A DNA stretch of 64,000 nt, from NCBI GenBank assembly GCA_027451365.1, contig DAIDJN010000011.1, positions 10,048 to 74,047 of the forward strand, given 5' to 3'. Below the pieces are notes generated by a model. It saw only the letters and a program-made list of their open reading frames with translations. It was not told the origin of the DNA and searched no databases. This document shows, piece by piece, positions 1 through 64,000 of this stretch (position 1 is its first letter; every line of letters begins with the position of its first letter). Source of the DNA: Phycisphaerales bacterium. GTDB taxonomy: Bacteria; Planctomycetota; Phycisphaerae; WQYP01. Both the position numbers and the translations under genes were made by a program.

Positions 1-232
1 CGGACATCATTTGGAAGATGACCAGCGTGCGATACATGTAAAAACTGATAATTTCCCCGAGGAGTCCCGCCGCGGCTGAAAACAGTCCGGTATGAATATA
101 GGTCGCGCCGCGCGTGAACAGATCAAAATTGACGATAATGTCCAGCAGAATATACATACCAACCAGCACGCTTAGCGCCAGCAGATAATTAATCAAAAAG
201 CTCCAGATGATGTAGCGGTCAATGCGTTTCAT
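1..232 (-). CDS. LptF/LptG family LPS export permease, N-terminal part (runs off window start)
   Basis: Manual translation from ATG at 232: MKRIDRYIIWSFLINYLLALSVLVGMYILLDIIVNFDLF..., the typical 'IDRYI' start of YjgP/YjgQ (LptF/G); lies in tandem behind a second family member. Confidence 0.8.
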   Translation of the reverse strand, partial: MKRIDRYIIWSFLINYLLALSVLVGMYILLDIIVNFDLFTRGATYIHTGLFSAAAGLLGEIISFYMYRTLVIFQMMS

Positions 233-293
233 TCGGAGTCGGACCTTTATAAAAGCCGCGGCTGGCCGCAATGCGGCGAGCAATTAAGGCAGC

Positions 294-1970
294 CTATCGC
301 TTAAGAAGCCGCCGGTAAACCCAGATATTCAGCAAAAGAATAATTCCGTTCCCAGCCCAGATCAGCATCAGGCCGGGCATTGGGGACCCGTCCGTCCGCG
401 TCACCAGTTCGCGGCCGGTGTTAATCAGCAGCACCAGAACCATCGCAGGCACAAAGCCGACCACAAAAACCGCCAGAGGATTTCGGCCCTGAAGCACAAT
501 GCCCAGGGCGGCACCAAGAATCACTAGGACCACACAGGACAAGGCAAATGACGCACGGCTCTGCATTTCTGAAACAACCTGTCGGCGAAGGTGGTCCTCG
601 CGTTGTGCAATAAGCTTGATAAGTGCCGCGGCTCCGGGCGACACATCCCCCTTATCGGAGGCTGATACCTTGCCGTCGCGAGCTGCCGATGGAATGACAA
701 TATTGGCCAGTACCACCGCCGGGGGTGCCGAATGAAAGCGGCGATTCAACTGCGGATTTCGCTGCCGCACATTCCCACTTAGCCGCAACGAGGCAATCAG
801 CGGACTTCGCTGCATGTCATCCGGCAATACCTGTCCGGACAAAGGTGGCGCAGCGGCAAGAGCAAGCTTCACACTTTTGGCCAGATAGACCATACGCACG
901 CCACTGCCCGAACGGACATCGACTTGAACCGACCGACCATGCGCCGCATGAAGCACCAGCCGCTTGTTTTTATTAAGCATCGCCGCGGGTGCCACTACAG
1001 TCACCGAGTCTTTCTGGGCGCCGGCCAGTACAAAGGTCATCGGCGAGTCCGGATGAAATTTCGAAAGATACCAGCGGGCAACGGAAGCAAGTTCCAGAGA
1101 TAGAACAAGCTGACGGTGCAGCCGCGCTATGGGGGCGAACAAGAGCGGTTTGGTCTGAAGCGCGTTAAGCCGGCGAAAATCCAGAAATTTCGGACGATTC
1201 ACAAGCATGGAACGAATGACGTAGGGCTTTCCGTCCGGCGGCAGATAACGGATTGTGCCCTGAACCTGGCGAAAACTGTTGGGGTCGAATGCCACTCCCT
1301 GGTCCAATTGAACCGCAACTTCAAGCCGCCGCCCCACATGATCAATGATAATGTTCGCAGCACGCGCCAGCACGATGGCATTGGGTTTGCCGTTGGTAAG
1401 GGGTGTGGCAGCCAGCCCCTGCAATTGGATAATCTGCCGGACGACACCGGGTGGAGGCTGATCATTTGCGGGAACGGGAATTGGATAGGCACGGTCGGCG
1501 TACACCACCATATTGCCGAATTGAAAAGGTTGTCGCTGGCCGACATTGTGGAGCAGCAGCGAGGCAAGATCTGTTTGCAATGCCTGGGAAGTTTTCTGAA
1601 GGAACGCGGGGACCACGTAACCAACCATGCCCAGGTCAATCAACCCGACCACCACGCCAAGCAGCAGCGCCGGAGTGGCCAGAAAGGCAAAACTCGTGCC
1701 GCTGGCCCGAGCACCGGTCAACTCATTATCTGTAGCCAGCCGCCAGTAAACAATAACCGCCGCGAAAAGGGCCGCCAGCGGAATCGAATAGGCAAGCATG
1801 GCAGGCATCAGGTCGGTCAGGACGTGAAGTAGCTGCAGCAGGCCAAGCCCCTGCTTAGTCAATGGGCGAAATGTACCGCCGAAAGCCAAAATGGTGGTCA
1901 GCACGCCGGTGGTCAGAAAAAAGACCCTCAGCAGTTCACGACCGATATACCAATGGAGGGTTTTGATCAC
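294..1970 (-). CDS. LptF/LptG family permease
   Basis: ORF 294..2012, probable GTG start at 1970 (IKTLHWYIGRELL). Three N-terminal TMs, 'RLATDNELTGARASG' motif, large periplasmic loop, three C-terminal TMs. Confidence 0.85.
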   Translation of the reverse strand: MIKTLHWYIGRELLRVFFLTTGVLTTILAFGGTFRPLTKQGLGLLQLLHVLTDLMPAMLAYSIPLAALFAAVIVYWRLATDNELTGARASGTSFAFLATPALLLGVVVGLIDLGMVGYVVPAFLQKTSQALQTDLASLLLHNVGQRQPFQFGNMVVYADRAYPIPVPANDQPPPGVVRQIIQLQGLAATPLTNGKPNAIVLARAANIIIDHVGRRLEVAVQLDQGVAFDPNSFRQVQGTIRYLPPDGKPYVIRSMLVNRPKFLDFRRLNALQTKPLLFAPIARLHRQLVLSLELASVARWYLSKFHPDSPMTFVLAGAQKDSVTVVAPAAMLNKNKRLVLHAAHGRSVQVDVRSGSGVRMVYLAKSVKLALAAAPPLSGQVLPDDMQRSPLIASLRLSGNVRQRNPQLNRRFHSAPPAVVLANIVIPSAARDGKVSASDKGDVSPGAAALIKLIAQREDHLRRQVVSEMQSRASFALSCVVLVILGAALGIVLQGRNPLAVFVVGFVPAMVLVLLINTGRELVTRTDGSPMPGLMLIWAGNGIILLLNIWVYRRLLKR

Positions 1971-2249
1971 CAGTGGATCCTTCATAGCGGCAGGCCGCGC
2001 CTGCCGAACCATCTTCCGTCGCCATGGTCGCGGGAATTCCGCCCCGCCCGGCCGCCCCCCGCAACTGGAAACGCGACCGAGCGGTTATATTACTACAATC
2101 CTCTGGTAACGTCAGGTTTTGACGCAAGCAACGCCGACGGCGCAAGCGATCTGCCATAATTAACGATAGACCGTATGGTGGGTCGCGACGGGCAAAAGCC
2201 GGTATTGAGGTGCCTGCCAGAGCCGACAAATAGCTGCAAGGAATAAGAA

Positions 2250-2561
2250 ATGGCCGCATATCGATGGGAAAACAATGTGCTTGTCATTCAATTGCACGTC
2301 AAGGCCCGCGCGCGGCGGTTTTCCTTCGGGCCGGTCCGCGGCGAAGCGATTCAGGTTTGCATTGCCGCCGCACCGGAACAGGGAAAGGCGACCGATGCGC
2401 TTCTGTATGCCCTTGCTGACTTTTTTGACGTTCGTCCGCGCGCCATCACGCTGGTTTCCGGTGCCTTTACACCGCGAAAAGTGGTACGGGTGGACAGCCC
2501 GAATCATTTGCCGGATTTTGTGAAACATCCCTTAGAAAACGTCCCCGAAAAACATCCCTGA
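2250..2561 (+). CDS. DUF167 / YggU family protein
   Basis: LHVKARARR...IAAAPEQGKATDALL...ITLVSGAFTPRKVV matches the YggU pattern. Confidence 0.8.
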   Translation: MAAYRWENNVLVIQLHVKARARRFSFGPVRGEAIQVCIAAAPEQGKATDALLYALADFFDVRPRAITLVSGAFTPRKVVRVDSPNHLPDFVKHPLENVPEKHP

Positions 2562-2626
2562 CCCGCCCTGGCGATAAAATCCGCTTAAGCCGGAAGTTCG
2601 CGGACTGCCCGGAAACGGCCTGACAA

Positions 2627-2655
2627 TTGACTTGTGGCAGCGTAACGTCTAAATT
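2627..2655 (+). promoter_or_regulatory. sigma70-type promoter of tRNA-Glu
   Basis: TTGACT-17 bp-TAAATT, ending 13 bp upstream of the tRNA. Confidence 0.6.
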
Positions 2656-2668
2656 CACAAAGGCAGTC

Positions 2669-2741
2669 GCCCCCATCGTCTAGAGGCCTAGGACGGCAGA
2701 TTCTCAGTCTGCATACACCGGTTCGAATCCGGTTGGGGGTA
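2669..2741 (+). tRNA. tRNA-Glu (CTC)
   Basis: GCCCCCA/TGGGGGT acceptor stem; anticodon arm GCAGA-TTCTCAG-TCTGC; GGTTCGAATCC T-loop; CCA not encoded. Confidence 0.95.
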
Positions 2742-3832
2742 TTTGGATTGTCGGGAAAGCTTTCGCATGCTTTGGCAACATATTGAATATAGCCTTCACT
2801 TATAGTGCTGATGTTATTCACTTTCAATTTACTGTTATCACTTGCAACCGATTGGCACGCCTGATTTTACGTCGTTTATGAAAAAAGTATTCTTTAATTA
2901 ATCTGTGTCCCTCATCGCTCGCTTAAAATCGCCACAGGACCAGTTCAACCTTGAATTCCTTAAGCCCAGACGCGCCGCAAGGCCATCGCTTTCTACCGCC
3001 ATTGTCGATACGTCACCTCACGTGGAACAGAAACATCGGCGGCATCGTCATCGTACCCTAACTGTATTTCACCAGTCGGACATATTCCATTGGAATCGCC
3101 ACCCAGGCAGTACGTTCGCTATAGATCAGAAGCGTCCATCGATGCACCTCTGATATTTGCGAGAGCGCGTTGTTCTGGGACAGCCCAACCATGCACAACC
3201 GATTCTGGAGAACGCCACTGAATCTCGGCGTCACGTTGGGTTGGAAGCGGCGGCCAGGCGTATCCTTGGTTATTTCCACCCATCAAACAATCCGCTGCCG
3301 CAAAGATATTCGCCGCCATTTAGCAATCATTTTTTTGTAACCACGATACTATTTTGCGAACGCGTGCATTGATTTTCGCCCACCCACGTGTTGCCCCACC
3401 TCGTGGCTTGTCAGTTCGCCGATCGCCTGATGCGCACTTTACATCGAAGGCTTCAGCAGCTTTGGTAACTCCGCTACGGTCCCGATCGCCACTGGCTGGA
3501 ACGATTGCCTTGTCGGGCGCATATATCGGTGCCGAAAACCACCGCATTATCACGACACACCGTTGCAGAATTGCCACCGGGCGGGTTAAAACCGCCGGCC
3601 GCGGATTCGGCGACAGCGCAATCGGAACGTAATTGCACGGGCGTTTCGGTAATACGATATTGATTACAACGTAAACAGCCGCAGCCAGATTGAGGTTTGT
3701 TTGGCCGCGCGCCCGCCTTGCGCTTCACGGCGCACCCAAAATATGGCCCGCAGGCAAAGGGATGGCCTGGCGACTCCGCGTCTCCCCGGCTTGATGGCGA
3801 CCGGCCGCGTCAGTCGGAAGAAGGCCAGGAGA

Positions 3833-4930
3833 TTAACCGCCGCCATATGGCGATACATATACATTACTGAAATCAGACGGGGTCACCGCCGCGGCATGGC
3901 CATCCACAAATCCAACGTTAATGTGATTTCCATGGCGGTCAAAACCCAGGCCTATGTTGGTATCGCCAGTGGGCAGCGGAAGCGCCGCGGGCGCCATGGG
4001 AATGCGGTCGCGAAGCGCGCCGTCATCGGCCACGGCCCGCAATGTGCACAGATTTACTGTCGCGGGCAGTCCTGCGCCGGTATCAAACGCGGTGGTGTAA
4101 TAGGTTTCGTCACAATAAAACAGACCATTGCTGCCCTGGGCATCCAGGCCACCCGGATTCGGCCGCACGCCGCAGTCTGCAAACATCAGCGTTTTTGTCG
4201 GCATAGGAATTCCGGTCAGACGACACCCCCACGGCGCGGTAAGCCCGGATGCCGCAACCGGCCCGGCGGCAATCTGGAAACCCCAACCCGGATTAAACGC
4301 GCCATAAGAACCGTTGTATTTAGCCGAGGCGATATCGGCATTGATTCCGTACGAAACCGGATAATAGCCTTGAAAATAGCCTGGATAACCGGCGGGCGTC
4401 GGTTCATTTGTACTGCCCGATCCGCTGCCAACCTGCAGGTTGTTAAACAACTGATAACCGGGATATTGATCCGCCAGTGTTGGATCGCTGGGACACAGGA
4501 AAACCTTGGAACCTGCCCCATTATTTCCAAAATTCATAAAGCTCTGGTCGTTCTGGCCGCCCAGAAACGGCACCAGCGCACTGGCCCAGTCATTAAGCAC
4601 CGCCCCGCCGGTGTTCACATATTGTCTGGTGACGGGGTTGTACCACTGATAGCGGTAAGAAAAAGTGGTGTGGTCGGCATCCGGCGTCAGGGTGTATTGC
4701 ATAATACTCGAATCGGTATCCGGCTGAATAAAGCCGTTATGCTGCTGCGAAAATTCCACCTCCGCAAGAACAATCTGCCGCACATTGGACAGACAGACGG
4801 TGGAACTCGCTTCCTTTCGCGCCGCGGCCAGAGCCGGCAGAAGGAGGGCGATCAGCAATGCGATAATGCTGATCACCACCAGAAGTTCGATAAGGGTAAA
4901 TCCTTCTCTGTGTGAAACATGCTTAAACAT
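3833..4930 (-). CDS. DUF1559 (SBP_bac_10) prepilin-type N-terminal cleavage/methylation protein
   Basis: G^[26 protein letters not shown]...C.SN.RQI N-terminus, FLCPSD, SYGIN, and C-terminal RH..IN.GFVDGHA (H-X9-DG) motif. Confidence 0.92.
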
Positions 4931-4957
4931 GGGATAGCCTCCTTACAGGTCTTAAAA

Positions 4958-7900
4958 TCAGACTGTTCGGCGAAATTTCGAGCGGCCCGGCAATACCAAT
5001 GGAACGAGTCCCAGCAGCAGAATGCCGATCGCCGCCGGTTCGGGTACCGCCACGGAAAGTGATGTTGCCGGATATTGCGCCAGCAAAGCGTCATAGGCCT
5101 GCATTGTCTGGCTGCTGGCACCAACAGATGCAAGCTTTGCGCCAAAATCAAGCAGGTCGCTACGGCCAATCAGCCCGTCGTGGTCAAAGTCCGCGGCGGG
5201 ATTAAACAACGAATTGTTGCTGGCCATCAGGCTGGAAAAAGCCTGCACATCCGCCACGTTGTACTGCCCGTCAAAATTCAAATCTCCAAGGCCTGCGCCA
5301 TATATTGTGGAGGTATAAAGCCCGGCGAAACGCTGAATATTATAGGTGCCATCGGGCTTGTACGTGACCACCGTGGCAACATGGTTGCCGCTGGTCAGGC
5401 CTGTTTCATTGATAACCCATAAATTGGTATCGCTTTGCGAAGCCTGGTTGGCATTGCCCACCATCGCAAGCACTTGGGCATTGGTGTCCGCCGCGGGCAG
5501 GTCCCACAGGACATGAATATTGTTCGCAAGGCCATCAACGGATTTCACGACCAGTGACCGATTCTGATTCACGCCTGGCGTAATCGGATTAAAACTTTGA
5601 ATGCTGGAAACCGGTGCGGAGGTGTCCACGTATATGGTTTGAGTCCAGTCGGTGTATACAGGGGGCCCGCCGCCAGGCCTGGCGCGAAACGCGATGGCTT
5701 CCAGATAATGATAACCCTGTGAAAAATCAGCAGTGTTAATGGTTTCAGAATACAAACCCGTCCCTCCACCCACCAGCGGGCTGGAGCTTTCAAACGGAAT
5801 ATAACCATAGGCCGTTGTGTTAGGCACCGTGCTGACAAAAGTCTGGCCGTTAAGTTGCACGCCTCCGTCGATTTTTAGTATGGCATTATCGCCGCCGGCG
5901 TTATAGTCAAACAGGCTGGAATTTCCCAACAGATAGACCTTCTGGGTCTGCAAGTTAACCTGAAACTGGGCCGCCTTGATTACCGCAATGGTGCTGACGG
6001 TATTATTTCCGTTATCAAAAGTGATATTCGGGTCGTTGGCGGCGGGGGCATTGCCCCCCATCTGCCCAGCTACATTGGTCAGAGTAAGCGTGCCAATGGG
6101 TGTGGGTGGCGCGTAAATCAGATATCCCTGACCATTGGAATTGTTGTTGGGAAACGTCACATTTACAGTGCTGTCCGAATTTACGGTCAGCACCTGTGGC
6201 AATCCATTCTTCGCCGCATTACCGGTAACTTCAACCAGATAGGGGACATTGTATGCATTAAAGTTCGTCTGCAGCGTGGCATTCAGGTTGCCGCCGCCGG
6301 TCTGGTTGTTCAAAAGTACCAGCGCTGAATCACTGCGTTCAAAGGCGAAATTATTCTGTGACAGGTAACGCTGCACATAATTTCCGTAGGCAAAACGGTT
6401 GCGCAAATCCACCAGACCGGAAACCTGATTGTCCAGCGTTTCAGTCATGGTGCCGCTAGCGGGGTTGTAAATGTTCTGCGAATTATTAGCCAGTGCGTTG
6501 CCGTAAACACCGCCCAGGGCGTCCCCACGGCCATTTTGTGGAAAGCTCTGTGTGCCGTTATCAAACGCGGTGGTGTTGCCGTTGTAATACACAATGGCCT
6601 GCCCCGGCATCATCAGTGTATAGGCGTAGGCGACGTTGCTAAGATATGGCGCGCCGTTGTCCTGGCTTTGAACAAATTTAACTCCGATAAGTCCATCGTG
6701 GGGCGTGGCATCATAAGAATCCAGAGCGGCGTTGACCACGTTATACCAGTTGTTGGTATAGCCATTGCCGGTCAGGTTGCTCTGCATCGCAAAAAACAGC
6801 GGGAAATCCAGCGCATCCCGGTTGGGCTGCACGGTGCCATTGTTACCATAATCCACCAGCGAGCCGTCCGCGTTCAGGCCGCTTTTCTGAATGACCTGCA
6901 CGGTGGAATCCTGAAAGGCGTTTGATGCGCCGGGAATATTGGAGTCGTAATATTCAGAAAAAGCGGATATCGGTTCCTGAACACCGTTGAGATATGTGCG
7001 CGAGGAGGCCCGGTAAACGGCTTGATCAAAATATGGCAGCGCGACCTGCCATTCCATGTTCTTGACCGCATCTAAACGGAAGCCATCCACACCCAGCGAT
7101 TGCACAAACCACTGCAGGTTGCGCATCATGTAACCGGTCACATTTTCCGTGGTGGGCGAACCGGCAGCCGCATTTGCCGTATTAAATGAATTAATCTGAA
7201 TATTTCCCTGGCCGGTCAGTGGGTTGTAAACAAAAATCGGATTGTTATTCAATTGCGGATAAAACTGCTGATTCATCGGCATCGGGTCATTGGCCAGGCG
7301 GCCGAAGGCCGGCGTTGTGCCAGCGGGAATGTTGGCAGTGTTGCCGGCAGTCGTTGGATTGCGAATGTACTGGTTGTTGGTTGTAAAATCTATGTTAATC
7401 AGGCCAGCCAGCCGCGCCTCTTCGGTATTGGAGGCATATGCGCTGTTGAAGTCACCGTCAACTGCAGTTGGCGTCTGCACCACCATACCGGGATAGGCCC
7501 CCGCCTGCACAAAACCCGCAGTGGCTGAATTGGAAAACCCGTTATGGCCCATGGAATAATCAGTATAAAAATAGCCGCCCATCTGGTGCGTGGCGGCGAT
7601 CAGATTTTCATAGCCTTGAAGTGTTCCATATGCGGTCGGATTATTCGCTGATCCCAAATCAAATCGATTGTATATGTCGTAACCAACCGAACTGTTGCCC
7701 GAATCGGCACGTGTGGGCGGCGGCGTAAGCAGTGAACCATAACCGGCTCCAAACACGTCCGGCATGCGGTTGGTAATATTGACCCACCCGCCACCAAAAT
7801 AGTCCAGCATTGCCGGCGGAGAAAACGCCCCATAATTCGCCGCCGCCGCGGGACCGGGAATACTTGCGCTGCCACAAATGGCCAAGCCGGCTGCCAGAAG

Positions 7901-7966
7901 GATGGACCGCCCGGCATTCCGCCTGCGATGACTTGTATGACAAGATTGTGCTGCAACGCGATTCAT
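4958..7966 (-). CDS. Surface-anchored GH13 alpha-amylase-family protein with dockerin-like repeats and PEP-CTERM tail
   Basis: Signal peptide; SVGYDIYNRFDLG; DGFRLDAVK (nucleophile); FSEYYD; FVQSQDN; GDLNFDG...ADFDHDG EF-hand pair; VPEP + TM + basic tail. Start placed at ATG 7966 after GAAGGG. Confidence 0.85.
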   Translation of the reverse strand: MNRVAAQSCHTSHRRRNAGRSILLAAGLAICGSASIPGPAAAANYGAFSPPAMLDYFGGGWVNITNRMPDVFGAGYGSLLTPPPTRADSGNSSVGYDIYNRFDLGSANNPTAYGTLQGYENLIAATHQMGGYFYTDYSMGHNGFSNSATAGFVQAGAYPGMVVQTPTAVDGDFNSAYASNTEEARLAGLINIDFTTNNQYIRNPTTAGNTANIPAGTTPAFGRLANDPMPMNQQFYPQLNNNPIFVYNPLTGQGNIQINSFNTANAAAGSPTTENVTGYMMRNLQWFVQSLGVDGFRLDAVKNMEWQVALPYFDQAVYRASSRTYLNGVQEPISAFSEYYDSNIPGASNAFQDSTVQVIQKSGLNADGSLVDYGNNGTVQPNRDALDFPLFFAMQSNLTGNGYTNNWYNVVNAALDSYDATPHDGLIGVKFVQSQDNGAPYLSNVAYAYTLMMPGQAIVYYNGNTTAFDNGTQSFPQNGRGDALGGVYGNALANNSQNIYNPASGTMTETLDNQVSGLVDLRNRFAYGNYVQRYLSQNNFAFERSDSALVLLNNQTGGGNLNATLQTNFNAYNVPYLVEVTGNAAKNGLPQVLTVNSDSTVNVTFPNNNSNGQGYLIYAPPTPIGTLTLTNVAGQMGGNAPAANDPNITFDNGNNTVSTIAVIKAAQFQVNLQTQKVYLLGNSSLFDYNAGGDNAILKIDGGVQLNGQTFVSTVPNTTAYGYIPFESSSPLVGGGTGLYSETINTADFSQGYHYLEAIAFRARPGGGPPVYTDWTQTIYVDTSAPVSSIQSFNPITPGVNQNRSLVVKSVDGLANNIHVLWDLPAADTNAQVLAMVGNANQASQSDTNLWVINETGLTSGNHVATVVTYKPDGTYNIQRFAGLYTSTIYGAGLGDLNFDGQYNVADVQAFSSLMASNNSLFNPAADFDHDGLIGRSDLLDFGAKLASVGASSQTMQAYDALLAQYPATSLSVAVPEPAAIGILLLGLVPLVLPGRSKFRRTV

Positions 7967-8097
7967 CAGGAACCCTTCAATTGTTTTGTTCGGCATCGGC
8001 CTGCCGGCCGACTTATTTCCCGCCCTCCGCGGATAAGTTCAGTGTCTGCCTGTTAATGGCCGGAAACATCCGGCCCCATCTTGTCAGCGGCGAGGGG

Positions 8098-9099
8098 TCA
8101 TGCACAGGCCGCGCCGCGGCGCAGACGCCGATCTCCACGGCCAACCAGCAGCCCACAGCTTGTGGCAACAGCCATCAGCAACAAAGCACCTGGTTCGGGC
8201 GTGGGATTCGGTTCGGTTATCTGCATACTGTTGAAATAATCATATTGCGATGCCAGACCCGCGTTATCGTTGTACACCATCAACTGATTAATGGGCAGGC
8301 CGTTAAGTCCGGTCAGGACGCCAGAATCAAATATCGCGCCTTGGGCGGAATTCTTCGGTGTCACAGTAACTTCAAAACTGGTGGCGCTTTTCAAACTGAA
8401 AGTTACCACAATACCGCTGCCATCATTCTGGCTGCTGCTGCCGTCATTGACTGATTTAATTCCGGTACTGACCGAATTGGTGAAGCCCGGCTGGGCGGCC
8501 GTGTAACCACCGTAGCTGAAGGTGTAATAATTTCCACTGCCGGTTGCCGCAACCTGGAATATGGGGGTCGCATAACCACTGGTGGCATTGTAGCTTTGCA
8601 GTTCAAAGCCCTCTTGACCAGGATTGCTCATAGCTCCGGTCACCATGCCAAGGCTAAATGAACTTGTGCCGCCGGCGGAAGCCGTCATGGGTGTAAATCC
8701 GCGATAGGCATAAGGAGCCGACGGATCAGACCCCGACCCGTTGTTTGCGTCAATTCCCCAGGAAACGCCATTGGTATCAATTGTGGAAGCCGCAGTTGTG
8801 CCATAAATGTATTGCGAAGGCCCGGTGAAAAATCCCCAAGTGGCCGCCTGACCCACACCGGACCCGGAAGGCCCCTGATACCATGGCCCGAGACCGGCGA
8901 CGCCGTTGCTCGATCCATTGCTTAAGGTGGGCCATGTTCCGGAAGGATAAGCGGATGTCGAGGCATTGTCGGACAGGCTCACAGCGCCTTGTACAGCGCT
9001 GTGAGCCATTAAAAATCCGACCAGTCCAGAAAGCGCTGCTGAAACCAGCGTGCGACGCCACAGATCCGATCTGGCGGAAACTTTCTGTTCAACCGTCAT
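8098..9099 (-). CDS. PEP-CTERM sorting-domain protein (paralog C)
   Basis: Signal peptide, S/T/G-rich body, TPEPGALLLMAV...RRLRR tail; GGAGAG RBS before ATG 9099. Confidence 0.85.
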   Translation of the reverse strand: MTVEQKVSARSDLWRRTLVSAALSGLVGFLMAHSAVQGAVSLSDNASTSAYPSGTWPTLSNGSSNGVAGLGPWYQGPSGSGVGQAATWGFFTGPSQYIYGTTAASTIDTNGVSWGIDANNGSGSDPSAPYAYRGFTPMTASAGGTSSFSLGMVTGAMSNPGQEGFELQSYNATSGYATPIFQVAATGSGNYYTFSYGGYTAAQPGFTNSVSTGIKSVNDGSSSQNDGSGIVVTFSLKSATSFEVTVTPKNSAQGAIFDSGVLTGLNGLPINQLMVYNDNAGLASQYDYFNSMQITEPNPTPEPGALLLMAVATSCGLLVGRGDRRLRRGAACA

Positions 9100-9172
9100 A
9101 ACTTCTCTCCAGAACGAAAAAGAATCCACCCGAACCGGGGCGATTGACTGCCAACGCATTTATTCGCGAACA

Positions 9173-10177
9173 TCAGGCCATCTTTCGGCGCCGAGCCAGC
9201 AGAAGAACCGCGCCGCTGATTCCGATAAGGGCCAACGATGCAGGTTCCGGCGTGGCGGTGGTTATTGCCAGCGAGTTAAACAGGCCATCCTGGTATGTGT
9301 TCTGATCAAAAAGATCTGCCCCGTTTATCGCGCCGGCGGCAAGCGTTCCATTGTAAGTGGCAAGCGTGGTTGGAGTGGCCCCTAAGCTGGTTAACGTAAG
9401 GGAGTAATTATTTCCCGCGCCAAGGGTGAAATTGGCCATCACGCCCGAATTCAGCTGCGCATCAGTTAATCCGCTGATCGAGGATGTGGTTACACCGTTG
9501 GCAGTAACGTTCGTTTCCAGAATATATGAACCTGCGGAAGCCGAACCGGTCTGACCGTTATAGCCGACCAGATTACCGCTGGTGTTGTTCGTCGGGCTTC
9601 CCAATTCGTTGAAAGTCAGACTGAACAGCGAATTGGCGTCATTGTAATTGGTAGCCGATGTCTGGCCGCCATTGCCGGTGGTTACAGCCACGGTTCCCGC
9701 CGTAAGGGATGGAGCCGCCGATCCAAGCCCAAATCCGTACGCCGGCATACCGTTTGGCGGATATGAACCCACGCCCGAACTGGTAAGCGCCACACTGAAA
9801 GTCTGACCAACTGAAAGCGAGCCAGTAAAAGCACGATACAGATCCACTCGCGGCGTGGCCGTCGGTGATCCGCTGTTGGCATAGGTACCCCATGCGTCGG
9901 AACTGGTGGCGATAGAAACATTGTTGGTATTGAAATACGTTCCAGTGTAGGGCGGACCGCTGTTATTCTGAGTGGAAATGGTCCATGCGCCAAATCCCGA
10001 TCCCGCGTTGGGAGGTGTCCCGCCATTGGGCCAGGTGGTGCCGGTGTAATTACTCGCATTGTCGGCGGCATTCATTGCAGCGCTGGCCGGTGCAGCCAGG
10101 CAAAATGACACCCCGGCGGCAACCGCCATCGCGGACAAAGCCAGGATTCTGGGAGAATTGGAAAGGGAGCGTTTCAT
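9173..10177 (-). CDS. PEP-CTERM sorting-domain protein (paralog B)
   Basis: Signal peptide (APASA), TPEPASLALIGISGAVLLLARRRK tail; AAGGAG RBS before ATG 10177. Confidence 0.88.
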   Translation of the reverse strand: MKRSLSNSPRILALSAMAVAAGVSFCLAAPASAAMNAADNASNYTGTTWPNGGTPPNAGSGFGAWTISTQNNSGPPYTGTYFNTNNVSIATSSDAWGTYANSGSPTATPRVDLYRAFTGSLSVGQTFSVALTSSGVGSYPPNGMPAYGFGLGSAAPSLTAGTVAVTTGNGGQTSATNYNDANSLFSLTFNELGSPTNNTSGNLVGYNGQTGSASAGSYILETNVTANGVTTSSISGLTDAQLNSGVMANFTLGAGNNYSLTLTSLGATPTTLATYNGTLAAGAINGADLFDQNTYQDGLFNSLAITTATPEPASLALIGISGAVLLLARRRKMA

Positions 10178-10244
10178 GGTTTTCTCCTTCCGAGAAAAAA
10201 GGACAAAAAAAAATGACACGACGTTGACAAACGCCGTAAGTATT

Positions 10245-10273
10245 AGTTTAACCGGTTAAACACACTTTGTCAA
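10245..10273 (-). promoter_or_regulatory. sigma70 promoter overlapped by perfect 16-bp palindromic LacI-type operator O1
   Basis: Minus strand TTGACA-17 bp-TAAACT; GTTTAACCGGTTAAAC at 10246..10261 covers the spacer and -10. Confidence 0.8.
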
Positions 10274-10601
10274 GTACCGCCTGATTTTTTCGTTTTCACA
10301 TTGATCTGCAGTGGTCGCGCCATTTACTGAATTGCGACCCCTATTATTCCGGAGCAAGAATATTCCAAGCCCGCGAATATCTTTCATGCCGACACCGGAG
10401 AAAAACGCTTCCGAATTCCAAACCGCCAACGATATGGAGTCTTGCGGCTTGAAACGCGTTCACCACAGCAAGCCGGCACTGCGGTCCGATTCAGGTCGGA
10501 TTGCATATCCAAAAACCAAACTTGCCGCCATTTTGACACGATGTGAACCGCAATTCATGCAAATTCAGACAAGCCCTGCCGGTGATGAGTCGCGACCTGT
10601 A

Positions 10602-11477
10602 TCATTCAGCGAGCCGCTTCCCAATCCTGCTTCGCAACGCCAAGCCGATTCCTCCAGCCAATGCGCCCGCCAGCAGCAGTCCAAAAGACGCAGGCACCGG
10701 CACGGCTGCGCCCGCCGGGGCGGTCAGAACGGGGCTATTAATGTAAAAGTTGTTCCCGTCACCCGAGCCAGCGTTCAGGTCTACCGCTTGAAATCCAGCA
10801 ATACTTCCCGAAAATGTACCGGTGAGAGTGGTTGTTGTCGCAGACGATCCGATTGGCGTAATTGCAAGCGAATAGGCCGTGGCGGAGGTGAGCGTGTACG
10901 TCAAATTCAGACCAAAGTAGGTAAATCCAACGCCCGTTGAGGCACCGGAAATGGTTGCGTCCGAATAGAAATAGTCGCTCGCGCCACCGTTGAAGCCGAA
11001 AGTCAGGATGCTGCTGCCCGTACTGGAAACCAACGTCACGTAATCTGAACCAAGTGTATCAACATCGCCGTTGTCAAAAGCGATGGAAAATGAGTCCCCA
11101 ACCTGCATCGCCCCGGCCGAAAAAGTTCGCGAGGCAGTGGCTGATGCGCCACTATTGGCGTAAAGCCCCCAGGATTTGCTCGGGGTGCCAGTGTCAATGT
11201 CGCTGGTATCGCCGGCGGGCAGCGAATTCCCGTTATCGTTTACGGTCGATGACCCAATGAAAAAGCCGGAGCTGCTCGACCCGGTCAGGGTCCATGCCGA
11301 ATAACCAGTGCCACCGGTGCTTCCGTTTGTCCAGCTTGTGTAATTGGAAGCAGCATCCGAAGCTATCACGCCGGCCTGACAACTGGCAGCACCGAGTAGT
11401 GCAGCCATCGCCGCCAGCGGCATCAATCGACCGGATAAGCCAGAAATTCCAAACTGATTTACTAAGTTCTTGATCAT
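10602..11477 (-). CDS. PEP-CTERM-like (VPVP variant) protein (paralog A)
   Basis: Signal peptide, ASDAASNY..W.NG..GGTGY..W motif, VPVPASFGLLLAG...RSR tail; GGGAG RBS. Confidence 0.85.
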   Translation of the reverse strand: MIKNLVNQFGISGLSGRLMPLAAMAALLGAASCQAGVIASDAASNYTSWTNGSTGGTGYSAWTLTGSSSSGFFIGSSTVNDNGNSLPAGDTSDIDTGTPSKSWGLYANSGASATASRTFSAGAMQVGDSFSIAFDNGDVDTLGSDYVTLVSSTGSSILTFGFNGGASDYFYSDATISGASTGVGFTYFGLNLTYTLTSATAYSLAITPIGSSATTTTLTGTFSGSIAGFQAVDLNAGSGDGNNFYINSPVLTAPAGAAVPVPASFGLLLAGALAGGIGLALRSRIGKRLAE

Positions 11478-11637
11478 AAAGAAGGTCTCCCTAAAAAGGT
11501 GTAAAAAAAACAGATATCATGAAATCCGCAGCGGCGAAAGAATTAATCCCTCATCATCCGTGCAGGCTTCCAACCAATACTTCGGGGCGACAGGTCGTTC
11601 CAAATCGCTCCCGGCTTGCCGCCCGTTTCCGGCATTT

Positions 11638-11653
11638 AGTGAACCGGTTAATC
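11638..11653. promoter_or_regulatory. LacI-type operator O2
   Basis: AGTGAACCGGTTAATC, same core as O1, in the leader of the 10602..11477 gene. Confidence 0.6.
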
Positions 11654-11867
11654 GAGCGGGCAAAAAAAAACACTCTCGCAACATTCTGCCATCCGCATAG
11701 GCACCGGGCAGACATCACTCTGTTGAACGAATGGCAAGACTTCGCGCAAAACACGTAAAATCAAGCTATTTTTCACTACTTCGCCACCGAATCAGCAACT
11801 AGCGACTCTTGGCTAACCAAATTCTCACCGCATCACCGGCAGGTGAAAACAGAACCAGTTGCGAAGT

Positions 11868-11919
11868 AATATAAAACATAAAATCCACCTTGTCAAGGAA
11901 AAAATTGTACCGGTTCAAT
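11868..11919 (-). promoter_or_regulatory. sigma70 promoter for the left arm plus adjacent operator O3
   Basis: Minus strand TTGACA (11896-11891)-17 bp-TATATT (11873-11868); ATTGTACCGGTTCAAT at 11904..11919. Confidence 0.7.
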
Positions 11920-12029
11920 AATCTGCACCACCCGCATCCGATTGCCGCGGCATTATGCGCCCTTCTAACATTTATCGACGGCGGCACTTTCCGAATCGCG
12001 ATTTTTAAACGTAACCCTTATGCGACAGC

Positions 12030-12065
12030 TTGACATTGTTCAATCATATAGTAAACTGGTTAACA
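12030..12065 (+). promoter_or_regulatory. sigma70 promoter of the LacI gene with overlapping operator O4
   Basis: TTGACA (12030)-16 bp-TAAACT; AGTAAACTGGTTAACA at 12050..12065. Confidence 0.65.
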
Positions 12066-12326
12066 ATTGCTAACCGGACAGGTGGTCCGCACCGTCGCTA
12101 CCCATTTCAGGTCGCGAAGGCTCTCCGGCATAACCATTGCCGGTTCAGCGATGCAGTGCTGCACTTTAGTTTGGCGAATGAAACGACATTCACTGAACCT
12201 GAAGTGTCCGCAAGCTTCCGCACTTTGCGGTATGTATATCGTTGTATTGGCAACATGGGAATCCTTGCTGTGGCCGCAAAACCTAAAATTAGCAAACGGC
12301 CAGACCCGCCCGCTGGCGATCTGGCA

Positions 12327-13436
12327 ATGCACGATATTGATGCGGTTTCGCCGCGAAACGTAACCGTCCGTTTTGATGCCCCCCTGCCCGACGACAAACC
12401 CCTGGAAAAGGTGAATATTCGGGATGTGGCCCGCGAAGCTGGTGTTTCAGTCGCCACCGTTTCCATGGTGCTGAACGACAACCCGCGCATCAGTCGTGGC
12501 ACACAGGTCCGTGTTCAGAAAATGATTGAACGCCTCGGTTATCGCCCCAACCGGCTTGCCCAGGGGCTTTCAAGCAAATACACGCAGGTGCTGGCCGTTA
12601 TGCTGCCGCCGCTGCGTCACGCCCTGGCGGATGCCTATTTTGGTGAAATTATCAGCGGCATAGTTGATCGTGCCGGCAAGCTCGGCCATAAAATGATGAT
12701 CGAACAGGCCAAACCACAATTCATAAAAGAAGGTAAACACCTTGAACTTTATGAACGTCGGTTCGTGGACGGTATCTTGTGCCTCGGCTTTAATGAAAAG
12801 CATACGTTCCTTGCGGACCTTGCCGGCCCGCAGTATCCCATGATTCTGGTGGACAACCGATTTGGCGACCAATTACTGGATTGCGTCCATTGTGATTACC
12901 GCCTTGGTGCCGAACAGGCGATGAACTGCCTGCTGCAACTCGGCCACCGCACCATCGGCATGATTTATGCCGCACCAGAAAGTCCCACTTCACGTGATGT
13001 GATGGACGTCTACAAAACCCGCCTGGTCGAGGCTGGCACCGCCCCCGCGGATTCCTGGATGGCCGATGGAATGTTTACCGATGAAGGTGGCGCCGCGGCC
13101 GCGCAGGAACTCATCACCCGGCATCCAAACATTACGGCGATCCTCTGCGGAAATGACAAAATGGCGCTTGGCGCGATCCGCTCCCTTACGCTGCACGGAT
13201 ATCAGGTACCACGCGATGTTTCCATCATCGGCTTTGATGATCTGCAACATCTGGCGTTCAGCAATCCCAGCCTTACCACCGTCCATCTGCCGCTATACGA
13301 ACTTGGTGTGCTGGCCTGCGAACGGCTGATCGAAAAAGTGCGCGGCAAAGTGGAACGGGTTGCCGAAGTGCTGCCCACCCATCTGGTGCTGCGCGAATCC
13401 ACCAGTATGGCGAGGCGTCTGGCCGACGCGCGCTAA
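12327..13436 (+). CDS. LacI/GalR family transcriptional regulator
   Basis: HTH NIRDVAREAGVSVATVSMVLN, LGYRPN..AQGL hinge, DVSIIGFDD, PSLTTVH. Start is ATG 12327 or GTG 12411; the ORF-finder TTG at 12030 is the -35 box. Confidence 0.95.
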   Translation: MHDIDAVSPRNVTVRFDAPLPDDKPLEKVNIRDVAREAGVSVATVSMVLNDNPRISRGTQVRVQKMIERLGYRPNRLAQGLSSKYTQVLAVMLPPLRHALADAYFGEIISGIVDRAGKLGHKMMIEQAKPQFIKEGKHLELYERRFVDGILCLGFNEKHTFLADLAGPQYPMILVDNRFGDQLLDCVHCDYRLGAEQAMNCLLQLGHRTIGMIYAAPESPTSRDVMDVYKTRLVEAGTAPADSWMADGMFTDEGGAAAAQELITRHPNITAILCGNDKMALGAIRSLTLHGYQVPRDVSIIGFDDLQHLAFSNPSLTTVHLPLYELGVLACERLIEKVRGKVERVAEVLPTHLVLRESTSMARRLADAR

Positions 13437-13584
13437 GACAACCTGGCGAATTGCGGGCGGCAACGTTTATCGGGTTTGAGTTTTCACGACCGAATCCAAT
13501 AATAGACTCACGACATACTTCATGATTGCTTTTGGCTTTTCACGGCACCAGCCAGCCGTAACTTTTTATTTGGAATAACATACC

Positions 13585-16239
13585 ATGTTGCCGATGATGA
13601 CACCCCAACGATGCTGGCGATTCACGATCGCATCAGCCCTTCTGATTGCCGCTATTCATGCAGGCGTGCTCGCATCCATATCAGCCAAAGCCGGCGCGGC
13701 ACCGGTCACGGCCGCCGATCCGGTTGGCCATCTGGCAAAAATTGCCGCGAGGGTGGCCCATACCTTCCGCTATCAGGTACCGGCCAATTCACCGGCCCCT
13801 TCCCGCGTGAACCTAGCCGGAGATTTCAATAATTGGTCGCCCACCGCGACCCCCATGACGCCCGCAGGCGCCAAATCGCCCGGAGAATGGTCCGTGACAA
13901 TCCGCCTTACACCGGGATTGCACCATTACAAATTTGTTCTTGATGGCAACCACTGGATTCCTGATCCAGCCGCGGAACTGCGGTTTTCGCAAGAGGATGG
14001 CAATGGCGGCCAGAATTCTGGAATACGCATCCGGTCTGTCTGGCAGCGTATGCCCTCGCCAGCGCCCAATCTGGTGGCCATCCACAGGATCGCCTTTTCC
14101 ACCCACTCCATTGATCAATGCGATGTGGTTACGCCAGATACGCTGCGTTTGACACTGCTGGCGCAGACCGGGTCGTTGACACATGTTGCCGCGCTCATAA
14201 AAGTAAACCGCCACAAGTGGAAAACAGTGCGGTTGTACTCGGAATCAATGGATCGCGATGCGACATCATGGGGAAACATCGCACGTGTACGCGGACCCGA
14301 GGCGCGCTATTGCTTTTCGTTGACCAATGGCCGACAGACCCTGTTCCTGGCCGACGGAGATTTTTACACCACGCCGATCGCGGCCGAGGCTCATGCCTAC
14401 GCCATTGCCATGCGGCCCGCAGTGGTCACGCCCGGTTGGGCAAAAAGGGCGGTCTGGTATGAAATATTTCCCGAACGTTTTGCCAATGGCAGCAAGGCCA
14501 ATGACCCCGCCCATCACATTCCGTGGCGCTGGTCATGGTTTAAACCGTATCAACCGGCCGGCGAAAAAGGAAACTTCTATACTTATGTATACAATAGATT
14601 TTATGGTGGAGACATTCAGGGAATCAGCCAGAAACTCAACTATCTGCGAAAACTGGGCGTTACGGCGCTCTATCTGACACCCATTTTTGAATCCCCGTCA
14701 ATCCACAAATATGATCCATCAGATTTTCGCCATGTCGATGACGGCTTCGGCGTAAAAAATTCGATCGATTTGCTGAAGGGGGAAAAAATACGCGATCCCA
14801 AAACCTGGCAATGGTCCGCGTCCGATAAAATATTTCTGCACTTTATCCGTCAGGCCCACAAGCGGGGATTCAAAGTCATTATTGATGTCCCGTTCGGTCA
14901 TTGCGGTGTTGGCTTCGGCCCATTTCAAAGTGTTTTAAAACTAGGGAAAAAATCTCCCTATGCCGGCTGGTTTGACATTCTTAAATGGGGACCACCCGTC
15001 GTCTACCAGGGCTGGGGACAGGTCGGTGGCAATATGCCCATGTTTCGACATTATCCCGGCAGCGGACTGGCACCCGGCTATTGCCGCTATCTGTTCGCCA
15101 TTACACGGCGCTGGATGGCACCCAACGGAAAAGTCGCTGATGGCATTGATGGCTGGCGGCTGGACACCGCACCGGATGTTCCGCATTCATTCTGGATCGC
15201 CTGGCGAAAAGTGGTCAAAGCCATCAACCCTAAAGCCGTTATTATCGGCGAAATATGGACGCCATCGCAGGCGTGGCTCAACCGTGGGAATCAGTTTGAC
15301 GCCGTCATGAATTACCCGTTCGCGACACTCTGTACACAATTTTTCGCCGCCAATCGGCGCGCCGGCGGCATTGGCATCGGGCCAAAGAGGTTCGGTGCTG
15401 CCCTGGCCAACATGCTAAACTGGTATCCGTGGCAGGTGGATTTAACCCAGCAGAATCTCATTGATAGCCACGATACTGATCGATTTGTCTCGCGGCTTGT
15501 CAACATGAATCTTCCATTTAATGCAGATGACCACCTCCAGAATGGCGACCATTACAGCAGCGCCAAACCGACCGCCGAGGACTATACCCGTTTTAAACAG
15601 GTGGTGGCATTTCAGATGACGTTCCCCGGCGCGCCCATGGTCTGGTATGGCGATGAGGTCGGTATGTGGGGTGCCACCGACCCGTCAGATCGCCAGCCGA
15701 TGCTCTGGAAGAAGCTCATGCCCTACAACGACCCGCAACTGACCATCAACAGATCGCTTCTGCATTTTTACCGCCGCGCCATCGCGGCCCGCCGACTGCT
15801 TCCGCCGCTGGAGATCGGTTCTTATGGCCAGCTTCTGGCGTTCGACCGCCGCGACGTTTTCGCCTTTTTTCGCACCATCCGGCATCAGCACGTGTATGTA
15901 GTGCTGAACCGGAGCAGCCAGCGACGGATCGTCAATCTGCCCCTGTTTCCCGCGGACTGCAATCACCATTTATTCGATTATCTCTCGCAACTGGATTTTC
16001 ACCTGAAAATGCCGGCACATCAAAAAGGGGGTGGCTGGACTCGGCCAGTTCTTATCTTGCGCCATCGCGCAACCGGGAAGATCAGCCCCGGACCGGTTCT
16101 GACGTTGACGCTGAATCCGTGGCAAACCATGATTTTGGCCCGGAAGTCCGTTGAATCCACCACCGGCCTCCAGACTGCGAACAACACCGGCAAACCCTCG
16201 GCGGGTAACCATGTCATGGAGAGCCGATTGCAGAGATAG
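13585..16239 (+). CDS. Secreted GH13 neopullulanase/cyclomaltodextrinase-like glycosidase with CBM48 (glycogen-binding) domain
   Basis: Signal peptide; VNLAGDFNNW...HYKFVLDG.W..DP (CBM48/AMPK-type); YEIFPERFANG; GGDIQGI..KLNYL; DGWRLD; IGEIW; SHD; YGDEVGM. Confidence 0.92.
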   Translation: MLPMMTPQRCWRFTIASALLIAAIHAGVLASISAKAGAAPVTAADPVGHLAKIAARVAHTFRYQVPANSPAPSRVNLAGDFNNWSPTATPMTPAGAKSPGEWSVTIRLTPGLHHYKFVLDGNHWIPDPAAELRFSQEDGNGGQNSGIRIRSVWQRMPSPAPNLVAIHRIAFSTHSIDQCDVVTPDTLRLTLLAQTGSLTHVAALIKVNRHKWKTVRLYSESMDRDATSWGNIARVRGPEARYCFSLTNGRQTLFLADGDFYTTPIAAEAHAYAIAMRPAVVTPGWAKRAVWYEIFPERFANGSKANDPAHHIPWRWSWFKPYQPAGEKGNFYTYVYNRFYGGDIQGISQKLNYLRKLGVTALYLTPIFESPSIHKYDPSDFRHVDDGFGVKNSIDLLKGEKIRDPKTWQWSASDKIFLHFIRQAHKRGFKVIIDVPFGHCGVGFGPFQSVLKLGKKSPYAGWFDILKWGPPVVYQGWGQVGGNMPMFRHYPGSGLAPGYCRYLFAITRRWMAPNGKVADGIDGWRLDTAPDVPHSFWIAWRKVVKAINPKAVIIGEIWTPSQAWLNRGNQFDAVMNYPFATLCTQFFAANRRAGGIGIGPKRFGAALANMLNWYPWQVDLTQQNLIDSHDTDRFVSRLVNMNLPFNADDHLQNGDHYSSAKPTAEDYTRFKQVVAFQMTFPGAPMVWYGDEVGMWGATDPSDRQPMLWKKLMPYNDPQLTINRSLLHFYRRAIAARRLLPPLEIGSYGQLLAFDRRDVFAFFRTIRHQHVYVVLNRSSQRRIVNLPLFPADCNHHLFDYLSQLDFHLKMPAHQKGGGWTRPVLILRHRATGKISPGPVLTLTLNPWQTMILARKSVESTTGLQTANNTGKPSAGNHVMESRLQR

Positions 16240-16333
16240 CGTTTATCGGCACACCACTGAATTGATATGTGCGGCAAACCGTGGTTTGGTCTAAAATGAG
16301 CAGCCTTAAGTTTTAACTCTGGCCGGAGTTCTG

Positions 16334-18940
16334 GTGATGTCGCTCTCCAATCCGCTGCTGATCAAGCCGATTCTTACCTTAGGCATCGCGTTTCTGTTTT
16401 TTATGCTGATCGCCGCGGTCTGGCATTTGGCAAAAATTCTTGCCGGAAAGCTTTTCGCCCGGATTGGCGCTAACAAAAACAAAGCTCTTTCAGCCGGCGT
16501 GCTGCCCGCGGCCTGGCGGCGGTTCAGCCGTGGATGTTCGTGGACGCTGGTGATCCTGACCATCGCGGTTGTCACTTGGTCGTTTTTTCGGGTCGGCATG
16601 GAGGCCCTTGGCGGATACAGGCAAGGCCGCTCCGTCATTACGCTGCGCATTCTGCATTGGGGATCTCCTTCGGAAGATCGCATAGTCCGCAGGCTGATTC
16701 AGAATTTTGAAGCCCACCACCCCCATGTGAGGGTTCAGGACATCAACGATTCCGGCGACTACCCGGCAAAACTCAAGACCATGTTCGCCGCCGGAGCGCC
16801 ACCGGATCTGTTCTATATGCCGGGCAGCAGTTTTTTGCGATTGGCGCGCGACGGCCTTCTGCTTAATTTGACTCCGCTGATTGCCCGGCAGCGCGCGAAG
16901 GGACATTTTTTATGGCTGGGCGACATGTACCCGGCACTGCGCAAGGCTTATGAATTCAATGGTCGTACAGTCGGGTCTGGAAATCTTTACGGGCTGCCAA
17001 AAGACTGCTCATCCATGGTGTTTTATGTGAATATAAATCTTTTCCACAGAGCACATCTGCCCATCCCATGGCACGGGTGGACCTGGCATACTTTCCACCA
17101 GGACGCCCGAATCATCTCCAAATTGCCCGCCGATTCCAATGGTCCATTTTACGGGGCGGTTATCAACACCGCCCCGCTGGAATTTCAGAATATCATCTGG
17201 TCATTTGGCGGACATTTTTTTTATCATGCAAATTGCCGCCGACCCGCGTTGGACTCGCCGGCCGCACAGGCCGCGATGAATTTGGTTTATACGATGCGTT
17301 TCAAGGATCACAGTGCGTTTAATGCCACAGGAATCGCGCATCACGGAAGCGAGGAATTCTATCGTGGTCAGGTTGGCGCCATTGGCCCGCAGGGACGCTG
17401 GACCACCGTTCCTTATCGGTACATTCGGAATTTTAAATGGGACGTTGTGCCCGTGCCCCACGGAGCCAGAAACATTTCCAGCATAACCACAGTGGCCTGG
17501 TCGATTGCGGCGGCCACCCACCATCCGCGCCATTCCGTGGAACTGCTACGCTTTCTATGCGGACCACGTGGCCAGTCGATTCAAGCCAAACTGGGCCTTT
17601 CCATTCCCTCCCTCGAATCCGTCGCACATTCCACGGCGTTTCTCGTTCCCGGCCAGATTCCGGCACACTCCCAGTTATTCCTGACCGCTCTGGCACATGG
17701 CAGATTGCCTCGAGCCTTTGCGCATCATGCGGAATTTCGCTCCATTCTTCAACAGGAAATCACTGCCGCCCTTCGGCTGGGCATCAAGAGTCCGCTGGCC
17801 GCCGCGCATGCGATCACGCGGCGTTGGAAGGCGCTGCGGGACGCCTCACGGAATCAATCAGATCATCCCCCGATGCCCTGGCGATTTCTGGCCATTGTCA
17901 CCACCATGGCACTTGCACTGCCTCTTATTTGGTGGCTGTGGCGTATCCTGAGAACCGATGCCAAATACGCGAGAAATAGAATCGGCGTGCTGTTTATCTC
18001 TCCCTGGCTGATAGGATTTTGCGCACTTACCGCCGGCCCCATGACCCTTTCCCTTTATCTTTCGCTCACCCACTGGACGGCCATTCAACCGCTGGCGGAC
18101 GCCCGGTTCACCGGGCTGCGGAACTATCATGATATACTTCTGGCGGATCATAATGTTTTTCACGCTTTGTGGCTGACCCTGCTGTACGTGGTCCTGTTAA
18201 TTCCCCTTGGCCAAGGCCTGGGGCTGGCACTGGCCATTCTGGTCAATACGCGCACCGCGGGCATTCGATTTTTCCGAACCGCCTTTTTTCTTCCATCTGT
18301 TGTCAGCGGTGTGGCCATGGCCACGCTTTGGCTTGGCATGTTCAATGCGGATTACGGCCTGGTGAATGCGGTGCTTGCGCCGGTCCTCAATTTACCATCC
18401 AGTTTGCTTGGCTTTCTGGCCGGCCTGCCAGGGTTGCAGCAGCCATTCGCCTCATGGTCCGCGGCGGTCCATGTGGCCCCGCCAGACTGGTTCGGCCTGG
18501 ATGCACGCCATTGGGCGGTTCCCGGTTTTGTGCTGATGGGATTATGGGGCATTGGCAGTGCCATGATTATTTATCTGGCCGGCCTGAAGGCCATCCCCGA
18601 ATCTTTTCACGAATCTGCCCGCGTGGATGGTGCCGGCGCATTTCGGCGCTTCTGGCACATTACACTTCCAATGCTTTCTCCTCTTGTTTTTTTCAATGTC
18701 GTCATGGCCATGATCGGCTCTTTCCAGATATTCACCCAGGTGCAGGTCATGACCAACGGAGGCCCGGACAAGGCCACCAATTTCTACGTCCTTTATCTTT
18801 ATCATCAGGCGTTTGAGTATTACCACATGGGCTACGCCTCGGCTCTGGCGTGGCTGTTGTTTGCACTTCTGCTGACACTGACACTTCTATTATTCAGAGT
18901 GTCGCGCCGCTGGATTTATTACGAGGCATTCCGCGAATGA
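16334..18940 (+). CDS. Sugar ABC transporter: solute-binding protein fused to MalF-type permease
   Basis: KLKTMFAAGAPPDLFYM and LYGLPKD (SBP family 1), followed by FISPWLIGF, FFRTAFFLPSV and EAA loop IPESFHESARVDGAG. Confidence 0.9.
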   Translation: MMSLSNPLLIKPILTLGIAFLFFMLIAAVWHLAKILAGKLFARIGANKNKALSAGVLPAAWRRFSRGCSWTLVILTIAVVTWSFFRVGMEALGGYRQGRSVITLRILHWGSPSEDRIVRRLIQNFEAHHPHVRVQDINDSGDYPAKLKTMFAAGAPPDLFYMPGSSFLRLARDGLLLNLTPLIARQRAKGHFLWLGDMYPALRKAYEFNGRTVGSGNLYGLPKDCSSMVFYVNINLFHRAHLPIPWHGWTWHTFHQDARIISKLPADSNGPFYGAVINTAPLEFQNIIWSFGGHFFYHANCRRPALDSPAAQAAMNLVYTMRFKDHSAFNATGIAHHGSEEFYRGQVGAIGPQGRWTTVPYRYIRNFKWDVVPVPHGARNISSITTVAWSIAAATHHPRHSVELLRFLCGPRGQSIQAKLGLSIPSLESVAHSTAFLVPGQIPAHSQLFLTALAHGRLPRAFAHHAEFRSILQQEITAALRLGIKSPLAAAHAITRRWKALRDASRNQSDHPPMPWRFLAIVTTMALALPLIWWLWRILRTDAKYARNRIGVLFISPWLIGFCALTAGPMTLSLYLSLTHWTAIQPLADARFTGLRNYHDILLADHNVFHALWLTLLYVVLLIPLGQGLGLALAILVNTRTAGIRFFRTAFFLPSVVSGVAMATLWLGMFNADYGLVNAVLAPVLNLPSSLLGFLAGLPGLQQPFASWSAAVHVAPPDWFGLDARHWAVPGFVLMGLWGIGSAMIIYLAGLKAIPESFHESARVDGAGAFRRFWHITLPMLSPLVFFNVVMAMIGSFQIFTQVQVMTNGGPDKATNFYVLYLYHQAFEYYHMGYASALAWLLFALLLTLTLLLFRVSRRWIYYEAFRE

Positions 18941-19902
18941 CACAGCCAAGCCCAATGCCGAAGATCCAAAACGCCCCCGCCCCACCGGTGGGAGCCCGCG
19001 TTCGTCGGTTCGCCCGATGGCTTCTGGCCCCGTATACAGATCTGCTGGACCTTCTTCAATACCGGCACGAGCGCAAATATTCGCGCGCACGCATGGCCCT
19101 GATCGCCGGATTGCTGTTGCTGGCGGGTACCGCCTTTATAGCCCCGTGGCTTTTTATGCTAAGCGGCAGTCTAAAAAGCGAACAGGCCATGCAGGCAGGC
19201 GGATTCAATCTATTTCCCCGCAATCTGCATTTGATGAATTATCCGCGAGCGCTCGTCCGGATGCACTTTATCAATGCCCTGGCCAACACTATTTTCGTTA
19301 CGACTCTTTGCGTCCTGGGCCAGGTCATATCCAGTTCGCTGGTCGGCTTCGGTTTTGCCCGCCATCGCTTCTTTGGAAAAAATACACTGTTTGTCATCAT
19401 GCTTTCCACGCTGATGCTGCCCGCCCAGGTTACCATCATTCCCGTCTTTCTTTTGTTCCGATCGCTTGGCTGGATTAATACGTTTCTTCCCCTGATAATT
19501 CCCGCCTGGCTCGCGTCGCCATTTTTTGTGTTCATGTTCCGCCAGTTCTTTGCCCAGATTCCGGAAGAACTTATTGAGGCCGCCCGAATGGATGGCTGCT
19601 CGGAATGGACAATCTATCTAAGGCTCATGCTGCCCCTGTCTGCGCCGGTGATCGCCATTACCGCCATCTTCAGCTTTCTGGGCGCCTGGAACGATTATTT
19701 TTCTCCGCTGATTTATCTTGATTCTCCACGGCGCTACACGCTGGCTCTGGCACTGGCTGGGTTCAACGGGCAATATGGCGTCACACATCCACAATATCTG
19801 CTGGCGGCAAGCTGCGTCACCATGCTTCCCTGCCTGGTTCTTTTCTTCGCCGCGCAGCGCTATTTCGTGGAAAGCCAGACTTTTACCGGAATCAAAGGCT
19901 GA
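18937..19902 (+). CDS. Carbohydrate ABC transporter permease (MalG type)
   Basis: ATGA overlap with the previous stop; FRQFFAQIPEELIEAARMDG EAA motif; FLGAWNDY. Confidence 0.93.
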   Translation: MTQPSPMPKIQNAPAPPVGARVRRFARWLLAPYTDLLDLLQYRHERKYSRARMALIAGLLLLAGTAFIAPWLFMLSGSLKSEQAMQAGGFNLFPRNLHLMNYPRALVRMHFINALANTIFVTTLCVLGQVISSSLVGFGFARHRFFGKNTLFVIMLSTLMLPAQVTIIPVFLLFRSLGWINTFLPLIIPAWLASPFFVFMFRQFFAQIPEELIEAARMDGCSEWTIYLRLMLPLSAPVIAITAIFSFLGAWNDYFSPLIYLDSPRRYTLALALAGFNGQYGVTHPQYLLAASCVTMLPCLVLFFAAQRYFVESQTFTGIKG

Positions 19903-20065
19903 CCATTCCGGCAAACATCGGTAAAATCCATTCCGTTACGATAACCCGCACTCCAGCCGGAAAACAAGTCTCGACACCTCCATTTTCCAAATGGACAGTC
20001 CGTTGGGAACAGCTTACCAATCTCGCTCCAATCGCCTATAATTCAAAGGGACTTTTGGAGACTCA

Positions 20066-20338
20066 ATGACACCTACGGAAGCGAAGTTGATCGACATTCT
20101 TACACAAGGCTTGAAATTGCGGCTGGACCCGGCGATTCCGGTCACTCCTAAAACCGCTATTTTCGGCAAGGTCGACGGATTAGGACTTGATTCAGTGGAT
20201 GTGCTGGAAGTGGCCGTCCTGATTGACAAACATTTTGGCGTGGTTCTTGAAGACAACAATGACGATGTGCGCGCCGCGATGACCACAATCGGTTCGCTCG
20301 CCGGATATATCGATTCACATTCCGCCGCCCGCGGCTGA
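20066..20338 (+). CDS. Acyl carrier protein
   Basis: GLGLDSVDVLEVAVLIDKHFGV phosphopantetheine site; GGAG RBS. Confidence 0.9.
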   Translation: MTPTEAKLIDILTQGLKLRLDPAIPVTPKTAIFGKVDGLGLDSVDVLEVAVLIDKHFGVVLEDNNDDVRAAMTTIGSLAGYIDSHSAARG

Positions 20339-20351
20339 GGGTGCCTGCACG

Positions 20352-20795
20352 ATGCCTGCCAGTTCAATGGTTCCTGCTTTCCCGATGCTTTTGCGGCCAT
20401 CCGGCGCAATTCTTTATCGGCTGCGGATGAAATCCGATACGGAATGGCAAACGGACGGCCGCATTTCCGCCGTGGCCGTTTTCGCCGCCAGTCACGCCGG
20501 CTTTCAGGGCCATTTTCCCGGCCGGCCTATTTTGCCGGGCTTTCTCCACATTCAACTTGCGCTTGATATATTACGTATTTTCGAACCCCAGGCGGAATTG
20601 ACCGCCATTCTTTCCGCTAAATTTCATTATCCGATTTTGCCCGGGGCGGAAATTCAGATCGACAATTGCCGCCAATTGTACAATCAGGCCATCGCCAAAC
20701 TGCAAATCGGCGAGGAATTGGCTTCCAGCGTGGAATTTCAGTTTTACACGGGGTCTGCGCCTGTGCCCGCGGCCGTGGTCCTCCAGACATCATAA
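20352..20795 (+). CDS. FabA/FabZ-like hot-dog 3-hydroxyacyl-ACP dehydratase (ApeI-like)
   Basis: FQGHFPGRPILPG and AKFHYPILPG motifs; start uncertain. Confidence 0.75.
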   Translation: MPASSMVPAFPMLLRPSGAILYRLRMKSDTEWQTDGRISAVAVFAASHAGFQGHFPGRPILPGFLHIQLALDILRIFEPQAELTAILSAKFHYPILPGAEIQIDNCRQLYNQAIAKLQIGEELASSVEFQFYTGSAPVPAAVVLQTS

Positions 20796-21709
20796 AAATT
20801 TCCCCACTGATACGGATATAGTCGGACGATTCGCTCCAGATCCGCGACATAGTCTTTCACTGCCTGTTTTAGCAGTTGGTCACGTCCGGGGCCGGAGGCC
20901 AGGTCATATTTTCGCGGCATGGAAGCGTGCATCTGATATGCGCGATAACCCGTGCGAACGGTAAAAGCGGTAATCACGCTGGCACCGGACAATAGGGCCG
21001 CCATAAAAGGGCCGGCCGGCAGTTGCATGGGCCTGCCGAAAAAATCCGCGACAATGGCCCGGCCCTGCATGGGCCGGTCGGCGCGAATGGCGACCAGATC
21101 GGCATTTTTCAATGCCTTCATTACCCGAATTCCGGCCGAAATCGGATCTGTCGAATTGATCCAGTCAATATCCGCCAACGATTTCCATTGGTCGCGATGA
21201 AAATGCTCTGTGGTATCGCGCATGTCCCGATACACCACAAAATGCGCCTTTCTGCCCTGCCCGATGTGTTTAAGCATCGGGGCCGACATTTCCGCCGCGC
21301 CAAAATGCGCAGTCAGCAGCAAGATGCCCTTTTCCCGCGGCAAGTCGCGCCGCCAGGCGTCGCCGGTGGCCGATGAAACCTTGAACCTGCCGCGGGAATC
21401 GGCCAGGGACACGCTCCTGTCCAAAAGCATTTTGCCATATAGATTCATATGATATAACGTATCGCGCCAGGATACGGGTCGCGGGCGATCCCGCAATACG
21501 CAGGACAGAAATCCACGACTTGCCCGCCGCGCCCGCCGGTCGGTCAGCCAGAACCAGATGACCGCGGCCGCTACAGCCCCGTAGCCCAGCGGCAAAAATA
21601 TACCGCCCAGGCGCAGCATGAAGAAATTCGCCTTGTATCCGCAATGATGCCGCAGGCGAATTCGCCGCATGGCAGGCACTGTCTTGGACGGTTCTATAGG
21701 CAAAAGCAT
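20744..21709 (-). CDS. LpxL-family (lipid A/lysophospholipid) acyltransferase
   Basis: GILLLTAHFGAAE (H-x4-E), DR...FFGRP..LP.GP, YPYQWGNFYDVW. Confidence 0.85.
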   Translation of the reverse strand: MLLPIEPSKTVPAMRRIRLRHHCGYKANFFMLRLGGIFLPLGYGAVAAAVIWFWLTDRRARRASRGFLSCVLRDRPRPVSWRDTLYHMNLYGKMLLDRSVSLADSRGRFKVSSATGDAWRRDLPREKGILLLTAHFGAAEMSAPMLKHIGQGRKAHFVVYRDMRDTTEHFHRDQWKSLADIDWINSTDPISAGIRVMKALKNADLVAIRADRPMQGRAIVADFFGRPMQLPAGPFMAALLSGASVITAFTVRTGYRAYQMHASMPRKYDLASGPGRDQLLKQAVKDYVADLERIVRLYPYQWGNFYDVWRTTAAGTGADPV

Positions 21710-21810
21710 TGCTCCGCTGTGATTGGTGCCGTGGACAAACTCGCCAAAAGCCGGTGGCCGGCACCTCCACCCGCCTGGCGAACAATCCGCGTGCCGCCGC
21801 TGGCCCGGCG

Positions 21811-23712
21811 TTACCCGGCGTCACCGGGCGGCAAATCGGGTGATTCCGCCCCGGCCTCCGAAGCCGTGGAGTCGCGCCCGTCCGCAGTGGGCGGTGCATC
21901 TCCTAGGTCCGTTCCAACTCTCGTGGTGCCGCCCACAGGAATAATCAGACTGAAACTCGCTCCCTTGCCTGGCGAACTGACCAGTTCAATCTGACTGTTG
22001 AGCATTCCGGCAAGTTCGCGGCTTATTGCCAGTCCCAAGCCGGTGCCGCTGTATTCGCGCGTCACCGAAGCGTCCAGTTGACGGAATTTCTCGAAAATCT
22101 CCTCCTGGTGGTCTGGACTGATCCCCGGCCCCGTATCGATTACGCTTAATTTTACTCGGTCGGCCGCGGCCATGGACACTTCGAGACGAACCTGTCCGTC
22201 GGCCGGAGTAAACTTGATGGCGTTGGACAGAAAATTGTAAAGAATCTGCTGAAGTCGTCCGGGATCGGTTGTAATTAGAGGAATCGGTCCATTGACATTC
22301 AATGATAATTCAATTCCCTTTTTATGCGCCAACGGCCGCATAAAATTCATAAGCGATTCGCACACATCCGGCGGATTGACGCGTTCCATACGCAAGACCA
22401 GCTTGCCGGCCTCAATTCTGGCCAAGTCCAGCAAGTCATTAATGAGTTCAAGAAGTTGCCGGGCACTGGTTTGAATATTTTCCACATACCGCACCATGCG
22501 CGGTTCCCCGGCTACTTGCGGATTACCGGAAAGCAGCTCCGCAAATCCGATAATGGCATTCAGCGGAGTCCGCAATTCGTGGCTGACATTCGTGAGAAAT
22601 TCACTCTTCACACGGTTCGCCTGAAACAGATCCACATTTGACTGCGCCAATTCGCCCACGCGGGTATCCAAGGATCGATTGGTCGCCTCTAATTGATCCT
22701 GCGACGCCTTCAAAGTCGCCAGCATAGTGTTAAATGTTTCTGACAACTGCTGAAATTCGTCCCCCGTTGAAATGGCGGACCGAATGTGCAAATCTCCCTG
22801 TGCCACTTTTTCCGCAGTATTTTTCAGTACCCGCACCGGCTGAAGAATAAGTCGCGTGGTAATCAGATAAAATACAATAATCGCAAGAAAACCACCTATG
22901 ATGCCCGATATCACGATGACCACATGGTTCAGCAGAAGTTGATCTTCATCAATGTGAACCGGCATATCCACACGCACCACCCCCACCAAAGGGTGAATAT
23001 CGGAACGTTGAACCACTCCGGAGGCCGTTGCCGGCTCGGAACGCGAAGGGTTTGCGTGAAACCAGCTTTCCCATTGCGCATGGCAGCGCACACACGATTG
23101 CGTGGCACGCACCGCCGCAGCATATTGATAGACCGGCCGTTTTTTAAAAAGATTCTTCAACTGACCATATTGCCGCCGCCGGGGGTGCCTTAGAAATTCC
23201 CCAATCGCCACGCGGGTAACCAATCCTGCCCCATGCGGTGCCGAACCGGGGCGGCTCATGACCACGATTCGCGGTTGCGGATAGTTTAAACCCGCAAGGT
23301 GAACACTCGCCCAGCGCTGTGCAGGAGTTTGAACTGGCGACACAACCGTCTTTCCAGGCGCACTCCCACCAGGTCCCGCCGACTGTAGAATCCCGCCGGT
23401 CCGTGTACCCGTTACTTTTTCCGTCGCCGCTGCGGCCGTTGGCGCATTGGCAACCGGGCTGGTAGCGATTTTTGTTGCAGACTGCGCTGGCGCTTTGCCC
23501 GGCGCGGTCGATACCGGCCGTGCCTGATGAATTTGCCGCAGGGCCATATCGGCGGCTACGCGCGCTTCATAAAACGGTTCACGATTCGCCAACTGTTCCA
23601 TTCGCTGCCAGGGGAACATCAGAGCGCCGGCGATAATCACCAGCACAGCGAACCCGAACAGGAGCTGGCATTTGGCTGCCAGTGAAATTGTAACTTCACG
23701 TTTCTTGGCCAT
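21811..23712 (-). CDS. Sensor histidine kinase with periplasmic CxxCH (DUF3365-like) domain and HAMP
   Basis: Two TMs, SCVRCH, HAMP (DEFQQLSETFNTM), H-box NVSHELRTPLN, N-box NAIKFT, G1/G2 boxes. Confidence 0.92.
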   Translation of the reverse strand: MAKKREVTISLAAKCQLLFGFAVLVIIAGALMFPWQRMEQLANREPFYEARVAADMALRQIHQARPVSTAPGKAPAQSATKIATSPVANAPTAAAATEKVTGTRTGGILQSAGPGGSAPGKTVVSPVQTPAQRWASVHLAGLNYPQPRIVVMSRPGSAPHGAGLVTRVAIGEFLRHPRRRQYGQLKNLFKKRPVYQYAAAVRATQSCVRCHAQWESWFHANPSRSEPATASGVVQRSDIHPLVGVVRVDMPVHIDEDQLLLNHVVIVISGIIGGFLAIIVFYLITTRLILQPVRVLKNTAEKVAQGDLHIRSAISTGDEFQQLSETFNTMLATLKASQDQLEATNRSLDTRVGELAQSNVDLFQANRVKSEFLTNVSHELRTPLNAIIGFAELLSGNPQVAGEPRMVRYVENIQTSARQLLELINDLLDLARIEAGKLVLRMERVNPPDVCESLMNFMRPLAHKKGIELSLNVNGPIPLITTDPGRLQQILYNFLSNAIKFTPADGQVRLEVSMAAADRVKLSVIDTGPGISPDHQEEIFEKFRQLDASVTREYSGTGLGLAISRELAGMLNSQIELVSSPGKGASFSLIIPVGGTTRVGTDLGDAPPTADGRDSTASEAGAESPDLPPGDAG

Positions 23713-23846
23713 GCCCTATCAGTTTAAGCGGTCGGCCCGTAAGCCGCACGCGCTCCGATATTTTCGCATCTTTTTCGGCCATGCCTTTATACACATCACC
23801 GCTTGCCGCATTGTGATGACCGCCCTAATCCCAAAAGCTTGAGCCC

Positions 23847-24728
23847 CTATCGACCGCCATATTTTGCGCGGACAAAACGAGCCAGAGCGGTTTGCCAGTC
23901 ACCCATGCGGTCCAGACCGAGCGTGCGCAGTCGCGCGTTATCCAGCACGCTGTAATTCGGCCGAATGGCTGGCGCGGCGAACGCACCACTCGAAACCGCC
24001 TGAACGGGTACTTGAAACCCCGCAAGTTTTAAGGCCAATGCGGCAAATTCATGCCACGAACAGGCCCCATGCGACACCGCATGATACAATCCCGGTCCTG
24101 GTTGAACCCGCACAATTTCCAGCAGTTGAGCCGCCAATTCCTCGGTTGCCGTCGGTGCCACCATCTGGTCGCTTACCACTCGCAGCGGCTTGCCCGCCCG
24201 AGCCGCCGCGATCATCGTGTCCACAAAATTCAGCCCCCCCTTGAGCTTGCATCCCGCCATTCCGAACAGACCACAGGTGCGCACCACATAGCCGAACCGG
24301 GGCGCATGGGCCAAGGTCATCATATCCCCGCCGTAACGAGTCACCGCGTAGATGCTTTTAGGTTGGGGCCGCGCTGTTTCCGGCAGCGGTTTATTGTCCG
24401 GAGCACCTTCCATCACATAATCCGTCCCCACCTGAATCAGCACGATTTTGGCCGACTCGCACGCCCGCGCCAGCCCGGCCACCGCAAGCGTATTCACTCG
24501 ATAGGCTTCTTCCGGTTCCTTTTCACATAAATCAACGTTATGAAACGCGGCGGTGTTGATCAGCACAGCCGGACGCACATTACTTAAAAACTCCGCTACC
24601 GCGCCGTGATCCGCTATGTTCAGTTGACTGCGACCCGTAACGGCCGCAACCTCAAACGTGGCCTTTTCCGCCGCCTTTACCAGGTCCACGCCCAGTTGTC
24701 CTGTAGAACCAATAATTGCAAGTTTCAT
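23847..24728 (-). CDS. rfbD: dTDP-4-dehydrorhamnose reductase
   Basis: GSTGQLG, TDYV, Y...R (YxxxK variant), VVSDQ..PT, A.RP.YSVLD. Confidence 0.88.
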   Translation of the reverse strand: MKLAIIGSTGQLGVDLVKAAEKATFEVAAVTGRSQLNIADHGAVAEFLSNVRPAVLINTAAFHNVDLCEKEPEEAYRVNTLAVAGLARACESAKIVLIQVGTDYVMEGAPDNKPLPETARPQPKSIYAVTRYGGDMMTLAHAPRFGYVVRTCGLFGMAGCKLKGGLNFVDTMIAAARAGKPLRVVSDQMVAPTATEELAAQLLEIVRVQPGPGLYHAVSHGACSWHEFAALALKLAGFQVPVQAVSSGAFAAPAIRPNYSVLDNARLRTLGLDRMGDWQTALARFVRAKYGGR

Positions 24729-24848
24729 TCATCACTCCTTGAATGGGGAAATTCCCGCTGGCTAATGCGCCCACCAGCCATTGTTTCGCCGCTATTCAGA
24801 ACGGACAATATAACCAATAGCCAAATATTTGCCGCATCGATTGCGACT

Positions 24849-24883
24849 AAAAAAACGGGCGGCTGAATATAATCAGCCGCCCG
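24849..24883 (-). terminator. Rho-independent terminator of the arabinofuranosidase gene
   Basis: CGGGCGGCTGA/TCAGCCGCCCG 11-bp stem followed by T7 on the minus strand. Confidence 0.8.
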
Positions 24884-24917
24884 CGAACGAAACGCTTCAC
24901 ACTTCAACCCTGTCGGG

Positions 24918-27461
24918 CTACCGAGTCTTCAATCGCAGAATGGTGAAGGAACGGGCCGGGAAAGTAAACTTAAACTGCGGGCCGGCCACCGCAAATTTAC
25001 CAATCTTCGGGCTGACATGCCGCGGATCAGCTAGACTGTTTCTAGCGGCGAAGTGGTCCGCTGTCAGAATTTCCGCTTGGCCGGTGCCCGCCAGGGCCGC
25101 AATACCCGTGAGATTCAATTCCGCCGCGACCGGTGCGATGGTGCCATTCACCACTTTGATAATGACAGTTTTGTGGCTCGCGGACAGTCCGGCAATTGCC
25201 GTGAATCGCGCGGACGCGGGCGATTTATCCTGAACTTTTTCGATCAATTTGCCGTCCAGATAGCATTTGATGTCATAGCCATGCAGCACAATTTTGATCG
25301 TATACCATTGATTTTTATGCACATGGGCCGGTAAGGATGGCCCCAGAATCTGCTGCTGTTTCTGAACCGCGGTCCTTGTGTTGCCCCATCCGCCGATATT
25401 CCACCAGATATTTCGATGGAAGATAATCAGGAAGCCTTCGTTGCCACTTAGTTTTTTCGCCTTCAGCGTCAGGGTGTAATTGCCCAGATGCTGAAGTGCG
25501 GCAAGGTTCAATATCGACGTGCAATTGGTTTTAATGCTGCTCTGCCGATATGCTTTCCCCGCTACCGACCAGTTCCCGCGGGCCCTTTTCCAATGCCTGG
25601 AGCCGTTGGCAAAATCGGACGAATAAATCGTTTTGCCGCCCGCTTTAACCACAATATCCTTATATTCCGACACTGTCGCCCACGTGCCCACGCCAATGGT
25701 TCCATGGCTCGGCGGAGGCTGAACCACCGCCATGGGATGGGATAGCGTCAGCGGCAGCATGACCGCCGGACGGTTATCGGAATACATCTGCTGGACGTAA
25801 TACGACGGCGTTCCGCAAACACGCGAAGAATCAAATTCAATTAAGTCCGGGTTCCAGCCCCGGTAGTGTACGTTCACAAACAGCGGTGCATAAGAGGCCA
25901 TTTTAACAAGGTCAGAATTTCTCTCCAGGCCCGCCATGAATGCGGCTTCGCCCAGTGCCGCGCGAAGTTCATAGCCCGCACCGCCGGTCACGGCATATTC
26001 ACCCACAAACACTTTCGGGCCGCTGCGGGAACGCTGGTCGTACATATGGCGATGAGCCCAGAACCATGCGGGCGAATTATAAAAATGTTCATCCACCATT
26101 TGAATATGGGCATGACTTAACTTTGGATATCCGGTGTAAATTGTGTGCAGGTCCGGATAGGCCCTGTGAAGGGCGCTGTAAAAGAGTTTATATCGCTTCG
26201 GATAGCGGTTGCTAAGTTGCCACCAGTCTTCATTGCCAATTTCCACGTACTTCAGACCAAATGGCTTAGGGTAGCCATCCTTGGCGCGCACCGCGCCCCA
26301 TTTGCTGCTGACCGGGCCATTGGCATATTCCACGGCGTCCATGGCGTTCTGAACCCAGCGGCCCATATCCTTCATGGGAACCACATCATTGGCACCCAGT
26401 GAAAGCCCGCAATTCACATCGAACAGCGGGGCGGCCTTGAGTTTGTCGCACAAATTCAGGAACTCGGCAAACCCCAACTCATCCGTTGACCAATAACCCC
26501 ACGAGTCATCCAAATGACCTGGACGCATCGAATTCGGTCCGATGGTCCGTTTCCACCGGAATCCGTTGGCCAGCACATTTCCTTCAATGTAATTGCCACC
26601 CGGAAACCGCATGAATGATGGATGCAAGGCCTTCAACATTTTCACCAGCGCCGGGCGGAAGCCGCCATCGGCCAGCGCCTTGGCGGAAAACAGATTCGCC
26701 TGTGTGATGTAAAGGCTGCCGCTGCCCATGGAAATAAACGCCAGTTGCCCGCTTGGATCATTTTTGGACGGCGTCAAGGAAACTGTAAATTTTTTCCATG
26801 TACGGGAAATGCCGGAAACGGTCTTCTCCGCCAATATCATTCCATCCGTTCCCAGAAGTGCAACTTTCATAGTCGGACTCATTCCCGGGCTCCGACGGCT
26901 GTAGACGGTCAAACGATATGCCACGCCCTTATGAAAGTTCATCCCCCAATATCCGCTGTTAATCAGTTCGGCATTGGCGGGAACTTTGTCATTGGTCAAG
27001 CAATCCAGCCGAATCGCTACCGGGTTTTCCATATTCAACGGATGGCTTAGATCCAGGAGCAGTTGGATATTACCCGGAGTACCGTTAGCAAGTGACCAAC
27101 TGACCGGTTGCCCATTGGCACCAAGGGCCTTTAACGTTGGGTTATTGACCAATTGTCCCCACAGGCCGCCCTCACCGGCATAATTAATTTCCTCAAAAAA
27201 GATGCCCCATAGCGTGGGGCTTACTTGAATGCCAGGCTTATTGACTGCGATGTTCATTGTGACGGCGGCGGCGGCCTGCGCCCGCGCGTCAACCGCATTC
27301 CAGCCCATCCCAGACACCAGCGCCGCCAGCGGCAGCACCGCGGCCAACGGGCGAAGCAGAAAACGGCATAACCGGCTTTCAAAAAGGACCGCGAAAAGGG
27401 AAAACACCATCGCTAAAACTCCGCCAAAAATAAATTTTCCGATTTTAGAGACTCTGGACAT
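24918..27461 (-). CDS. Secreted GH51 alpha-L-arabinofuranosidase
   Basis: GIFFEEIN.AGEGGL, RFPGGN, YVEIGNE, DEHFY, VFVGEYA, ERNSDLVKMASYAPLF; start uncertain. Confidence 0.92.
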   Translation of the reverse strand: MSRVSKIGKFIFGGVLAMVFSLFAVLFESRLCRFLLRPLAAVLPLAALVSGMGWNAVDARAQAAAAVTMNIAVNKPGIQVSPTLWGIFFEEINYAGEGGLWGQLVNNPTLKALGANGQPVSWSLANGTPGNIQLLLDLSHPLNMENPVAIRLDCLTNDKVPANAELINSGYWGMNFHKGVAYRLTVYSRRSPGMSPTMKVALLGTDGMILAEKTVSGISRTWKKFTVSLTPSKNDPSGQLAFISMGSGSLYITQANLFSAKALADGGFRPALVKMLKALHPSFMRFPGGNYIEGNVLANGFRWKRTIGPNSMRPGHLDDSWGYWSTDELGFAEFLNLCDKLKAAPLFDVNCGLSLGANDVVPMKDMGRWVQNAMDAVEYANGPVSSKWGAVRAKDGYPKPFGLKYVEIGNEDWWQLSNRYPKRYKLFYSALHRAYPDLHTIYTGYPKLSHAHIQMVDEHFYNSPAWFWAHRHMYDQRSRSGPKVFVGEYAVTGGAGYELRAALGEAAFMAGLERNSDLVKMASYAPLFVNVHYRGWNPDLIEFDSSRVCGTPSYYVQQMYSDNRPAVMLPLTLSHPMAVVQPPPSHGTIGVGTWATVSEYKDIVVKAGGKTIYSSDFANGSRHWKRARGNWSVAGKAYRQSSIKTNCTSILNLAALQHLGNYTLTLKAKKLSGNEGFLIIFHRNIWWNIGGWGNTRTAVQKQQQILGPSLPAHVHKNQWYTIKIVLHGYDIKCYLDGKLIEKVQDKSPASARFTAIAGLSASHKTVIIKVVNGTIAPVAAELNLTGIAALAGTGQAEILTADHFAARNSLADPRHVSPKIGKFAVAGPQFKFTFPARSFTILRLKTR

Positions 27462-27857
27462 GTGCCGGCATGAAATCGTCTCTTCCTTGGCGATAATATG
27501 GCGGTATACGAAAAGCAGCAAGTAAATTGGCGAAATTTTATCCGGTGGAAGAATCCGACCGCCGCTATCTTAACATCAGAAATCGACGCGCGGTGGGTTG
27601 CGGCGAGGTGCCGCAGGAGTGAACGAGGGCGGTATATAGACATACCGGTGCACGCTATCGAAAAAGAAGCAAATGCCCGGAAAATGGGATTATTTTGGCC
27701 AATTTCCATAAAAATCGGTCAAAATCCCAACTCACAGCCATTTACGGTTTACTTTTTCACCGCATATTTCGTATAATAGTCTGTAGCGGATGGATGATTG
27801 CCAGTTCCTTTAGCGTTTATGATATGGCCTCCACAGCCGCTTCAAGAGGTAACGATC

Positions 27858-28157
27858 ATGATTCATATTGTCGCGCAGATTCCAGTTATCCCGTCAGCCT
27901 CGTTTTTGAATATGTTTGAAGGGGCGGATTGGATTATCGTTCTGGTTATTGCCCTGTTGATTTTCGGCAAACGGTTACCAGAGGCAGCGCGTGGCATCGG
28001 AAGATCCATATCGGAATTCAAAAAAGGCTTAAGCGCCACCAAAGATGACATCAACACCGCGGTCAACGAAGAACCCGCTCCACCTCGGACCACCATGGCC
28101 GCTCCGCAAAACCCCAGACAAATCAAGCAAGTTACCAGCACCACAGAGGAGCCATAA
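27858..28157 (+). CDS. tatA: Twin-arginine translocase subunit TatA/E
   Basis: WIIVLVIALLIFGKRLPEAARGIGRSISEFKKGL; AGAGG RBS; TTTACT-18-TATAAT promoter at 27748..27777. Confidence 0.93.
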   Translation: MIHIVAQIPVIPSASFLNMFEGADWIIVLVIALLIFGKRLPEAARGIGRSISEFKKGLSATKDDINTAVNEEPAPPRTTMAAPQNPRQIKQVTSTTEEP

Positions 28158-28473
28158 AATTGCAGGACGGTGTACCCCCCTACAACGATTTAAGCATTTC
28201 AACACACTCCCATTTCCAAGCCTAAACGCGCGCCGCCGTTATTAGCCGGTCCGCTGTATTGCTTCAATCGAAAATGGAGAAATGAGCCACCGGGGGAAAA
28301 GAGAATATGATGGATGCGTGTGATGGAGCATTCGCTTCGCCAGATTGCCGCCACAATTTACCCCCAGCACTTTTAAGGCCGCCCGCAATCGCATATACTC
28401 CGTCGCGTTGGCGGCTTATGCGGGGCCGGCGTAACGGCCCCTCGGATGCCCAACGTAATTTGGAGCATTAAAC

Positions 28474-29706
28474 GTGTCAGTTAAAGGCAATGCAGTGATC
28501 GGCCAGTCAGGCGGTCCAACCGCGGTTATTAATCAGTCGCTCGTCGGCGTCATTGAAGAGATGGCACATCATAGCCAGATCGGAAAAATATTAGGAGCTC
28601 GCCACGGTGTGCGAGGAATTTTGAATGGAGACTTTGTCAGTCTGAATAATCTCTCCACGGACCTCCTGGAACAGGTGGCACAAACACCCTCCAGCGCATT
28701 GGGGTCCACACGGGACAAGCCCGACCACGATTACTGCGTAAAACTTCTGGAAGCTTTCAAAAAGCACGACGTTCAGTATTTCTTTTACATCGGTGGAAAC
28801 GACTCCGCCGATACTGCCCGCATTGTTGCGGAAATGGCCGCGCAGGCGAACCATCAACTTAGCGTTTACCACGTTCCGAAAACCATTGACAACGACCTTC
28901 GCACCACCGACCACTGCCCGGGTTATGGATCCGCAGCGCGTTTTGTCGCGCTGGCCGTCATGGGAGATGATCTGGACAACCGGTCGCTTAAGGGTGTCAA
29001 AATTGATGTCATCATGGGTCGCGATGCCGGCTGGCTGACGGCCGCGTCAGCGTTGGCCAGACACGACGAAATGGACGGTCCGCATCTTATTTATGTTCCC
29101 GAAGTGGACTTCAGCGAAGATAAATTTTTGTCCGATGTGGACCGCGTGTACACCAAACTCGGCCGCTGTGTGGTTGCCGCCAGCGAAGGCATTCGCTTCA
29201 AAGCCGGTGATAAAAATTCACTGGTAACGGAAAAAGCCGTTCAAGGCGGCGAAGTGGACGCACATGGCAACAAGCAGCTTTCGGGTACCGGCGCGCTGGG
29301 CGATTACCTTTCCGATCTGGTCAAAAACAAATTAGGCGCCCAACTGCAGAAAACTGTTGGCGCAAAAATGCGGGTCCGCGCCGACACCTTCGGCTATTTG
29401 CAGCGCAGCTTCCCCACCATCGTCAGTCCATCAGATGCGTCAGAGGCTCGCCTTTGCGGTCGCATGGCCGTTCGCTATGCGATTGCCGCGCCCGATGGAC
29501 TTACCAGCGGATCGGTGGCGATGCGAAGAGTCAGCGAACAGCCGTATAAAATTGAAACCTTTCCCACCCAGTTGACCAACGTAGCCCGTCAGACCAAACC
29601 GCTGGAGACACAGTGGGTGGTCAACGGCTGCGATCTGGCTCCGGCCTTTGTTAAATATGCCCGGCCGCTGGTTGGCCCGCTGCCGATTCCGGGCCGTCTT
29701 ATTTGA
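28474..29706 (+). CDS. pfp: Pyrophosphate-dependent 6-phosphofructokinase
   Basis: GQSGGPTAVIN, YIGGNDS (Asp at the PPi-specificity position), PKTIDND, MGRDAGWL, GYLQRS. Confidence 0.88.
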   Translation: MSVKGNAVIGQSGGPTAVINQSLVGVIEEMAHHSQIGKILGARHGVRGILNGDFVSLNNLSTDLLEQVAQTPSSALGSTRDKPDHDYCVKLLEAFKKHDVQYFFYIGGNDSADTARIVAEMAAQANHQLSVYHVPKTIDNDLRTTDHCPGYGSAARFVALAVMGDDLDNRSLKGVKIDVIMGRDAGWLTAASALARHDEMDGPHLIYVPEVDFSEDKFLSDVDRVYTKLGRCVVAASEGIRFKAGDKNSLVTEKAVQGGEVDAHGNKQLSGTGALGDYLSDLVKNKLGAQLQKTVGAKMRVRADTFGYLQRSFPTIVSPSDASEARLCGRMAVRYAIAAPDGLTSGSVAMRRVSEQPYKIETFPTQLTNVARQTKPLETQWVVNGCDLAPAFVKYARPLVGPLPIPGRLI

Positions 29707-30057
29707 TTTCACGGGAACAGGACTATCCGCCACGCACCGGAATTCGGATTGTCAAATTCGCCCCGGGCGCGATAAATTGCGCCTGTCGCGTATTGGGTGT
29801 GCCCAAAGAAGCCAACCCCCGCTTTTTGCTGGGCAAAATAGATGACCGCAATCTGTCAGACTGGCCCGAAAACGCCGTTTTCGGCGGGAATAAAAGTACT
29901 GTTAATAATTCAGCTTGGCAAACAGGTCGGCAGCGCGGATGATACTTGGGCCGGGCGCAACTGGCCCGAACTGTCTGCCGGAAGCCAAAGGAATGGTTCG
30001 GTCCAAACGCGGGCAGGCCATTGCCATGGCATAGTTCAGATTCGGAGCAATTCACCT

Positions 30058-32193
30058 ATGACAGCTTATGCACCAGGTATTGCCGCAAGCCGCTCGCCTG
30101 CAGGGGTGAAACCCGCCGCGGATAGCGCCCGCTTTTTCAATCGCGACTTAAGCTGGCTGGATTTTAACTTTCGCGTTCTCCATGAGGCGACAAACCCGCG
30201 CAATCCACTCCTGGAACGGGTGAAATTTCTGGGTATTTTCGCCAGCAATACCGACGAATTTTTCATGAAACGGATCGGCGTTCTTAAGCAGATTGCCGCC
30301 GCAAAACCCCTGGATGTCAGCCCGGACGGATTCACACATATCCAGCAGCTTTCGCTGGTGCGCCAAAAGCTTTCGCAACTCGCCGACATGCAACGCCAGA
30401 TATGGGAAGACCAGCTTAAACCGGAAATGGAAAAGGCCAACCTTCGCTTGTGCACCTACGAGCAGTTGAACGCCAAGCAACAGCAGTTCGCGGCCGATTA
30501 TTTCCGGCAAATCGTATTCCCCGTTTTAACCCCCCTGGCGGTGGACCCCGGCCATCCGTTTCCATTTATCAGCAATTTAAGCGTGTCGATCGGCGTATTG
30601 CTTAAACAGCCAGGCCAGCCCGAGTCGCTTTTTGCACGGGTGAAAATGCCGCGGCTGTTTCCACGGTGGTTCCGAATTGCACAGGAAGATGGCACCATTC
30701 TGGTGTCCCTTGAAAGCCTGATACAGGGTCAGTTGGCAATGCTTTTTCCCGGCATGGAAATTGTCGAAACCAACTGCTTCCGAGTGACGCGCAACGCCGA
30801 GGTCGAAGCCGATGTGGACGATTCAGATGACCTTCTGGAAGTGGTGCAGGAAGAACTTCGAGCCCGGCGTTTTGCGGAAACAGTGCGTGTCCAGATAGCC
30901 CGCGGCATGTCCGACGAAATGCGCCGCTATCTGCTGGACGGCCTGGAAATTCATTTCGACGACCTGTACGAAGAACCCGAACCGCTGGGAATGGCCGATG
31001 TCATGGCATTGGCCGCTTTGGAAGGTCCGCTGTTGCGGCTGCCCCCGTGGAAACCAATCTGTTCGCCGGCCATGGCGGATGTGGACGCCAGTGTGTTTGC
31101 TATTATTCGACAAAGCGATGTGCTGGTTCACCATCCATATGAAAGCTTCGACAGTTCGGTGGAGCGGTTTATTCTTTCGGCGGTGCGTGACCCGCAGGTA
31201 CTTGCCATTAAGATGACGTTGTACCGCACCAGCGGTGATTCCCCATTCGTGGCGGCTCTGGCCCGCGCAGCGGAATCCGGCAAGCAGGTGGCCGTCCTGG
31301 TGGAACTTAAAGCCCGATTTGATGAGGCCAGCAACATTCAATGGGCACAGGCCCTGGAAAATGCCGGTGCCCATGTGGTGTATGGCATTTTAGGGCTCAA
31401 AACGCATACGAAAATCGCGCTGGTTGTGCGTCAGGAAGACAACGTCGTGCGATCCTATTGCCACATCTCCACAGGAAATTACAATTCGCGAACCGCCCAG
31501 TTGTATACAGACCTGGGCCTTTTCACCTGTCGCGAAGATATCTGTCAGGATGTGGTAGACCTGTTCGCGTTCCTCACCGGCCGCTCACTCAAAAACGACT
31601 ACCGGAAACTTCTGGTTGCACCGGTCCAGATGCGCAACCGGTTTCGCGAAATGATTCAGCGTGAAATCCGTCACGCCGTCGCTGGCCGGCCGGCCCGCCT
31701 GGTAGCGAAAATGAATGCCCTGGAAGACAACGAAATTATCGAAATGCTGTACAAAGCCAGCGCTGCGGGGGTGCAGATAGATCTGATTGTCCGCGGGTTC
31801 TGCTGCCTGCGTGCCGGAGTCCCAGGCCTTAGTGAAAATATTCGGGTCATGAGCGTCATCGGCCGCTTCCTGGAACATTCACGTGTGTTCTGGTTCCACA
31901 ATAACGGTCAGGATGAGTTTTACATGGGATCGGGCGACTGGATGAGCCGCAATTTGAGCCATCGCGTCGAAGCCGCCGTTCCGGTTGAAAGTCCGGTCTT
32001 GCAAACAAAGGTCCGCGAAGTTCTGGAAATTCTTCTGGCTGACAACCTTCAGGCATGGGACCTTCAACCGGATGGACAATGGATTCAGAGGCATCCAGTT
32101 CCGCCGCAGGAACCACGTCCCGCGCAAAACCGCCTCATGGAACTGGCAATTCAACGCCAACACCTGATGATTCCGGCCAACCCAGCCAAATAA
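30058..32193 (+). CDS. ppk1: Polyphosphate kinase 1
   Basis: FNRDLSWLDFN.RVL, HPFPFISN, HHPYESF, ELKARFDE, LKTHTK, GRFLEHSR. Confidence 0.96.
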   Translation: MTAYAPGIAASRSPAGVKPAADSARFFNRDLSWLDFNFRVLHEATNPRNPLLERVKFLGIFASNTDEFFMKRIGVLKQIAAAKPLDVSPDGFTHIQQLSLVRQKLSQLADMQRQIWEDQLKPEMEKANLRLCTYEQLNAKQQQFAADYFRQIVFPVLTPLAVDPGHPFPFISNLSVSIGVLLKQPGQPESLFARVKMPRLFPRWFRIAQEDGTILVSLESLIQGQLAMLFPGMEIVETNCFRVTRNAEVEADVDDSDDLLEVVQEELRARRFAETVRVQIARGMSDEMRRYLLDGLEIHFDDLYEEPEPLGMADVMALAALEGPLLRLPPWKPICSPAMADVDASVFAIIRQSDVLVHHPYESFDSSVERFILSAVRDPQVLAIKMTLYRTSGDSPFVAALARAAESGKQVAVLVELKARFDEASNIQWAQALENAGAHVVYGILGLKTHTKIALVVRQEDNVVRSYCHISTGNYNSRTAQLYTDLGLFTCREDICQDVVDLFAFLTGRSLKNDYRKLLVAPVQMRNRFREMIQREIRHAVAGRPARLVAKMNALEDNEIIEMLYKASAAGVQIDLIVRGFCCLRAGVPGLSENIRVMSVIGRFLEHSRVFWFHNNGQDEFYMGSGDWMSRNLSHRVEAAVPVESPVLQTKVREVLEILLADNLQAWDLQPDGQWIQRHPVPPQEPRPAQNRLMELAIQRQHLMIPANPAK

Positions 32194-32296
32194 TAGCGCT
32201 TTGCGAACTTTTCTCCGGCGCCGCACCGGGTAGACAAGGTCTTGGAACCGTTTGCTTTTTTTTATGCCAACGACTAGCTTGGCCTCCGGTGCTTTT

Positions 32297-33559
32297 ATGA
32301 GGGAAACAATTCCCATCTACACTCCAGCCGCCCTAAAACCCAGAAAGGGACCATCCACGGCCGCAAAAAGCGCCATTGATAGTCTTGTAAGTATCGACTG
32401 GCAAGAGATTTACGATAAGTCAACCGCTTGGCGGCATCAGCTCCATCAAATTCCCGAACTAGGCTATCAAGAAAAGCTTACCAGTGACGCAATCGCCGGG
32501 GTTCTTAAACAACTCCGCATTCCTTATAAACGCGGATTTGGCGGGGGAACAGGCATTCTGGCACAGATTGATGGCCGTGGCGACCGGTGCATCGCATTGC
32601 GTGCGGATATGGATGCACTGCCTGTCACAGAGTTAACAGGCCGGGAATGGCAAAGCCGCCATCCAGGCATGATGCACGCCTGCGGCCATGACGGCCACAT
32701 GGCGATCGCCCTGGGGGCGGCCACAGCTTTAATGCACATTCGCAAACAGCTTCAAGGAAAGGTTAAAATTCTTTTCCAACCTGCGGAAGAGGGGCTGAAT
32801 GGCGCTGAACGCATGTGCCGCGACGGCGTGCTGGAAAACCCCGACGTAGATGCCATTTTTGGTCTGCACGGCTGGCCGGGCCTGCCCGTGGGAACCATCG
32901 GTTACCGGCCGGGAGTATTTCTGGCGGCGGTCGATTCATTAGTTATAGAGATTCACGGCAAAGGCACCCACGCCGCATCGCCGCATCATGGTGCCGACCC
33001 GATTGCCTGCGGCGCGGCGCTAGTGCAGGCGCTTGCCGGGCTTTTGGCCAGCAACATTGACCCAATCGATACAGTCGTGCTGACCATTGGTACGTTCAAT
33101 GCCGGGCGGGCCAGCAATGTGGTACCGGAATCGGCAACACTTAGCGGCACTTTGCGGACTCTGGCACCCGCGACGCGAAGCCAGGCCGTCAGACTTATTC
33201 AGCACACCTGCCACACCGTCGCAGCCACCCACCGCTGTAAAGCGACTTGTCGCTTCACTTCGGCCACCCCCACCACTGTCAATCCTGCGTCCGAGGCTGA
33301 TTTTCTCAGGAAAACGGCCAGTGCACTTCTGAGTGCAGAGAAAGTAGTGGAATTCCACCAGCCATTTTTATGGAGCGAAGATTTTGCCTATTATTTAAAA
33401 CGTGTCCCCGGCTGCTTTTTTGTCCTTGGCGTACGGCCGCCCGGTAAGCGAGAATATCCCATGCTGCATAACCCGCTTTACGATTTCCCGGATGCTGCGC
33501 TGCCGGCGGGCATCCGTTTGATGGCTGAGTTAGCGTATTCCCGCCTGGCTCGGCCGTAA
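32297..33559 (+). CDS. M20D family amidohydrolase
   Basis: LH..PELGYQE, LRADMDALP, MHACGHDGH, FQPAEEG, SEDFAYY. Confidence 0.93.
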   Translation: MRETIPIYTPAALKPRKGPSTAAKSAIDSLVSIDWQEIYDKSTAWRHQLHQIPELGYQEKLTSDAIAGVLKQLRIPYKRGFGGGTGILAQIDGRGDRCIALRADMDALPVTELTGREWQSRHPGMMHACGHDGHMAIALGAATALMHIRKQLQGKVKILFQPAEEGLNGAERMCRDGVLENPDVDAIFGLHGWPGLPVGTIGYRPGVFLAAVDSLVIEIHGKGTHAASPHHGADPIACGAALVQALAGLLASNIDPIDTVVLTIGTFNAGRASNVVPESATLSGTLRTLAPATRSQAVRLIQHTCHTVAATHRCKATCRFTSATPTTVNPASEADFLRKTASALLSAEKVVEFHQPFLWSEDFAYYLKRVPGCFFVLGVRPPGKREYPMLHNPLYDFPDAALPAGIRLMAELAYSRLARP

Positions 33560-33702
33560 TCAGATAGGTGCGCCCCGAACCAATTAGTGTGTGGCACAAC
33601 ATTTTTTTCACCTGCAGACCGCCAATTGCCAGATAACCTGAACGATCTGCTATACTGGAGACATTCAGTATTGCGGCCACCGACCGCCGGCAAGAGTCGA
33701 TT

Positions 33703-36249
33703 ATGGATGACGTAACCATCATGAACAGTGCGGAAATTGAAGCGATTCTGGCTGGCCTGACCAAACCGCAGCGCCAGGCCGTGGAACATATTGATGGCCC
33801 CCTGCTGGTGCTGGCGGGCGCCGGATCGGGAAAAACCCGGACAATTACCAGGCGAATGGCCTTTCTGGCGGCACAAGGTATTCCACCCAGGAATATTTTG
33901 GCTGTTACGTTTACGAATAAGGCGGCTGGTGAAATGCGCGGTCGCACTGTGGATTTGCTTAAATTTCTTCCGCCGCGGACAGCTCAAGGCATTACCGTAT
34001 CGACATTTCACAGCCTGTGCGTGAAGTTGCTCAGGCAATTTGCCCCGGTGTTGGGCATGCCTTCGGCATTCAGTATTCTGGACAGTTCAGACCAGTTGAA
34101 ACTGGTGAAACAGGCCTTGGAGAAAGCGGGCATATCCCCAGACAACTTTACCCCCGCCCGCGTACTTGACCAAATAAGCGGTGCCAAAAGCCGCCTCCAG
34201 ACTCCCGACGCCTTTGCCGAACATGCCAGTGGGTTTTACAACACCAATGTGGCCAAGGCTTACCGCAGCTATGAAGCCCTGTTGCGCGAAAATAAAGCCA
34301 TGGACTTTGACGATCTATTGCTTAAAACCGCCTTTCTGCTTCGCGACCACCGCGACGTGCTTGAACAGCTTCAGGACCGGTACCAGTACATTCTCATTGA
34401 CGAATATCAGGACACCAATCATGCACAGTTTCTGATCGTTAAAATGTTGGCCGCGCGACATCAGAATATTTGTGCTACCGGCGATCCGGACCAGTCCATT
34501 TATGCATGGCGCGGTGCCAACATGTCCAACATTCTGGAATTTGAAAAGCATTTTCCCAACGCCCGGGTGGTGTTGTTGGAACAGAATTACCGCAGCACAA
34601 AAACCATTCTAAAGGCCGCTTCCGGCCTGATATCCCACAACCGCGTGCGTAAACAGAAAGAACTGTGGACGGAAAATCCGATCGGTGGAAAAATTGTTTC
34701 AATAGTCGCCGCGGACGAATATCAGGAGTCGCAGGAAATTGTCCGTCGCCTGCGGTCACTGCATGAACATGAGAACGTCGGGTGGGAAAAAATGGCGATT
34801 TTTTATCGCGTGAATTCACTCTCCCGCGTACTTGAGGACGCCCTGATGAAATCCGGCGTGCCGTATCAGATTGTACGCGGGACGGAATTTTACGCCCGGC
34901 GCGAAGTGAAAGATGTCCTGGCTTATCTGAAACTGGTTATGAATCCGGGTGATTCTGTCAGCTTTGAACGCGTGATCAACGTTCCCGCCCGCGGAATCGG
35001 GGATACGAGTGTCTCGCGCATTGGCATGTTTGCCGTGGAAAACGGCATCAGTCATTTAGTCGCCGCAGCGCGTGCCGCGGAAATTCCCGGCCTTAGCAGG
35101 AAAGTTGTTGACGGCGCCAGCCGTTTCGCCCGCCTAATTCAGGCCATGCACGCGAGAATTGAGCCAACGCTGCGGGCCTCTGCAACTCCGGAAAATGATG
35201 CGATTGATCCGGCCGACGAATCGGCGAACGTCCAGGCCGATTCAGCAGTTGACTTTAACCCACCGGCGGACACTTTCACCGCTGACTTTGCCCCCCCGCC
35301 ACAAGGGGAATCAGCCGACAATGCTTTTTTTCCAGGTCCGACGCCAATCGGCCCGGATTTTCAGCCGCAGGATTTCCAGGAATCCTCGAAGGTGTCGCCG
35401 GTTCTAATACCGGTAGCCGCCATTATGGAAGAGCTGATTCGCGGCGCGGGTTTTCTAGACCTTAAAACGGCCGATGAAGAATCGCTGCAACGCGCGTCAA
35501 ATATTCAGGAATTGATAAACATTGCCGCCGAGTTCGACCGGCAGAACCCGGGCGGCACACTGCTGGATTATCTGACCCAGGTGACGCTGGTTTCGGACAC
35601 GGACCGTATGAAGTCGGATCGCGGTGCCGTTACCATGATGACACTTCACGCCGCCAAAGGTCTGGAATTTCCGGTGGTGGTCATGGCGGGGCTTGAAGAG
35701 GGTATTCTTCCCCATGAACGGGCCATTGGGTATCAGGCTAAAGAAGATGATATTGAAGAAGAACGCCGACTGGCATTTGTGGGAATTACCCGCGCCATGG
35801 AACGGCTTATCATCAGCTATGCAGCGTGGCGAATGGTCATGGGACGTTCGGAATCCCGTCTGCGATCCCGATTCATTTCCGAGTTGCCCGAAGAGTGCAT
35901 GGAGGAAGTTGACCTTAGCCGGCAGCTTCCGTCCGCTGGATCTGTTGGCTTTCGGGATAATTCCCCGCGTCATGTCCGGCCGGGAAATCGAGCCTCGGCC
36001 GCTGTTGCCAATCACAGTCATTCCGCGGCGGTCGGCACACCGGCGGTGGCGGCAGGTTCGGCGGAGTCAGCTGCGGCCGGTTCAGATTTTCGCGAGGGCC
36101 AGCTGGTGCGACACCCCAATTTCGGCTTGGGCCGCATTGCGGAAATTGGCGATGATCCGGCCCAAACACGGGCCGTGGTGGAATTTCAATCCGCAGGCCG
36201 CAAAACGCTGATCCTTCAATTCGCCAAATTGCAGCGCGTCGACGGGTAG
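33703..36249 (+). CDS. pcrA: UvrD/PcrA ATP-dependent DNA helicase
   Basis: AGAGSGKT, DEYQDTN, GDPDQSIYAWRGA, LEQNYRST, TLHAAKGLEF, EERRLAFVGITRA, C-terminal Tudor-like VRHP.FG.G. Confidence 0.95.
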   Translation: MDDVTIMNSAEIEAILAGLTKPQRQAVEHIDGPLLVLAGAGSGKTRTITRRMAFLAAQGIPPRNILAVTFTNKAAGEMRGRTVDLLKFLPPRTAQGITVSTFHSLCVKLLRQFAPVLGMPSAFSILDSSDQLKLVKQALEKAGISPDNFTPARVLDQISGAKSRLQTPDAFAEHASGFYNTNVAKAYRSYEALLRENKAMDFDDLLLKTAFLLRDHRDVLEQLQDRYQYILIDEYQDTNHAQFLIVKMLAARHQNICATGDPDQSIYAWRGANMSNILEFEKHFPNARVVLLEQNYRSTKTILKAASGLISHNRVRKQKELWTENPIGGKIVSIVAADEYQESQEIVRRLRSLHEHENVGWEKMAIFYRVNSLSRVLEDALMKSGVPYQIVRGTEFYARREVKDVLAYLKLVMNPGDSVSFERVINVPARGIGDTSVSRIGMFAVENGISHLVAAARAAEIPGLSRKVVDGASRFARLIQAMHARIEPTLRASATPENDAIDPADESANVQADSAVDFNPPADTFTADFAPPPQGESADNAFFPGPTPIGPDFQPQDFQESSKVSPVLIPVAAIMEELIRGAGFLDLKTADEESLQRASNIQELINIAAEFDRQNPGGTLLDYLTQVTLVSDTDRMKSDRGAVTMMTLHAAKGLEFPVVVMAGLEEGILPHERAIGYQAKEDDIEEERRLAFVGITRAMERLIISYAAWRMVMGRSESRLRSRFISELPEECMEEVDLSRQLPSAGSVGFRDNSPRHVRPGNRASAAVANHSHSAAVGTPAVAAGSAESAAAGSDFREGQLVRHPNFGLGRIAEIGDDPAQTRAVVEFQSAGRKTLILQFAKLQRVDG

Positions 36250-36269
36250 GCGCTTTGCATCAACCCAGA

Positions 36270-36427
36270 TGCGCAGAATCTTCTCTTGATCCCATATCAT
36301 CTCCGGAATTCTCGAATCAATTCGCCGTTGACCGCGGACCAATAGACCACGGCGTTTTTGCTCGTGTCGAGCCGGTTTGGAACACCCGATAATCGTTTAA
36401 GGGGTTCCCCGCCTTAAAGTTCACGCA
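36270..36427 (-). ncRNA. Candidate structured non-coding RNA (long imperfect rod; 6S-like size)
   Basis: Nested helices found by eye with several G-U pairs on the minus strand; TTGACA and AT-rich tract upstream (36440-36480); no credible ORF. Confidence 0.3.
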
Positions 36428-36829
36428 GTTTCATTTGTAACGATATATAAACATAACTATATCATAAGATGCCGTGTCAAACGACTCGCCGATAAAAATA
36501 GCTGGTGCGGGTGGGCATCCGCTGAATCGGCCCTTCTAAAACGGCCAAACAGCTCGATTCGCATCATCCGTCAAGTGTCTGACCGATTCGTGCGGAAGAC
36601 CGAAGTAAGATGGATAGGTCGGAATGGCGTTTTTTTTTATCACTTTGAAATTTGACCTACGGTGCACAGCGGTACCATCACGATCGGAACCGAACCCGAA
36701 TCGTTTGCGAACAACGCGCGCTTGCGAATAGTCAACCGTGCTTTCGATTTAGGCCGGTTCAATGCAAGGGTGATTCCCGCGTTGCCAATTTACCAATCGG
36801 CGGGGCAATAAACTTCGACATGCGCGTAT

Positions 36830-37552
36830 TCATGCCAGCGGCTGCCTGCGGCCGTAAGTTTGTTCGGCGCTGCCCCGGGCCGGCTTAAGAAAGCGCACTG
36901 CGTTGATGATAATCTGTTGAATTTCCTTCTGATGGTAGGTTGGATATGTTTCATGGCCGGGTCGAAAATAAAATATGCGGCCCGCGCCACGTCGATAGAC
37001 CAATCCGCTGCGGAATACTTCTCCACCGGTAAAAGAACTGATCAGAACAGTTTCATCAGGTTCGGGAACATCGAAATGTTCGCCGTACATTTCCTCTCGC
37101 GGAATGATGATATGGTCGCTTAAGCCGGCAAGAATCGGATGCCCCGGAGCGGTAAACCATAAAATTTCGCGGTCGTTGGCTTCGCGCCATTTCAGGCTGC
37201 AGGATGTGCCCATCAATAAGTTAAATATCTTGGAATAATGCGCGGAATGAAGCACCAGCAACCCCATGCCCGCAAGGACCCGCTTGTGAACTTTGGCGAC
37301 AATATCGTCCCGCACCTCATGATGCGCCTTATGCCCCCACCAGGTTAGAACATCCGTGCAGGCCAGCACTTCATCCGTCAGACCGTGATCCGGCTCGTCC
37401 TGTGTGGCTGTTCTAACCTGCATATCGCCTGCGGCGGACAGGGCCGCGGCCAGCACCGCGTGCATGCCATCAGGATAAATGGAGCGTACCTCGTCGCTGG
37501 TTTTTTCATGCCGGTATTCATGCCATATGGTGACGCGAATTTTTTCAGCCAT
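36830..37552 (-). CDS. thuA: ThuA-like (trehalose utilisation) domain protein
   Basis: IRVTIWHE.RHE, IYPDGMH, WWGH.AH, GL.VLHSAH.SK, EEMYGE.FD.P, YFRPGHETYPTY. Confidence 0.9.
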   Translation of the reverse strand: MAEKIRVTIWHEYRHEKTSDEVRSIYPDGMHAVLAAALSAAGDMQVRTATQDEPDHGLTDEVLACTDVLTWWGHKAHHEVRDDIVAKVHKRVLAGMGLLVLHSAHYSKIFNLLMGTSCSLKWREANDREILWFTAPGHPILAGLSDHIIIPREEMYGEHFDVPEPDETVLISSFTGGEVFRSGLVYRRGAGRIFYFRPGHETYPTYHQKEIQQIIINAVRFLKPARGSAEQTYGRRQPLA

Positions 37553-37900
37553 GGTACATTCCTGTTTATGACACATCCATTAAAAATCTAAAAGCTCAAC
37601 AAAACAGTATCTGCTTGCGTCCGAATGCACAACTGCCAAAAATAGTGATCGACAAGAGAAAACCCCATTTCCGACGCAATAAGGCCATTATTATTATTGA
37701 TTTGCGGCGTTGTCTGCCAACCCTAGGCCGAACCCGTAAATACAGTTTAATGCTTAAGTTGCGAATATATCAAACGTAAACGCAAAAAAAATAAAACAGG
37801 TAGTACCTCTAATCACTGTAACCGCGATATAATACTTAGAGGTTCAAAGTTGGTCCGAAAACCATGTGAGCCGCCTGGTACGAACAGTGTGAGGTGCTTT

Positions 37901-39712
37901 ATGACCAGATTCTCCAAAATATCCGCCAACATACTTCCCCGGCCAAGACTTGGCCACGAGCGGTTTCTGGCTTTGGCAGCCTTTGCCATTGGCGCAGCGA
38001 TCGCGATTGCCCCGGTAACCGCACAGGTACAGGTTCAACAGGGACAGGCACTGGATGCCAGTAACCAAGTCGGTTCCGGCGGAAGTAACAATCCCGTTCC
38101 CGGCTATTACCCGCAGAATGCCAATAGTTATGGTGTGATTAATTCCGGCGGCGCCAGACTGAACTATCAGGTTGTTCCGGTTCCTCTGCCCGGCGGAGGA
38201 ACAAGCTACGCACGGATTCCGCAGATCAGCCAGTCACCTTTTGTAAATGCGTCGGTTTCTCCGGGCCAGGCGGAGCTTTCGCGGGTGAACGCCGTGAGTG
38301 CCGGGGTATCGAGTTTCAGCGCCCAACAACTAGTCAATGGTCAATCCAGTTTTATTGCGGGAAACACTTTGGGACAAAATGCACTGGGCGTTTCGCCTAA
38401 CGGCAATAGTCCGGATTATCTTAATAATGCGCTTAACAGCGCGCTAACCAGCCCCCCCACAAATCTGCCGTATGGAAATCTTGGCTCCGCGCTGCCACCT
38501 GGAAGCCTTTACAACTATAACCCCGGCACGGCGAGCAATGGACTGGTCACCGGTGGCGATTCGCAAGTCAGTTCACTTTTTGGCCTGCGGCAGGTGCACG
38601 TACAGGAAGCCGTTAACCAGAATGATCTGGGCATTCGCAAGGACGGAACCTATGGCCGCCTGAATAACAAGGTGAAATCCGATTTAAACAGTGCGGATAA
38701 CAGTGTCAACAAGCCGCCGCGACCGACGGATTTTATTGTGAACAGCAAAGTATCATCCGCGCCGCTGGGTGATAAAATTAACGCGGGGGGCAGTGCCTCG
38801 CCCGTTGGCCAGGCGCTGAATTCGTTAAGCGGCTCCCAAGTTGCACCGGGCAGCCGGCCCGCCGGAGACCTTTATCAGCAACTGCTTGCGGAACTTTCCA
38901 GCGGGCATAAAAAGCTCATAACCGCTCCGGGGCTTGGTGGAAAATCGGCCATGACACTTACCACTCTGGCTCCGCGGAATACTCAACAGGAACAAATGCT
39001 GACGGTGGACCCCATTACCGGGTTGCCGATTGCGCCGCTGACTGCCCGCCGCGTGCGTAACGGAATTGCCAGTGGCCCGGCCCCAAAAACCGGCGGCAAG
39101 ACTCCCGCGTATATTACGCCTGGCACAGGCACGCTTCTGCACGAAGAAAACAAATTGATTCCCAAACATCTGGTGCGCGTCCTGCAGGCCGGACAGAAGG
39201 TGCACATTCTTAATTCACTGGTGGGTCAGGCACCTGGCGCGTTTAATCAGGAAATGGCCCGCGGCCAGGCTGCAATGGAAAAGGGAAAATTCATCCGCGC
39301 CATGGATGCCTATCAGGGCGCCATGATGCTTAACCAGACCAATCCGCTTCCCATTGTGGGACGCGCCCACGCGGAACTTGCCGCCGGCCTGTACGATACC
39401 GCCGCGTACGATCTTAAATTCGTATTCCGTCGGCATCCGGAACTTACTGCGGTTCGTTACAACCTTAAAAAGCTTCTGCCGGCCATTACCATCACCGCCG
39501 TCAACAAAGACCTGGCGGGTTTGCTTAAGGAAAAAAGCAAAACCGGCGCATTCCTTTCCGCGTACATGGCGTACCAGACGGGCAACCGTGCTAAACTTGG
39601 AAAGATACTGGCCGAATGGGCCAAATGGCGCAATGGCGGCATGTGGCCCGCAGTGCTCAGCCAGGCCTGGCTGCACCACGCCAAAACAACACGGCATGGA
39701 GCCAAACAGTGA
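37901..39712 (+). CDS. Secreted hypothetical protein with low-complexity N-terminal half and C-terminal TPR-like helices
   Basis: GAGG RBS; signal peptide; ALDASNQVGSGG.N motif; GQAAMEKGKFIRAMDAY TPR-like segment. Confidence 0.75.
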   Translation: MTRFSKISANILPRPRLGHERFLALAAFAIGAAIAIAPVTAQVQVQQGQALDASNQVGSGGSNNPVPGYYPQNANSYGVINSGGARLNYQVVPVPLPGGGTSYARIPQISQSPFVNASVSPGQAELSRVNAVSAGVSSFSAQQLVNGQSSFIAGNTLGQNALGVSPNGNSPDYLNNALNSALTSPPTNLPYGNLGSALPPGSLYNYNPGTASNGLVTGGDSQVSSLFGLRQVHVQEAVNQNDLGIRKDGTYGRLNNKVKSDLNSADNSVNKPPRPTDFIVNSKVSSAPLGDKINAGGSASPVGQALNSLSGSQVAPGSRPAGDLYQQLLAELSSGHKKLITAPGLGGKSAMTLTTLAPRNTQQEQMLTVDPITGLPIAPLTARRVRNGIASGPAPKTGGKTPAYITPGTGTLLHEENKLIPKHLVRVLQAGQKVHILNSLVGQAPGAFNQEMARGQAAMEKGKFIRAMDAYQGAMMLNQTNPLPIVGRAHAELAAGLYDTAAYDLKFVFRRHPELTAVRYNLKKLLPAITITAVNKDLAGLLKEKSKTGAFLSAYMAYQTGNRAKLGKILAEWAKWRNGGMWPAVLSQAWLHHAKTTRHGAKQ

Positions 39713-39847
39713 AGTACCGACCAACACCCTTTTTTCGGAGGGGCATCAAAGCCCGGCTGAATCCGGGGCGGCGGACTGTGGCGCGATTCTATTTGTTGTT
39801 CACGACTGTGTGCCAGTCGGACTTTTCCATTGTTTGCGAGCCTTAAT

Positions 39848-41635
39848 ATGACATCCCCGGAATCTGGGCATGCAAATATGGAAACCGCCGCCGCGGTTGC
39901 GACTTCTCCCGCCACGACCGGCCTTCGCCCGGCCGCTGCGCCCCGGCTGACCGACTATATTGACCACGCCACGCTCCAGGACATCCAGGATTCACTGGCA
40001 TCTGTGGCGGGAGTCAAAGCCACGATTTTGAATCAGGAAGGCGTGGCGCTGACACAGACCACGCTTAGCACGCGCTTTGTGTCCCGATCAGCCGCCATTG
40101 CCGAAGCGCGAAATCAGAAAGGGGACGCCGATCTCGACCAGCCATTCTCCGCCCCAATCATGGTCAATGGCGTGCGTTTTGGCAGCATTGTCATTGAACC
40201 GGCGAAGGCCGCGCCGCTGCGCGCCGCAGCGGTAAAAGAGCTTTCCGAAAAGCTGAATCTGCCGCCCGCGCAGGTGCGAACACTGGTGGAGGCCCTGAAC
40301 CAGGAAAGCCTCCTTCGTCGCACGGCAAGTGTGCAGTTTCTTTATCTTATGGCCAACGCCATTTCCCGGCTTTGCGCCCAGGAGATGCAGCTTCGCCGCA
40401 GGATTATGGAGTTATCAACATTATTTAATGTTTCTCGACTTCTGTCCGACGCCCGCGGCCTTCAACAGACGCTCGACCGTGTCACTTCGGCTGTGGTGGA
40501 CGCCATGGACGCCAAAGCCTGTTCCTTAAGGCTTCTGGATGAACAGCGCGAAGAACTGCTGATTAAAAGCGTGCATAACCTATCGACGGGCTATTTGAAA
40601 AAAGGCCCCATTTCACTGGGTAACAGCGGCGTGGATCGCGAAGCCCTGACCGGCAAATCCGTTTACATAGGAGATATGGCAACCGACCCGCGGGTGGCCT
40701 ATCCGGAAGATGCTCGCCGGGAAGGCATTGCTTCCATGCTTTGCACCGCCATGATGTACCGCGGCCACCCCATCGGCGTGTTGCGCGTTTATACCGCCGC
40801 CACAAGGGAATTCAGTGATTTTGATGTAAGCCTGCTTGAATCCATCGCCTCCCAGGCCGCCGCCGCCATTGAAAACGCCCGCCTGGCCCATGAGGCGCTG
40901 GAAAATGAGCAACTTCAGCGGCAGGTGCAGATTGCCGCCGAAGTGCAGCGTCGCATGATTCCGCAGGAATCTCCCAAGGCCGCGGGATTTGATATTTCCG
41001 CGCTGTATGTTCCCTGCTTTGAACTGGGCGGCGATTTTTACGATTTTATTCCCTTCGGCAATGGCAGCCTGGGAATAGCCGTGGCTGATGTGGTCGGCAA
41101 GGGCCTGCCAGCATCTCTCCTGATGGCCAGCGTGCGCGCCGCCGTGCGCGCCCACGCCATTGACATTTACGATCTGGATGAAATTATTTCGCGAGTGAAC
41201 CGCGCCGTCTGTGCGGATACCCGCAGCAACGAATTTGTCACACTCTGGTATGGGGTGCTGAATTTTGCCGCACGGCAGCTTACCTGCAGCACCGCCGGTC
41301 ACGAACCACCTCTCCTGGTCCGCGCCGGTCAGATTCGCGAATTAAACGCCGGCGGCATGGTCGTAGGTGTGCTGCCGGACGAAATTTACAGCAAGGAAGT
41401 GGTTCAACTGCAGACCGGCGATGTCCTTTTTGTTTATACGGATGGTCTGACCGATGCCATGAATTTTGGTGGCGAAAACTTCGGCAAACCGCGAATCCGC
41501 GATTCCCTTCTGCGGCATTTGCACCTGCCCGCCGAGCAGATATGCCGCCAGATGATGTGGGAAACCCGCCGTTTCGTCGGCCTTAACCGCCGCACCGACG
41601 ACACCACCATGGTTGTCGTCAAGGTTACCGGCTGA
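39848..41635 (+). CDS. SpoIIE/RsbU-type PP2C phosphatase with PocR-like and GAF sensor domains
   Basis: LQDIQD...APIMVNG..FGSI (PocR-like), GAF, LGGDFYDF, ADVVGKG, YTDGLTDA, DDTT. Confidence 0.9.
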   Translation: MTSPESGHANMETAAAVATSPATTGLRPAAAPRLTDYIDHATLQDIQDSLASVAGVKATILNQEGVALTQTTLSTRFVSRSAAIAEARNQKGDADLDQPFSAPIMVNGVRFGSIVIEPAKAAPLRAAAVKELSEKLNLPPAQVRTLVEALNQESLLRRTASVQFLYLMANAISRLCAQEMQLRRRIMELSTLFNVSRLLSDARGLQQTLDRVTSAVVDAMDAKACSLRLLDEQREELLIKSVHNLSTGYLKKGPISLGNSGVDREALTGKSVYIGDMATDPRVAYPEDARREGIASMLCTAMMYRGHPIGVLRVYTAATREFSDFDVSLLESIASQAAAAIENARLAHEALENEQLQRQVQIAAEVQRRMIPQESPKAAGFDISALYVPCFELGGDFYDFIPFGNGSLGIAVADVVGKGLPASLLMASVRAAVRAHAIDIYDLDEIISRVNRAVCADTRSNEFVTLWYGVLNFAARQLTCSTAGHEPPLLVRAGQIRELNAGGMVVGVLPDEIYSKEVVQLQTGDVLFVYTDGLTDAMNFGGENFGKPRIRDSLLRHLHLPAEQICRQMMWETRRFVGLNRRTDDTTMVVVKVTG

Positions 41636-41680
41636 TTTTTTTGCCTCTGGAAGGACTGGCCGCGCGGGCCGCGCTACCGT

Positions 41681-43153
41681 ATGTTGAACAACATGAAACT
41701 GCGGCTGCATTTCCGCCAAATCCCACTGCCGGCCGATGATACCGTCGGAATGCCGCGAGCGATTCTTGCGGTCCAGCCGCACGAGCCTGACACCGCAGCG
41801 GAAGTTGCCCTGTTGTACGATCCGGCGGGCAGATCCGTTCTGGCCACCCATCCGCTGGTGACGCTTCAAGCAAATCGCACGCGGGCGGCCTGTTTTTTTT
41901 CCAGCACCACCCATCGGCCTTATGCATCGCGCGCCGCCAGTGCAACACCCGACCCATCCGTATCGATTCAAACCGCGCTCCAGCAATGGCAGGCGGCCAT
42001 GGATGGTATTGAATTAATGGCCGACGAACCGCTGCCCGATCTGTTCGGCTGGCTGGGCTGGATCAGTTACGATGCGGGTTTAATGCTGGAAAGTCCCGAT
42101 ATTTTCTCCAGTCTTCCACCACGACTCCCGCTTTTCCGCTGGCAGCTTTTCCGCGACTATTATATTTTTGACCATCGCAATCGTCGGGCGCAATTGCTGC
42201 ACATATCCGCACACGATGCCCCAAATGCAGATGTCGCGCTTCGACGCATGGAAGATACCCTGCGAAGCGCCACAGGCGACAACGTTGCGTCCATAAATGG
42301 CCGGGCCGAATTGGTGGATCAGACACATCGCGCGGAATTTCAGCGGGCTGTGCAACGTACACTTGAATTCATCCGCGCCGGCGATATTTATCAGGCCAAT
42401 ATCGCCGCACGCTGGTGCATGAAGACCGATATCCCGCCGGCGGAACTTTTCGCCCGCATCAGCCATTTAAGCCCGGCACCCTATGGCGGCTTTTTCAGAT
42501 TCCCGCACGACCACCAGTCGCACGCGATTCTTTCAGTCTCGCCGGAATTGTTTATTGAACGCCGGGGCCGGAACTTGCGGACGCGTCCTATTAAGGGCAC
42601 GCGGCCGCGTTATCCCGACCATCCGGCCGCAGACCTGACCGCGTCACGCGACCTGCTGCAAAGCCCCAAGGAACAGGCCGAATTAGCCATGATAGTGGAC
42701 CTGCTGCGGAATGATCTGGGGCGCATCTGCCGGACCGGAAGCATCCGCGTCACTGATCCGCGAATGCTCGAACAACACCCGACCGTATGGCATACCGTCG
42801 CGGAAATTTCCGGATTGCTTGACGCGGGCGCTTCCTGGGGCGACATCATTGCAGCCCTTTGCCCCGCCGGTTCGATCAGTGGCACGCCGAAAATCCGCGC
42901 CACTGAAATTATCGCGGAGTTGGAACAGACCCCGCGCGGAATTTACTGCGGCCACATGGGATGGATCGGCCCCGCCGGAAACGGCACGCTGAATATCGCC
43001 ATTCGCACGGCCCATCTGGCCGGGAATGAATTTGTCTTTCAGGGCGGTGCCGGAATTGTGGCCGAAAGTGAACCGGCCGCGGAATATGAGGAAGTACTGG
43101 CCAAGATTCGCGCCATGCTGACCATCGAACGGGCCAGGTCCGCACCACTTTGA
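41681..43153 (+). CDS. pabB: Aminodeoxychorismate synthase component I (MST family)
   Basis: GDIYQAN, SPELF, TRPIKGTRPR (PabB-type Lys), MIVDLLRNDLGR, GSISGTPKIRA, NIAIRT. Confidence 0.85.
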   Translation: MLNNMKLRLHFRQIPLPADDTVGMPRAILAVQPHEPDTAAEVALLYDPAGRSVLATHPLVTLQANRTRAACFFSSTTHRPYASRAASATPDPSVSIQTALQQWQAAMDGIELMADEPLPDLFGWLGWISYDAGLMLESPDIFSSLPPRLPLFRWQLFRDYYIFDHRNRRAQLLHISAHDAPNADVALRRMEDTLRSATGDNVASINGRAELVDQTHRAEFQRAVQRTLEFIRAGDIYQANIAARWCMKTDIPPAELFARISHLSPAPYGGFFRFPHDHQSHAILSVSPELFIERRGRNLRTRPIKGTRPRYPDHPAADLTASRDLLQSPKEQAELAMIVDLLRNDLGRICRTGSIRVTDPRMLEQHPTVWHTVAEISGLLDAGASWGDIIAALCPAGSISGTPKIRATEIIAELEQTPRGIYCGHMGWIGPAGNGTLNIAIRTAHLAGNEFVFQGGAGIVAESEPAAEYEEVLAKIRAMLTIERARSAPL

Positions 43154-43284
43154 TTTAGCCGGCAGTTGCGGATGGAATGAAATACTTGATATTCGCACGT
43201 AAACGCATTAGCATCTTTTGCATACCCCGGGGATGCGCGGAGAATCAATCCGTATGCCTATTATGTCATTTTTTGGAGTAGCCA

Positions 43285-44145
43285 ATGGCTGGAATTAGAA
43301 GCGTTATTTCCACTCTGGCGACCAACGGCGAAGAGGTGATGGGACCGGACACAATTCTCTGGCACTATCCAAGCAACGACATAATGAATGGATCGCTGCT
43401 GACGGTGGAAAGCAATCATTTCTGCGTGCTCAAATCCCGTGGTGCCATTCTTAACGTCTATGAGACCGGTCAATTCCCGGTTGAGACTCCGCAGCGCCCG
43501 CTCATCGGTTCAATACAGCAGGCGTTCTACGGCGGACAAAGCCCATGGCAGTACGAGGCGCTTTACATCAATAAGGCGAAGCTTGTGGTGCAGACACAGG
43601 GGCTTGCACTATCCAGAGAAATGGCGGAAATGACCTACAATGTGGACTATTACGTTCATGTTGACACGAAGGAGGATGCCATTGCCCTGGTCCAGCATAT
43701 GCCCTACCGCGGCCACTCACTGACCACCAAAGACCTTAATTCTTACGCTGGACCGGTGGTGGAACAGGCTATCAATCAGATGATTCAGCTTACGCCGCTG
43801 GAATCGGTCAATGAAAAAATTGCGGATTTGACCCAATTGGTATTTGGACATCTGCAGGACTTTCTTAAAACTTACGGTATTTCATTAAATACTGTTAAAG
43901 TGTTGGTGCATCCGGCCGACCCGCGGATGAAGGCGTTAATCGCATTAAAGGCATTCGGACTCAACGAAAAAGAAGCTGTCCGATATTACACTGCCATGCT
44001 GATGGCGGAAAAGGGCATCATCAGCGCGCCGAACATGGCCGTTGGCCTGCCGTTCAACATCGGCTTCGCCGTACCGGGCATGGGCATGGACTTGCCTTCC
44101 GGAGCCGCCAACACAGCGGAATCGACCGGGGCGGCCAGCGCATAG
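43285..44145 (+). CDS. SPFH / band-7 domain protein (YdjI-like)
   Basis: ILWHYP..DIMNGSLLTV.SN...V...GAI..VYETG...T pattern; LQDFLKTYGISL..VKV. Confidence 0.7.
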   Translation: MAGIRSVISTLATNGEEVMGPDTILWHYPSNDIMNGSLLTVESNHFCVLKSRGAILNVYETGQFPVETPQRPLIGSIQQAFYGGQSPWQYEALYINKAKLVVQTQGLALSREMAEMTYNVDYYVHVDTKEDAIALVQHMPYRGHSLTTKDLNSYAGPVVEQAINQMIQLTPLESVNEKIADLTQLVFGHLQDFLKTYGISLNTVKVLVHPADPRMKALIALKAFGLNEKEAVRYYTAMLMAEKGIISAPNMAVGLPFNIGFAVPGMGMDLPSGAANTAESTGAASA

Positions 44146-44217
44146 GAAAACCCGGCCCCTCGCTTGAATCGGCAGACCATCCGACTGGCCCATCTCATCG
44201 GCTTTTGGAGGTTGTAC

Positions 44218-44763
44218 ATGACCGAAATAACCAGCCCGCTGTTGCAAAAGCTTGACCTCATGCTGCTGGGGGATGGCTTTAATTTCTACCGCGCGGAAAA
44301 TCGGCTGCGCGCCGACGATCTGCTGGTCCGCCAGAAAGCCTGTGCGCCGCTGGGTGATGCCGCGCGGCGCATCGGCGAACTTGCTATTGAATTTCAGAAT
44401 AACCACATCCCCGCACCCACACGGGACCAACCCTATCCGCCTGCCGAATTAACAGCCATCCTGCGGCAGCTTACCGAACTGCGAGCACGCATTTCAGGCA
44501 TGGCTGCGCGCATACAGGGTCTGCCAGCGCCCGCCCAGGACCGGATATGGCGGCGGTTCAGGAACGAACAGGGGCTGCTGGAACAACTTCTGGTCGCGGA
44601 CGCGGATATGCTTGAAAATTCGGGCCATATTCAGCGGCTCTGCGCCGCACTGACCTGTCCGGAGTTAAAAAGCCCCGTGGCCGGAATGGCTATTTCCAAT
44701 GCGCTGGACCAGTTGGATACCGCCTGCAACCGGCGGAGGTCCCTTCTGGAAATACCCGGATAA
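44218..44763 (+). CDS. Hypothetical all-helical protein
   Basis: GGAGG RBS; FY..ENRLRADDLLVRQ motif; heptad-rich helices. Confidence 0.7.
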   Translation: MTEITSPLLQKLDLMLLGDGFNFYRAENRLRADDLLVRQKACAPLGDAARRIGELAIEFQNNHIPAPTRDQPYPPAELTAILRQLTELRARISGMAARIQGLPAPAQDRIWRRFRNEQGLLEQLLVADADMLENSGHIQRLCAALTCPELKSPVAGMAISNALDQLDTACNRRRSLLEIPG

Positions 44764-45228
44764 ACAAGCAAGTGAAAGGCCCTGTATCTTCGCAGCCGTG
44801 ATCTTACCCAGGATATTGGCGCCAGGATTGGTTGCGGCACGGCCGCGATGCGTCATCCGTAGCGCAACACGTTCCGCCGGCGCGCCGCGAGACGGGCATA
44901 CACCGCCAAATAGCACCGGAATGCTGAAAACCGTCCAATATTTCGGTCTTGTTTAAGCAGTGCAACAAAAATGGGGTAGACTTCACGCTGGCCTGTTCGT
45001 CAGGCCAGCCTGGAGCAACCGCAATTTCGGCTCGCAAACCGCATACAGTACTGATGATTCAAAAGCCATGCGGCCGACTTTTCCCTGCCGCCACCGACAG
45101 TTTCCATGGTACCGGGCCGCACCCGCCATCCGCTGATAAAATTATTTTTGCCTTGAAAATGATGGACGCAATGGTATCCTGAACGGCTTGCTTTCGGCGC
45201 AGCCGGAGGTGCGTGACTGGAGTCTGCC

Positions 45229-46122
45229 GTGGACATACCCATGGATCCTGGCGTGCTGGAAAAAGCCGGCACGCTCATTGAAGCACTGGGCTACATCCAG
45301 CGTTTCAATGAAAAAATTGTTGTCGTCAAACTCGGCGGTTCCTTCATGGACACCCAGACCGAGTTGAGAAAAGTCCTTACAGACATCGTCTTTATGCGCG
45401 CTGTGGGTATGAAACCCATCGTGGTCCATGGCGGGGGCAAGGCCATCACTCAGGCCATGACCGATGCCGGGCTTAAAACTCAGTTTGTCATGGGACGCCG
45501 CTACACCGACGACCGCACCCTGGCCATTGCCGAACATGTGCTGATCAACGATATTAACACGTTTATTGTGGCCACCATTAATTCACTTGGCGGAAAGGCC
45601 ATGCCGCTGCATTCGCTGGGCAGCGCGGTACTGTTCGGTGAAAAGCTTTTTCTCCCTGGGCAGGATGGCCAGCGGGTGGACATAGGCCGCGTCGGCCAGG
45701 TGACCAGTGTAAATTCCGAACTGCTGCGGGCGCTGACCCAGGCGGATTTCATACCCGTTATTGCGCCAATTGCGCTGGATTCCTCGGGCGGAAAATTGAA
45801 TGTCAACGCGGATACCGCCGCCGGCTTTGTGGCCGCCGCCATCTCCGCTGAGAAAATGGTGCTCGTGTCGGATACCCACGGTATCCGCCGCACCCGGGAT
45901 GACGCCCATTCGCTGGTGCGCAGTATCACCCGTCGCGAAATTGAATCGCTGGTCGCCGAAGGCCAAATTGGCGAAGGCATGCTGCCCAAGGTGGAAGCCT
46001 GCTTTATCGCCCTTGATGGAAGTGTCAACAAAACCCACATTATTGATGGACGATTTCCCCATTCCCTGCTTTTGGAAATATTTTCTGATATGGGAGTGGG
46101 CACGGAAATTGTCCGCGGCTAA
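45229..46122 (+). CDS. argB: Acetylglutamate kinase
   Basis: VVKLGGS, VVHGGG, NVNAD, GMLPKVEAC, HIIDGRFPHSLLLEIF. Confidence 0.96.
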   Translation: MDIPMDPGVLEKAGTLIEALGYIQRFNEKIVVVKLGGSFMDTQTELRKVLTDIVFMRAVGMKPIVVHGGGKAITQAMTDAGLKTQFVMGRRYTDDRTLAIAEHVLINDINTFIVATINSLGGKAMPLHSLGSAVLFGEKLFLPGQDGQRVDIGRVGQVTSVNSELLRALTQADFIPVIAPIALDSSGGKLNVNADTAAGFVAAAISAEKMVLVSDTHGIRRTRDDAHSLVRSITRREIESLVAEGQIGEGMLPKVEACFIALDGSVNKTHIIDGRFPHSLLLEIFSDMGVGTEIVRG

Positions 46123-46144
46123 ACCGGAATATGAATTCGTTTTC

Positions 46145-46176
46145 AGGCCGAAGGATGCCATCCGGCGGCCTTTTTT
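46145..46176 (+). terminator. Putative intrinsic terminator between argB and argF
   Basis: AGGCCG..GGATGCCATCC..CGGCCT hairpin followed by a T tract. Confidence 0.5.
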
Positions 46177-46197
46177 AATTTGTTCGGAGCAAACCAC

Positions 46198-47151
46198 ATG
46201 ACACGAGGCCAGCCCGCAAACAGCCCGCACAAAACCGATTTTATCGACATTCTGCCCACCGCCCGCCCCATGCTGGACCGTTTTCTCAGCGTGGCCCTGC
46301 GGCTGAAAAAGCAGTATCTGACGACCGGCCGCAACGAACCCTTGGCCGCGGGCAAAGTGCTGGCCATGATATTCGAAAAGCCATCGCTGCGCACCCGGGT
46401 GAGCTTTGATGTGGCCATGCATCATCTTGGCGGCAGCGCGATTTATATTTCGCCCAATGAAATCGGACTCGGTGTGCGGGAAAGTGTCCCGGATGCGGCA
46501 CGCGTACTTTCCGGATTTTGCGACGCGATTATGGCCCGCACCTTCGCCCATGCCACCATTGAAGGACTTGCCCACCACAGCCGCCGACCAGTCATAAACG
46601 GTTTAAGTGATCACAGCCACCCCTGCCAAGTCATGGCGGACATCATGACGATTCAGGAACATTTCGGCCATCTGGACGACCTGACGGTCGCCTATATCGG
46701 CGATGGCAATAATGTCGCCAGATCGCTGCTCGAAATCTGCGGACTCATGGGAATCAAATTCCGCATTGCGGCACCCAAAGGGTATCAGCTTGATGAGTCC
46801 TCCATTGCCGCCGCCGGAAAAACAAGTCCGGGACTCGATTTTGCCGCCTGCCACGACCCGCGGGAGGCGGTCAGTCACGCGGATGTTATTTATACGGATA
46901 CCTGGATTTCCATGGGCCAGGAAGACCAGAAAGCCGCAAAACTCCCGATTTTCCAGCCCTATCAGATTAATCGCCAACTGCTTTCAGCCGCTCCGGGCCA
47001 TGCGGTGGTCATGCATTGCCTGCCCGCTTACCGCGGTGTGGAAATTACCGATGAGGTTCTGGATGGCGAACAAAGCGTGGTGTTCGATCAGGCTGAAAAT
47101 CGGCTGCATTTTCAGAAAGGACTTCTGGCGGTCTTAATCGGCGGCCAATAA
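46198..47151 (+). CDS. argF: Ornithine carbamoyltransferase
   Basis: FEKPSLRTR, HPCQ, GDGNNV, DTWISMGQE, HCLP, QAENRLH. Confidence 0.96.
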   Translation: MTRGQPANSPHKTDFIDILPTARPMLDRFLSVALRLKKQYLTTGRNEPLAAGKVLAMIFEKPSLRTRVSFDVAMHHLGGSAIYISPNEIGLGVRESVPDAARVLSGFCDAIMARTFAHATIEGLAHHSRRPVINGLSDHSHPCQVMADIMTIQEHFGHLDDLTVAYIGDGNNVARSLLEICGLMGIKFRIAAPKGYQLDESSIAAAGKTSPGLDFAACHDPREAVSHADVIYTDTWISMGQEDQKAAKLPIFQPYQINRQLLSAAPGHAVVMHCLPAYRGVEITDEVLDGEQSVVFDQAENRLHFQKGLLAVLIGGQ

Positions 47152-47250
47152 TTTTGACCCGGCTATTGTTCGTCTCACTCATTGCCGATCGCGCCGCGAT
47201 CCCCTGCGACTCGCGGCTGTAACCCGCAAACCGCACTTATGGAGTTTTTT

Positions 47251-47979
47251 ATGCCGAAATTCACGCTCCGTCACGACGGCCGGAAGCCCGATGAAATGCG
47301 TCCCGTCCGCATCACCCGCCATTTCACATCCCACGCGGGCGGGTCCGTATTGATGGCTTTCGGTCAAACACGGGTGCTTTGCACTGCCATGATTGAACCG
47401 GGTGTTCCCCCCTGGCTGGCCGGCAAAGGCCGAGGCTGGCTTACTGCGGAATATGCGATGCTGCCATCGTCCACGCATTCCCGTAAAAAGCGCGACAGCG
47501 GAAAGCCGGACGGCCGTAGCGTGGAAATTCAGCGGCTGGTCGGCCGGGCCTTGCGCGGAGTGGTAAATTTAGAAAAGCTTGGTGAAAACACACTCTGGCT
47601 TGATTGCGACGTGTTGCAGGCCGACGGCGGCACACGCACCGCCGCCATTACGGGGGCTTATGTAGCCCTGTGCGATGCCGTGACGGCCGCCCGCCGAGGC
47701 GGCATACTGAAGGAAAGCCCCCTTACCGGGCAAATCGCCGCTGTCAGTGTGGGGCTTGTGCAGGGCCGGCCTGTGCTGGATCTGGACTATCCGGAAGATT
47801 CCAATGCCGATGCCGATATGAACGTCGCGATGCTGGCCACCGGGGCCTTGCTGGATGTTCAGGCCACCGGTGAAAAGACCGCCTTCACGCCGCGGCAGCT
47901 TGCCCGCATGCTGACCATCGCGACGGCGGGCATCCGGCAACTGCATCGGCTGCAAAATCGGGCGATTAAAAGCCGATAA
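47251..47979 (+). CDS. rph: Ribonuclease PH
   Basis: GWLTAEYAMLP, GRSVEIQRLVGRALR, DVLQADGGTRTAAITG, DLDY.EDS.A..DMN. Confidence 0.97.
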   Translation: MPKFTLRHDGRKPDEMRPVRITRHFTSHAGGSVLMAFGQTRVLCTAMIEPGVPPWLAGKGRGWLTAEYAMLPSSTHSRKKRDSGKPDGRSVEIQRLVGRALRGVVNLEKLGENTLWLDCDVLQADGGTRTAAITGAYVALCDAVTAARRGGILKESPLTGQIAAVSVGLVQGRPVLDLDYPEDSNADADMNVAMLATGALLDVQATGEKTAFTPRQLARMLTIATAGIRQLHRLQNRAIKSR

Positions 47980-48112
47980 ACTGTCCGACAACCTGCAGCC
48001 GGCACCCGCCAGCCTGTACCGGCGTTTGACCGCTTACGCCAATAAATTTCACAGCGATATGGCCGCGATTATCCATCAGGTATAGAATAACAGCAGTAAA
48101 CCAAACGCGGCG

Positions 48113-49111
48113 ATGGTCCGGCGAATGTCCGACTATCCGACGTCGACGTTAAACCCGGCACCGCTAAAAATTTTCGTTGGCGCCGCACAGGAGTCCGGCA
48201 AAAGTATGGACATGCAACCAGATAAAAATGCTCCTCCCGCGGCCTTAGTCGCCGCCGGATCCGGTGCAGACTTAACTGCCGACGGATATCGCGGGTTCGG
48301 ATGGATTGCGGCACTGGGCCGATCCACACGCGAATCCATTCAGGCCGTCGGCGATTTTACCTGTTTTGTCGGCTCGGCGATCGGATGGATGTTGCGCGGC
48401 CCGGGCGGCCGCGCCATGCGCGATCTGATGCGGCAGATGTTTGAAATGGGGACTCTGTCGATTCCCGTGGTCATGATAACCGGAGCATTCATCGGTGCCG
48501 TGCTGGCTATTGAAGCCTATCCACAATTCGCCGCCATCGGCATCGCTTCGCGCCTTGGCTCGGTTATTGTCGTGAGCGTCGTCAAACAGACCGGCCCGAT
48601 TCTGACGGCTGTCATGCTTGCCGGCCGCGTGGGCGGCGCAATGACGGCTGAACTCGGCACCATGAAAGTCACCGAACAGATAGACGCCTTACGTGCGATG
48701 GCCGCGGATCCCGTGCGAACGCTGGTGGTGCCGCGCATACTCGCTTGCGTCATTATGACGCCGATTCTTACCATGTATTCCGATGCCCTTGGAATCTGGG
48801 GAGGCTGGCTTATTTCTGTCGGCGTGGATGGCGTACGGAACTATTCCTTCTGGCACTATGCCGCCGCCGGAACCGATTTATTCACGGTGAATGTCGGACT
48901 TATTAAAAGTCTGATTTTTGGAATGGTCATTGCCAGCATCGCATGTTACAAAGGATTCCGCTGCGGCAACGGTGCCCGCGGCGTGGGACAGGCCTGCACC
49001 GAGAGTTTCGTGGCCAGCTTTATTCTGATTCTGCTGACGAATTTTGTCATGGCGGTCATGTTGAATAATTTTTACAACTGGTTCTGGCCCAATCAGCCCA
49101 GCCTGTTGTAA
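48113..49111 (+). CDS. mlaE: MlaE family ABC permease (true start probably about 48206-48212)
   Basis: GPILTAVMLAGRVGGAMTAELGTMKVTEQIDALRAM..DP...LVVPR. Confidence 0.9.
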   Translation: MVRRMSDYPTSTLNPAPLKIFVGAAQESGKSMDMQPDKNAPPAALVAAGSGADLTADGYRGFGWIAALGRSTRESIQAVGDFTCFVGSAIGWMLRGPGGRAMRDLMRQMFEMGTLSIPVVMITGAFIGAVLAIEAYPQFAAIGIASRLGSVIVVSVVKQTGPILTAVMLAGRVGGAMTAELGTMKVTEQIDALRAMAADPVRTLVVPRILACVIMTPILTMYSDALGIWGGWLISVGVDGVRNYSFWHYAAAGTDLFTVNVGLIKSLIFGMVIASIACYKGFRCGNGARGVGQACTESFVASFILILLTNFVMAVMLNNFYNWFWPNQPSLL

Positions 49112-49164
49112 ACCCCGCTAACGCATCGCGGCGCGGCACGCCGCACGCCGACTGGTCAGCATGA

Positions 49165-49980
49165 ATGGATGCAAATACTATGGGTGATCCAAACACAGCA
49201 ACCCGGTCATTGTCTGACCCGATTATTCGTTTTGAAAATGTACACAAACGCTTCGGCCCGCTGGTGGTGCTGGATGGCATGTCGCTGGATATTCCCCGCG
49301 ACCGCACCACCGTTATTCTGGGGCCTTCAGGCGTAGGCAAGTCAGTACTGCTCAAGCATATTGTCGGGCTGCTGCGGCCGGATTCGGGAAAAATATTCTT
49401 CTGCAATCAGCGGATTGACCATCTTGGTGAACGGGACCTTGAGCCGTTCCGCAAGCGCATTGGCTTTCTGTTTCAGCTTGGCGCGCTGTTCGATTCCATG
49501 CGGGTCGGAGAAAACGTCGCATTTCCAATCCTTAAGCAAGGGGGAAAAACGCCTGACGAAATTCGCGACATTGTCCATGAAAAGCTCTCGGTCGTTGGAA
49601 TGGAGGGAAGCGAAAAAAAGTGGCCCGCCGACCTGTCCGGCGGCCAGAAAAAGCGTGTCGCACTGGCCCGCGCGATTGCCATGAATCCAGAAGTAATACT
49701 ATACGATGAACCGACCACCGGCCTGGACCCCATCCGTTCGGATGTGATTAATGAACTGATTCTTAAGCTTAAGGAAGAACTGGGCGTCACCGGTGTGGTG
49801 GTCACACATGATATGACCAGCGCTTTTAAGGTGGCCGATCAGATTGTGATGCTGTTTAACGGCAAAATTGTTACCCGCGGCACCGCCGATGAAATTCGCC
49901 ATTGTCCGGATCCGGACGTTCAGCGATTCATACTGGGTCGCGCCAGTGAGGAAGACCTGCGGGCGCTCCATCGCATGTAA
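49165..49980 (+). CDS. mlaF: MlaF family ABC ATP-binding protein
   Basis: GPSGVGKS, FQ.GALFDSM, LSGGQKKRVALAR, YDEPTTGLDP, VTHD. Confidence 0.9.
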   Translation: MDANTMGDPNTATRSLSDPIIRFENVHKRFGPLVVLDGMSLDIPRDRTTVILGPSGVGKSVLLKHIVGLLRPDSGKIFFCNQRIDHLGERDLEPFRKRIGFLFQLGALFDSMRVGENVAFPILKQGGKTPDEIRDIVHEKLSVVGMEGSEKKWPADLSGGQKKRVALARAIAMNPEVILYDEPTTGLDPIRSDVINELILKLKEELGVTGVVVTHDMTSAFKVADQIVMLFNGKIVTRGTADEIRHCPDPDVQRFILGRASEEDLRALHRM

Positions 49981-50036
49981 GCCGGATAAAACGAGGCCGT
50001 GGCGGCTCCATTGACCACTGGGCACGACTCCGACTT

Positions 50037-51098
50037 TTACCCGTTAACCCGCAAAAGAACTTTGCCCATCGGCCCGGCCGCCAGGTGCTTAAACGCTGTC
50101 GGCAAATCAGCAAAATTGAAAATTGCATCCACCAGAGGCTTTTGATTTTTCAGCGCCATTGTCTCCAGCACCTTTTGCCATACCTTCTGCGCCTGCGACG
50201 GCGTGTAATCTCCCACGGAGACGCCACCGATGCGCAGCCGTCGGAAAAACAGCGATGCGGTGTTGAACTGGGGCACCGGACCGGCCAGTCTGCCGACCAC
50301 GCTTATTTTTCCCCATGTCCCCATCACCGTCAGAATTTCCGAAAACTGCTCGCCACCAATGTTGTCCACCACCAGGTCCACCTTTTTCCCATCCAGTTCT
50401 GTCAGCAATCGCTTCCGCCATTGTGTGTCGGCCGGATCCAGTGTGATTCCCGCCCCCAAGGTTGAAAGCCGGGCTCGCTTTTGAGGACTGCGCGAAAGCG
50501 CCGCCACGGTATAACCGAGCGCGGATGCCAGTTGAACCGCGGCCACTCCCACCCCGCCTGAAGCACCCGTCACCAGCACCACCGCCGCCGATGCAGAACT
50601 GCCTGTATTTTGCGTCGAATCGGGTCCATCATCCGCAGTTACTGAATAGACATCGGTTGGTGTTTGGAGGTTCCCCCATTGCGTAAGTGCCTGCCACGCG
50701 GTCATGTACACCAGGCTGGCACCCGCCGATTCCTCCATCGACCAGCCCGCGGGCATCGGTGCCAGACAACCCGCCGGCACCGCAACCCGCTCAGCAAATG
50801 TACCGGCGATATCCACACCCACAGGTCCCCGCAAAATAAGTGCCAAAGCACCAGGCCGCCAAGCGGTCACATCATCCGCCACTTGAACAATTCGCCCAAC
50901 GCCATCCCTGCCCAGCGTATGCGGCATCGCAGGCCGCGCCGGGTACTGCCCCTCCGCCAAATACCGATCCGCCGGATTTAACCCCGCAAAAAGGACCTCC
51001 ATCACCACCTCGCCGGCTTTCGGTTGCGGCTCAGGCACTTGGGCCCGGTGCAGGTTGGAAATGGATCCCAGTTTATCAATCTGCCAAGCTTGCATCAT
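50037..51098 (-). CDS. NADPH:quinone oxidoreductase / MDR-family dehydrogenase
   Basis: GLNPAD...G.YP, VLVTGASGGVG, GKVLL. Confidence 0.9.
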   Translation of the reverse strand: MMQAWQIDKLGSISNLHRAQVPEPQPKAGEVVMEVLFAGLNPADRYLAEGQYPARPAMPHTLGRDGVGRIVQVADDVTAWRPGALALILRGPVGVDIAGTFAERVAVPAGCLAPMPAGWSMEESAGASLVYMTAWQALTQWGNLQTPTDVYSVTADDGPDSTQNTGSSASAAVVLVTGASGGVGVAAVQLASALGYTVAALSRSPQKRARLSTLGAGITLDPADTQWRKRLLTELDGKKVDLVVDNIGGEQFSEILTVMGTWGKISVVGRLAGPVPQFNTASLFFRRLRIGGVSVGDYTPSQAQKVWQKVLETMALKNQKPLVDAIFNFADLPTAFKHLAAGPMGKVLLRVNG

Positions 51099-51244
51099 AA
51101 GGCTTCCGGAACTGGCGACAACACCCGTATCGCCAATGCATTGTAGCCACGCCGCTGCAACGCAGGTATCGCGAATGGAAAACGTGGCAAAAAAAGCCGC
51201 ATGAAACTGGCCATTTCACGCGACTTTCTGAAAATTGGAAAAAT

Positions 51245-51317
51245 TGGGTAGAGCCGGAATCGAACCGGCGACACATGGATTTTCAGTCCATTGCTCTACC
51301 AGCTGAGCTATCTACCC
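51245..51317 (-). tRNA. tRNA-Phe (GAA)
   Basis: Reverse complement GGGTAGATAGCTCAGCTGGTAGAGCAATGGACTGAAAATCCATGTGTCGCCGGTTCGATTCCGGCTCTACCCA; TTGAAA-17-TATTTT promoter at 51334..51362. Confidence 0.96.
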
Positions 51318-51434
51318 GTAGAGTGAATAAGGCAAAATATCCGAAATGCCGTCCTTTTTCAAGGACCACGCGCGGACGCCGTTTTAAAAAATTGTTCATT
51401 TCCGCACTGCGGTCCGCTTTCATCGGTTCCACGG

Positions 51435-52706
51435 CTATTTCGCCCCAATATCCCGCCGATACTGCATTCCCTGAAAATGAATCTTGTCCACCGCTGCGTA
51501 AGCCTGTTTCCGGGCCGCCGGCATGTCCGCACCCAGAGCACACACGCACAATACCCGCCCTCCGCTGGTCACCAGCCGCCCGTCCTTCAGAGCGGTTCCA
51601 CTGTGGAACACCATCACATCCGCCATGGCACTGGCCGTTTCCATACCGGTAATTTCAACGCCGCGTTTCACCTGATCATCCGGCTTCCAGCCATAACCCT
51701 CACTGGCCACCACTACCCCCACAGCGGGGCGCTTGTCCCAGCGCAATGTGACGCGATCCAGCTTGCGATGCACACATGCCAGCATCACTTCCACCAGATC
51801 GCTTTGCAGCCGCATCAGCAGCGGCTGAGTTTCCGGATCGCCGAAACGGCAGTTGAATTCCAGCGCTTTCGGACCGCCTGCTGTCAGCATGAGTCCAGCG
51901 TAAATAATGCCGCGGTAATCAATTTCATGGCGATTTAATGTATCCAGAAGCGGCACAATAATATCCCGCTCCACCGCGGTTTGCATAGCCGTCGTCAGCA
52001 GCGGTGCCGGACTAAACGCCCCCATGCCACCTGTGTTCGGCCCCGTGTCATTGTCGCCGATGCGCTTATGATCCTGCGCGGATTCCATTATGTAGGCGGT
52101 ATGCCCATCCACAAACGCCAGAAGAGAAACTTCCGGGCCATCCAGCCGTTCCTCTATCACGATCGTGCTGCCCGCGGCCCCGAAAATTTTCTTTTCCATG
52201 ATGTCGCGAACTGCGTCCAGGGCGGCCACAGGGTCCGCACATACAATCACACCTTTGCCGCGCGCCAACCCCGCTGCCTTTACCACCAGTGGCTCGTTGC
52301 GGCTTTCCACGAAACTCATCGCGTCGCGCATGGTCGTAAACGCCTTGCCTTCGGCCGTTGGAATCAGCGATTCACGCATGATGCGTTTGGAAAAAGCCTT
52401 GTCCGCTTCCAGCATCGCGCCGGCGCGGCTCGGGCCAAATGCCGCAATGCCTTTGGCGGCCAATGCATCCACCAGGCCCAAGGCCAGCGGGTCTTCCGGC
52501 CCGACCACTACCAGTTCAATTTTTTCCCGCACCGCAAATTCGGTCAGCTCCCCAACCTGGTCGGCCTTAATGGCCACCATGTCGCCCAAGGCCGCCATGC
52601 CCGGATTGCCCGGCGCTATAAACAGCCGGGTGCACAATGGGCTGGATTTGATTTTCCACGCAATCGCGTGCTCGCGCCCACCCGCACCGACAAGAAGAAT
52701 TTTCAT
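51435..52706 (-). CDS. purD: Phosphoribosylamine-glycine ligase
   Basis: GAGGREHAIAW, VVGPE.PL..G, QDHKRI.D.DTGPNTGGMG, EFNCRFGDPETQ, TSGGRVL. Confidence 0.97.
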   Translation of the reverse strand: MKILLVGAGGREHAIAWKIKSSPLCTRLFIAPGNPGMAALGDMVAIKADQVGELTEFAVREKIELVVVGPEDPLALGLVDALAAKGIAAFGPSRAGAMLEADKAFSKRIMRESLIPTAEGKAFTTMRDAMSFVESRNEPLVVKAAGLARGKGVIVCADPVAALDAVRDIMEKKIFGAAGSTIVIEERLDGPEVSLLAFVDGHTAYIMESAQDHKRIGDNDTGPNTGGMGAFSPAPLLTTAMQTAVERDIIVPLLDTLNRHEIDYRGIIYAGLMLTAGGPKALEFNCRFGDPETQPLLMRLQSDLVEVMLACVHRKLDRVTLRWDKRPAVGVVVASEGYGWKPDDQVKRGVEITGMETASAMADVMVFHSGTALKDGRLVTSGGRVLCVCALGADMPAARKQAYAAVDKIHFQGMQYRRDIGAK

Positions 52707-52732
52707 CTGTTGTTTCCGGCAGTTTTATGTTA

Positions 52733-53296
52733 TCAGGATTTAAGCATGCCCGCTTCGCGGGCATACTGGAACACGCCGCCGGCTTCAATAATCGGGGCCA
52801 CATCCCCCAGCGGCTTGAGCATATGCGTGGTCTTGCGGGTTTCATTGGTCAAAGTGTGGGCATTTAAATTCACCGTCAATTCATCTCCGGTGTGAATTTT
52901 GTCCACCAGCCGATCAACCGATTCACAAGGTACCAGATACCCGCCATTCACACAGTTGCGGAAAAATATGCGGGCATAAAATTCCGCAATCACCACCGTC
53001 GCTCCAGCTTCCGCAATTGCCAGCGGTGCATGCTCACGCGAACTTCCGCAGCCGAAATTCTTGCCCCCCACGACAATGGTGTAATCCGTCTTGAATTCAT
53101 TGGGCCGCACGAACCGCTGATTGCCCTTCGGCAACCCCATTTGGCCCGCCGGAACTCCGTCCATCGCATACATGCCAAAATAGCGCCGTTCCGCAGGATC
53201 AGACGGGTTATAGCTTAGAAACTTGGCGGGAATGATCTGGTCGGTGTCAACGTTGTCACCCAGAACATAGGCCTTCCCGCGAATGATGTTTTCCAT
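52733..53296 (-). CDS. leuD: 3-isopropylmalate dehydratase small subunit (short LeuD/HacB type)
   Basis: [38 protein letters not shown]. Confidence 0.88.
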
Positions 53297-53459
53297 GGTA
53301 AATTCCTTTATATCAATTACCAGCTAAAGTTTAGAACAACCCGGTCCGGCTCACAAGGCCCCCCGGATTTTCGTACGAATCCATCCGAATTGCAGAAATG
53401 GAAACGCACGATTTTATGGGCTTCCGCCAGTCATTTATCCCGATCACGCGATTCGAATT

Positions 53460-54227
53460 TCAGTTACCCGTCGAAGTTTTGAACAATTGCGGAAAGGGGC
53501 CCTTTATCCGCTGAAAAAATGGATGATCCAAATCTAAACTTGCGGTTACCGACCGCGCCTCAGGTGCCACCGGCTTCACTGCGTTCGCTGCAGGCGGTTG
53601 AATTACCGCTGGCGCCGCCGGTTGCACTTTCGCTGCTCCCGCTTGCGGCGTGCCACCCACTTGTGTTGTCACACCCGACTGATCGGCAGCTACAACCTTT
53701 TTTGCAATACCCGCTCCTGCCACTGCCGACGGTTTGGATTTCGCCGCCGTCGCGACGGTTCCCGGTGACGCAGTTCCGACCGGGCCACCCACCAGCAATG
53801 CGCTTAACGGCTGCCAGTAAATCCAGCAGATCAACAGTCCCACGGTCACCGCGCTTATACCCATGCCCATCAGCCAGTAAAGCGTCCGTGAAGTACCTGA
53901 CTTCCGGTTGCGACGATGTCTCTCCGCCGCTGCCGACAGGTCCTCCAGGCCCTCCGTATAATCCGCATTCGTCGGCTGAACGTCGTCCGCCTGGCCGGAC
54001 TGAACCGGTCCCCGCCAAAGCGCTGCCAGCGGTGGCGACACCGGCTTAACCGCAGCCTCCGTCACATCGTTCATTTTGGGTTCCGTGGCGGCACCAGGCA
54101 TGGATTGCGCGGCGTTTGCCGTTAGTGGTAATTGGCCCGTTGACGGGCTTGCCTTGCCCTCCGCCTTCACCGGCGGCCGAAGGACTCCATTCAACTTCAG
54201 GCCAAATTGTGTTTCATCGGAACTCAT
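53460..54227 (-). CDS. Hypothetical single-pass membrane protein
   Basis: GAGG RBS; one TM (LYWLMGMGISAVTVGLLICWIYW) between Pro/Ala-rich segments. Confidence 0.6.
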   Translation of the reverse strand: MSSDETQFGLKLNGVLRPPVKAEGKASPSTGQLPLTANAAQSMPGAATEPKMNDVTEAAVKPVSPPLAALWRGPVQSGQADDVQPTNADYTEGLEDLSAAAERHRRNRKSGTSRTLYWLMGMGISAVTVGLLICWIYWQPLSALLVGGPVGTASPGTVATAAKSKPSAVAGAGIAKKVVAADQSGVTTQVGGTPQAGAAKVQPAAPAVIQPPAANAVKPVAPEARSVTASLDLDHPFFQRIKGPFPQLFKTSTGN

Positions 54228-54488
54228 AGTACCTCACCATGGTCATCCATTACCAAGGCCGATTCCTCGCGCGGACACACGGCCGGTTACACGCCGGCGC
54301 GGCCTTTTTTTTTCGTCCCGTCCGAACGCGAGTACCAGCGCCAACGGGCGCGGTGTTCCATCTATTATTATCGGTTAGGCCACAAAAGAGAAGCCACCGC
54401 AAATACTATTTTTTATCGCAGCCTGCCGACTTTTATGGGGACCTCGGATAAATTTATGCCCGCATGAAGAACGGAGTCTCCACGGCAG

Positions 54489-54624
54489 CCTGAGAATTTG
54501 TGAATCTATATTCGTCAAAAGTATAAATGGAATGTTGCTGAATGACACTACGAGCGCAGTTGAGCGCCTCCCAAGTGATTCCTTGCGCCCACTTTCAATT
54601 TGCTCCCGTTCACCAGTTCTCAGG
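54489..54624 (+). ncRNA. Candidate structured RNA element upstream of the cysteine desulfurase
   Basis: 17-position closing helix (one mismatch, two G-U) and inner 12-bp helix found by eye. Confidence 0.3.
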
Positions 54625-54852
54625 TGAGCCAAGCGGCGAAATCCGATTTGTGGCAGGGGCTGCCCATCAGAATTGAATCGGCCCCCGAGCGGCTTATTTC
54701 GTTGATGCGGATGGGTGTCTTCGCCCCATCCGTGCCTGACCGAGATTGCCGCCAATTTGTTATCTGACCCGCGGGCGCTATAAAATACCCAGCACGGCGG
54801 GACAAGCCCGCCGGCCCGGATCGCCGTCCGGCTATGAAAGGATATTGCCCGC

Positions 54853-56085
54853 ATGCAGGAACAGATTCAAAGCGACGAACGCATCTATGCCGATAACGCC
54901 GCCACCAGTTTTCCCAAACCGCCCGAAGTACTCAATGCCATAATCGATTACGCCCGGCGAATTGGTGCTTCGGCCGGCCGCGGCAGCTACGCCGAAGCCA
55001 GAGAATCCGCCGAGGTCATCGCCCTTTGCCGTCGGCGTCTGAACATTCTTTTTCATGGAGAAAATCCCAACCATTTTATTTTCACTCTTAATTGCACCGA
55101 TGCCCTGAACATGGCCATTGGCGGCTGGCTGAAACCGGGCGACCATGCAGTCTGTACCGCTATGGATCACAACAGTATCCTCCGCCCCCTCAATGAATTG
55201 GCGCGCCGTGGCATAATCACACAAACCCGCGTGGCCGCGGACCCCGCCACCGGCATCGTGAACCCGCGCGACATTGCCGCCGCAATAGGCCCCAGCACGC
55301 GACTCGTCGCCGTGGGGCACGCCAGCAACGTCACCGGCACCGTGCAGAATATCTCCGAAATCGGGCGGCTGACTCGTAAAACCGGGGCGGCGTTTCTTGT
55401 GGATGCGGCGCAAACAGCAGGCCATCTGCCACTGGACGTTCAGCGCGACAATATAGATTTCCTTGCCGCACCGGGCCACAAGGGACTTCTCGGACCGTTG
55501 GGAACCGGGTTTTTGTATATTCGCCCCGGCCTGCAGGACCGGCTTTCCACCATTCGCCAGGGTGGAACGGGTTCCGTCAGCGATCAGGATATTCAACCCG
55601 CTTTCATGCCCGACAAGTTTGAGCCCGGTTCGCATAATGCCCTCGGCATCGCCGGTCTTTCCGCTGGAATCGCCTGGATTCTTAAACAGGAAATTGAATC
55701 GCTTGCCATTCATCAGACGGAACTGTGCAGTGAGTTTATAAAAGTCGTACGAACCGTTCGCCCGTTAACATTTCTCGGCCCGCAAACTGCGGCGGACCGC
55801 GTCGGAGTGTTCAGCGTGCGACTAAGCGGCCACGACCCGCTGCAACTTGCCACGCAGCTTGAAAATGATTTTCACATTCTAACCCGCGCCGGACTGCATT
55901 GTGCGCCGGGCGCTCATCAAACCATGGGAACCCACACTCCAGCTGCCGAATTGCCGCATGGATCACCAGGAACCACACGGTTGAGCTTCGGACCATTTTT
56001 GTCCGTCCAACAGGTCCGCGCCTGCGGCGAAGCGCTGGCGGCCATTGCCGCGGGTGCCACCGCCCCGACCGCGGAACTTCGTTAA
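54853..56085 (+). CDS. Cysteine desulfurase family PLP enzyme (aminotransferase class V)
   Basis: YADNAATSFPKP, HASNVTG, DAAQTAG, PGHKGLLGP.GTG, RAGLHCA. Confidence 0.92.
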   Translation: MQEQIQSDERIYADNAATSFPKPPEVLNAIIDYARRIGASAGRGSYAEARESAEVIALCRRRLNILFHGENPNHFIFTLNCTDALNMAIGGWLKPGDHAVCTAMDHNSILRPLNELARRGIITQTRVAADPATGIVNPRDIAAAIGPSTRLVAVGHASNVTGTVQNISEIGRLTRKTGAAFLVDAAQTAGHLPLDVQRDNIDFLAAPGHKGLLGPLGTGFLYIRPGLQDRLSTIRQGGTGSVSDQDIQPAFMPDKFEPGSHNALGIAGLSAGIAWILKQEIESLAIHQTELCSEFIKVVRTVRPLTFLGPQTAADRVGVFSVRLSGHDPLQLATQLENDFHILTRAGLHCAPGAHQTMGTHTPAAELPHGSPGTTRLSFGPFLSVQQVRACGEALAAIAAGATAPTAELR

Positions 56086-56272
56086 GACCTGGCCAGAACG
56101 GTTCGACGAATCTGGCCGCACGCCCTGCCCCGGCAAGCTTTGGCGATGGCAATAGTCGTCGTGGCCAACCATTGCCGCAACGCATGCCGCAATTGCCAAG
56201 CCGGACGATTCGGCAAATGGGGGTTGCTCATTGTCTGCCACCATCCGATTCATCTGTCCCGGATGGCTCTAC

Positions 56273-57172
56273 TCAGGGAGCCTGCCCCATCGACGGCTTT
56301 TTGACCACCTTTTCCGGCCGCGCGGTAAGGGTAATCAAAAACACACCGGCGGTCGCAATGCCGCCTCCCAGCAGCGTCAGTCCGGTCGGAATTTCTCCCA
56401 GCCACAACCAGGCCATACCGATGGCAATTACCGGCATCAGGTACTGATATCCGCACAGCGCGCTGGCCGACACTTGTGAAAGCACATAATTCCACGTGTA
56501 AAACGCCAGTGCCGCCGGAAACACACCCAGATAAATGGCCGCACAAACCGCGCTTGCCGGCGCGCTGTGCAGATGTCGCCACAACAGGCCGGAAAACGGC
56601 AAAAGTTCCAGCGTCGCCGCCCAGATGGCCCACGTCGTCAGTTCCAATGGCGTATATCGCTCCATTAACGGCTTTTCCACCACCACATACGCCGCACTGC
56701 TCAGCGATGCCGTCAGCACCAGCAGCGCCCCCCAACTGCCGGAAAGCCCATTGTTGCGGCCCAGCACAATCAGCGCTGTGCCCGCCAGACTGACCAGCAG
56801 GCCGATCCACCCACGGACATTTAATTTTTCCCTTAAAAACCAGCCCGCCAGAAGCGCTGTAAAAATCGGCGAGGTGTTGATCAGCAGCGATGCCGTACCC
56901 GCCGAAACCGTGGCCTCCCCGGCGTTTAGTGTCAGGTTGTACAGTGCAAATCCCAGAAAGCCCAGCACAAAGATAATGGGCAGATCAGCTATTTTCGGCC
57001 AGAATTGAGCCCTGCGAAAGGCAAACAGGCTCAGCGCCGCCGACGCACTGATAAACCGCAGCAAGGCCAGATCGCCATAGCCAAATCCGGTCAAGCCTAC
57101 CCGTATAGCCACAAACGCCGACGCCCACAATACAAGAGATATTAGTAAATATAAATAATTGCGAATCGCCAT
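56273..57172 (-). CDS. EamA/DMT family transporter
   Basis: LWASAFVAIR, two EamA repeats, LGE motif, about 10 TMs. Confidence 0.92.
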   Translation of the reverse strand: MAIRNYLYLLISLVLWASAFVAIRVGLTGFGYGDLALLRFISASAALSLFAFRRAQFWPKIADLPIIFVLGFLGFALYNLTLNAGEATVSAGTASLLINTSPIFTALLAGWFLREKLNVRGWIGLLVSLAGTALIVLGRNNGLSGSWGALLVLTASLSSAAYVVVEKPLMERYTPLELTTWAIWAATLELLPFSGLLWRHLHSAPASAVCAAIYLGVFPAALAFYTWNYVLSQVSASALCGYQYLMPVIAIGMAWLWLGEIPTGLTLLGGGIATAGVFLITLTARPEKVVKKPSMGQAP

Positions 57173-57811
57173 AGGACTCCATTCCGCGGCTCCATGCGCA
57201 CCGTTGACCACAGTTCGCTTTCGCTATGTTATTCGCAAACTCCCGCCAACTCAAAACATCCCAGGCCACCACCGCTGGCCACGCGCCTGTGACTGACGCC
57301 TGAAGCCGAAGACAGGCTTGAGGGCATTTCCATGTCCTGGCCGCTCGGGCACATTTAGACTCTCTTGACGCGCAAATGACCTCCAGGAAAGCCCGCACTT
57401 TGGCCGTCATGCGAGATTTATGGACAAAGCTCGCTGTTTTCGACGTCTGTTGGAACAACAAAAGCGGATCGGCTGGTCAGTCGGATCGTGCGATCTTACC
57501 ATCGCGGGTGCCGCATAATCGTCGCAGGCGGCAGGTTCGCACTATTGCGGTTGAAAGCGAATCTGGCCAGACGCGCCAGTGTCATGGAATTTTATGAACG
57601 CGACAGCCCGCCTTTTCAGTCCGCCGTCACACCACTCATTTACCCGGCTGGCGGCCACACCTATCGGCGGTATTATTCAGGCCGTCAGCCTGGCATTGAA
57701 CGTATTCGCCACTATAAAGCTTATAATCTAGATATCTCTATTTAATATCAGTATTAATCTCACCACCGCTATATCCCTCGCCGTATGCGGCACGCGTCCG
57801 ATGGGCCGGTC

Positions 57812-59422
57812 TTATTTTGTACTGGCCGCAACACCGTGACCCCGCGGCGAATGGTGACCATGCCGACCGGCCCCGCCACGGGCCGTTAGAAAATCGGTGC
57901 GAATCAGGGCAAACAGCAGCACCATGAATACCAGCGCACAGGAAATTGCCGTAGTCATCGCTTTCAGTCGGCGACCGCGGCCGTCCGCCTGCACGGGCGC
58001 GTGCAACAGGCAAAATGCTTCGCTGTGAATGGCTGCCTCGGCCACACCGGCCGCACGGAGCGCTTCGATCATGCCCGTGGTAAATGCACCGGGGCCGCAA
58101 ATCCAGAAGGTTTTTCCCTTTAACACGCCGGCGCAGTATTTTCTGATCAACGCAATGTCGATTCGGCCATTTTCGCCATGCCATTGATCGTCCGCCCGAC
58201 TTAATACATGAACCACGCGAAGGCTGCCATTGCTTTGAATGCGGTACTGTTCAAGTTCGTCAAAAAAGGGAATATCGCCGACAGATTTATTGGCATATAA
58301 CAACAATACCCGCCGCTTGTCCGCGCGATCCATTAACCACCGGATCATGCTGCGAAACGGCGTGATGCCGATGCCGCCCGCGATAAACACCAGTTCGTCG
58401 CTTTCACGGTGAAACTGATGTGAAAAGCGGCCGAATGGGCCATGCACCGTGACGTCATCCCCTGGTTTTGTCATGCCCATGGTTCGCGTAAAATCTCCAA
58501 GCTCTTTAATGGCCAGCATCAATCCGTCGGTCTCAGTGGGACTGGAGGCGATGGTCCAAGCGTGTTCTTCACCCGGGGCATCGGCTCCAGAGCGGTGGAA
58601 ATGAAAAAAAGCGAATTGTCCCGGACGATAGCGTAATGATCGCCCCCCGGCACCCGGCTGCAATTTAACCTGCCATACGCCCCCACTGATTTTAGAAACA
58701 GCTTGCACCACATAGCGGTATTCTTTCAGGCGGTGCGGCCGAAGGATATGACTCCACACGATAGACCACAATGCCGCCGCAATGGCGATAAAGACCGTTA
58801 TCCGCAGTGGCCAAGGCGCGAACGCTCTGCTGGAAAGCAGGGCGTGCGTAAAGGCGACAACCAGTACCGCCAGCCCCAGAACGCGATGGGTCACACGCCA
58901 GTTTTCAAATTCCACACGCAGTTGAGATCTATAAATACTTACAATTATCTGCGCTGTCAGCAGCAAAATGGCAATTCGTCCGAACTGCAAATTCCATGGC
59001 AGCCATAGCCGTGTCAGCAGACCGATGTTCAGGTAAGACAACAGCGCAATATGCAGCAGAATCGCACAGAAGCCGACAATTGCCATGCGGCGGTGAAAAA
59101 GCATGACGGCATCCAGCCCGAATGGATCCGTGATCCAGTAATATCGGGCGGCCAGAATGAAACTCGTGGCGATGATCATCAGGCCGCCCAGCCCGGCGCC
59201 TAATGCGATCTGTTTGATAAACTGCCCCGCGGGCACGACTGCGCCGGCGGATGCCAATGCCAAAGGCCCAAGAATCGCGGCAAGATACAACAGGATCAGA
59301 AAAATCGCCCGCCGCGGCCAGGAGGCTGTTTGATCGGGCGTTGGGGGGACGGTTGTGTATGCGGTCTGTACAGCGGCTGTTGTCATCTTTCCAATCCTTG
59401 GCATCACTTTCTGCGTCCGCAA
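57812..59422 (-). CDS. Ferric reductase-like membrane flavocytochrome (TM heme domain plus FAD/NAD-binding domains)
   Basis: FHRRMA, THRVL, FTHAL heme ligands; PGQFAF, EEHAWTIASSP, IKELGDFT, IAGGIGITPF, ICGP. Confidence 0.88.
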   Translation of the reverse strand: MRTQKVMPRIGKMTTAAVQTAYTTVPPTPDQTASWPRRAIFLILLYLAAILGPLALASAGAVVPAGQFIKQIALGAGLGGLMIIATSFILAARYYWITDPFGLDAVMLFHRRMAIVGFCAILLHIALLSYLNIGLLTRLWLPWNLQFGRIAILLLTAQIIVSIYRSQLRVEFENWRVTHRVLGLAVLVVAFTHALLSSRAFAPWPLRITVFIAIAAALWSIVWSHILRPHRLKEYRYVVQAVSKISGGVWQVKLQPGAGGRSLRYRPGQFAFFHFHRSGADAPGEEHAWTIASSPTETDGLMLAIKELGDFTRTMGMTKPGDDVTVHGPFGRFSHQFHRESDELVFIAGGIGITPFRSMIRWLMDRADKRRVLLLYANKSVGDIPFFDELEQYRIQSNGSLRVVHVLSRADDQWHGENGRIDIALIRKYCAGVLKGKTFWICGPGAFTTGMIEALRAAGVAEAAIHSEAFCLLHAPVQADGRGRRLKAMTTAISCALVFMVLLFALIRTDFLTARGGAGRHGHHSPRGHGVAASTK

Positions 59423-59490
59423 AAATGGCGCGGCATTTGTAGTATACGCCTTTACCCCGGCAAAGGTTGCCGCAGCAGGATAACGCGGCC

Positions 59491-59641
59491 ATAACTGTTT
59501 ACCGTTCTGCGGCCGCAGTGGATAAGTTCAGAAAAAGTCGAGCAGGACATCGGTAAGCAGGCCGGGATTTTTACCGGCCCAGGCGGTCATGAGGAGGGTT
59601 TTGATCATTTCAAACAGTGGCCGATTCTGCTGACGGGCCGC
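59491..59641 (-). mobile_element. IS66-family remnant: transposase C-terminus and right end
   Basis: Minus-strand peptide ARQQNRPLFEMIKTLLMTAWAGKNPGLLTDVLLDFF* (stop 59528-30) resembles TnpC C-termini; ends GGTAAACAGTTAT versus the IS66 '...TTAC' terminus. Confidence 0.6.
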
Positions 59642-59752
59642 AAGGCAGCCCCTACGCTCGCCCTTCGGGCTCCCTGCGGGGCTGCCTTGTTAGGGAGGAA
59701 GACTCTCTCTTAGCAAAGCCTGTTTTGCGCCCAGTTGACAGGGAGTACCTCA
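59641..59752 (+). mobile_element. IS3-family right-end remnant
   Basis: CAAGGCAGCCCC..GCTCGCCCTTCGGGCTC..GGGGCTGCCTTG hairpin, then CCAGTTGACAGGGAGTACCTCA ending in CA, similar to IS3-family IRR. Confidence 0.5.
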
Positions 59753-59754
59753 AC

Positions 59755-60741
59755 CTATACAACCGCATCGCCGCTTGGCGGTGATGCTGCCAGAGCCCTG
59801 GGGAGCGGTTCCATGGCGGAGATGAGTTGTACTGAAATGACTTGGACACTACAGACAGTTATTATTAGTAGAAATATTTCCACCTCCGCCTGAATCCCAC
59901 CCATCCGGTAGTGGGGCGGAATTTGCGCAAGAAATGACAGCCCGTCCAGGTAAAAGGAAATGCCTCCCGTCCATATGATCCAGTGGCATACGCGTCTGTA
60001 GACTGGAATTTGGCCTGGAAGGATCGGCTGGTCCCATTTCACACGAAACGTGCACATAAGCGATGCCCCGGCCGCAGCAAACGCACACAGCGTGCCTCCC
60101 GCCGCAAGCAGCGCCGCTGAAGGATTGCCGACGATCCAGCCCCACGTCGGCAGGTTCCACAGGAACACCGCCGACATCTCAGCATAGGCGAGGACCACGA
60201 CATACTTGGTCGTTCTACCAAGAATCGCCGTGCCAGGGCCCGCCCCGCGGTCCAGACCGACGAGCCCGCAAAGCGGAATGAACGCAACGCAGCCCAACCA
60301 TGCGCTAACAAGCAGCAGAAAAAATGGGGGCAACGGGCGGACTGGGCCGACGAACCCATTCACCGTCGGCACAACAGACACCATCCCGGCTATCAACAAG
60401 CCCCTGATCTCATACCGCAACCACTTCTCCGGCACATACGGCTGGACACGGCCGATAAAGGTCGGCGGAGAGGGAAATAGTCCTGCGGATTCAATTAAAT
60501 GTCCGCCAGTGCCTTGGGGCTTTGCACGCCCGGATCGGAGTCGAATATACTTGAGGAAAAGCCGCGCCTCTATAATCACTTCCGCTTCGAAGCCGCCAAT
60601 AAGAATCGCCGTAAGGAAGGAACTGGTTGAGTGGTTTAACCGCATCCCCAGCGCCGCCACGCATCCCGCAAATCCAAACAGGATATTGAACAACGTGATA
60701 CCTAACATGGCCAAACTTGGGCCACTTCGATTCGGAGTCAT
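59755..60741 (-). CDS. Multi-pass membrane protein, putative immunity protein for the upstream Rhs toxin
   Basis: About 8 hydrophobic segments; directly downstream of the orphan Rhs-CT; start uncertain. Confidence 0.6.
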   Translation of the reverse strand: MTPNRSGPSLAMLGITLFNILFGFAGCVAALGMRLNHSTSSFLTAILIGGFEAEVIIEARLFLKYIRLRSGRAKPQGTGGHLIESAGLFPSPPTFIGRVQPYVPEKWLRYEIRGLLIAGMVSVVPTVNGFVGPVRPLPPFFLLLVSAWLGCVAFIPLCGLVGLDRGAGPGTAILGRTTKYVVVLAYAEMSAVFLWNLPTWGWIVGNPSAALLAAGGTLCAFAAAGASLMCTFRVKWDQPILPGQIPVYRRVCHWIIWTGGISFYLDGLSFLAQIPPHYRMGGIQAEVEIFLLIITVCSVQVISVQLISAMEPLPRALAASPPSGDAVV

Positions 60742-60903
60742 TTTTGGTGTCTCCTGGTTCCCTTTTTGCCTGTTGCGCCGCAGATCAAAAAGCGTCGCCC
60801 TGTATCCTCGGTAATCGCGCGCGGGGAGGTGGATCGGACCCACCGGACAACAGAACCGCCGGCAAGCAGCGGCGCTCTGAAGCCACGTAGCCTCTGGCCT
60901 AAT

Positions 60904-61755
60904 TCAAATTACCCTGTTCGGCGGCCAGGAATCGCTCGGCGTGAGCTGGTACTGTTGGCCCGACTGCTGCGCTATAGCTCCGCCGGGCCCGGCGGTCACG
61001 AGATATTTAATGCTGCCCGAAAAGCTCAGGCCCGCATTGGTGTTCAGCCCAATATCTGCACCGACGGTGCCCCCGACCGCGCCGCCGATTATGCCGCCGG
61101 CTACGCCGCCCCCCGTACCGCCGATTAACCCGCCAACACCCGCGCCAATCCCACCTGTCGTCGCGCCTATCAAAGTTGAGGCAGTGCCCCCAAACAAATG
61201 CCATTTAACCATGGGCCGCCAAGTCAGTTGGGCCGAATGGACACCATAATTCACCACCGGATCAGGGTCGGTTATCGAGATGTTGTCGAAATAAGGGTAT
61301 TTCTTCACGCCGTGCTCATCAACGCTTATTCGTTCACGCGGGGCGGCGGACTTGTTCTTACTGCATTTAAACCAGGCAAACAGGTAGAGCTGCGCAATAG
61401 GCACCCACTCCCCGATTGGTCTGGCCATAAACCTCTCCACAACGTAGGACAAGCTGATGGTGGGATTCCCATATTTTTCCACGGTTAACGGCGAGGGAGT
61501 TATGCGCTTCCATGGATAGCGCACGACAAGGACGCCAGGAAACGGACCGGGCGGCCTGTTGGGAATTAACCCACCCGGATCCAACACACCCACCGGACCG
61601 CCTCCCACATACCCATACAAATTCGCTCCATCCTTAAACCCAATCGGATCGCGCTGAATCCAGCGCCCAAGTACCGGGTTATACGTCCGATTGCGGACGT
61701 AATAAAGCTGCGATTCAGGATCAAGGCGGTAGCCGCAATAGATAATTTCATTCGC
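60904..61755 (-). pseudogene. Orphan Rhs module: core fragment plus C-terminal toxin with glycine zipper
   Basis: YCGYRLDPESQLYYVRNRTYNPVLGRWIQRDPIG...NLYGYV...P....DPGG; homology starts abruptly at about 61755 with no proper start. Confidence 0.85.
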
Positions 61756-62029
61756 ACAGGAGGAATTGGAGGTATCGCGGTGGCTACGGGCAGACAAGAT
61801 GTCTGCGGTTCGGCGACCAGGAGTTTTTCCAGCCTGCCAAGACTCATCGCGCCAGCGGCCGCTGCTTCGCGGCTTGGTGCCATGGTGGTGGTCAAATTGC
61901 TTATCCAGTGCGACCAAGATAATTGCTCCGCAGACAAATGAGCTTGATGGAATTCTATCCGTCTGATGGGAAAGTGTGCAAATCTCCGGTGGCCTGATCC
62001 GTCTGGTCCACAACATTTGACAATGGCTT

Positions 62030-62294
62030 GCGGAAGAATGCCGTCACTTCGCCATCCGTCCACGGCCAAACCACAAAATGCCAATGATTCTTCATCACGC
62101 ACCAGGCCAATATCCGTAGCGGTATGCGGCGGTATGCAGCAGTATGCGCCCGTGGGCCTCTAACAGAACCCGCTCAAAAGCGGCATCATCATCCTCATTA
62201 CGAACTCATTAGGAGACAGGGCGATTCGTCCCGCAGAACAATTGAGTACGTGGGAAATATAACCACCCGGCGTATTTCTTGCTTCGCGTGCCAT
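62030..62294 (-). pseudogene. REP-associated tyrosine transposase (RAYT, Y1 HUH) pseudogene, truncated and frameshifted
   Basis: Three frames join to MAREARNTPGGYISHVLNCSAGR / DAAFERVLLEAH / PLRILAWCVMKNHWHFVVWP..DGEVTAFFR. Confidence 0.85.
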
Positions 62295-62575
62295 AGGCCA
62301 CACACTATCCGCAATCCGGCCGCCTGTAAATACAAGCTACGTCCCCGTTTCGCTCTCGCGGAACTTCCATCCGAACGGTGAATGCCTGACGCACCCGCGT
62401 GGGCGGTGCGCGCACTGCACCGATTTTTCACGCGCCGCCGGGCGTTGGCGACCGTACTTGTTTCACATATTGCCATAATTCAATGTCATCCATTCGCTTG
62501 CCGAACATCCGAACTTCACTTATCATGAAAATCAACACCCATACAATTGGTTGGGGCACCGTCCATTCGGCGGCC

Positions 62576-63013
62576 TCAGCCCGCGCGCATCCCAGCGAAG
62601 ATCAGAAGGGCAGCAATCGAAGCACAAAACACCATCTTGCCGAGCAAGATGGAACGGGTCCGCCATCCGAGAACAAGCGACCCAATCTGAGAACAGATAA
62701 TTGGAATCCAAATCCAAATTGGAAGCGGCAATCCAAGCAAATTTGGCTTGGTCGGGGGAATGCGGCCGAATAGAATCAGGAAAGAGCAGGCAGAAATGAT
62801 AAGCAGCACCATGCCAAACCTCGCCGGACCGACGGTCCATCGCGTTGCCTCTGGGCCAGAACGAACCGATTCTTCACTCATCGAAATCACCTCTCAAAAT
62901 AGCGGACTTTGGGAATTAACCACGTAGATGAGGCAGACGACGCAAGCTACGAAAAACAATATCGCGAAAAGAATCGCGACGGTCCATTCCGATGCTTGCC
63001 TGCGAACGCTCAT
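62576..63013 (-). CDS. Small membrane protein(s), putative immunity for the 63041 Rhs toxin (two in-frame ORFs 62894..63013 and 62576..62881)
   Basis: AGGAG RBS and ATG 63013, 27 bp after the toxin stop; hydrophobic segments; TGA at 62894-96 is in frame with the next ORF. Confidence 0.5.
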
Positions 63014-63040
63014 CAGGGGAGACTCCTAAGGTACAAATAG

Positions 63041-64000
63041 TCAAGCCCATCCAGGCCCATCGCCCGAGAATGGCCAGAAGGGAAGCGGTATAACCGTGAC
63101 TTTATCCGGGCAGCTCGCGACGATTCGGAAGCCCTCGTACCATGTTCCCATGTCCGTATTCAGCACATGAACTGTCGGAGTCGGCTTGCTAATCGGCCCG
63201 ATATTGATCCCGATATTGGCTCCATAATCGTGGTAGAGGTGGTTAGTCACGGTCAAAAGAATCGAATGCGGATCGCCGACCCAAGGCATTGTTCGGGAAA
63301 CTACCTGCCAGTGGTAGCCAAACTCGACGCCAAAACGGTCGACACCGATATCAATGTTGTGGAATCCCCATACACCTTTGACGTGCCAGCCGACCGAGCG
63401 CACGCTGCCGACGACCGGATACCCGCCTTCACCGCGGTAGCTGAATTTATATTCGTATTCCATAACACGGTTTATATCGGTTGCGATAACGATCCCCGCT
63501 TGACCGGGATTGAAAACATGGCTGGCGCCCCATTTAAACGTCTTATTTCCGCTCGGATCCGCCGAACCTACCGCCCGTCCTCCCACATACTCATACAAAT
63601 TAATTCCGCCCTCATACCCAATCGGATCACGCTGAATCCACCGCCCAAGTACCGGGTTATAAGTCCGATTGCGAACATAATAAAGCTGTGTTTCCGCGTC
63701 GAAATAATACCCACAATATATGAGGTTGTTCGCGCCATAATCAGACTGCGCATCATAGTCGGTAAACCACTGGCCACCCCCGCCCGGACCGGTAAATATC
63801 AACGTCTTGCCATACGCATCGGTATCATACGCCTCCACAACCTGCCCACTGGAATTAACCAGCGCCACCGCGCGGTACAGCAAATCCTGCAGAAGGTAAT
63901 ACGCCCCGGCAGGCGCTGATTGCGGCCCGGCGGCCACCAGCAGGTTCAACTGGACACATTCGTCAATATATGTTCCCCAGATGTACTGTTTCGTAGGCGT
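63041..64000 (-). CDS. RHS repeat-associated core protein with C-terminal toxin (5' end beyond window)
   Basis: QYIWGTYIDE, VEAYDTDAYG, YCGYYFDAETQLYYVRNRTYNPVLGRWIQRDPIGYEGGINLYEYV...DPSG, then about 170-aa variable tip. Confidence 0.92.
   Translation of the reverse strand, partial: TPTKQYIWGTYIDECVQLNLLVAAGPQSAPAGAYYLLQDLLYRAVALVNSSGQVVEAYDTDAYGKTLIFTGPGGGGQWFTDYDAQSDYGANNLIYCGYYFDAETQLYYVRNRTYNPVLGRWIQRDPIGYEGGINLYEYVGGRAVGSADPSGNKTFKWGASHVFNPGQAGIVIATDINRVMEYEYKFSYRGEGGYPVVGSVRSVGWHVKGVWGFHNIDIGVDRFGVEFGYHWQVVSRTMPWVGDPHSILLTVTNHLYHDYGANIGINIGPISKPTPTVHVLNTDMGTWYEGFRIVASCPDKVTVIPLPFWPFSGDGPGWA

What the first reader, a model, noticed from the sequence alone, without database searches (positions are those of the whole stretch)
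3833..19902. LacI-controlled alpha-glucan locus that pairs a DUF1559 pilin-like protein and PEP-CTERM surface proteins with GH13 enzymes: candidate SusC/D-independent polysaccharide capture system
Seen: the left arm (minus) encodes three paralogous PEP-CTERM proteins, a PEP-CTERM GH13 and a DUF1559 prepilin-type protein. The right arm encodes LacI, a secreted CBM48-GH13, an SBP-permease fusion and a permease. One palindrome recurs at promoters of both arms. No TonB-dependent receptor or SusD is present. Established: GH13/CBM48 act on alpha-glucans; PEP-CTERM is an exosortase-dependent surface sorting signal; DUF1559 is hugely expanded in Planctomycetota with unresolved function. Inference: starch/glycogen is bound and cut at the surface, handed on by a substrate-specific pilin-like subunit, trimmed in the periplasm and imported by the ABC transporter. 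The shared operator would tie the unknown proteins to a defined substrate.
Basis: partly seen in the sequence, partly recalled or inferred. Interest (0 to 1): 0.82.

Follow-up and report, generated by a model that had tools for sequence, protein, structure and literature searches.

The report
Starch-sugar regulon with dedicated pilin
Across Phycisphaerae bacteria, one lineage of a large mystery family of pilin-like proteins stays with genes for predicted starch/glycogen-cutting enzymes, and often keeps the same likely repressor site, even when the neighbouring genes are swapped, so it is likely a sugar-specific grip on a shared retractable fibre that would stand in for the usual outer-membrane uptake receptors.

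Summary
The locus is real and conserved. The palindrome TTAACCGGTTAA is not significant in the window alone (9 of 100 shuffles), but it overlaps or adjoins the three best sigma-70 promoter matches and recurs in 33 of 39 related loci with this LacI (56 sites, 2.35 expected). The pilin belongs to one clade dedicated to alpha-glucan loci: 60 of 68 loci found by its head domain alone carry such enzymes; 44 of 46 genomes with it have the surface amylase. The clade persists when regulator, amylases and surface proteins are replaced, and keeps the operator when moved. No TonB receptor or SusD was found in this 93%-complete genome; a type IV pilus machine with PilT was. Corrections: the protein misses the Pfam DUF1559 cut-off; the ABC importer is optional (5 of 17 close relatives); the jelly-roll PEP-CTERM domain also occurs in a galactanase cassette; OprB porins offer another entry route; cultured strain ZRK32 has the locus but reportedly does not grow on starch. 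Sugar binding and import by the pilin are untested. The scan noted the general pilin/PEP-CTERM cassette idea before, in this and another genome. No paper describing it was found in 10 searches.

The parts
3833..4930 (-). Pilin-like protein of the DUF1559/H-X9-DG type (365 aa): prepilin G|FTLIE site, long N-terminal helix, ~300-aa head; member of an alpha-glucan-dedicated clade
   Evidence: domains; model pLDDT 90.5, weak type IV pilin core match; clade and context; AAGGAGG ribosome site in the 27-bp gap behind the amylase gene
4958..7966 (-). PEP-CTERM-tailed GH13 alpha-amylase-like enzyme with a dockerin-like motif before the tail (about 1002 aa; open frame starts at 7996)
   Evidence: D309/E348/D446 invariant; distant alpha-amylase matches only
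8098..9099 (-). PEP-CTERM protein A: predicted ConA/GH16-like beta-jelly-roll domain, probably non-catalytic
9173..10177 (-). PEP-CTERM protein B, paralogue of A; first gene behind the perfect operator
10245..10273 (-). Sigma-70-like promoter (TTGACA-17-TAAACT) for the B-A-amylase-pilin unit
   Evidence: consensus match only
10248..10259 (.). Likely LacI operator, perfect palindrome TTAACCGGTTAA, overlapping the -10 box and spacer of the promoter
10602..11477 (-). PEP-CTERM protein C (PVP variant), paralogue of A and B; patchy in relatives
11640..11651 (.). Likely operator copy (1 mismatch) in the leader of gene C; matched in the sister genome G001
11868..11896 (-). Sigma-70-like promoter (TTGACA-17-TATATT, 11 of 12) pointing to gene C
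11906..11917 (.). Weak operator-like copy (3 mismatches) just upstream of that promoter; uncertain
12030..12057 (+). Sigma-70-like promoter (TTGACA-16-TAAACT) for LacI and the right arm
12052..12063 (.). Likely operator copy (2 mismatches) overlapping the -10 box of the LacI promoter (autoregulation inferred)
12255..13436 (+). LacI-family regulator (start uncertain; ATG 12255 fits orthologue lengths; the open frame starts at 12030)
   Evidence: recognition-helix region VSVATVSMVLN in 24 of 39 orthologues
13585..16239 (+). Exported CBM48-like + GH13 enzyme (maltodextrin glucosidase/cyclomaltodextrinase-like; periplasmic location inferred)
16334..18940 (+). Sugar-binding protein fused to an ABC permease
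18850..19902 (+). Second ABC permease (true start probably near 18940)

Best explanation
This is a likely LacI-repressed alpha-glucan (maltodextrin/glycogen-type) utilisation regulon whose pilin-like protein is likely a sugar-specific subunit of the cell's shared retractile type IV pilus, which would grip glucan chains cut by the predicted surface amylase and draw them to and through the outer membrane in place of a SusC/D pair. Steps: (1) LacI sits on TTAACCGGTTAA over the promoters of both arms and of a remote GH31 gene and is released by a malto-oligosaccharide (site, overlap and conservation shown; binding and inducer inferred). (2) Exosortase-processed PEP-CTERM proteins hold the polymer at the surface and the PEP-CTERM GH13 cuts it (genes and catalytic residues shown; location and activity inferred). 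(3) The pilin is processed by PilD and built into the pilus (motif, fold core and machine shown; assembly inferred); its clade-specific head binds the glucan (inferred from context only); PilT retraction brings it in through the single secretin (inferred, weakest step). (4) The periplasmic CBM48-GH13 and GH31 trim the chains, and an ABC importer, or in some relatives possibly another carrier, takes up the products (inferred). My odds: regulon 0.9; pilin dedicated to alpha-glucan use 0.85; pilin binds glucan 0.55; pilin-driven import 0.35-0.4.
For: Operator: overlaps or adjoins the 3 top-scoring of 17 promoter matches; 33 of 39 loci with the LacI orthologue carry it (56 sites, 2.35 expected), 0 of 5 loci with a GntR-type regulator do; it also lies 59 bp before a remote Tat-signal GH31 in this genome, perfect in G001. 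Dedicated clade: the head matches 1 gene in this genome, which has 41 pilin-like genes; head-only tree support 99; 60 of 68 loci found by the head alone have alpha-glucan-type enzymes within 10 kb (55 by likeness to window-type enzymes; 5 more with other GH13s); in 251 class genomes 44 have pilin and amylase, 2 pilin only, 15 amylase only, 190 neither, 42 of the 44 within about 11 kb. The clade survives replacement of regulator, amylases and surface proteins (L085, L107, L120, L121, L127), keeps the operator when unlinked (G041 before GH77+GH31; G387) and has the site within 300 bp upstream in 23 of the 63 loci where the pilin start could be placed. The PEP-CTERM slot holds X25/CBM-type starch-binding modules in many relatives. 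Machine: PilB-like x3, PilT x2, PilC, PilM, PilD, one secretin, two exosortases; no TonB receptor, SusD or LamB found. Dextran binds pili-like fibres and reaches the periplasm in Planctomycetia (PMC5394234, passages).
Against: No binding, expression or localisation data. The head has no match to a known sugar-binding fold (best Z 4.1, to a pilin), and its clade-specific residues are mostly Asp/Ser/Ala/Gly/Asn with one Phe rather than a row of aromatics. OprB porins (2-3 matches) could pass small products, making import by pilus unnecessary. ZRK32 has the locus with intact-looking frames yet is reported starch-negative (PMC10945688 supplement). Seven of 15 amylase-only genomes show no pilin or LacI in the stretch fetched, so the amylase works, or at least persists, alone. 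Lack of TonB receptors is common in the class regardless of this locus (15 of 61 genomes over cut-off), and G041 has both. Four of the five replaced loci are one nested event; relatives are not independent.
Confidence: 0.42

Rival explanations
1. Adhesion only: the dedicated pilin binds alpha-glucan particles and holds the cell on them; the surface amylase releases small sugars that enter through OprB-type porins and the ABC importer. No pilus-driven import.
For: All regulon and clade evidence fits equally. OprB genes are present. A type IV pilin that mediates adhesion to xylan and is induced by it is known in Caldicellulosiruptor bescii (10.1101/614800, abstract); MUL2 of Akkermansiaceae is described as an attachment system (PMC13174399, first part of text).
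Against: No operator was seen at the OprB genes and none lies in the mapped loci by my query set; PEP-CTERM binders already give surface attachment; a separate exported CBM48-GH13 suggests that longer chains reach the periplasm (inference); Planctomycetia move 10-40 kDa dextran into the periplasm.
Confidence: 0.25
2. Secretion adaptor: the pilin is a minor pseudopilin that lets the shared secretin machine recognise and export its neighbouring PEP-CTERM proteins; it binds protein cargo, not sugar.
For: 25 of 41 pilin-like genes in this genome lie within 1 kb of a PEP-CTERM gene (random ORFs: mean 2.2, max 8). PEP-CTERM proteins must cross the outer membrane by a route that was left open in the defining paper (PMC1569441, passages). 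One ATPase reaches the GspE cut-off.
Against: The same clade stays while the cargo changes among unrelated folds (jelly roll, X25/CBM, glucodextranase-C-like) and unrelated GH13s; 48 of 73 PEP-CTERM genes have no pilin within 1 kb; the amylase occurs without a nearby pilin in 7 genomes; G050 keeps pilin, LacI and an X25 protein with no match to this amylase.
Confidence: 0.15
3. Inner-membrane-anchored periplasmic binding or sensing protein: the pilin-like protein never enters a fibre but binds malto-oligosaccharides in the periplasm and feeds a transporter or a signal.
For: The head is large (about 300 aa) for a fibre subunit. In Tuwongella, N_methyl+SBP_bac_10 proteins fractionate differently from plain pilins (PMC8567305, passages). 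The unlinked G387 copy lies beside ABC genes.
Against: G|F site and Glu+5 are invariant in 64 of 64 clade members and the model keeps a type IV pilin core; the ABC importer has its own binding domain.
Confidence: 0.13
4. Hitch-hiking: an abundant gene family landed next to a sugar operon and is inherited with it without a role in it.
For: 41 pilin-like genes in the genome; kin share gene order; one locus (L104) shows the clade with no alpha-glucan gene recognised among those annotated.
Against: Gene order varies (pilin last in some loci, first behind LacI in 14); own operator upstream in 23 loci; operator kept when unlinked; a different pilin clade fills the same slot in 8 other genomes; only 2 of 192 genomes without the amylase have the clade.
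Confidence: 0.05

Closest known systems
Bacteroidota starch utilisation system / polysaccharide utilisation loci (SusC/SusD, SusE/F, SusG; definition recalled, context in PMC11131199 passages)
   Same: Co-regulated cluster with a surface amylase, non-catalytic surface proteins, an exported second GH13 and a GH31 in the regulon; substrate-specific surface parts.
   Different: No TonB-dependent transporter or SusD in locus or assembly; PEP-CTERM tails instead of lipoprotein anchors; LacI instead of SusR; a dedicated pilin-like gene is the most constant unknown part; ABC importer at the inner membrane.
Akkermansia mucin utilisation locus MUL2 (type IV-like pilus; PMC13174399)
   Same: PVC bacterium, pilus parts tied to glycan foraging; this genome's secretin and PilM score weakly to the Amuc_1098 and Amuc_1101 models (80.8 and 181.3 bits, far below cut-offs 750 and 650).
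   Different: MUL2 encodes machine parts and one pilin; here the machine is elsewhere and shared, and the sugar locus supplies only its own pilin-like subunit.
N_methyl + SBP_bac_10 (DUF1559, PF07596) family of Planctomycetota (PMC8567305)
   Same: Prepilin motif, C-x-x-N-x-R, CP and H-X9-DG motifs; tens of paralogues per genome; neighbours with signal peptides.
   Different: This copy misses the Pfam cut-off; here one clade is tied to a defined substrate class and operator, which I did not find reported.
Planctomycete 'fishing rod' hypothesis (PMC5394234; review PMC12078418)
   Same: Pili-like fibres bind an alpha-glucan (dextran) that accumulates in the periplasm; dedicated pilin-like proteins were hypothesised.
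   Different: Shown in Planctomycetia by microscopy with no gene assigned; this locus names a candidate gene, substrate class and regulator in Phycisphaerae.
Caldicellulosiruptor bescii CbPilA (10.1101/614800)
   Same: Polysaccharide-induced type IV pilin that binds polysaccharide.
   Different: Major pilin of a monoderm, adhesion only; not one of many locus-specific paralogues.

Membership tests
SusC/D polysaccharide utilisation locus | TonB-dependent transporter (SusC) in the locus | tested here: not met
   No such gene among the locus proteins; PF00593 has no match in the assembly (93% complete)
SusC/D polysaccharide utilisation locus | SusD-like lipoprotein | tested here: not met
   PF07980 no match in the assembly; one of several SusD models, others not run
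SusC/D polysaccharide utilisation locus | Co-located CAZymes, surface binding proteins and regulator under joint control | tested here: met
   Gene content and conserved operator; joint control is inferred from sequence
DUF1559 / SBP_bac_10 pilin-like family | PF07596 score over the curated cut-off | tested here: not met
   16.2 bits against 23.3; close homologues do carry PF07596 in precomputed tables, so it is a divergent relative
DUF1559 / SBP_bac_10 pilin-like family | Prepilin N-methyl motif plus C-terminal H-X9-DG motif | tested here: met
   PF07963 and TIGR02532 over cut-off; H333..D343-G344 read from the sequence; no H-X9-DG model was listed
Type IV pilin | Class III signal peptide with G|F and Glu+5 | tested here: met
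   G10|F11..E15, invariant in 64 of 64 clade members
Type IV pilin | Pilin fold (long helix packed on a beta sheet) | tested here: inconclusive
   Top matches are pilins but weak: Z 4.1, rmsd 3.6, 118 aligned to 6xxd; Foldseek none at E 0.001
Type IV pilin | Assembly into a pilus | not testable with these tools
   Machine genes present; assembly needs experiment
PEP-CTERM/exosortase system | PEP motif, transmembrane helix, basic tail; exosortase in the genome | tested here: met
   Four tails read from sequence, one passes the models; two exosortases
GH13 alpha-amylase family (PEP-CTERM enzyme) | Catalytic Asp, Glu, Asp in conserved regions II-IV | tested here: met
   D309, E348, D446 invariant in 122 of 122; region IV His is replaced by Gln here; subfamily not assigned
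LacI operator | Palindrome with central CG at promoters, co-varying with the regulator | tested here: met
   direct binding not tested; the central-CG rule is recalled
Known starch-binding modules (CBM48, X25, CBM26, CBM53) for PEP-CTERM proteins A-C | Match to a starch-binding module | tested here: not met
   No Pfam or NCBIfam domain match; predicted fold is a ConA/GH16-like jelly roll instead

The most novel reading that the evidence does not exclude
DUF1559-type pilins are the substrate-selecting subunits of a shared retractile pilus that imports polysaccharide fragments through one secretin: a pilus-based counterpart of the SusC/D repertoire, with one pilin clade per sugar. This locus is its alpha-glucan module, conserved across at least four Phycisphaerae families and filled by a second, unrelated pilin clade in two more.
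Probability: 0.35. Interest if true: 0.93.

Novelty: new variant of a known kind. Interest (0 to 1): 0.8.

Why it matters
How Planctomycetota move polysaccharides across the outer membrane without SusC/D, and what their tens of DUF1559 pilin-like paralogues do, are both open questions. This locus ties one pilin clade to a cheap, defined substrate class, a specific operator and a cultured strain (ZRK32; pilins named from Phycisphaera mikurensis, Algisphaera agarilytica and Mucisphaera calidilacus also score to the clade model, context not examined). That makes the 'fishing rod' hypothesis testable with one binding assay and one deletion, and suggests that pilin clades could be used to read substrate ranges from genomes.

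Tried and rejected
Repeat finder: did not list the operator among its top families; nothing else of note. Window-only shuffle test of the palindrome: not significant. Eight other sites with at most 1 mismatch exist in the assembly; those at C5, C42 and C84 fall inside or at the edge of unrelated reading frames, three (C41, C71, C74) were not examined; the site before a GPH symporter (C40) could not be checked because no orthologue was found in 36 relatives. The operator before the remote GH31 is kept in 2 of 13 matching loci at 0-1 mismatch and 1 at 3 mismatches, not in the other 10. Fold searches gave no known sugar-binding fold for the pilin head; this does not show a new fold. Atlas search for protein A gave only unnamed clusters. 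Fusion partners of the jelly-roll domain did not point to starch: 4 of 83 long relatives matched a window GH13 and 51 scanned by Pfam carried mostly Ig-like, PKD, HYR and T9SS domains. RNA: no RNA holder listed. Metagenome scan with the amylase gave only 3 loci, 2 long ones with the full cassette. Phylum-wide sample: amylase in 1 of 150 other genomes at E 1e-40, so reach beyond Phycisphaerae was not established. Pilin-protein A complex prediction was not obtained, so physical pairing is untested. Mobile island at tRNA-Glu: no tRNA-end repeat, no integrase-like match of the 1.1-kb gap within this genome; rejected for now. Literature: 10 full-text searches found no description of pilin/PEP-CTERM/GH13/LacI loci; the library lacks most subscription papers, and bioRxiv supplements could not be seen.

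Full report
1. Observation. The organism is a Phycisphaerae (Planctomycetota) by the names on close homologues and related records; the assembly has 4.06 Mb in 88 contigs and is 93% complete.

2. The palindrome. TTAACCGGTTAA occurs at 10248 (0 mismatches), 11640 (1), 12052 (2) and 11906 (3). In the window alone this is not beyond chance (9 of 100 shuffles). Three things make it real. It coincides with the 3 best of 17 sigma-70 matches in 2700-20400: 10273-10245 (minus) and 12030-12057 (plus) have their -10 boxes inside the palindrome, and 11896-11868 (minus) adjoins the weak copy (the total of 17 matches is itself near chance, mean 13.5). It is conserved: among 68 related loci, 33 of 39 with the LacI orthologue have an intergenic site with at most 2 mismatches (56 sites, 2.35 expected from base shuffles), as do 13 of the other 29, and 0 of the 5 loci that use a GntR-type regulator. 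And it marks a remote gene of fitting function: a GH31 with a twin-arginine leader on another contig has TTGACA followed by the site 59 bp upstream, perfect in the sister genome; its orthologue (52% identical) sits inside the locus in genus g2. The site is absent before 10 of the 13 GH31 matches. LacI binding and the inducer are inferred.

3. Conservation of the locus. Of 36 same-family genomes, 17 have the PEP-CTERM amylase at full length; in all 17 the pilin gene follows directly. The CBM48-GH13 is in those 17 and 2 more. The ABC fusion is optional: a full-length orthologue is in 5 of the 17 and not found in 12; in G002 a sodium:solute symporter follows the pilin and a GH31 follows the GH13.

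4. The pilin is a dedicated clade. The genome has 41 pilin-like genes of this type and 73 PEP-CTERM genes by my motif and profile counts; 25 of 41 pilins have a PEP-CTERM gene within 1 kb (random ORFs: mean 2.2, maximum 8 in 1000 draws). The head of this pilin matches no paralogue well (profile E 2e-142 for itself, 7.5e-9 for the next). A scan of one genome per prokaryote species with the head alignment alone returned 68 loci, all from Phycisphaerae/Planctomycetota records. Of these, 55 carry homologues of the window's GH13s, GH77 or GH31 within 10 kb (one, L086, only in broken GH31 pieces), and 5 more carry other GH13s: 60 of 68. Of the remaining 8, five are cut by contig ends (L071, L075, L082, L090, L108), L099 has LacI, operator and an X25 protein, L093 has operator sites and a PEP-CTERM gene, and L104 shows nothing relevant. 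The 64 pilins long enough to align form one group apart from 37 paralogues of this genome and 7 other pilins (FastTree 0.83; head-only IQ-TREE on 32 of the 64, SH-aLRT 99; the set was selected by likeness, so this shows separation, not discovery). In an even sample of 251 class genomes: 44 have pilin clade and amylase, 2 pilin only (both have the CBM48-GH13), 15 amylase only, 190 neither (my count from the tables; only 9 candidates per genome were scored for the pilin, so misses are possible); 42 of the 44 are within about 11 kb. Of the 15 amylase-only genomes, 8 have LacI plus a pilin of a different clade in the same slot and 7 show a stand-alone amylase in the stretch fetched. Kin are not independent, so no p-value is claimed.

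5. What stays and what is swapped. Gene order varies: the pilin follows the amylase in 37 loci and comes first behind the divergent LacI in 15. The operator lies within 300 bp upstream of the pilin in 23 of 63 placeable loci. In G041 and G387 the pilin has left the amylase locus and kept the operator; in G041 it leads GH77 and GH31. In L107, L120, L121, L127 (one nested event) and L085 the regulator is GntR-type and the GH13s are unrelated to the window's, in three of the four annotated with X25 starch-binding modules, yet the pilin clade remains. The PEP-CTERM slot is filled by three unrelated domain types: the window's jelly roll (21 of 68 loci), X25/CBM-like modules and a domain with a weak lead to glucodextranase-C and a structural match to part of an alpha-amylase cluster. 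The constant is the substrate class, which is the main ground for thinking that the pilin reads the sugar rather than a protein partner. That step is inference.

6. Structures. The pilin model (pLDDT 90.5) has a 50-residue N-terminal helix; its best matches are type IV pilins aligned over the N-terminal helix and the C-terminal strands, but weakly (Z 4.1; Foldseek none at E 0.001). Protein A (pLDDT 87) is a ConA/GH16-like beta jelly roll (Z 15.9 to part of a sialidase, 15.5 to a GH16; PL7 lyases and L-type lectins), with no invariant acid pair in the alignment that would suggest GH16 catalysis (motif recalled). The domain family has 1564 representatives, often repeated in large secreted proteins, rarely with GH13 (4 of 83 long ones). 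A paralogue in this genome sits in a regulator-pilin-PEP-CTERM-GH53 galactanase cassette. So glycan binding is plausible, starch specificity is not given by the family.

7. Envelope machinery. No match to TonB receptor, SusD or LamB models. None of the 17 locus-bearing family members has a TonB receptor over the cut-off, but only 15 of 61 genomes do at all, and G041 has one. Present: one secretin, three PilB/GspE-like and two PilT ATPases, PilC, PilM, prepilin peptidase, two exosortases, one MalK-like ATPase, and OprB porin matches. No GH77 was found in this assembly.

8. Literature seen. PMC5394234 (passages): dextran binds pili-like fibres and accumulates in the periplasm. PMC12078418 (passages): 'fishing rod' hypothesis with dedicated pilin-like proteins. 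PMC11131199 (passages): CAZyme clusters of Planctomycetota not yet characterised functionally. PMC8567305 (passages): N_methyl+SBP_bac_10 expansion and fractionation. PMC13174399 (first of two parts): MUL2. 10.1101/614800 (abstract). PMC1569441 (passages). PMC10945688 (passages and supplementary file 2): ZRK32 uses maltose and isomaltose, not starch; its genome has the full locus (L097). PMC13526803 (passages): no mention of pili or PEP-CTERM. The starch result counts against 'starch' as substrate and leaves maltodextrin, glycogen or pullulan open. Ten searches found no description of this locus type.

9. Verdict. A real, class-wide alpha-glucan regulon with a substrate-dedicated pilin-like gene; not a SusC/D locus, but it likely works like one with a pilus subunit in the selecting role. 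Regulon and dedication are well supported; binding, assembly and import are untested, and adhesion-only remains a close rival. Earlier notes of this scan proposed the general cassette idea for this genome; they are not counted as support.

Noticed in passing
window 2669-2741 and 2742-3832: tRNA-Glu(CTC) followed by a 1.1-kb gap without a long ORF; 154 bp of the gap (about 3410-3563) are 73% like a stretch on contig C41. No tRNA-end repeat in the window.
   Followed up: partly
L149:1597-4684 (G000:C76): Remote GH31 with twin-arginine leader behind a promoter match and the operator; likely member of the regulon.
   Followed up: yes
L134:4640-6277 (G000:C40): Operator-like site (1 mismatch) just after a tRNA-like stretch and about 200 bp before a GPH sugar symporter; no orthologue found in 36 relatives.
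   Followed up: partly
L147:6414-11228 (G000:C86): XylR/AraC regulator - pilin - jelly-roll PEP-CTERM - GH53 galactanase cassette: same plan, other sugar; a natural specificity control.
   Followed up: partly
L148:5877-12457 (G000:C66): Another jelly-roll paralogue ahead of an unknown 620-aa gene and a GH31.
   Followed up: no
G000:C11:6331-9084 (L136), just left of the window: A further PEP-CTERM-tailed protein (about 900 aa) with a weak match to endo-1,3-1,4-beta-glycanase EglC, next to lptG/lptF.
   Followed up: no
L039, L045, L167, L168, L170, L171, L174, L176: A second pilin clade, not matching the first one's profile, fills the same slot (LacI - pilin - large unknown protein - amylase) in families f4 and f97; possible independent recruitment.
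   Followed up: partly
L040, L041/L042 (G019, G033): Second copies of the clade pilin (about 60% identical) at contig ends, beside unrelated genes; context unresolved.
   Followed up: partly
L088, L110, L122: Two or three tandem copies of the PEP-CTERM amylase; in L110 and L122 the pilin has a perfect operator and leads GH77 and a glucan phosphorylase.
   Followed up: no
P0262-P0410: The jelly-roll domain of proteins A-C is an unnamed module repeated up to six times in large secreted proteins, some with T9SS tails; candidate new carbohydrate-binding module family.
   Followed up: partly
window 24918-27521 (-): Secreted-looking GH51 alpha-L-arabinofuranosidase with an inserted DUF1080-like domain; outside the regulon (no operator seen).
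   Followed up: no
L130:6758-15999 and L131:95-11507: Type IV pilus machine genes: 1288-aa secretin operon with PilM, and PilC followed by four ordinary prepilin genes and an unknown 1227-aa gene.
   Followed up: partly
window 37850-39709, 45586-46578, 53463-54227, 59758-62016, 63044-63949: ORFs of 255-620 aa with no Pfam match at E 1e-5.
   Followed up: no
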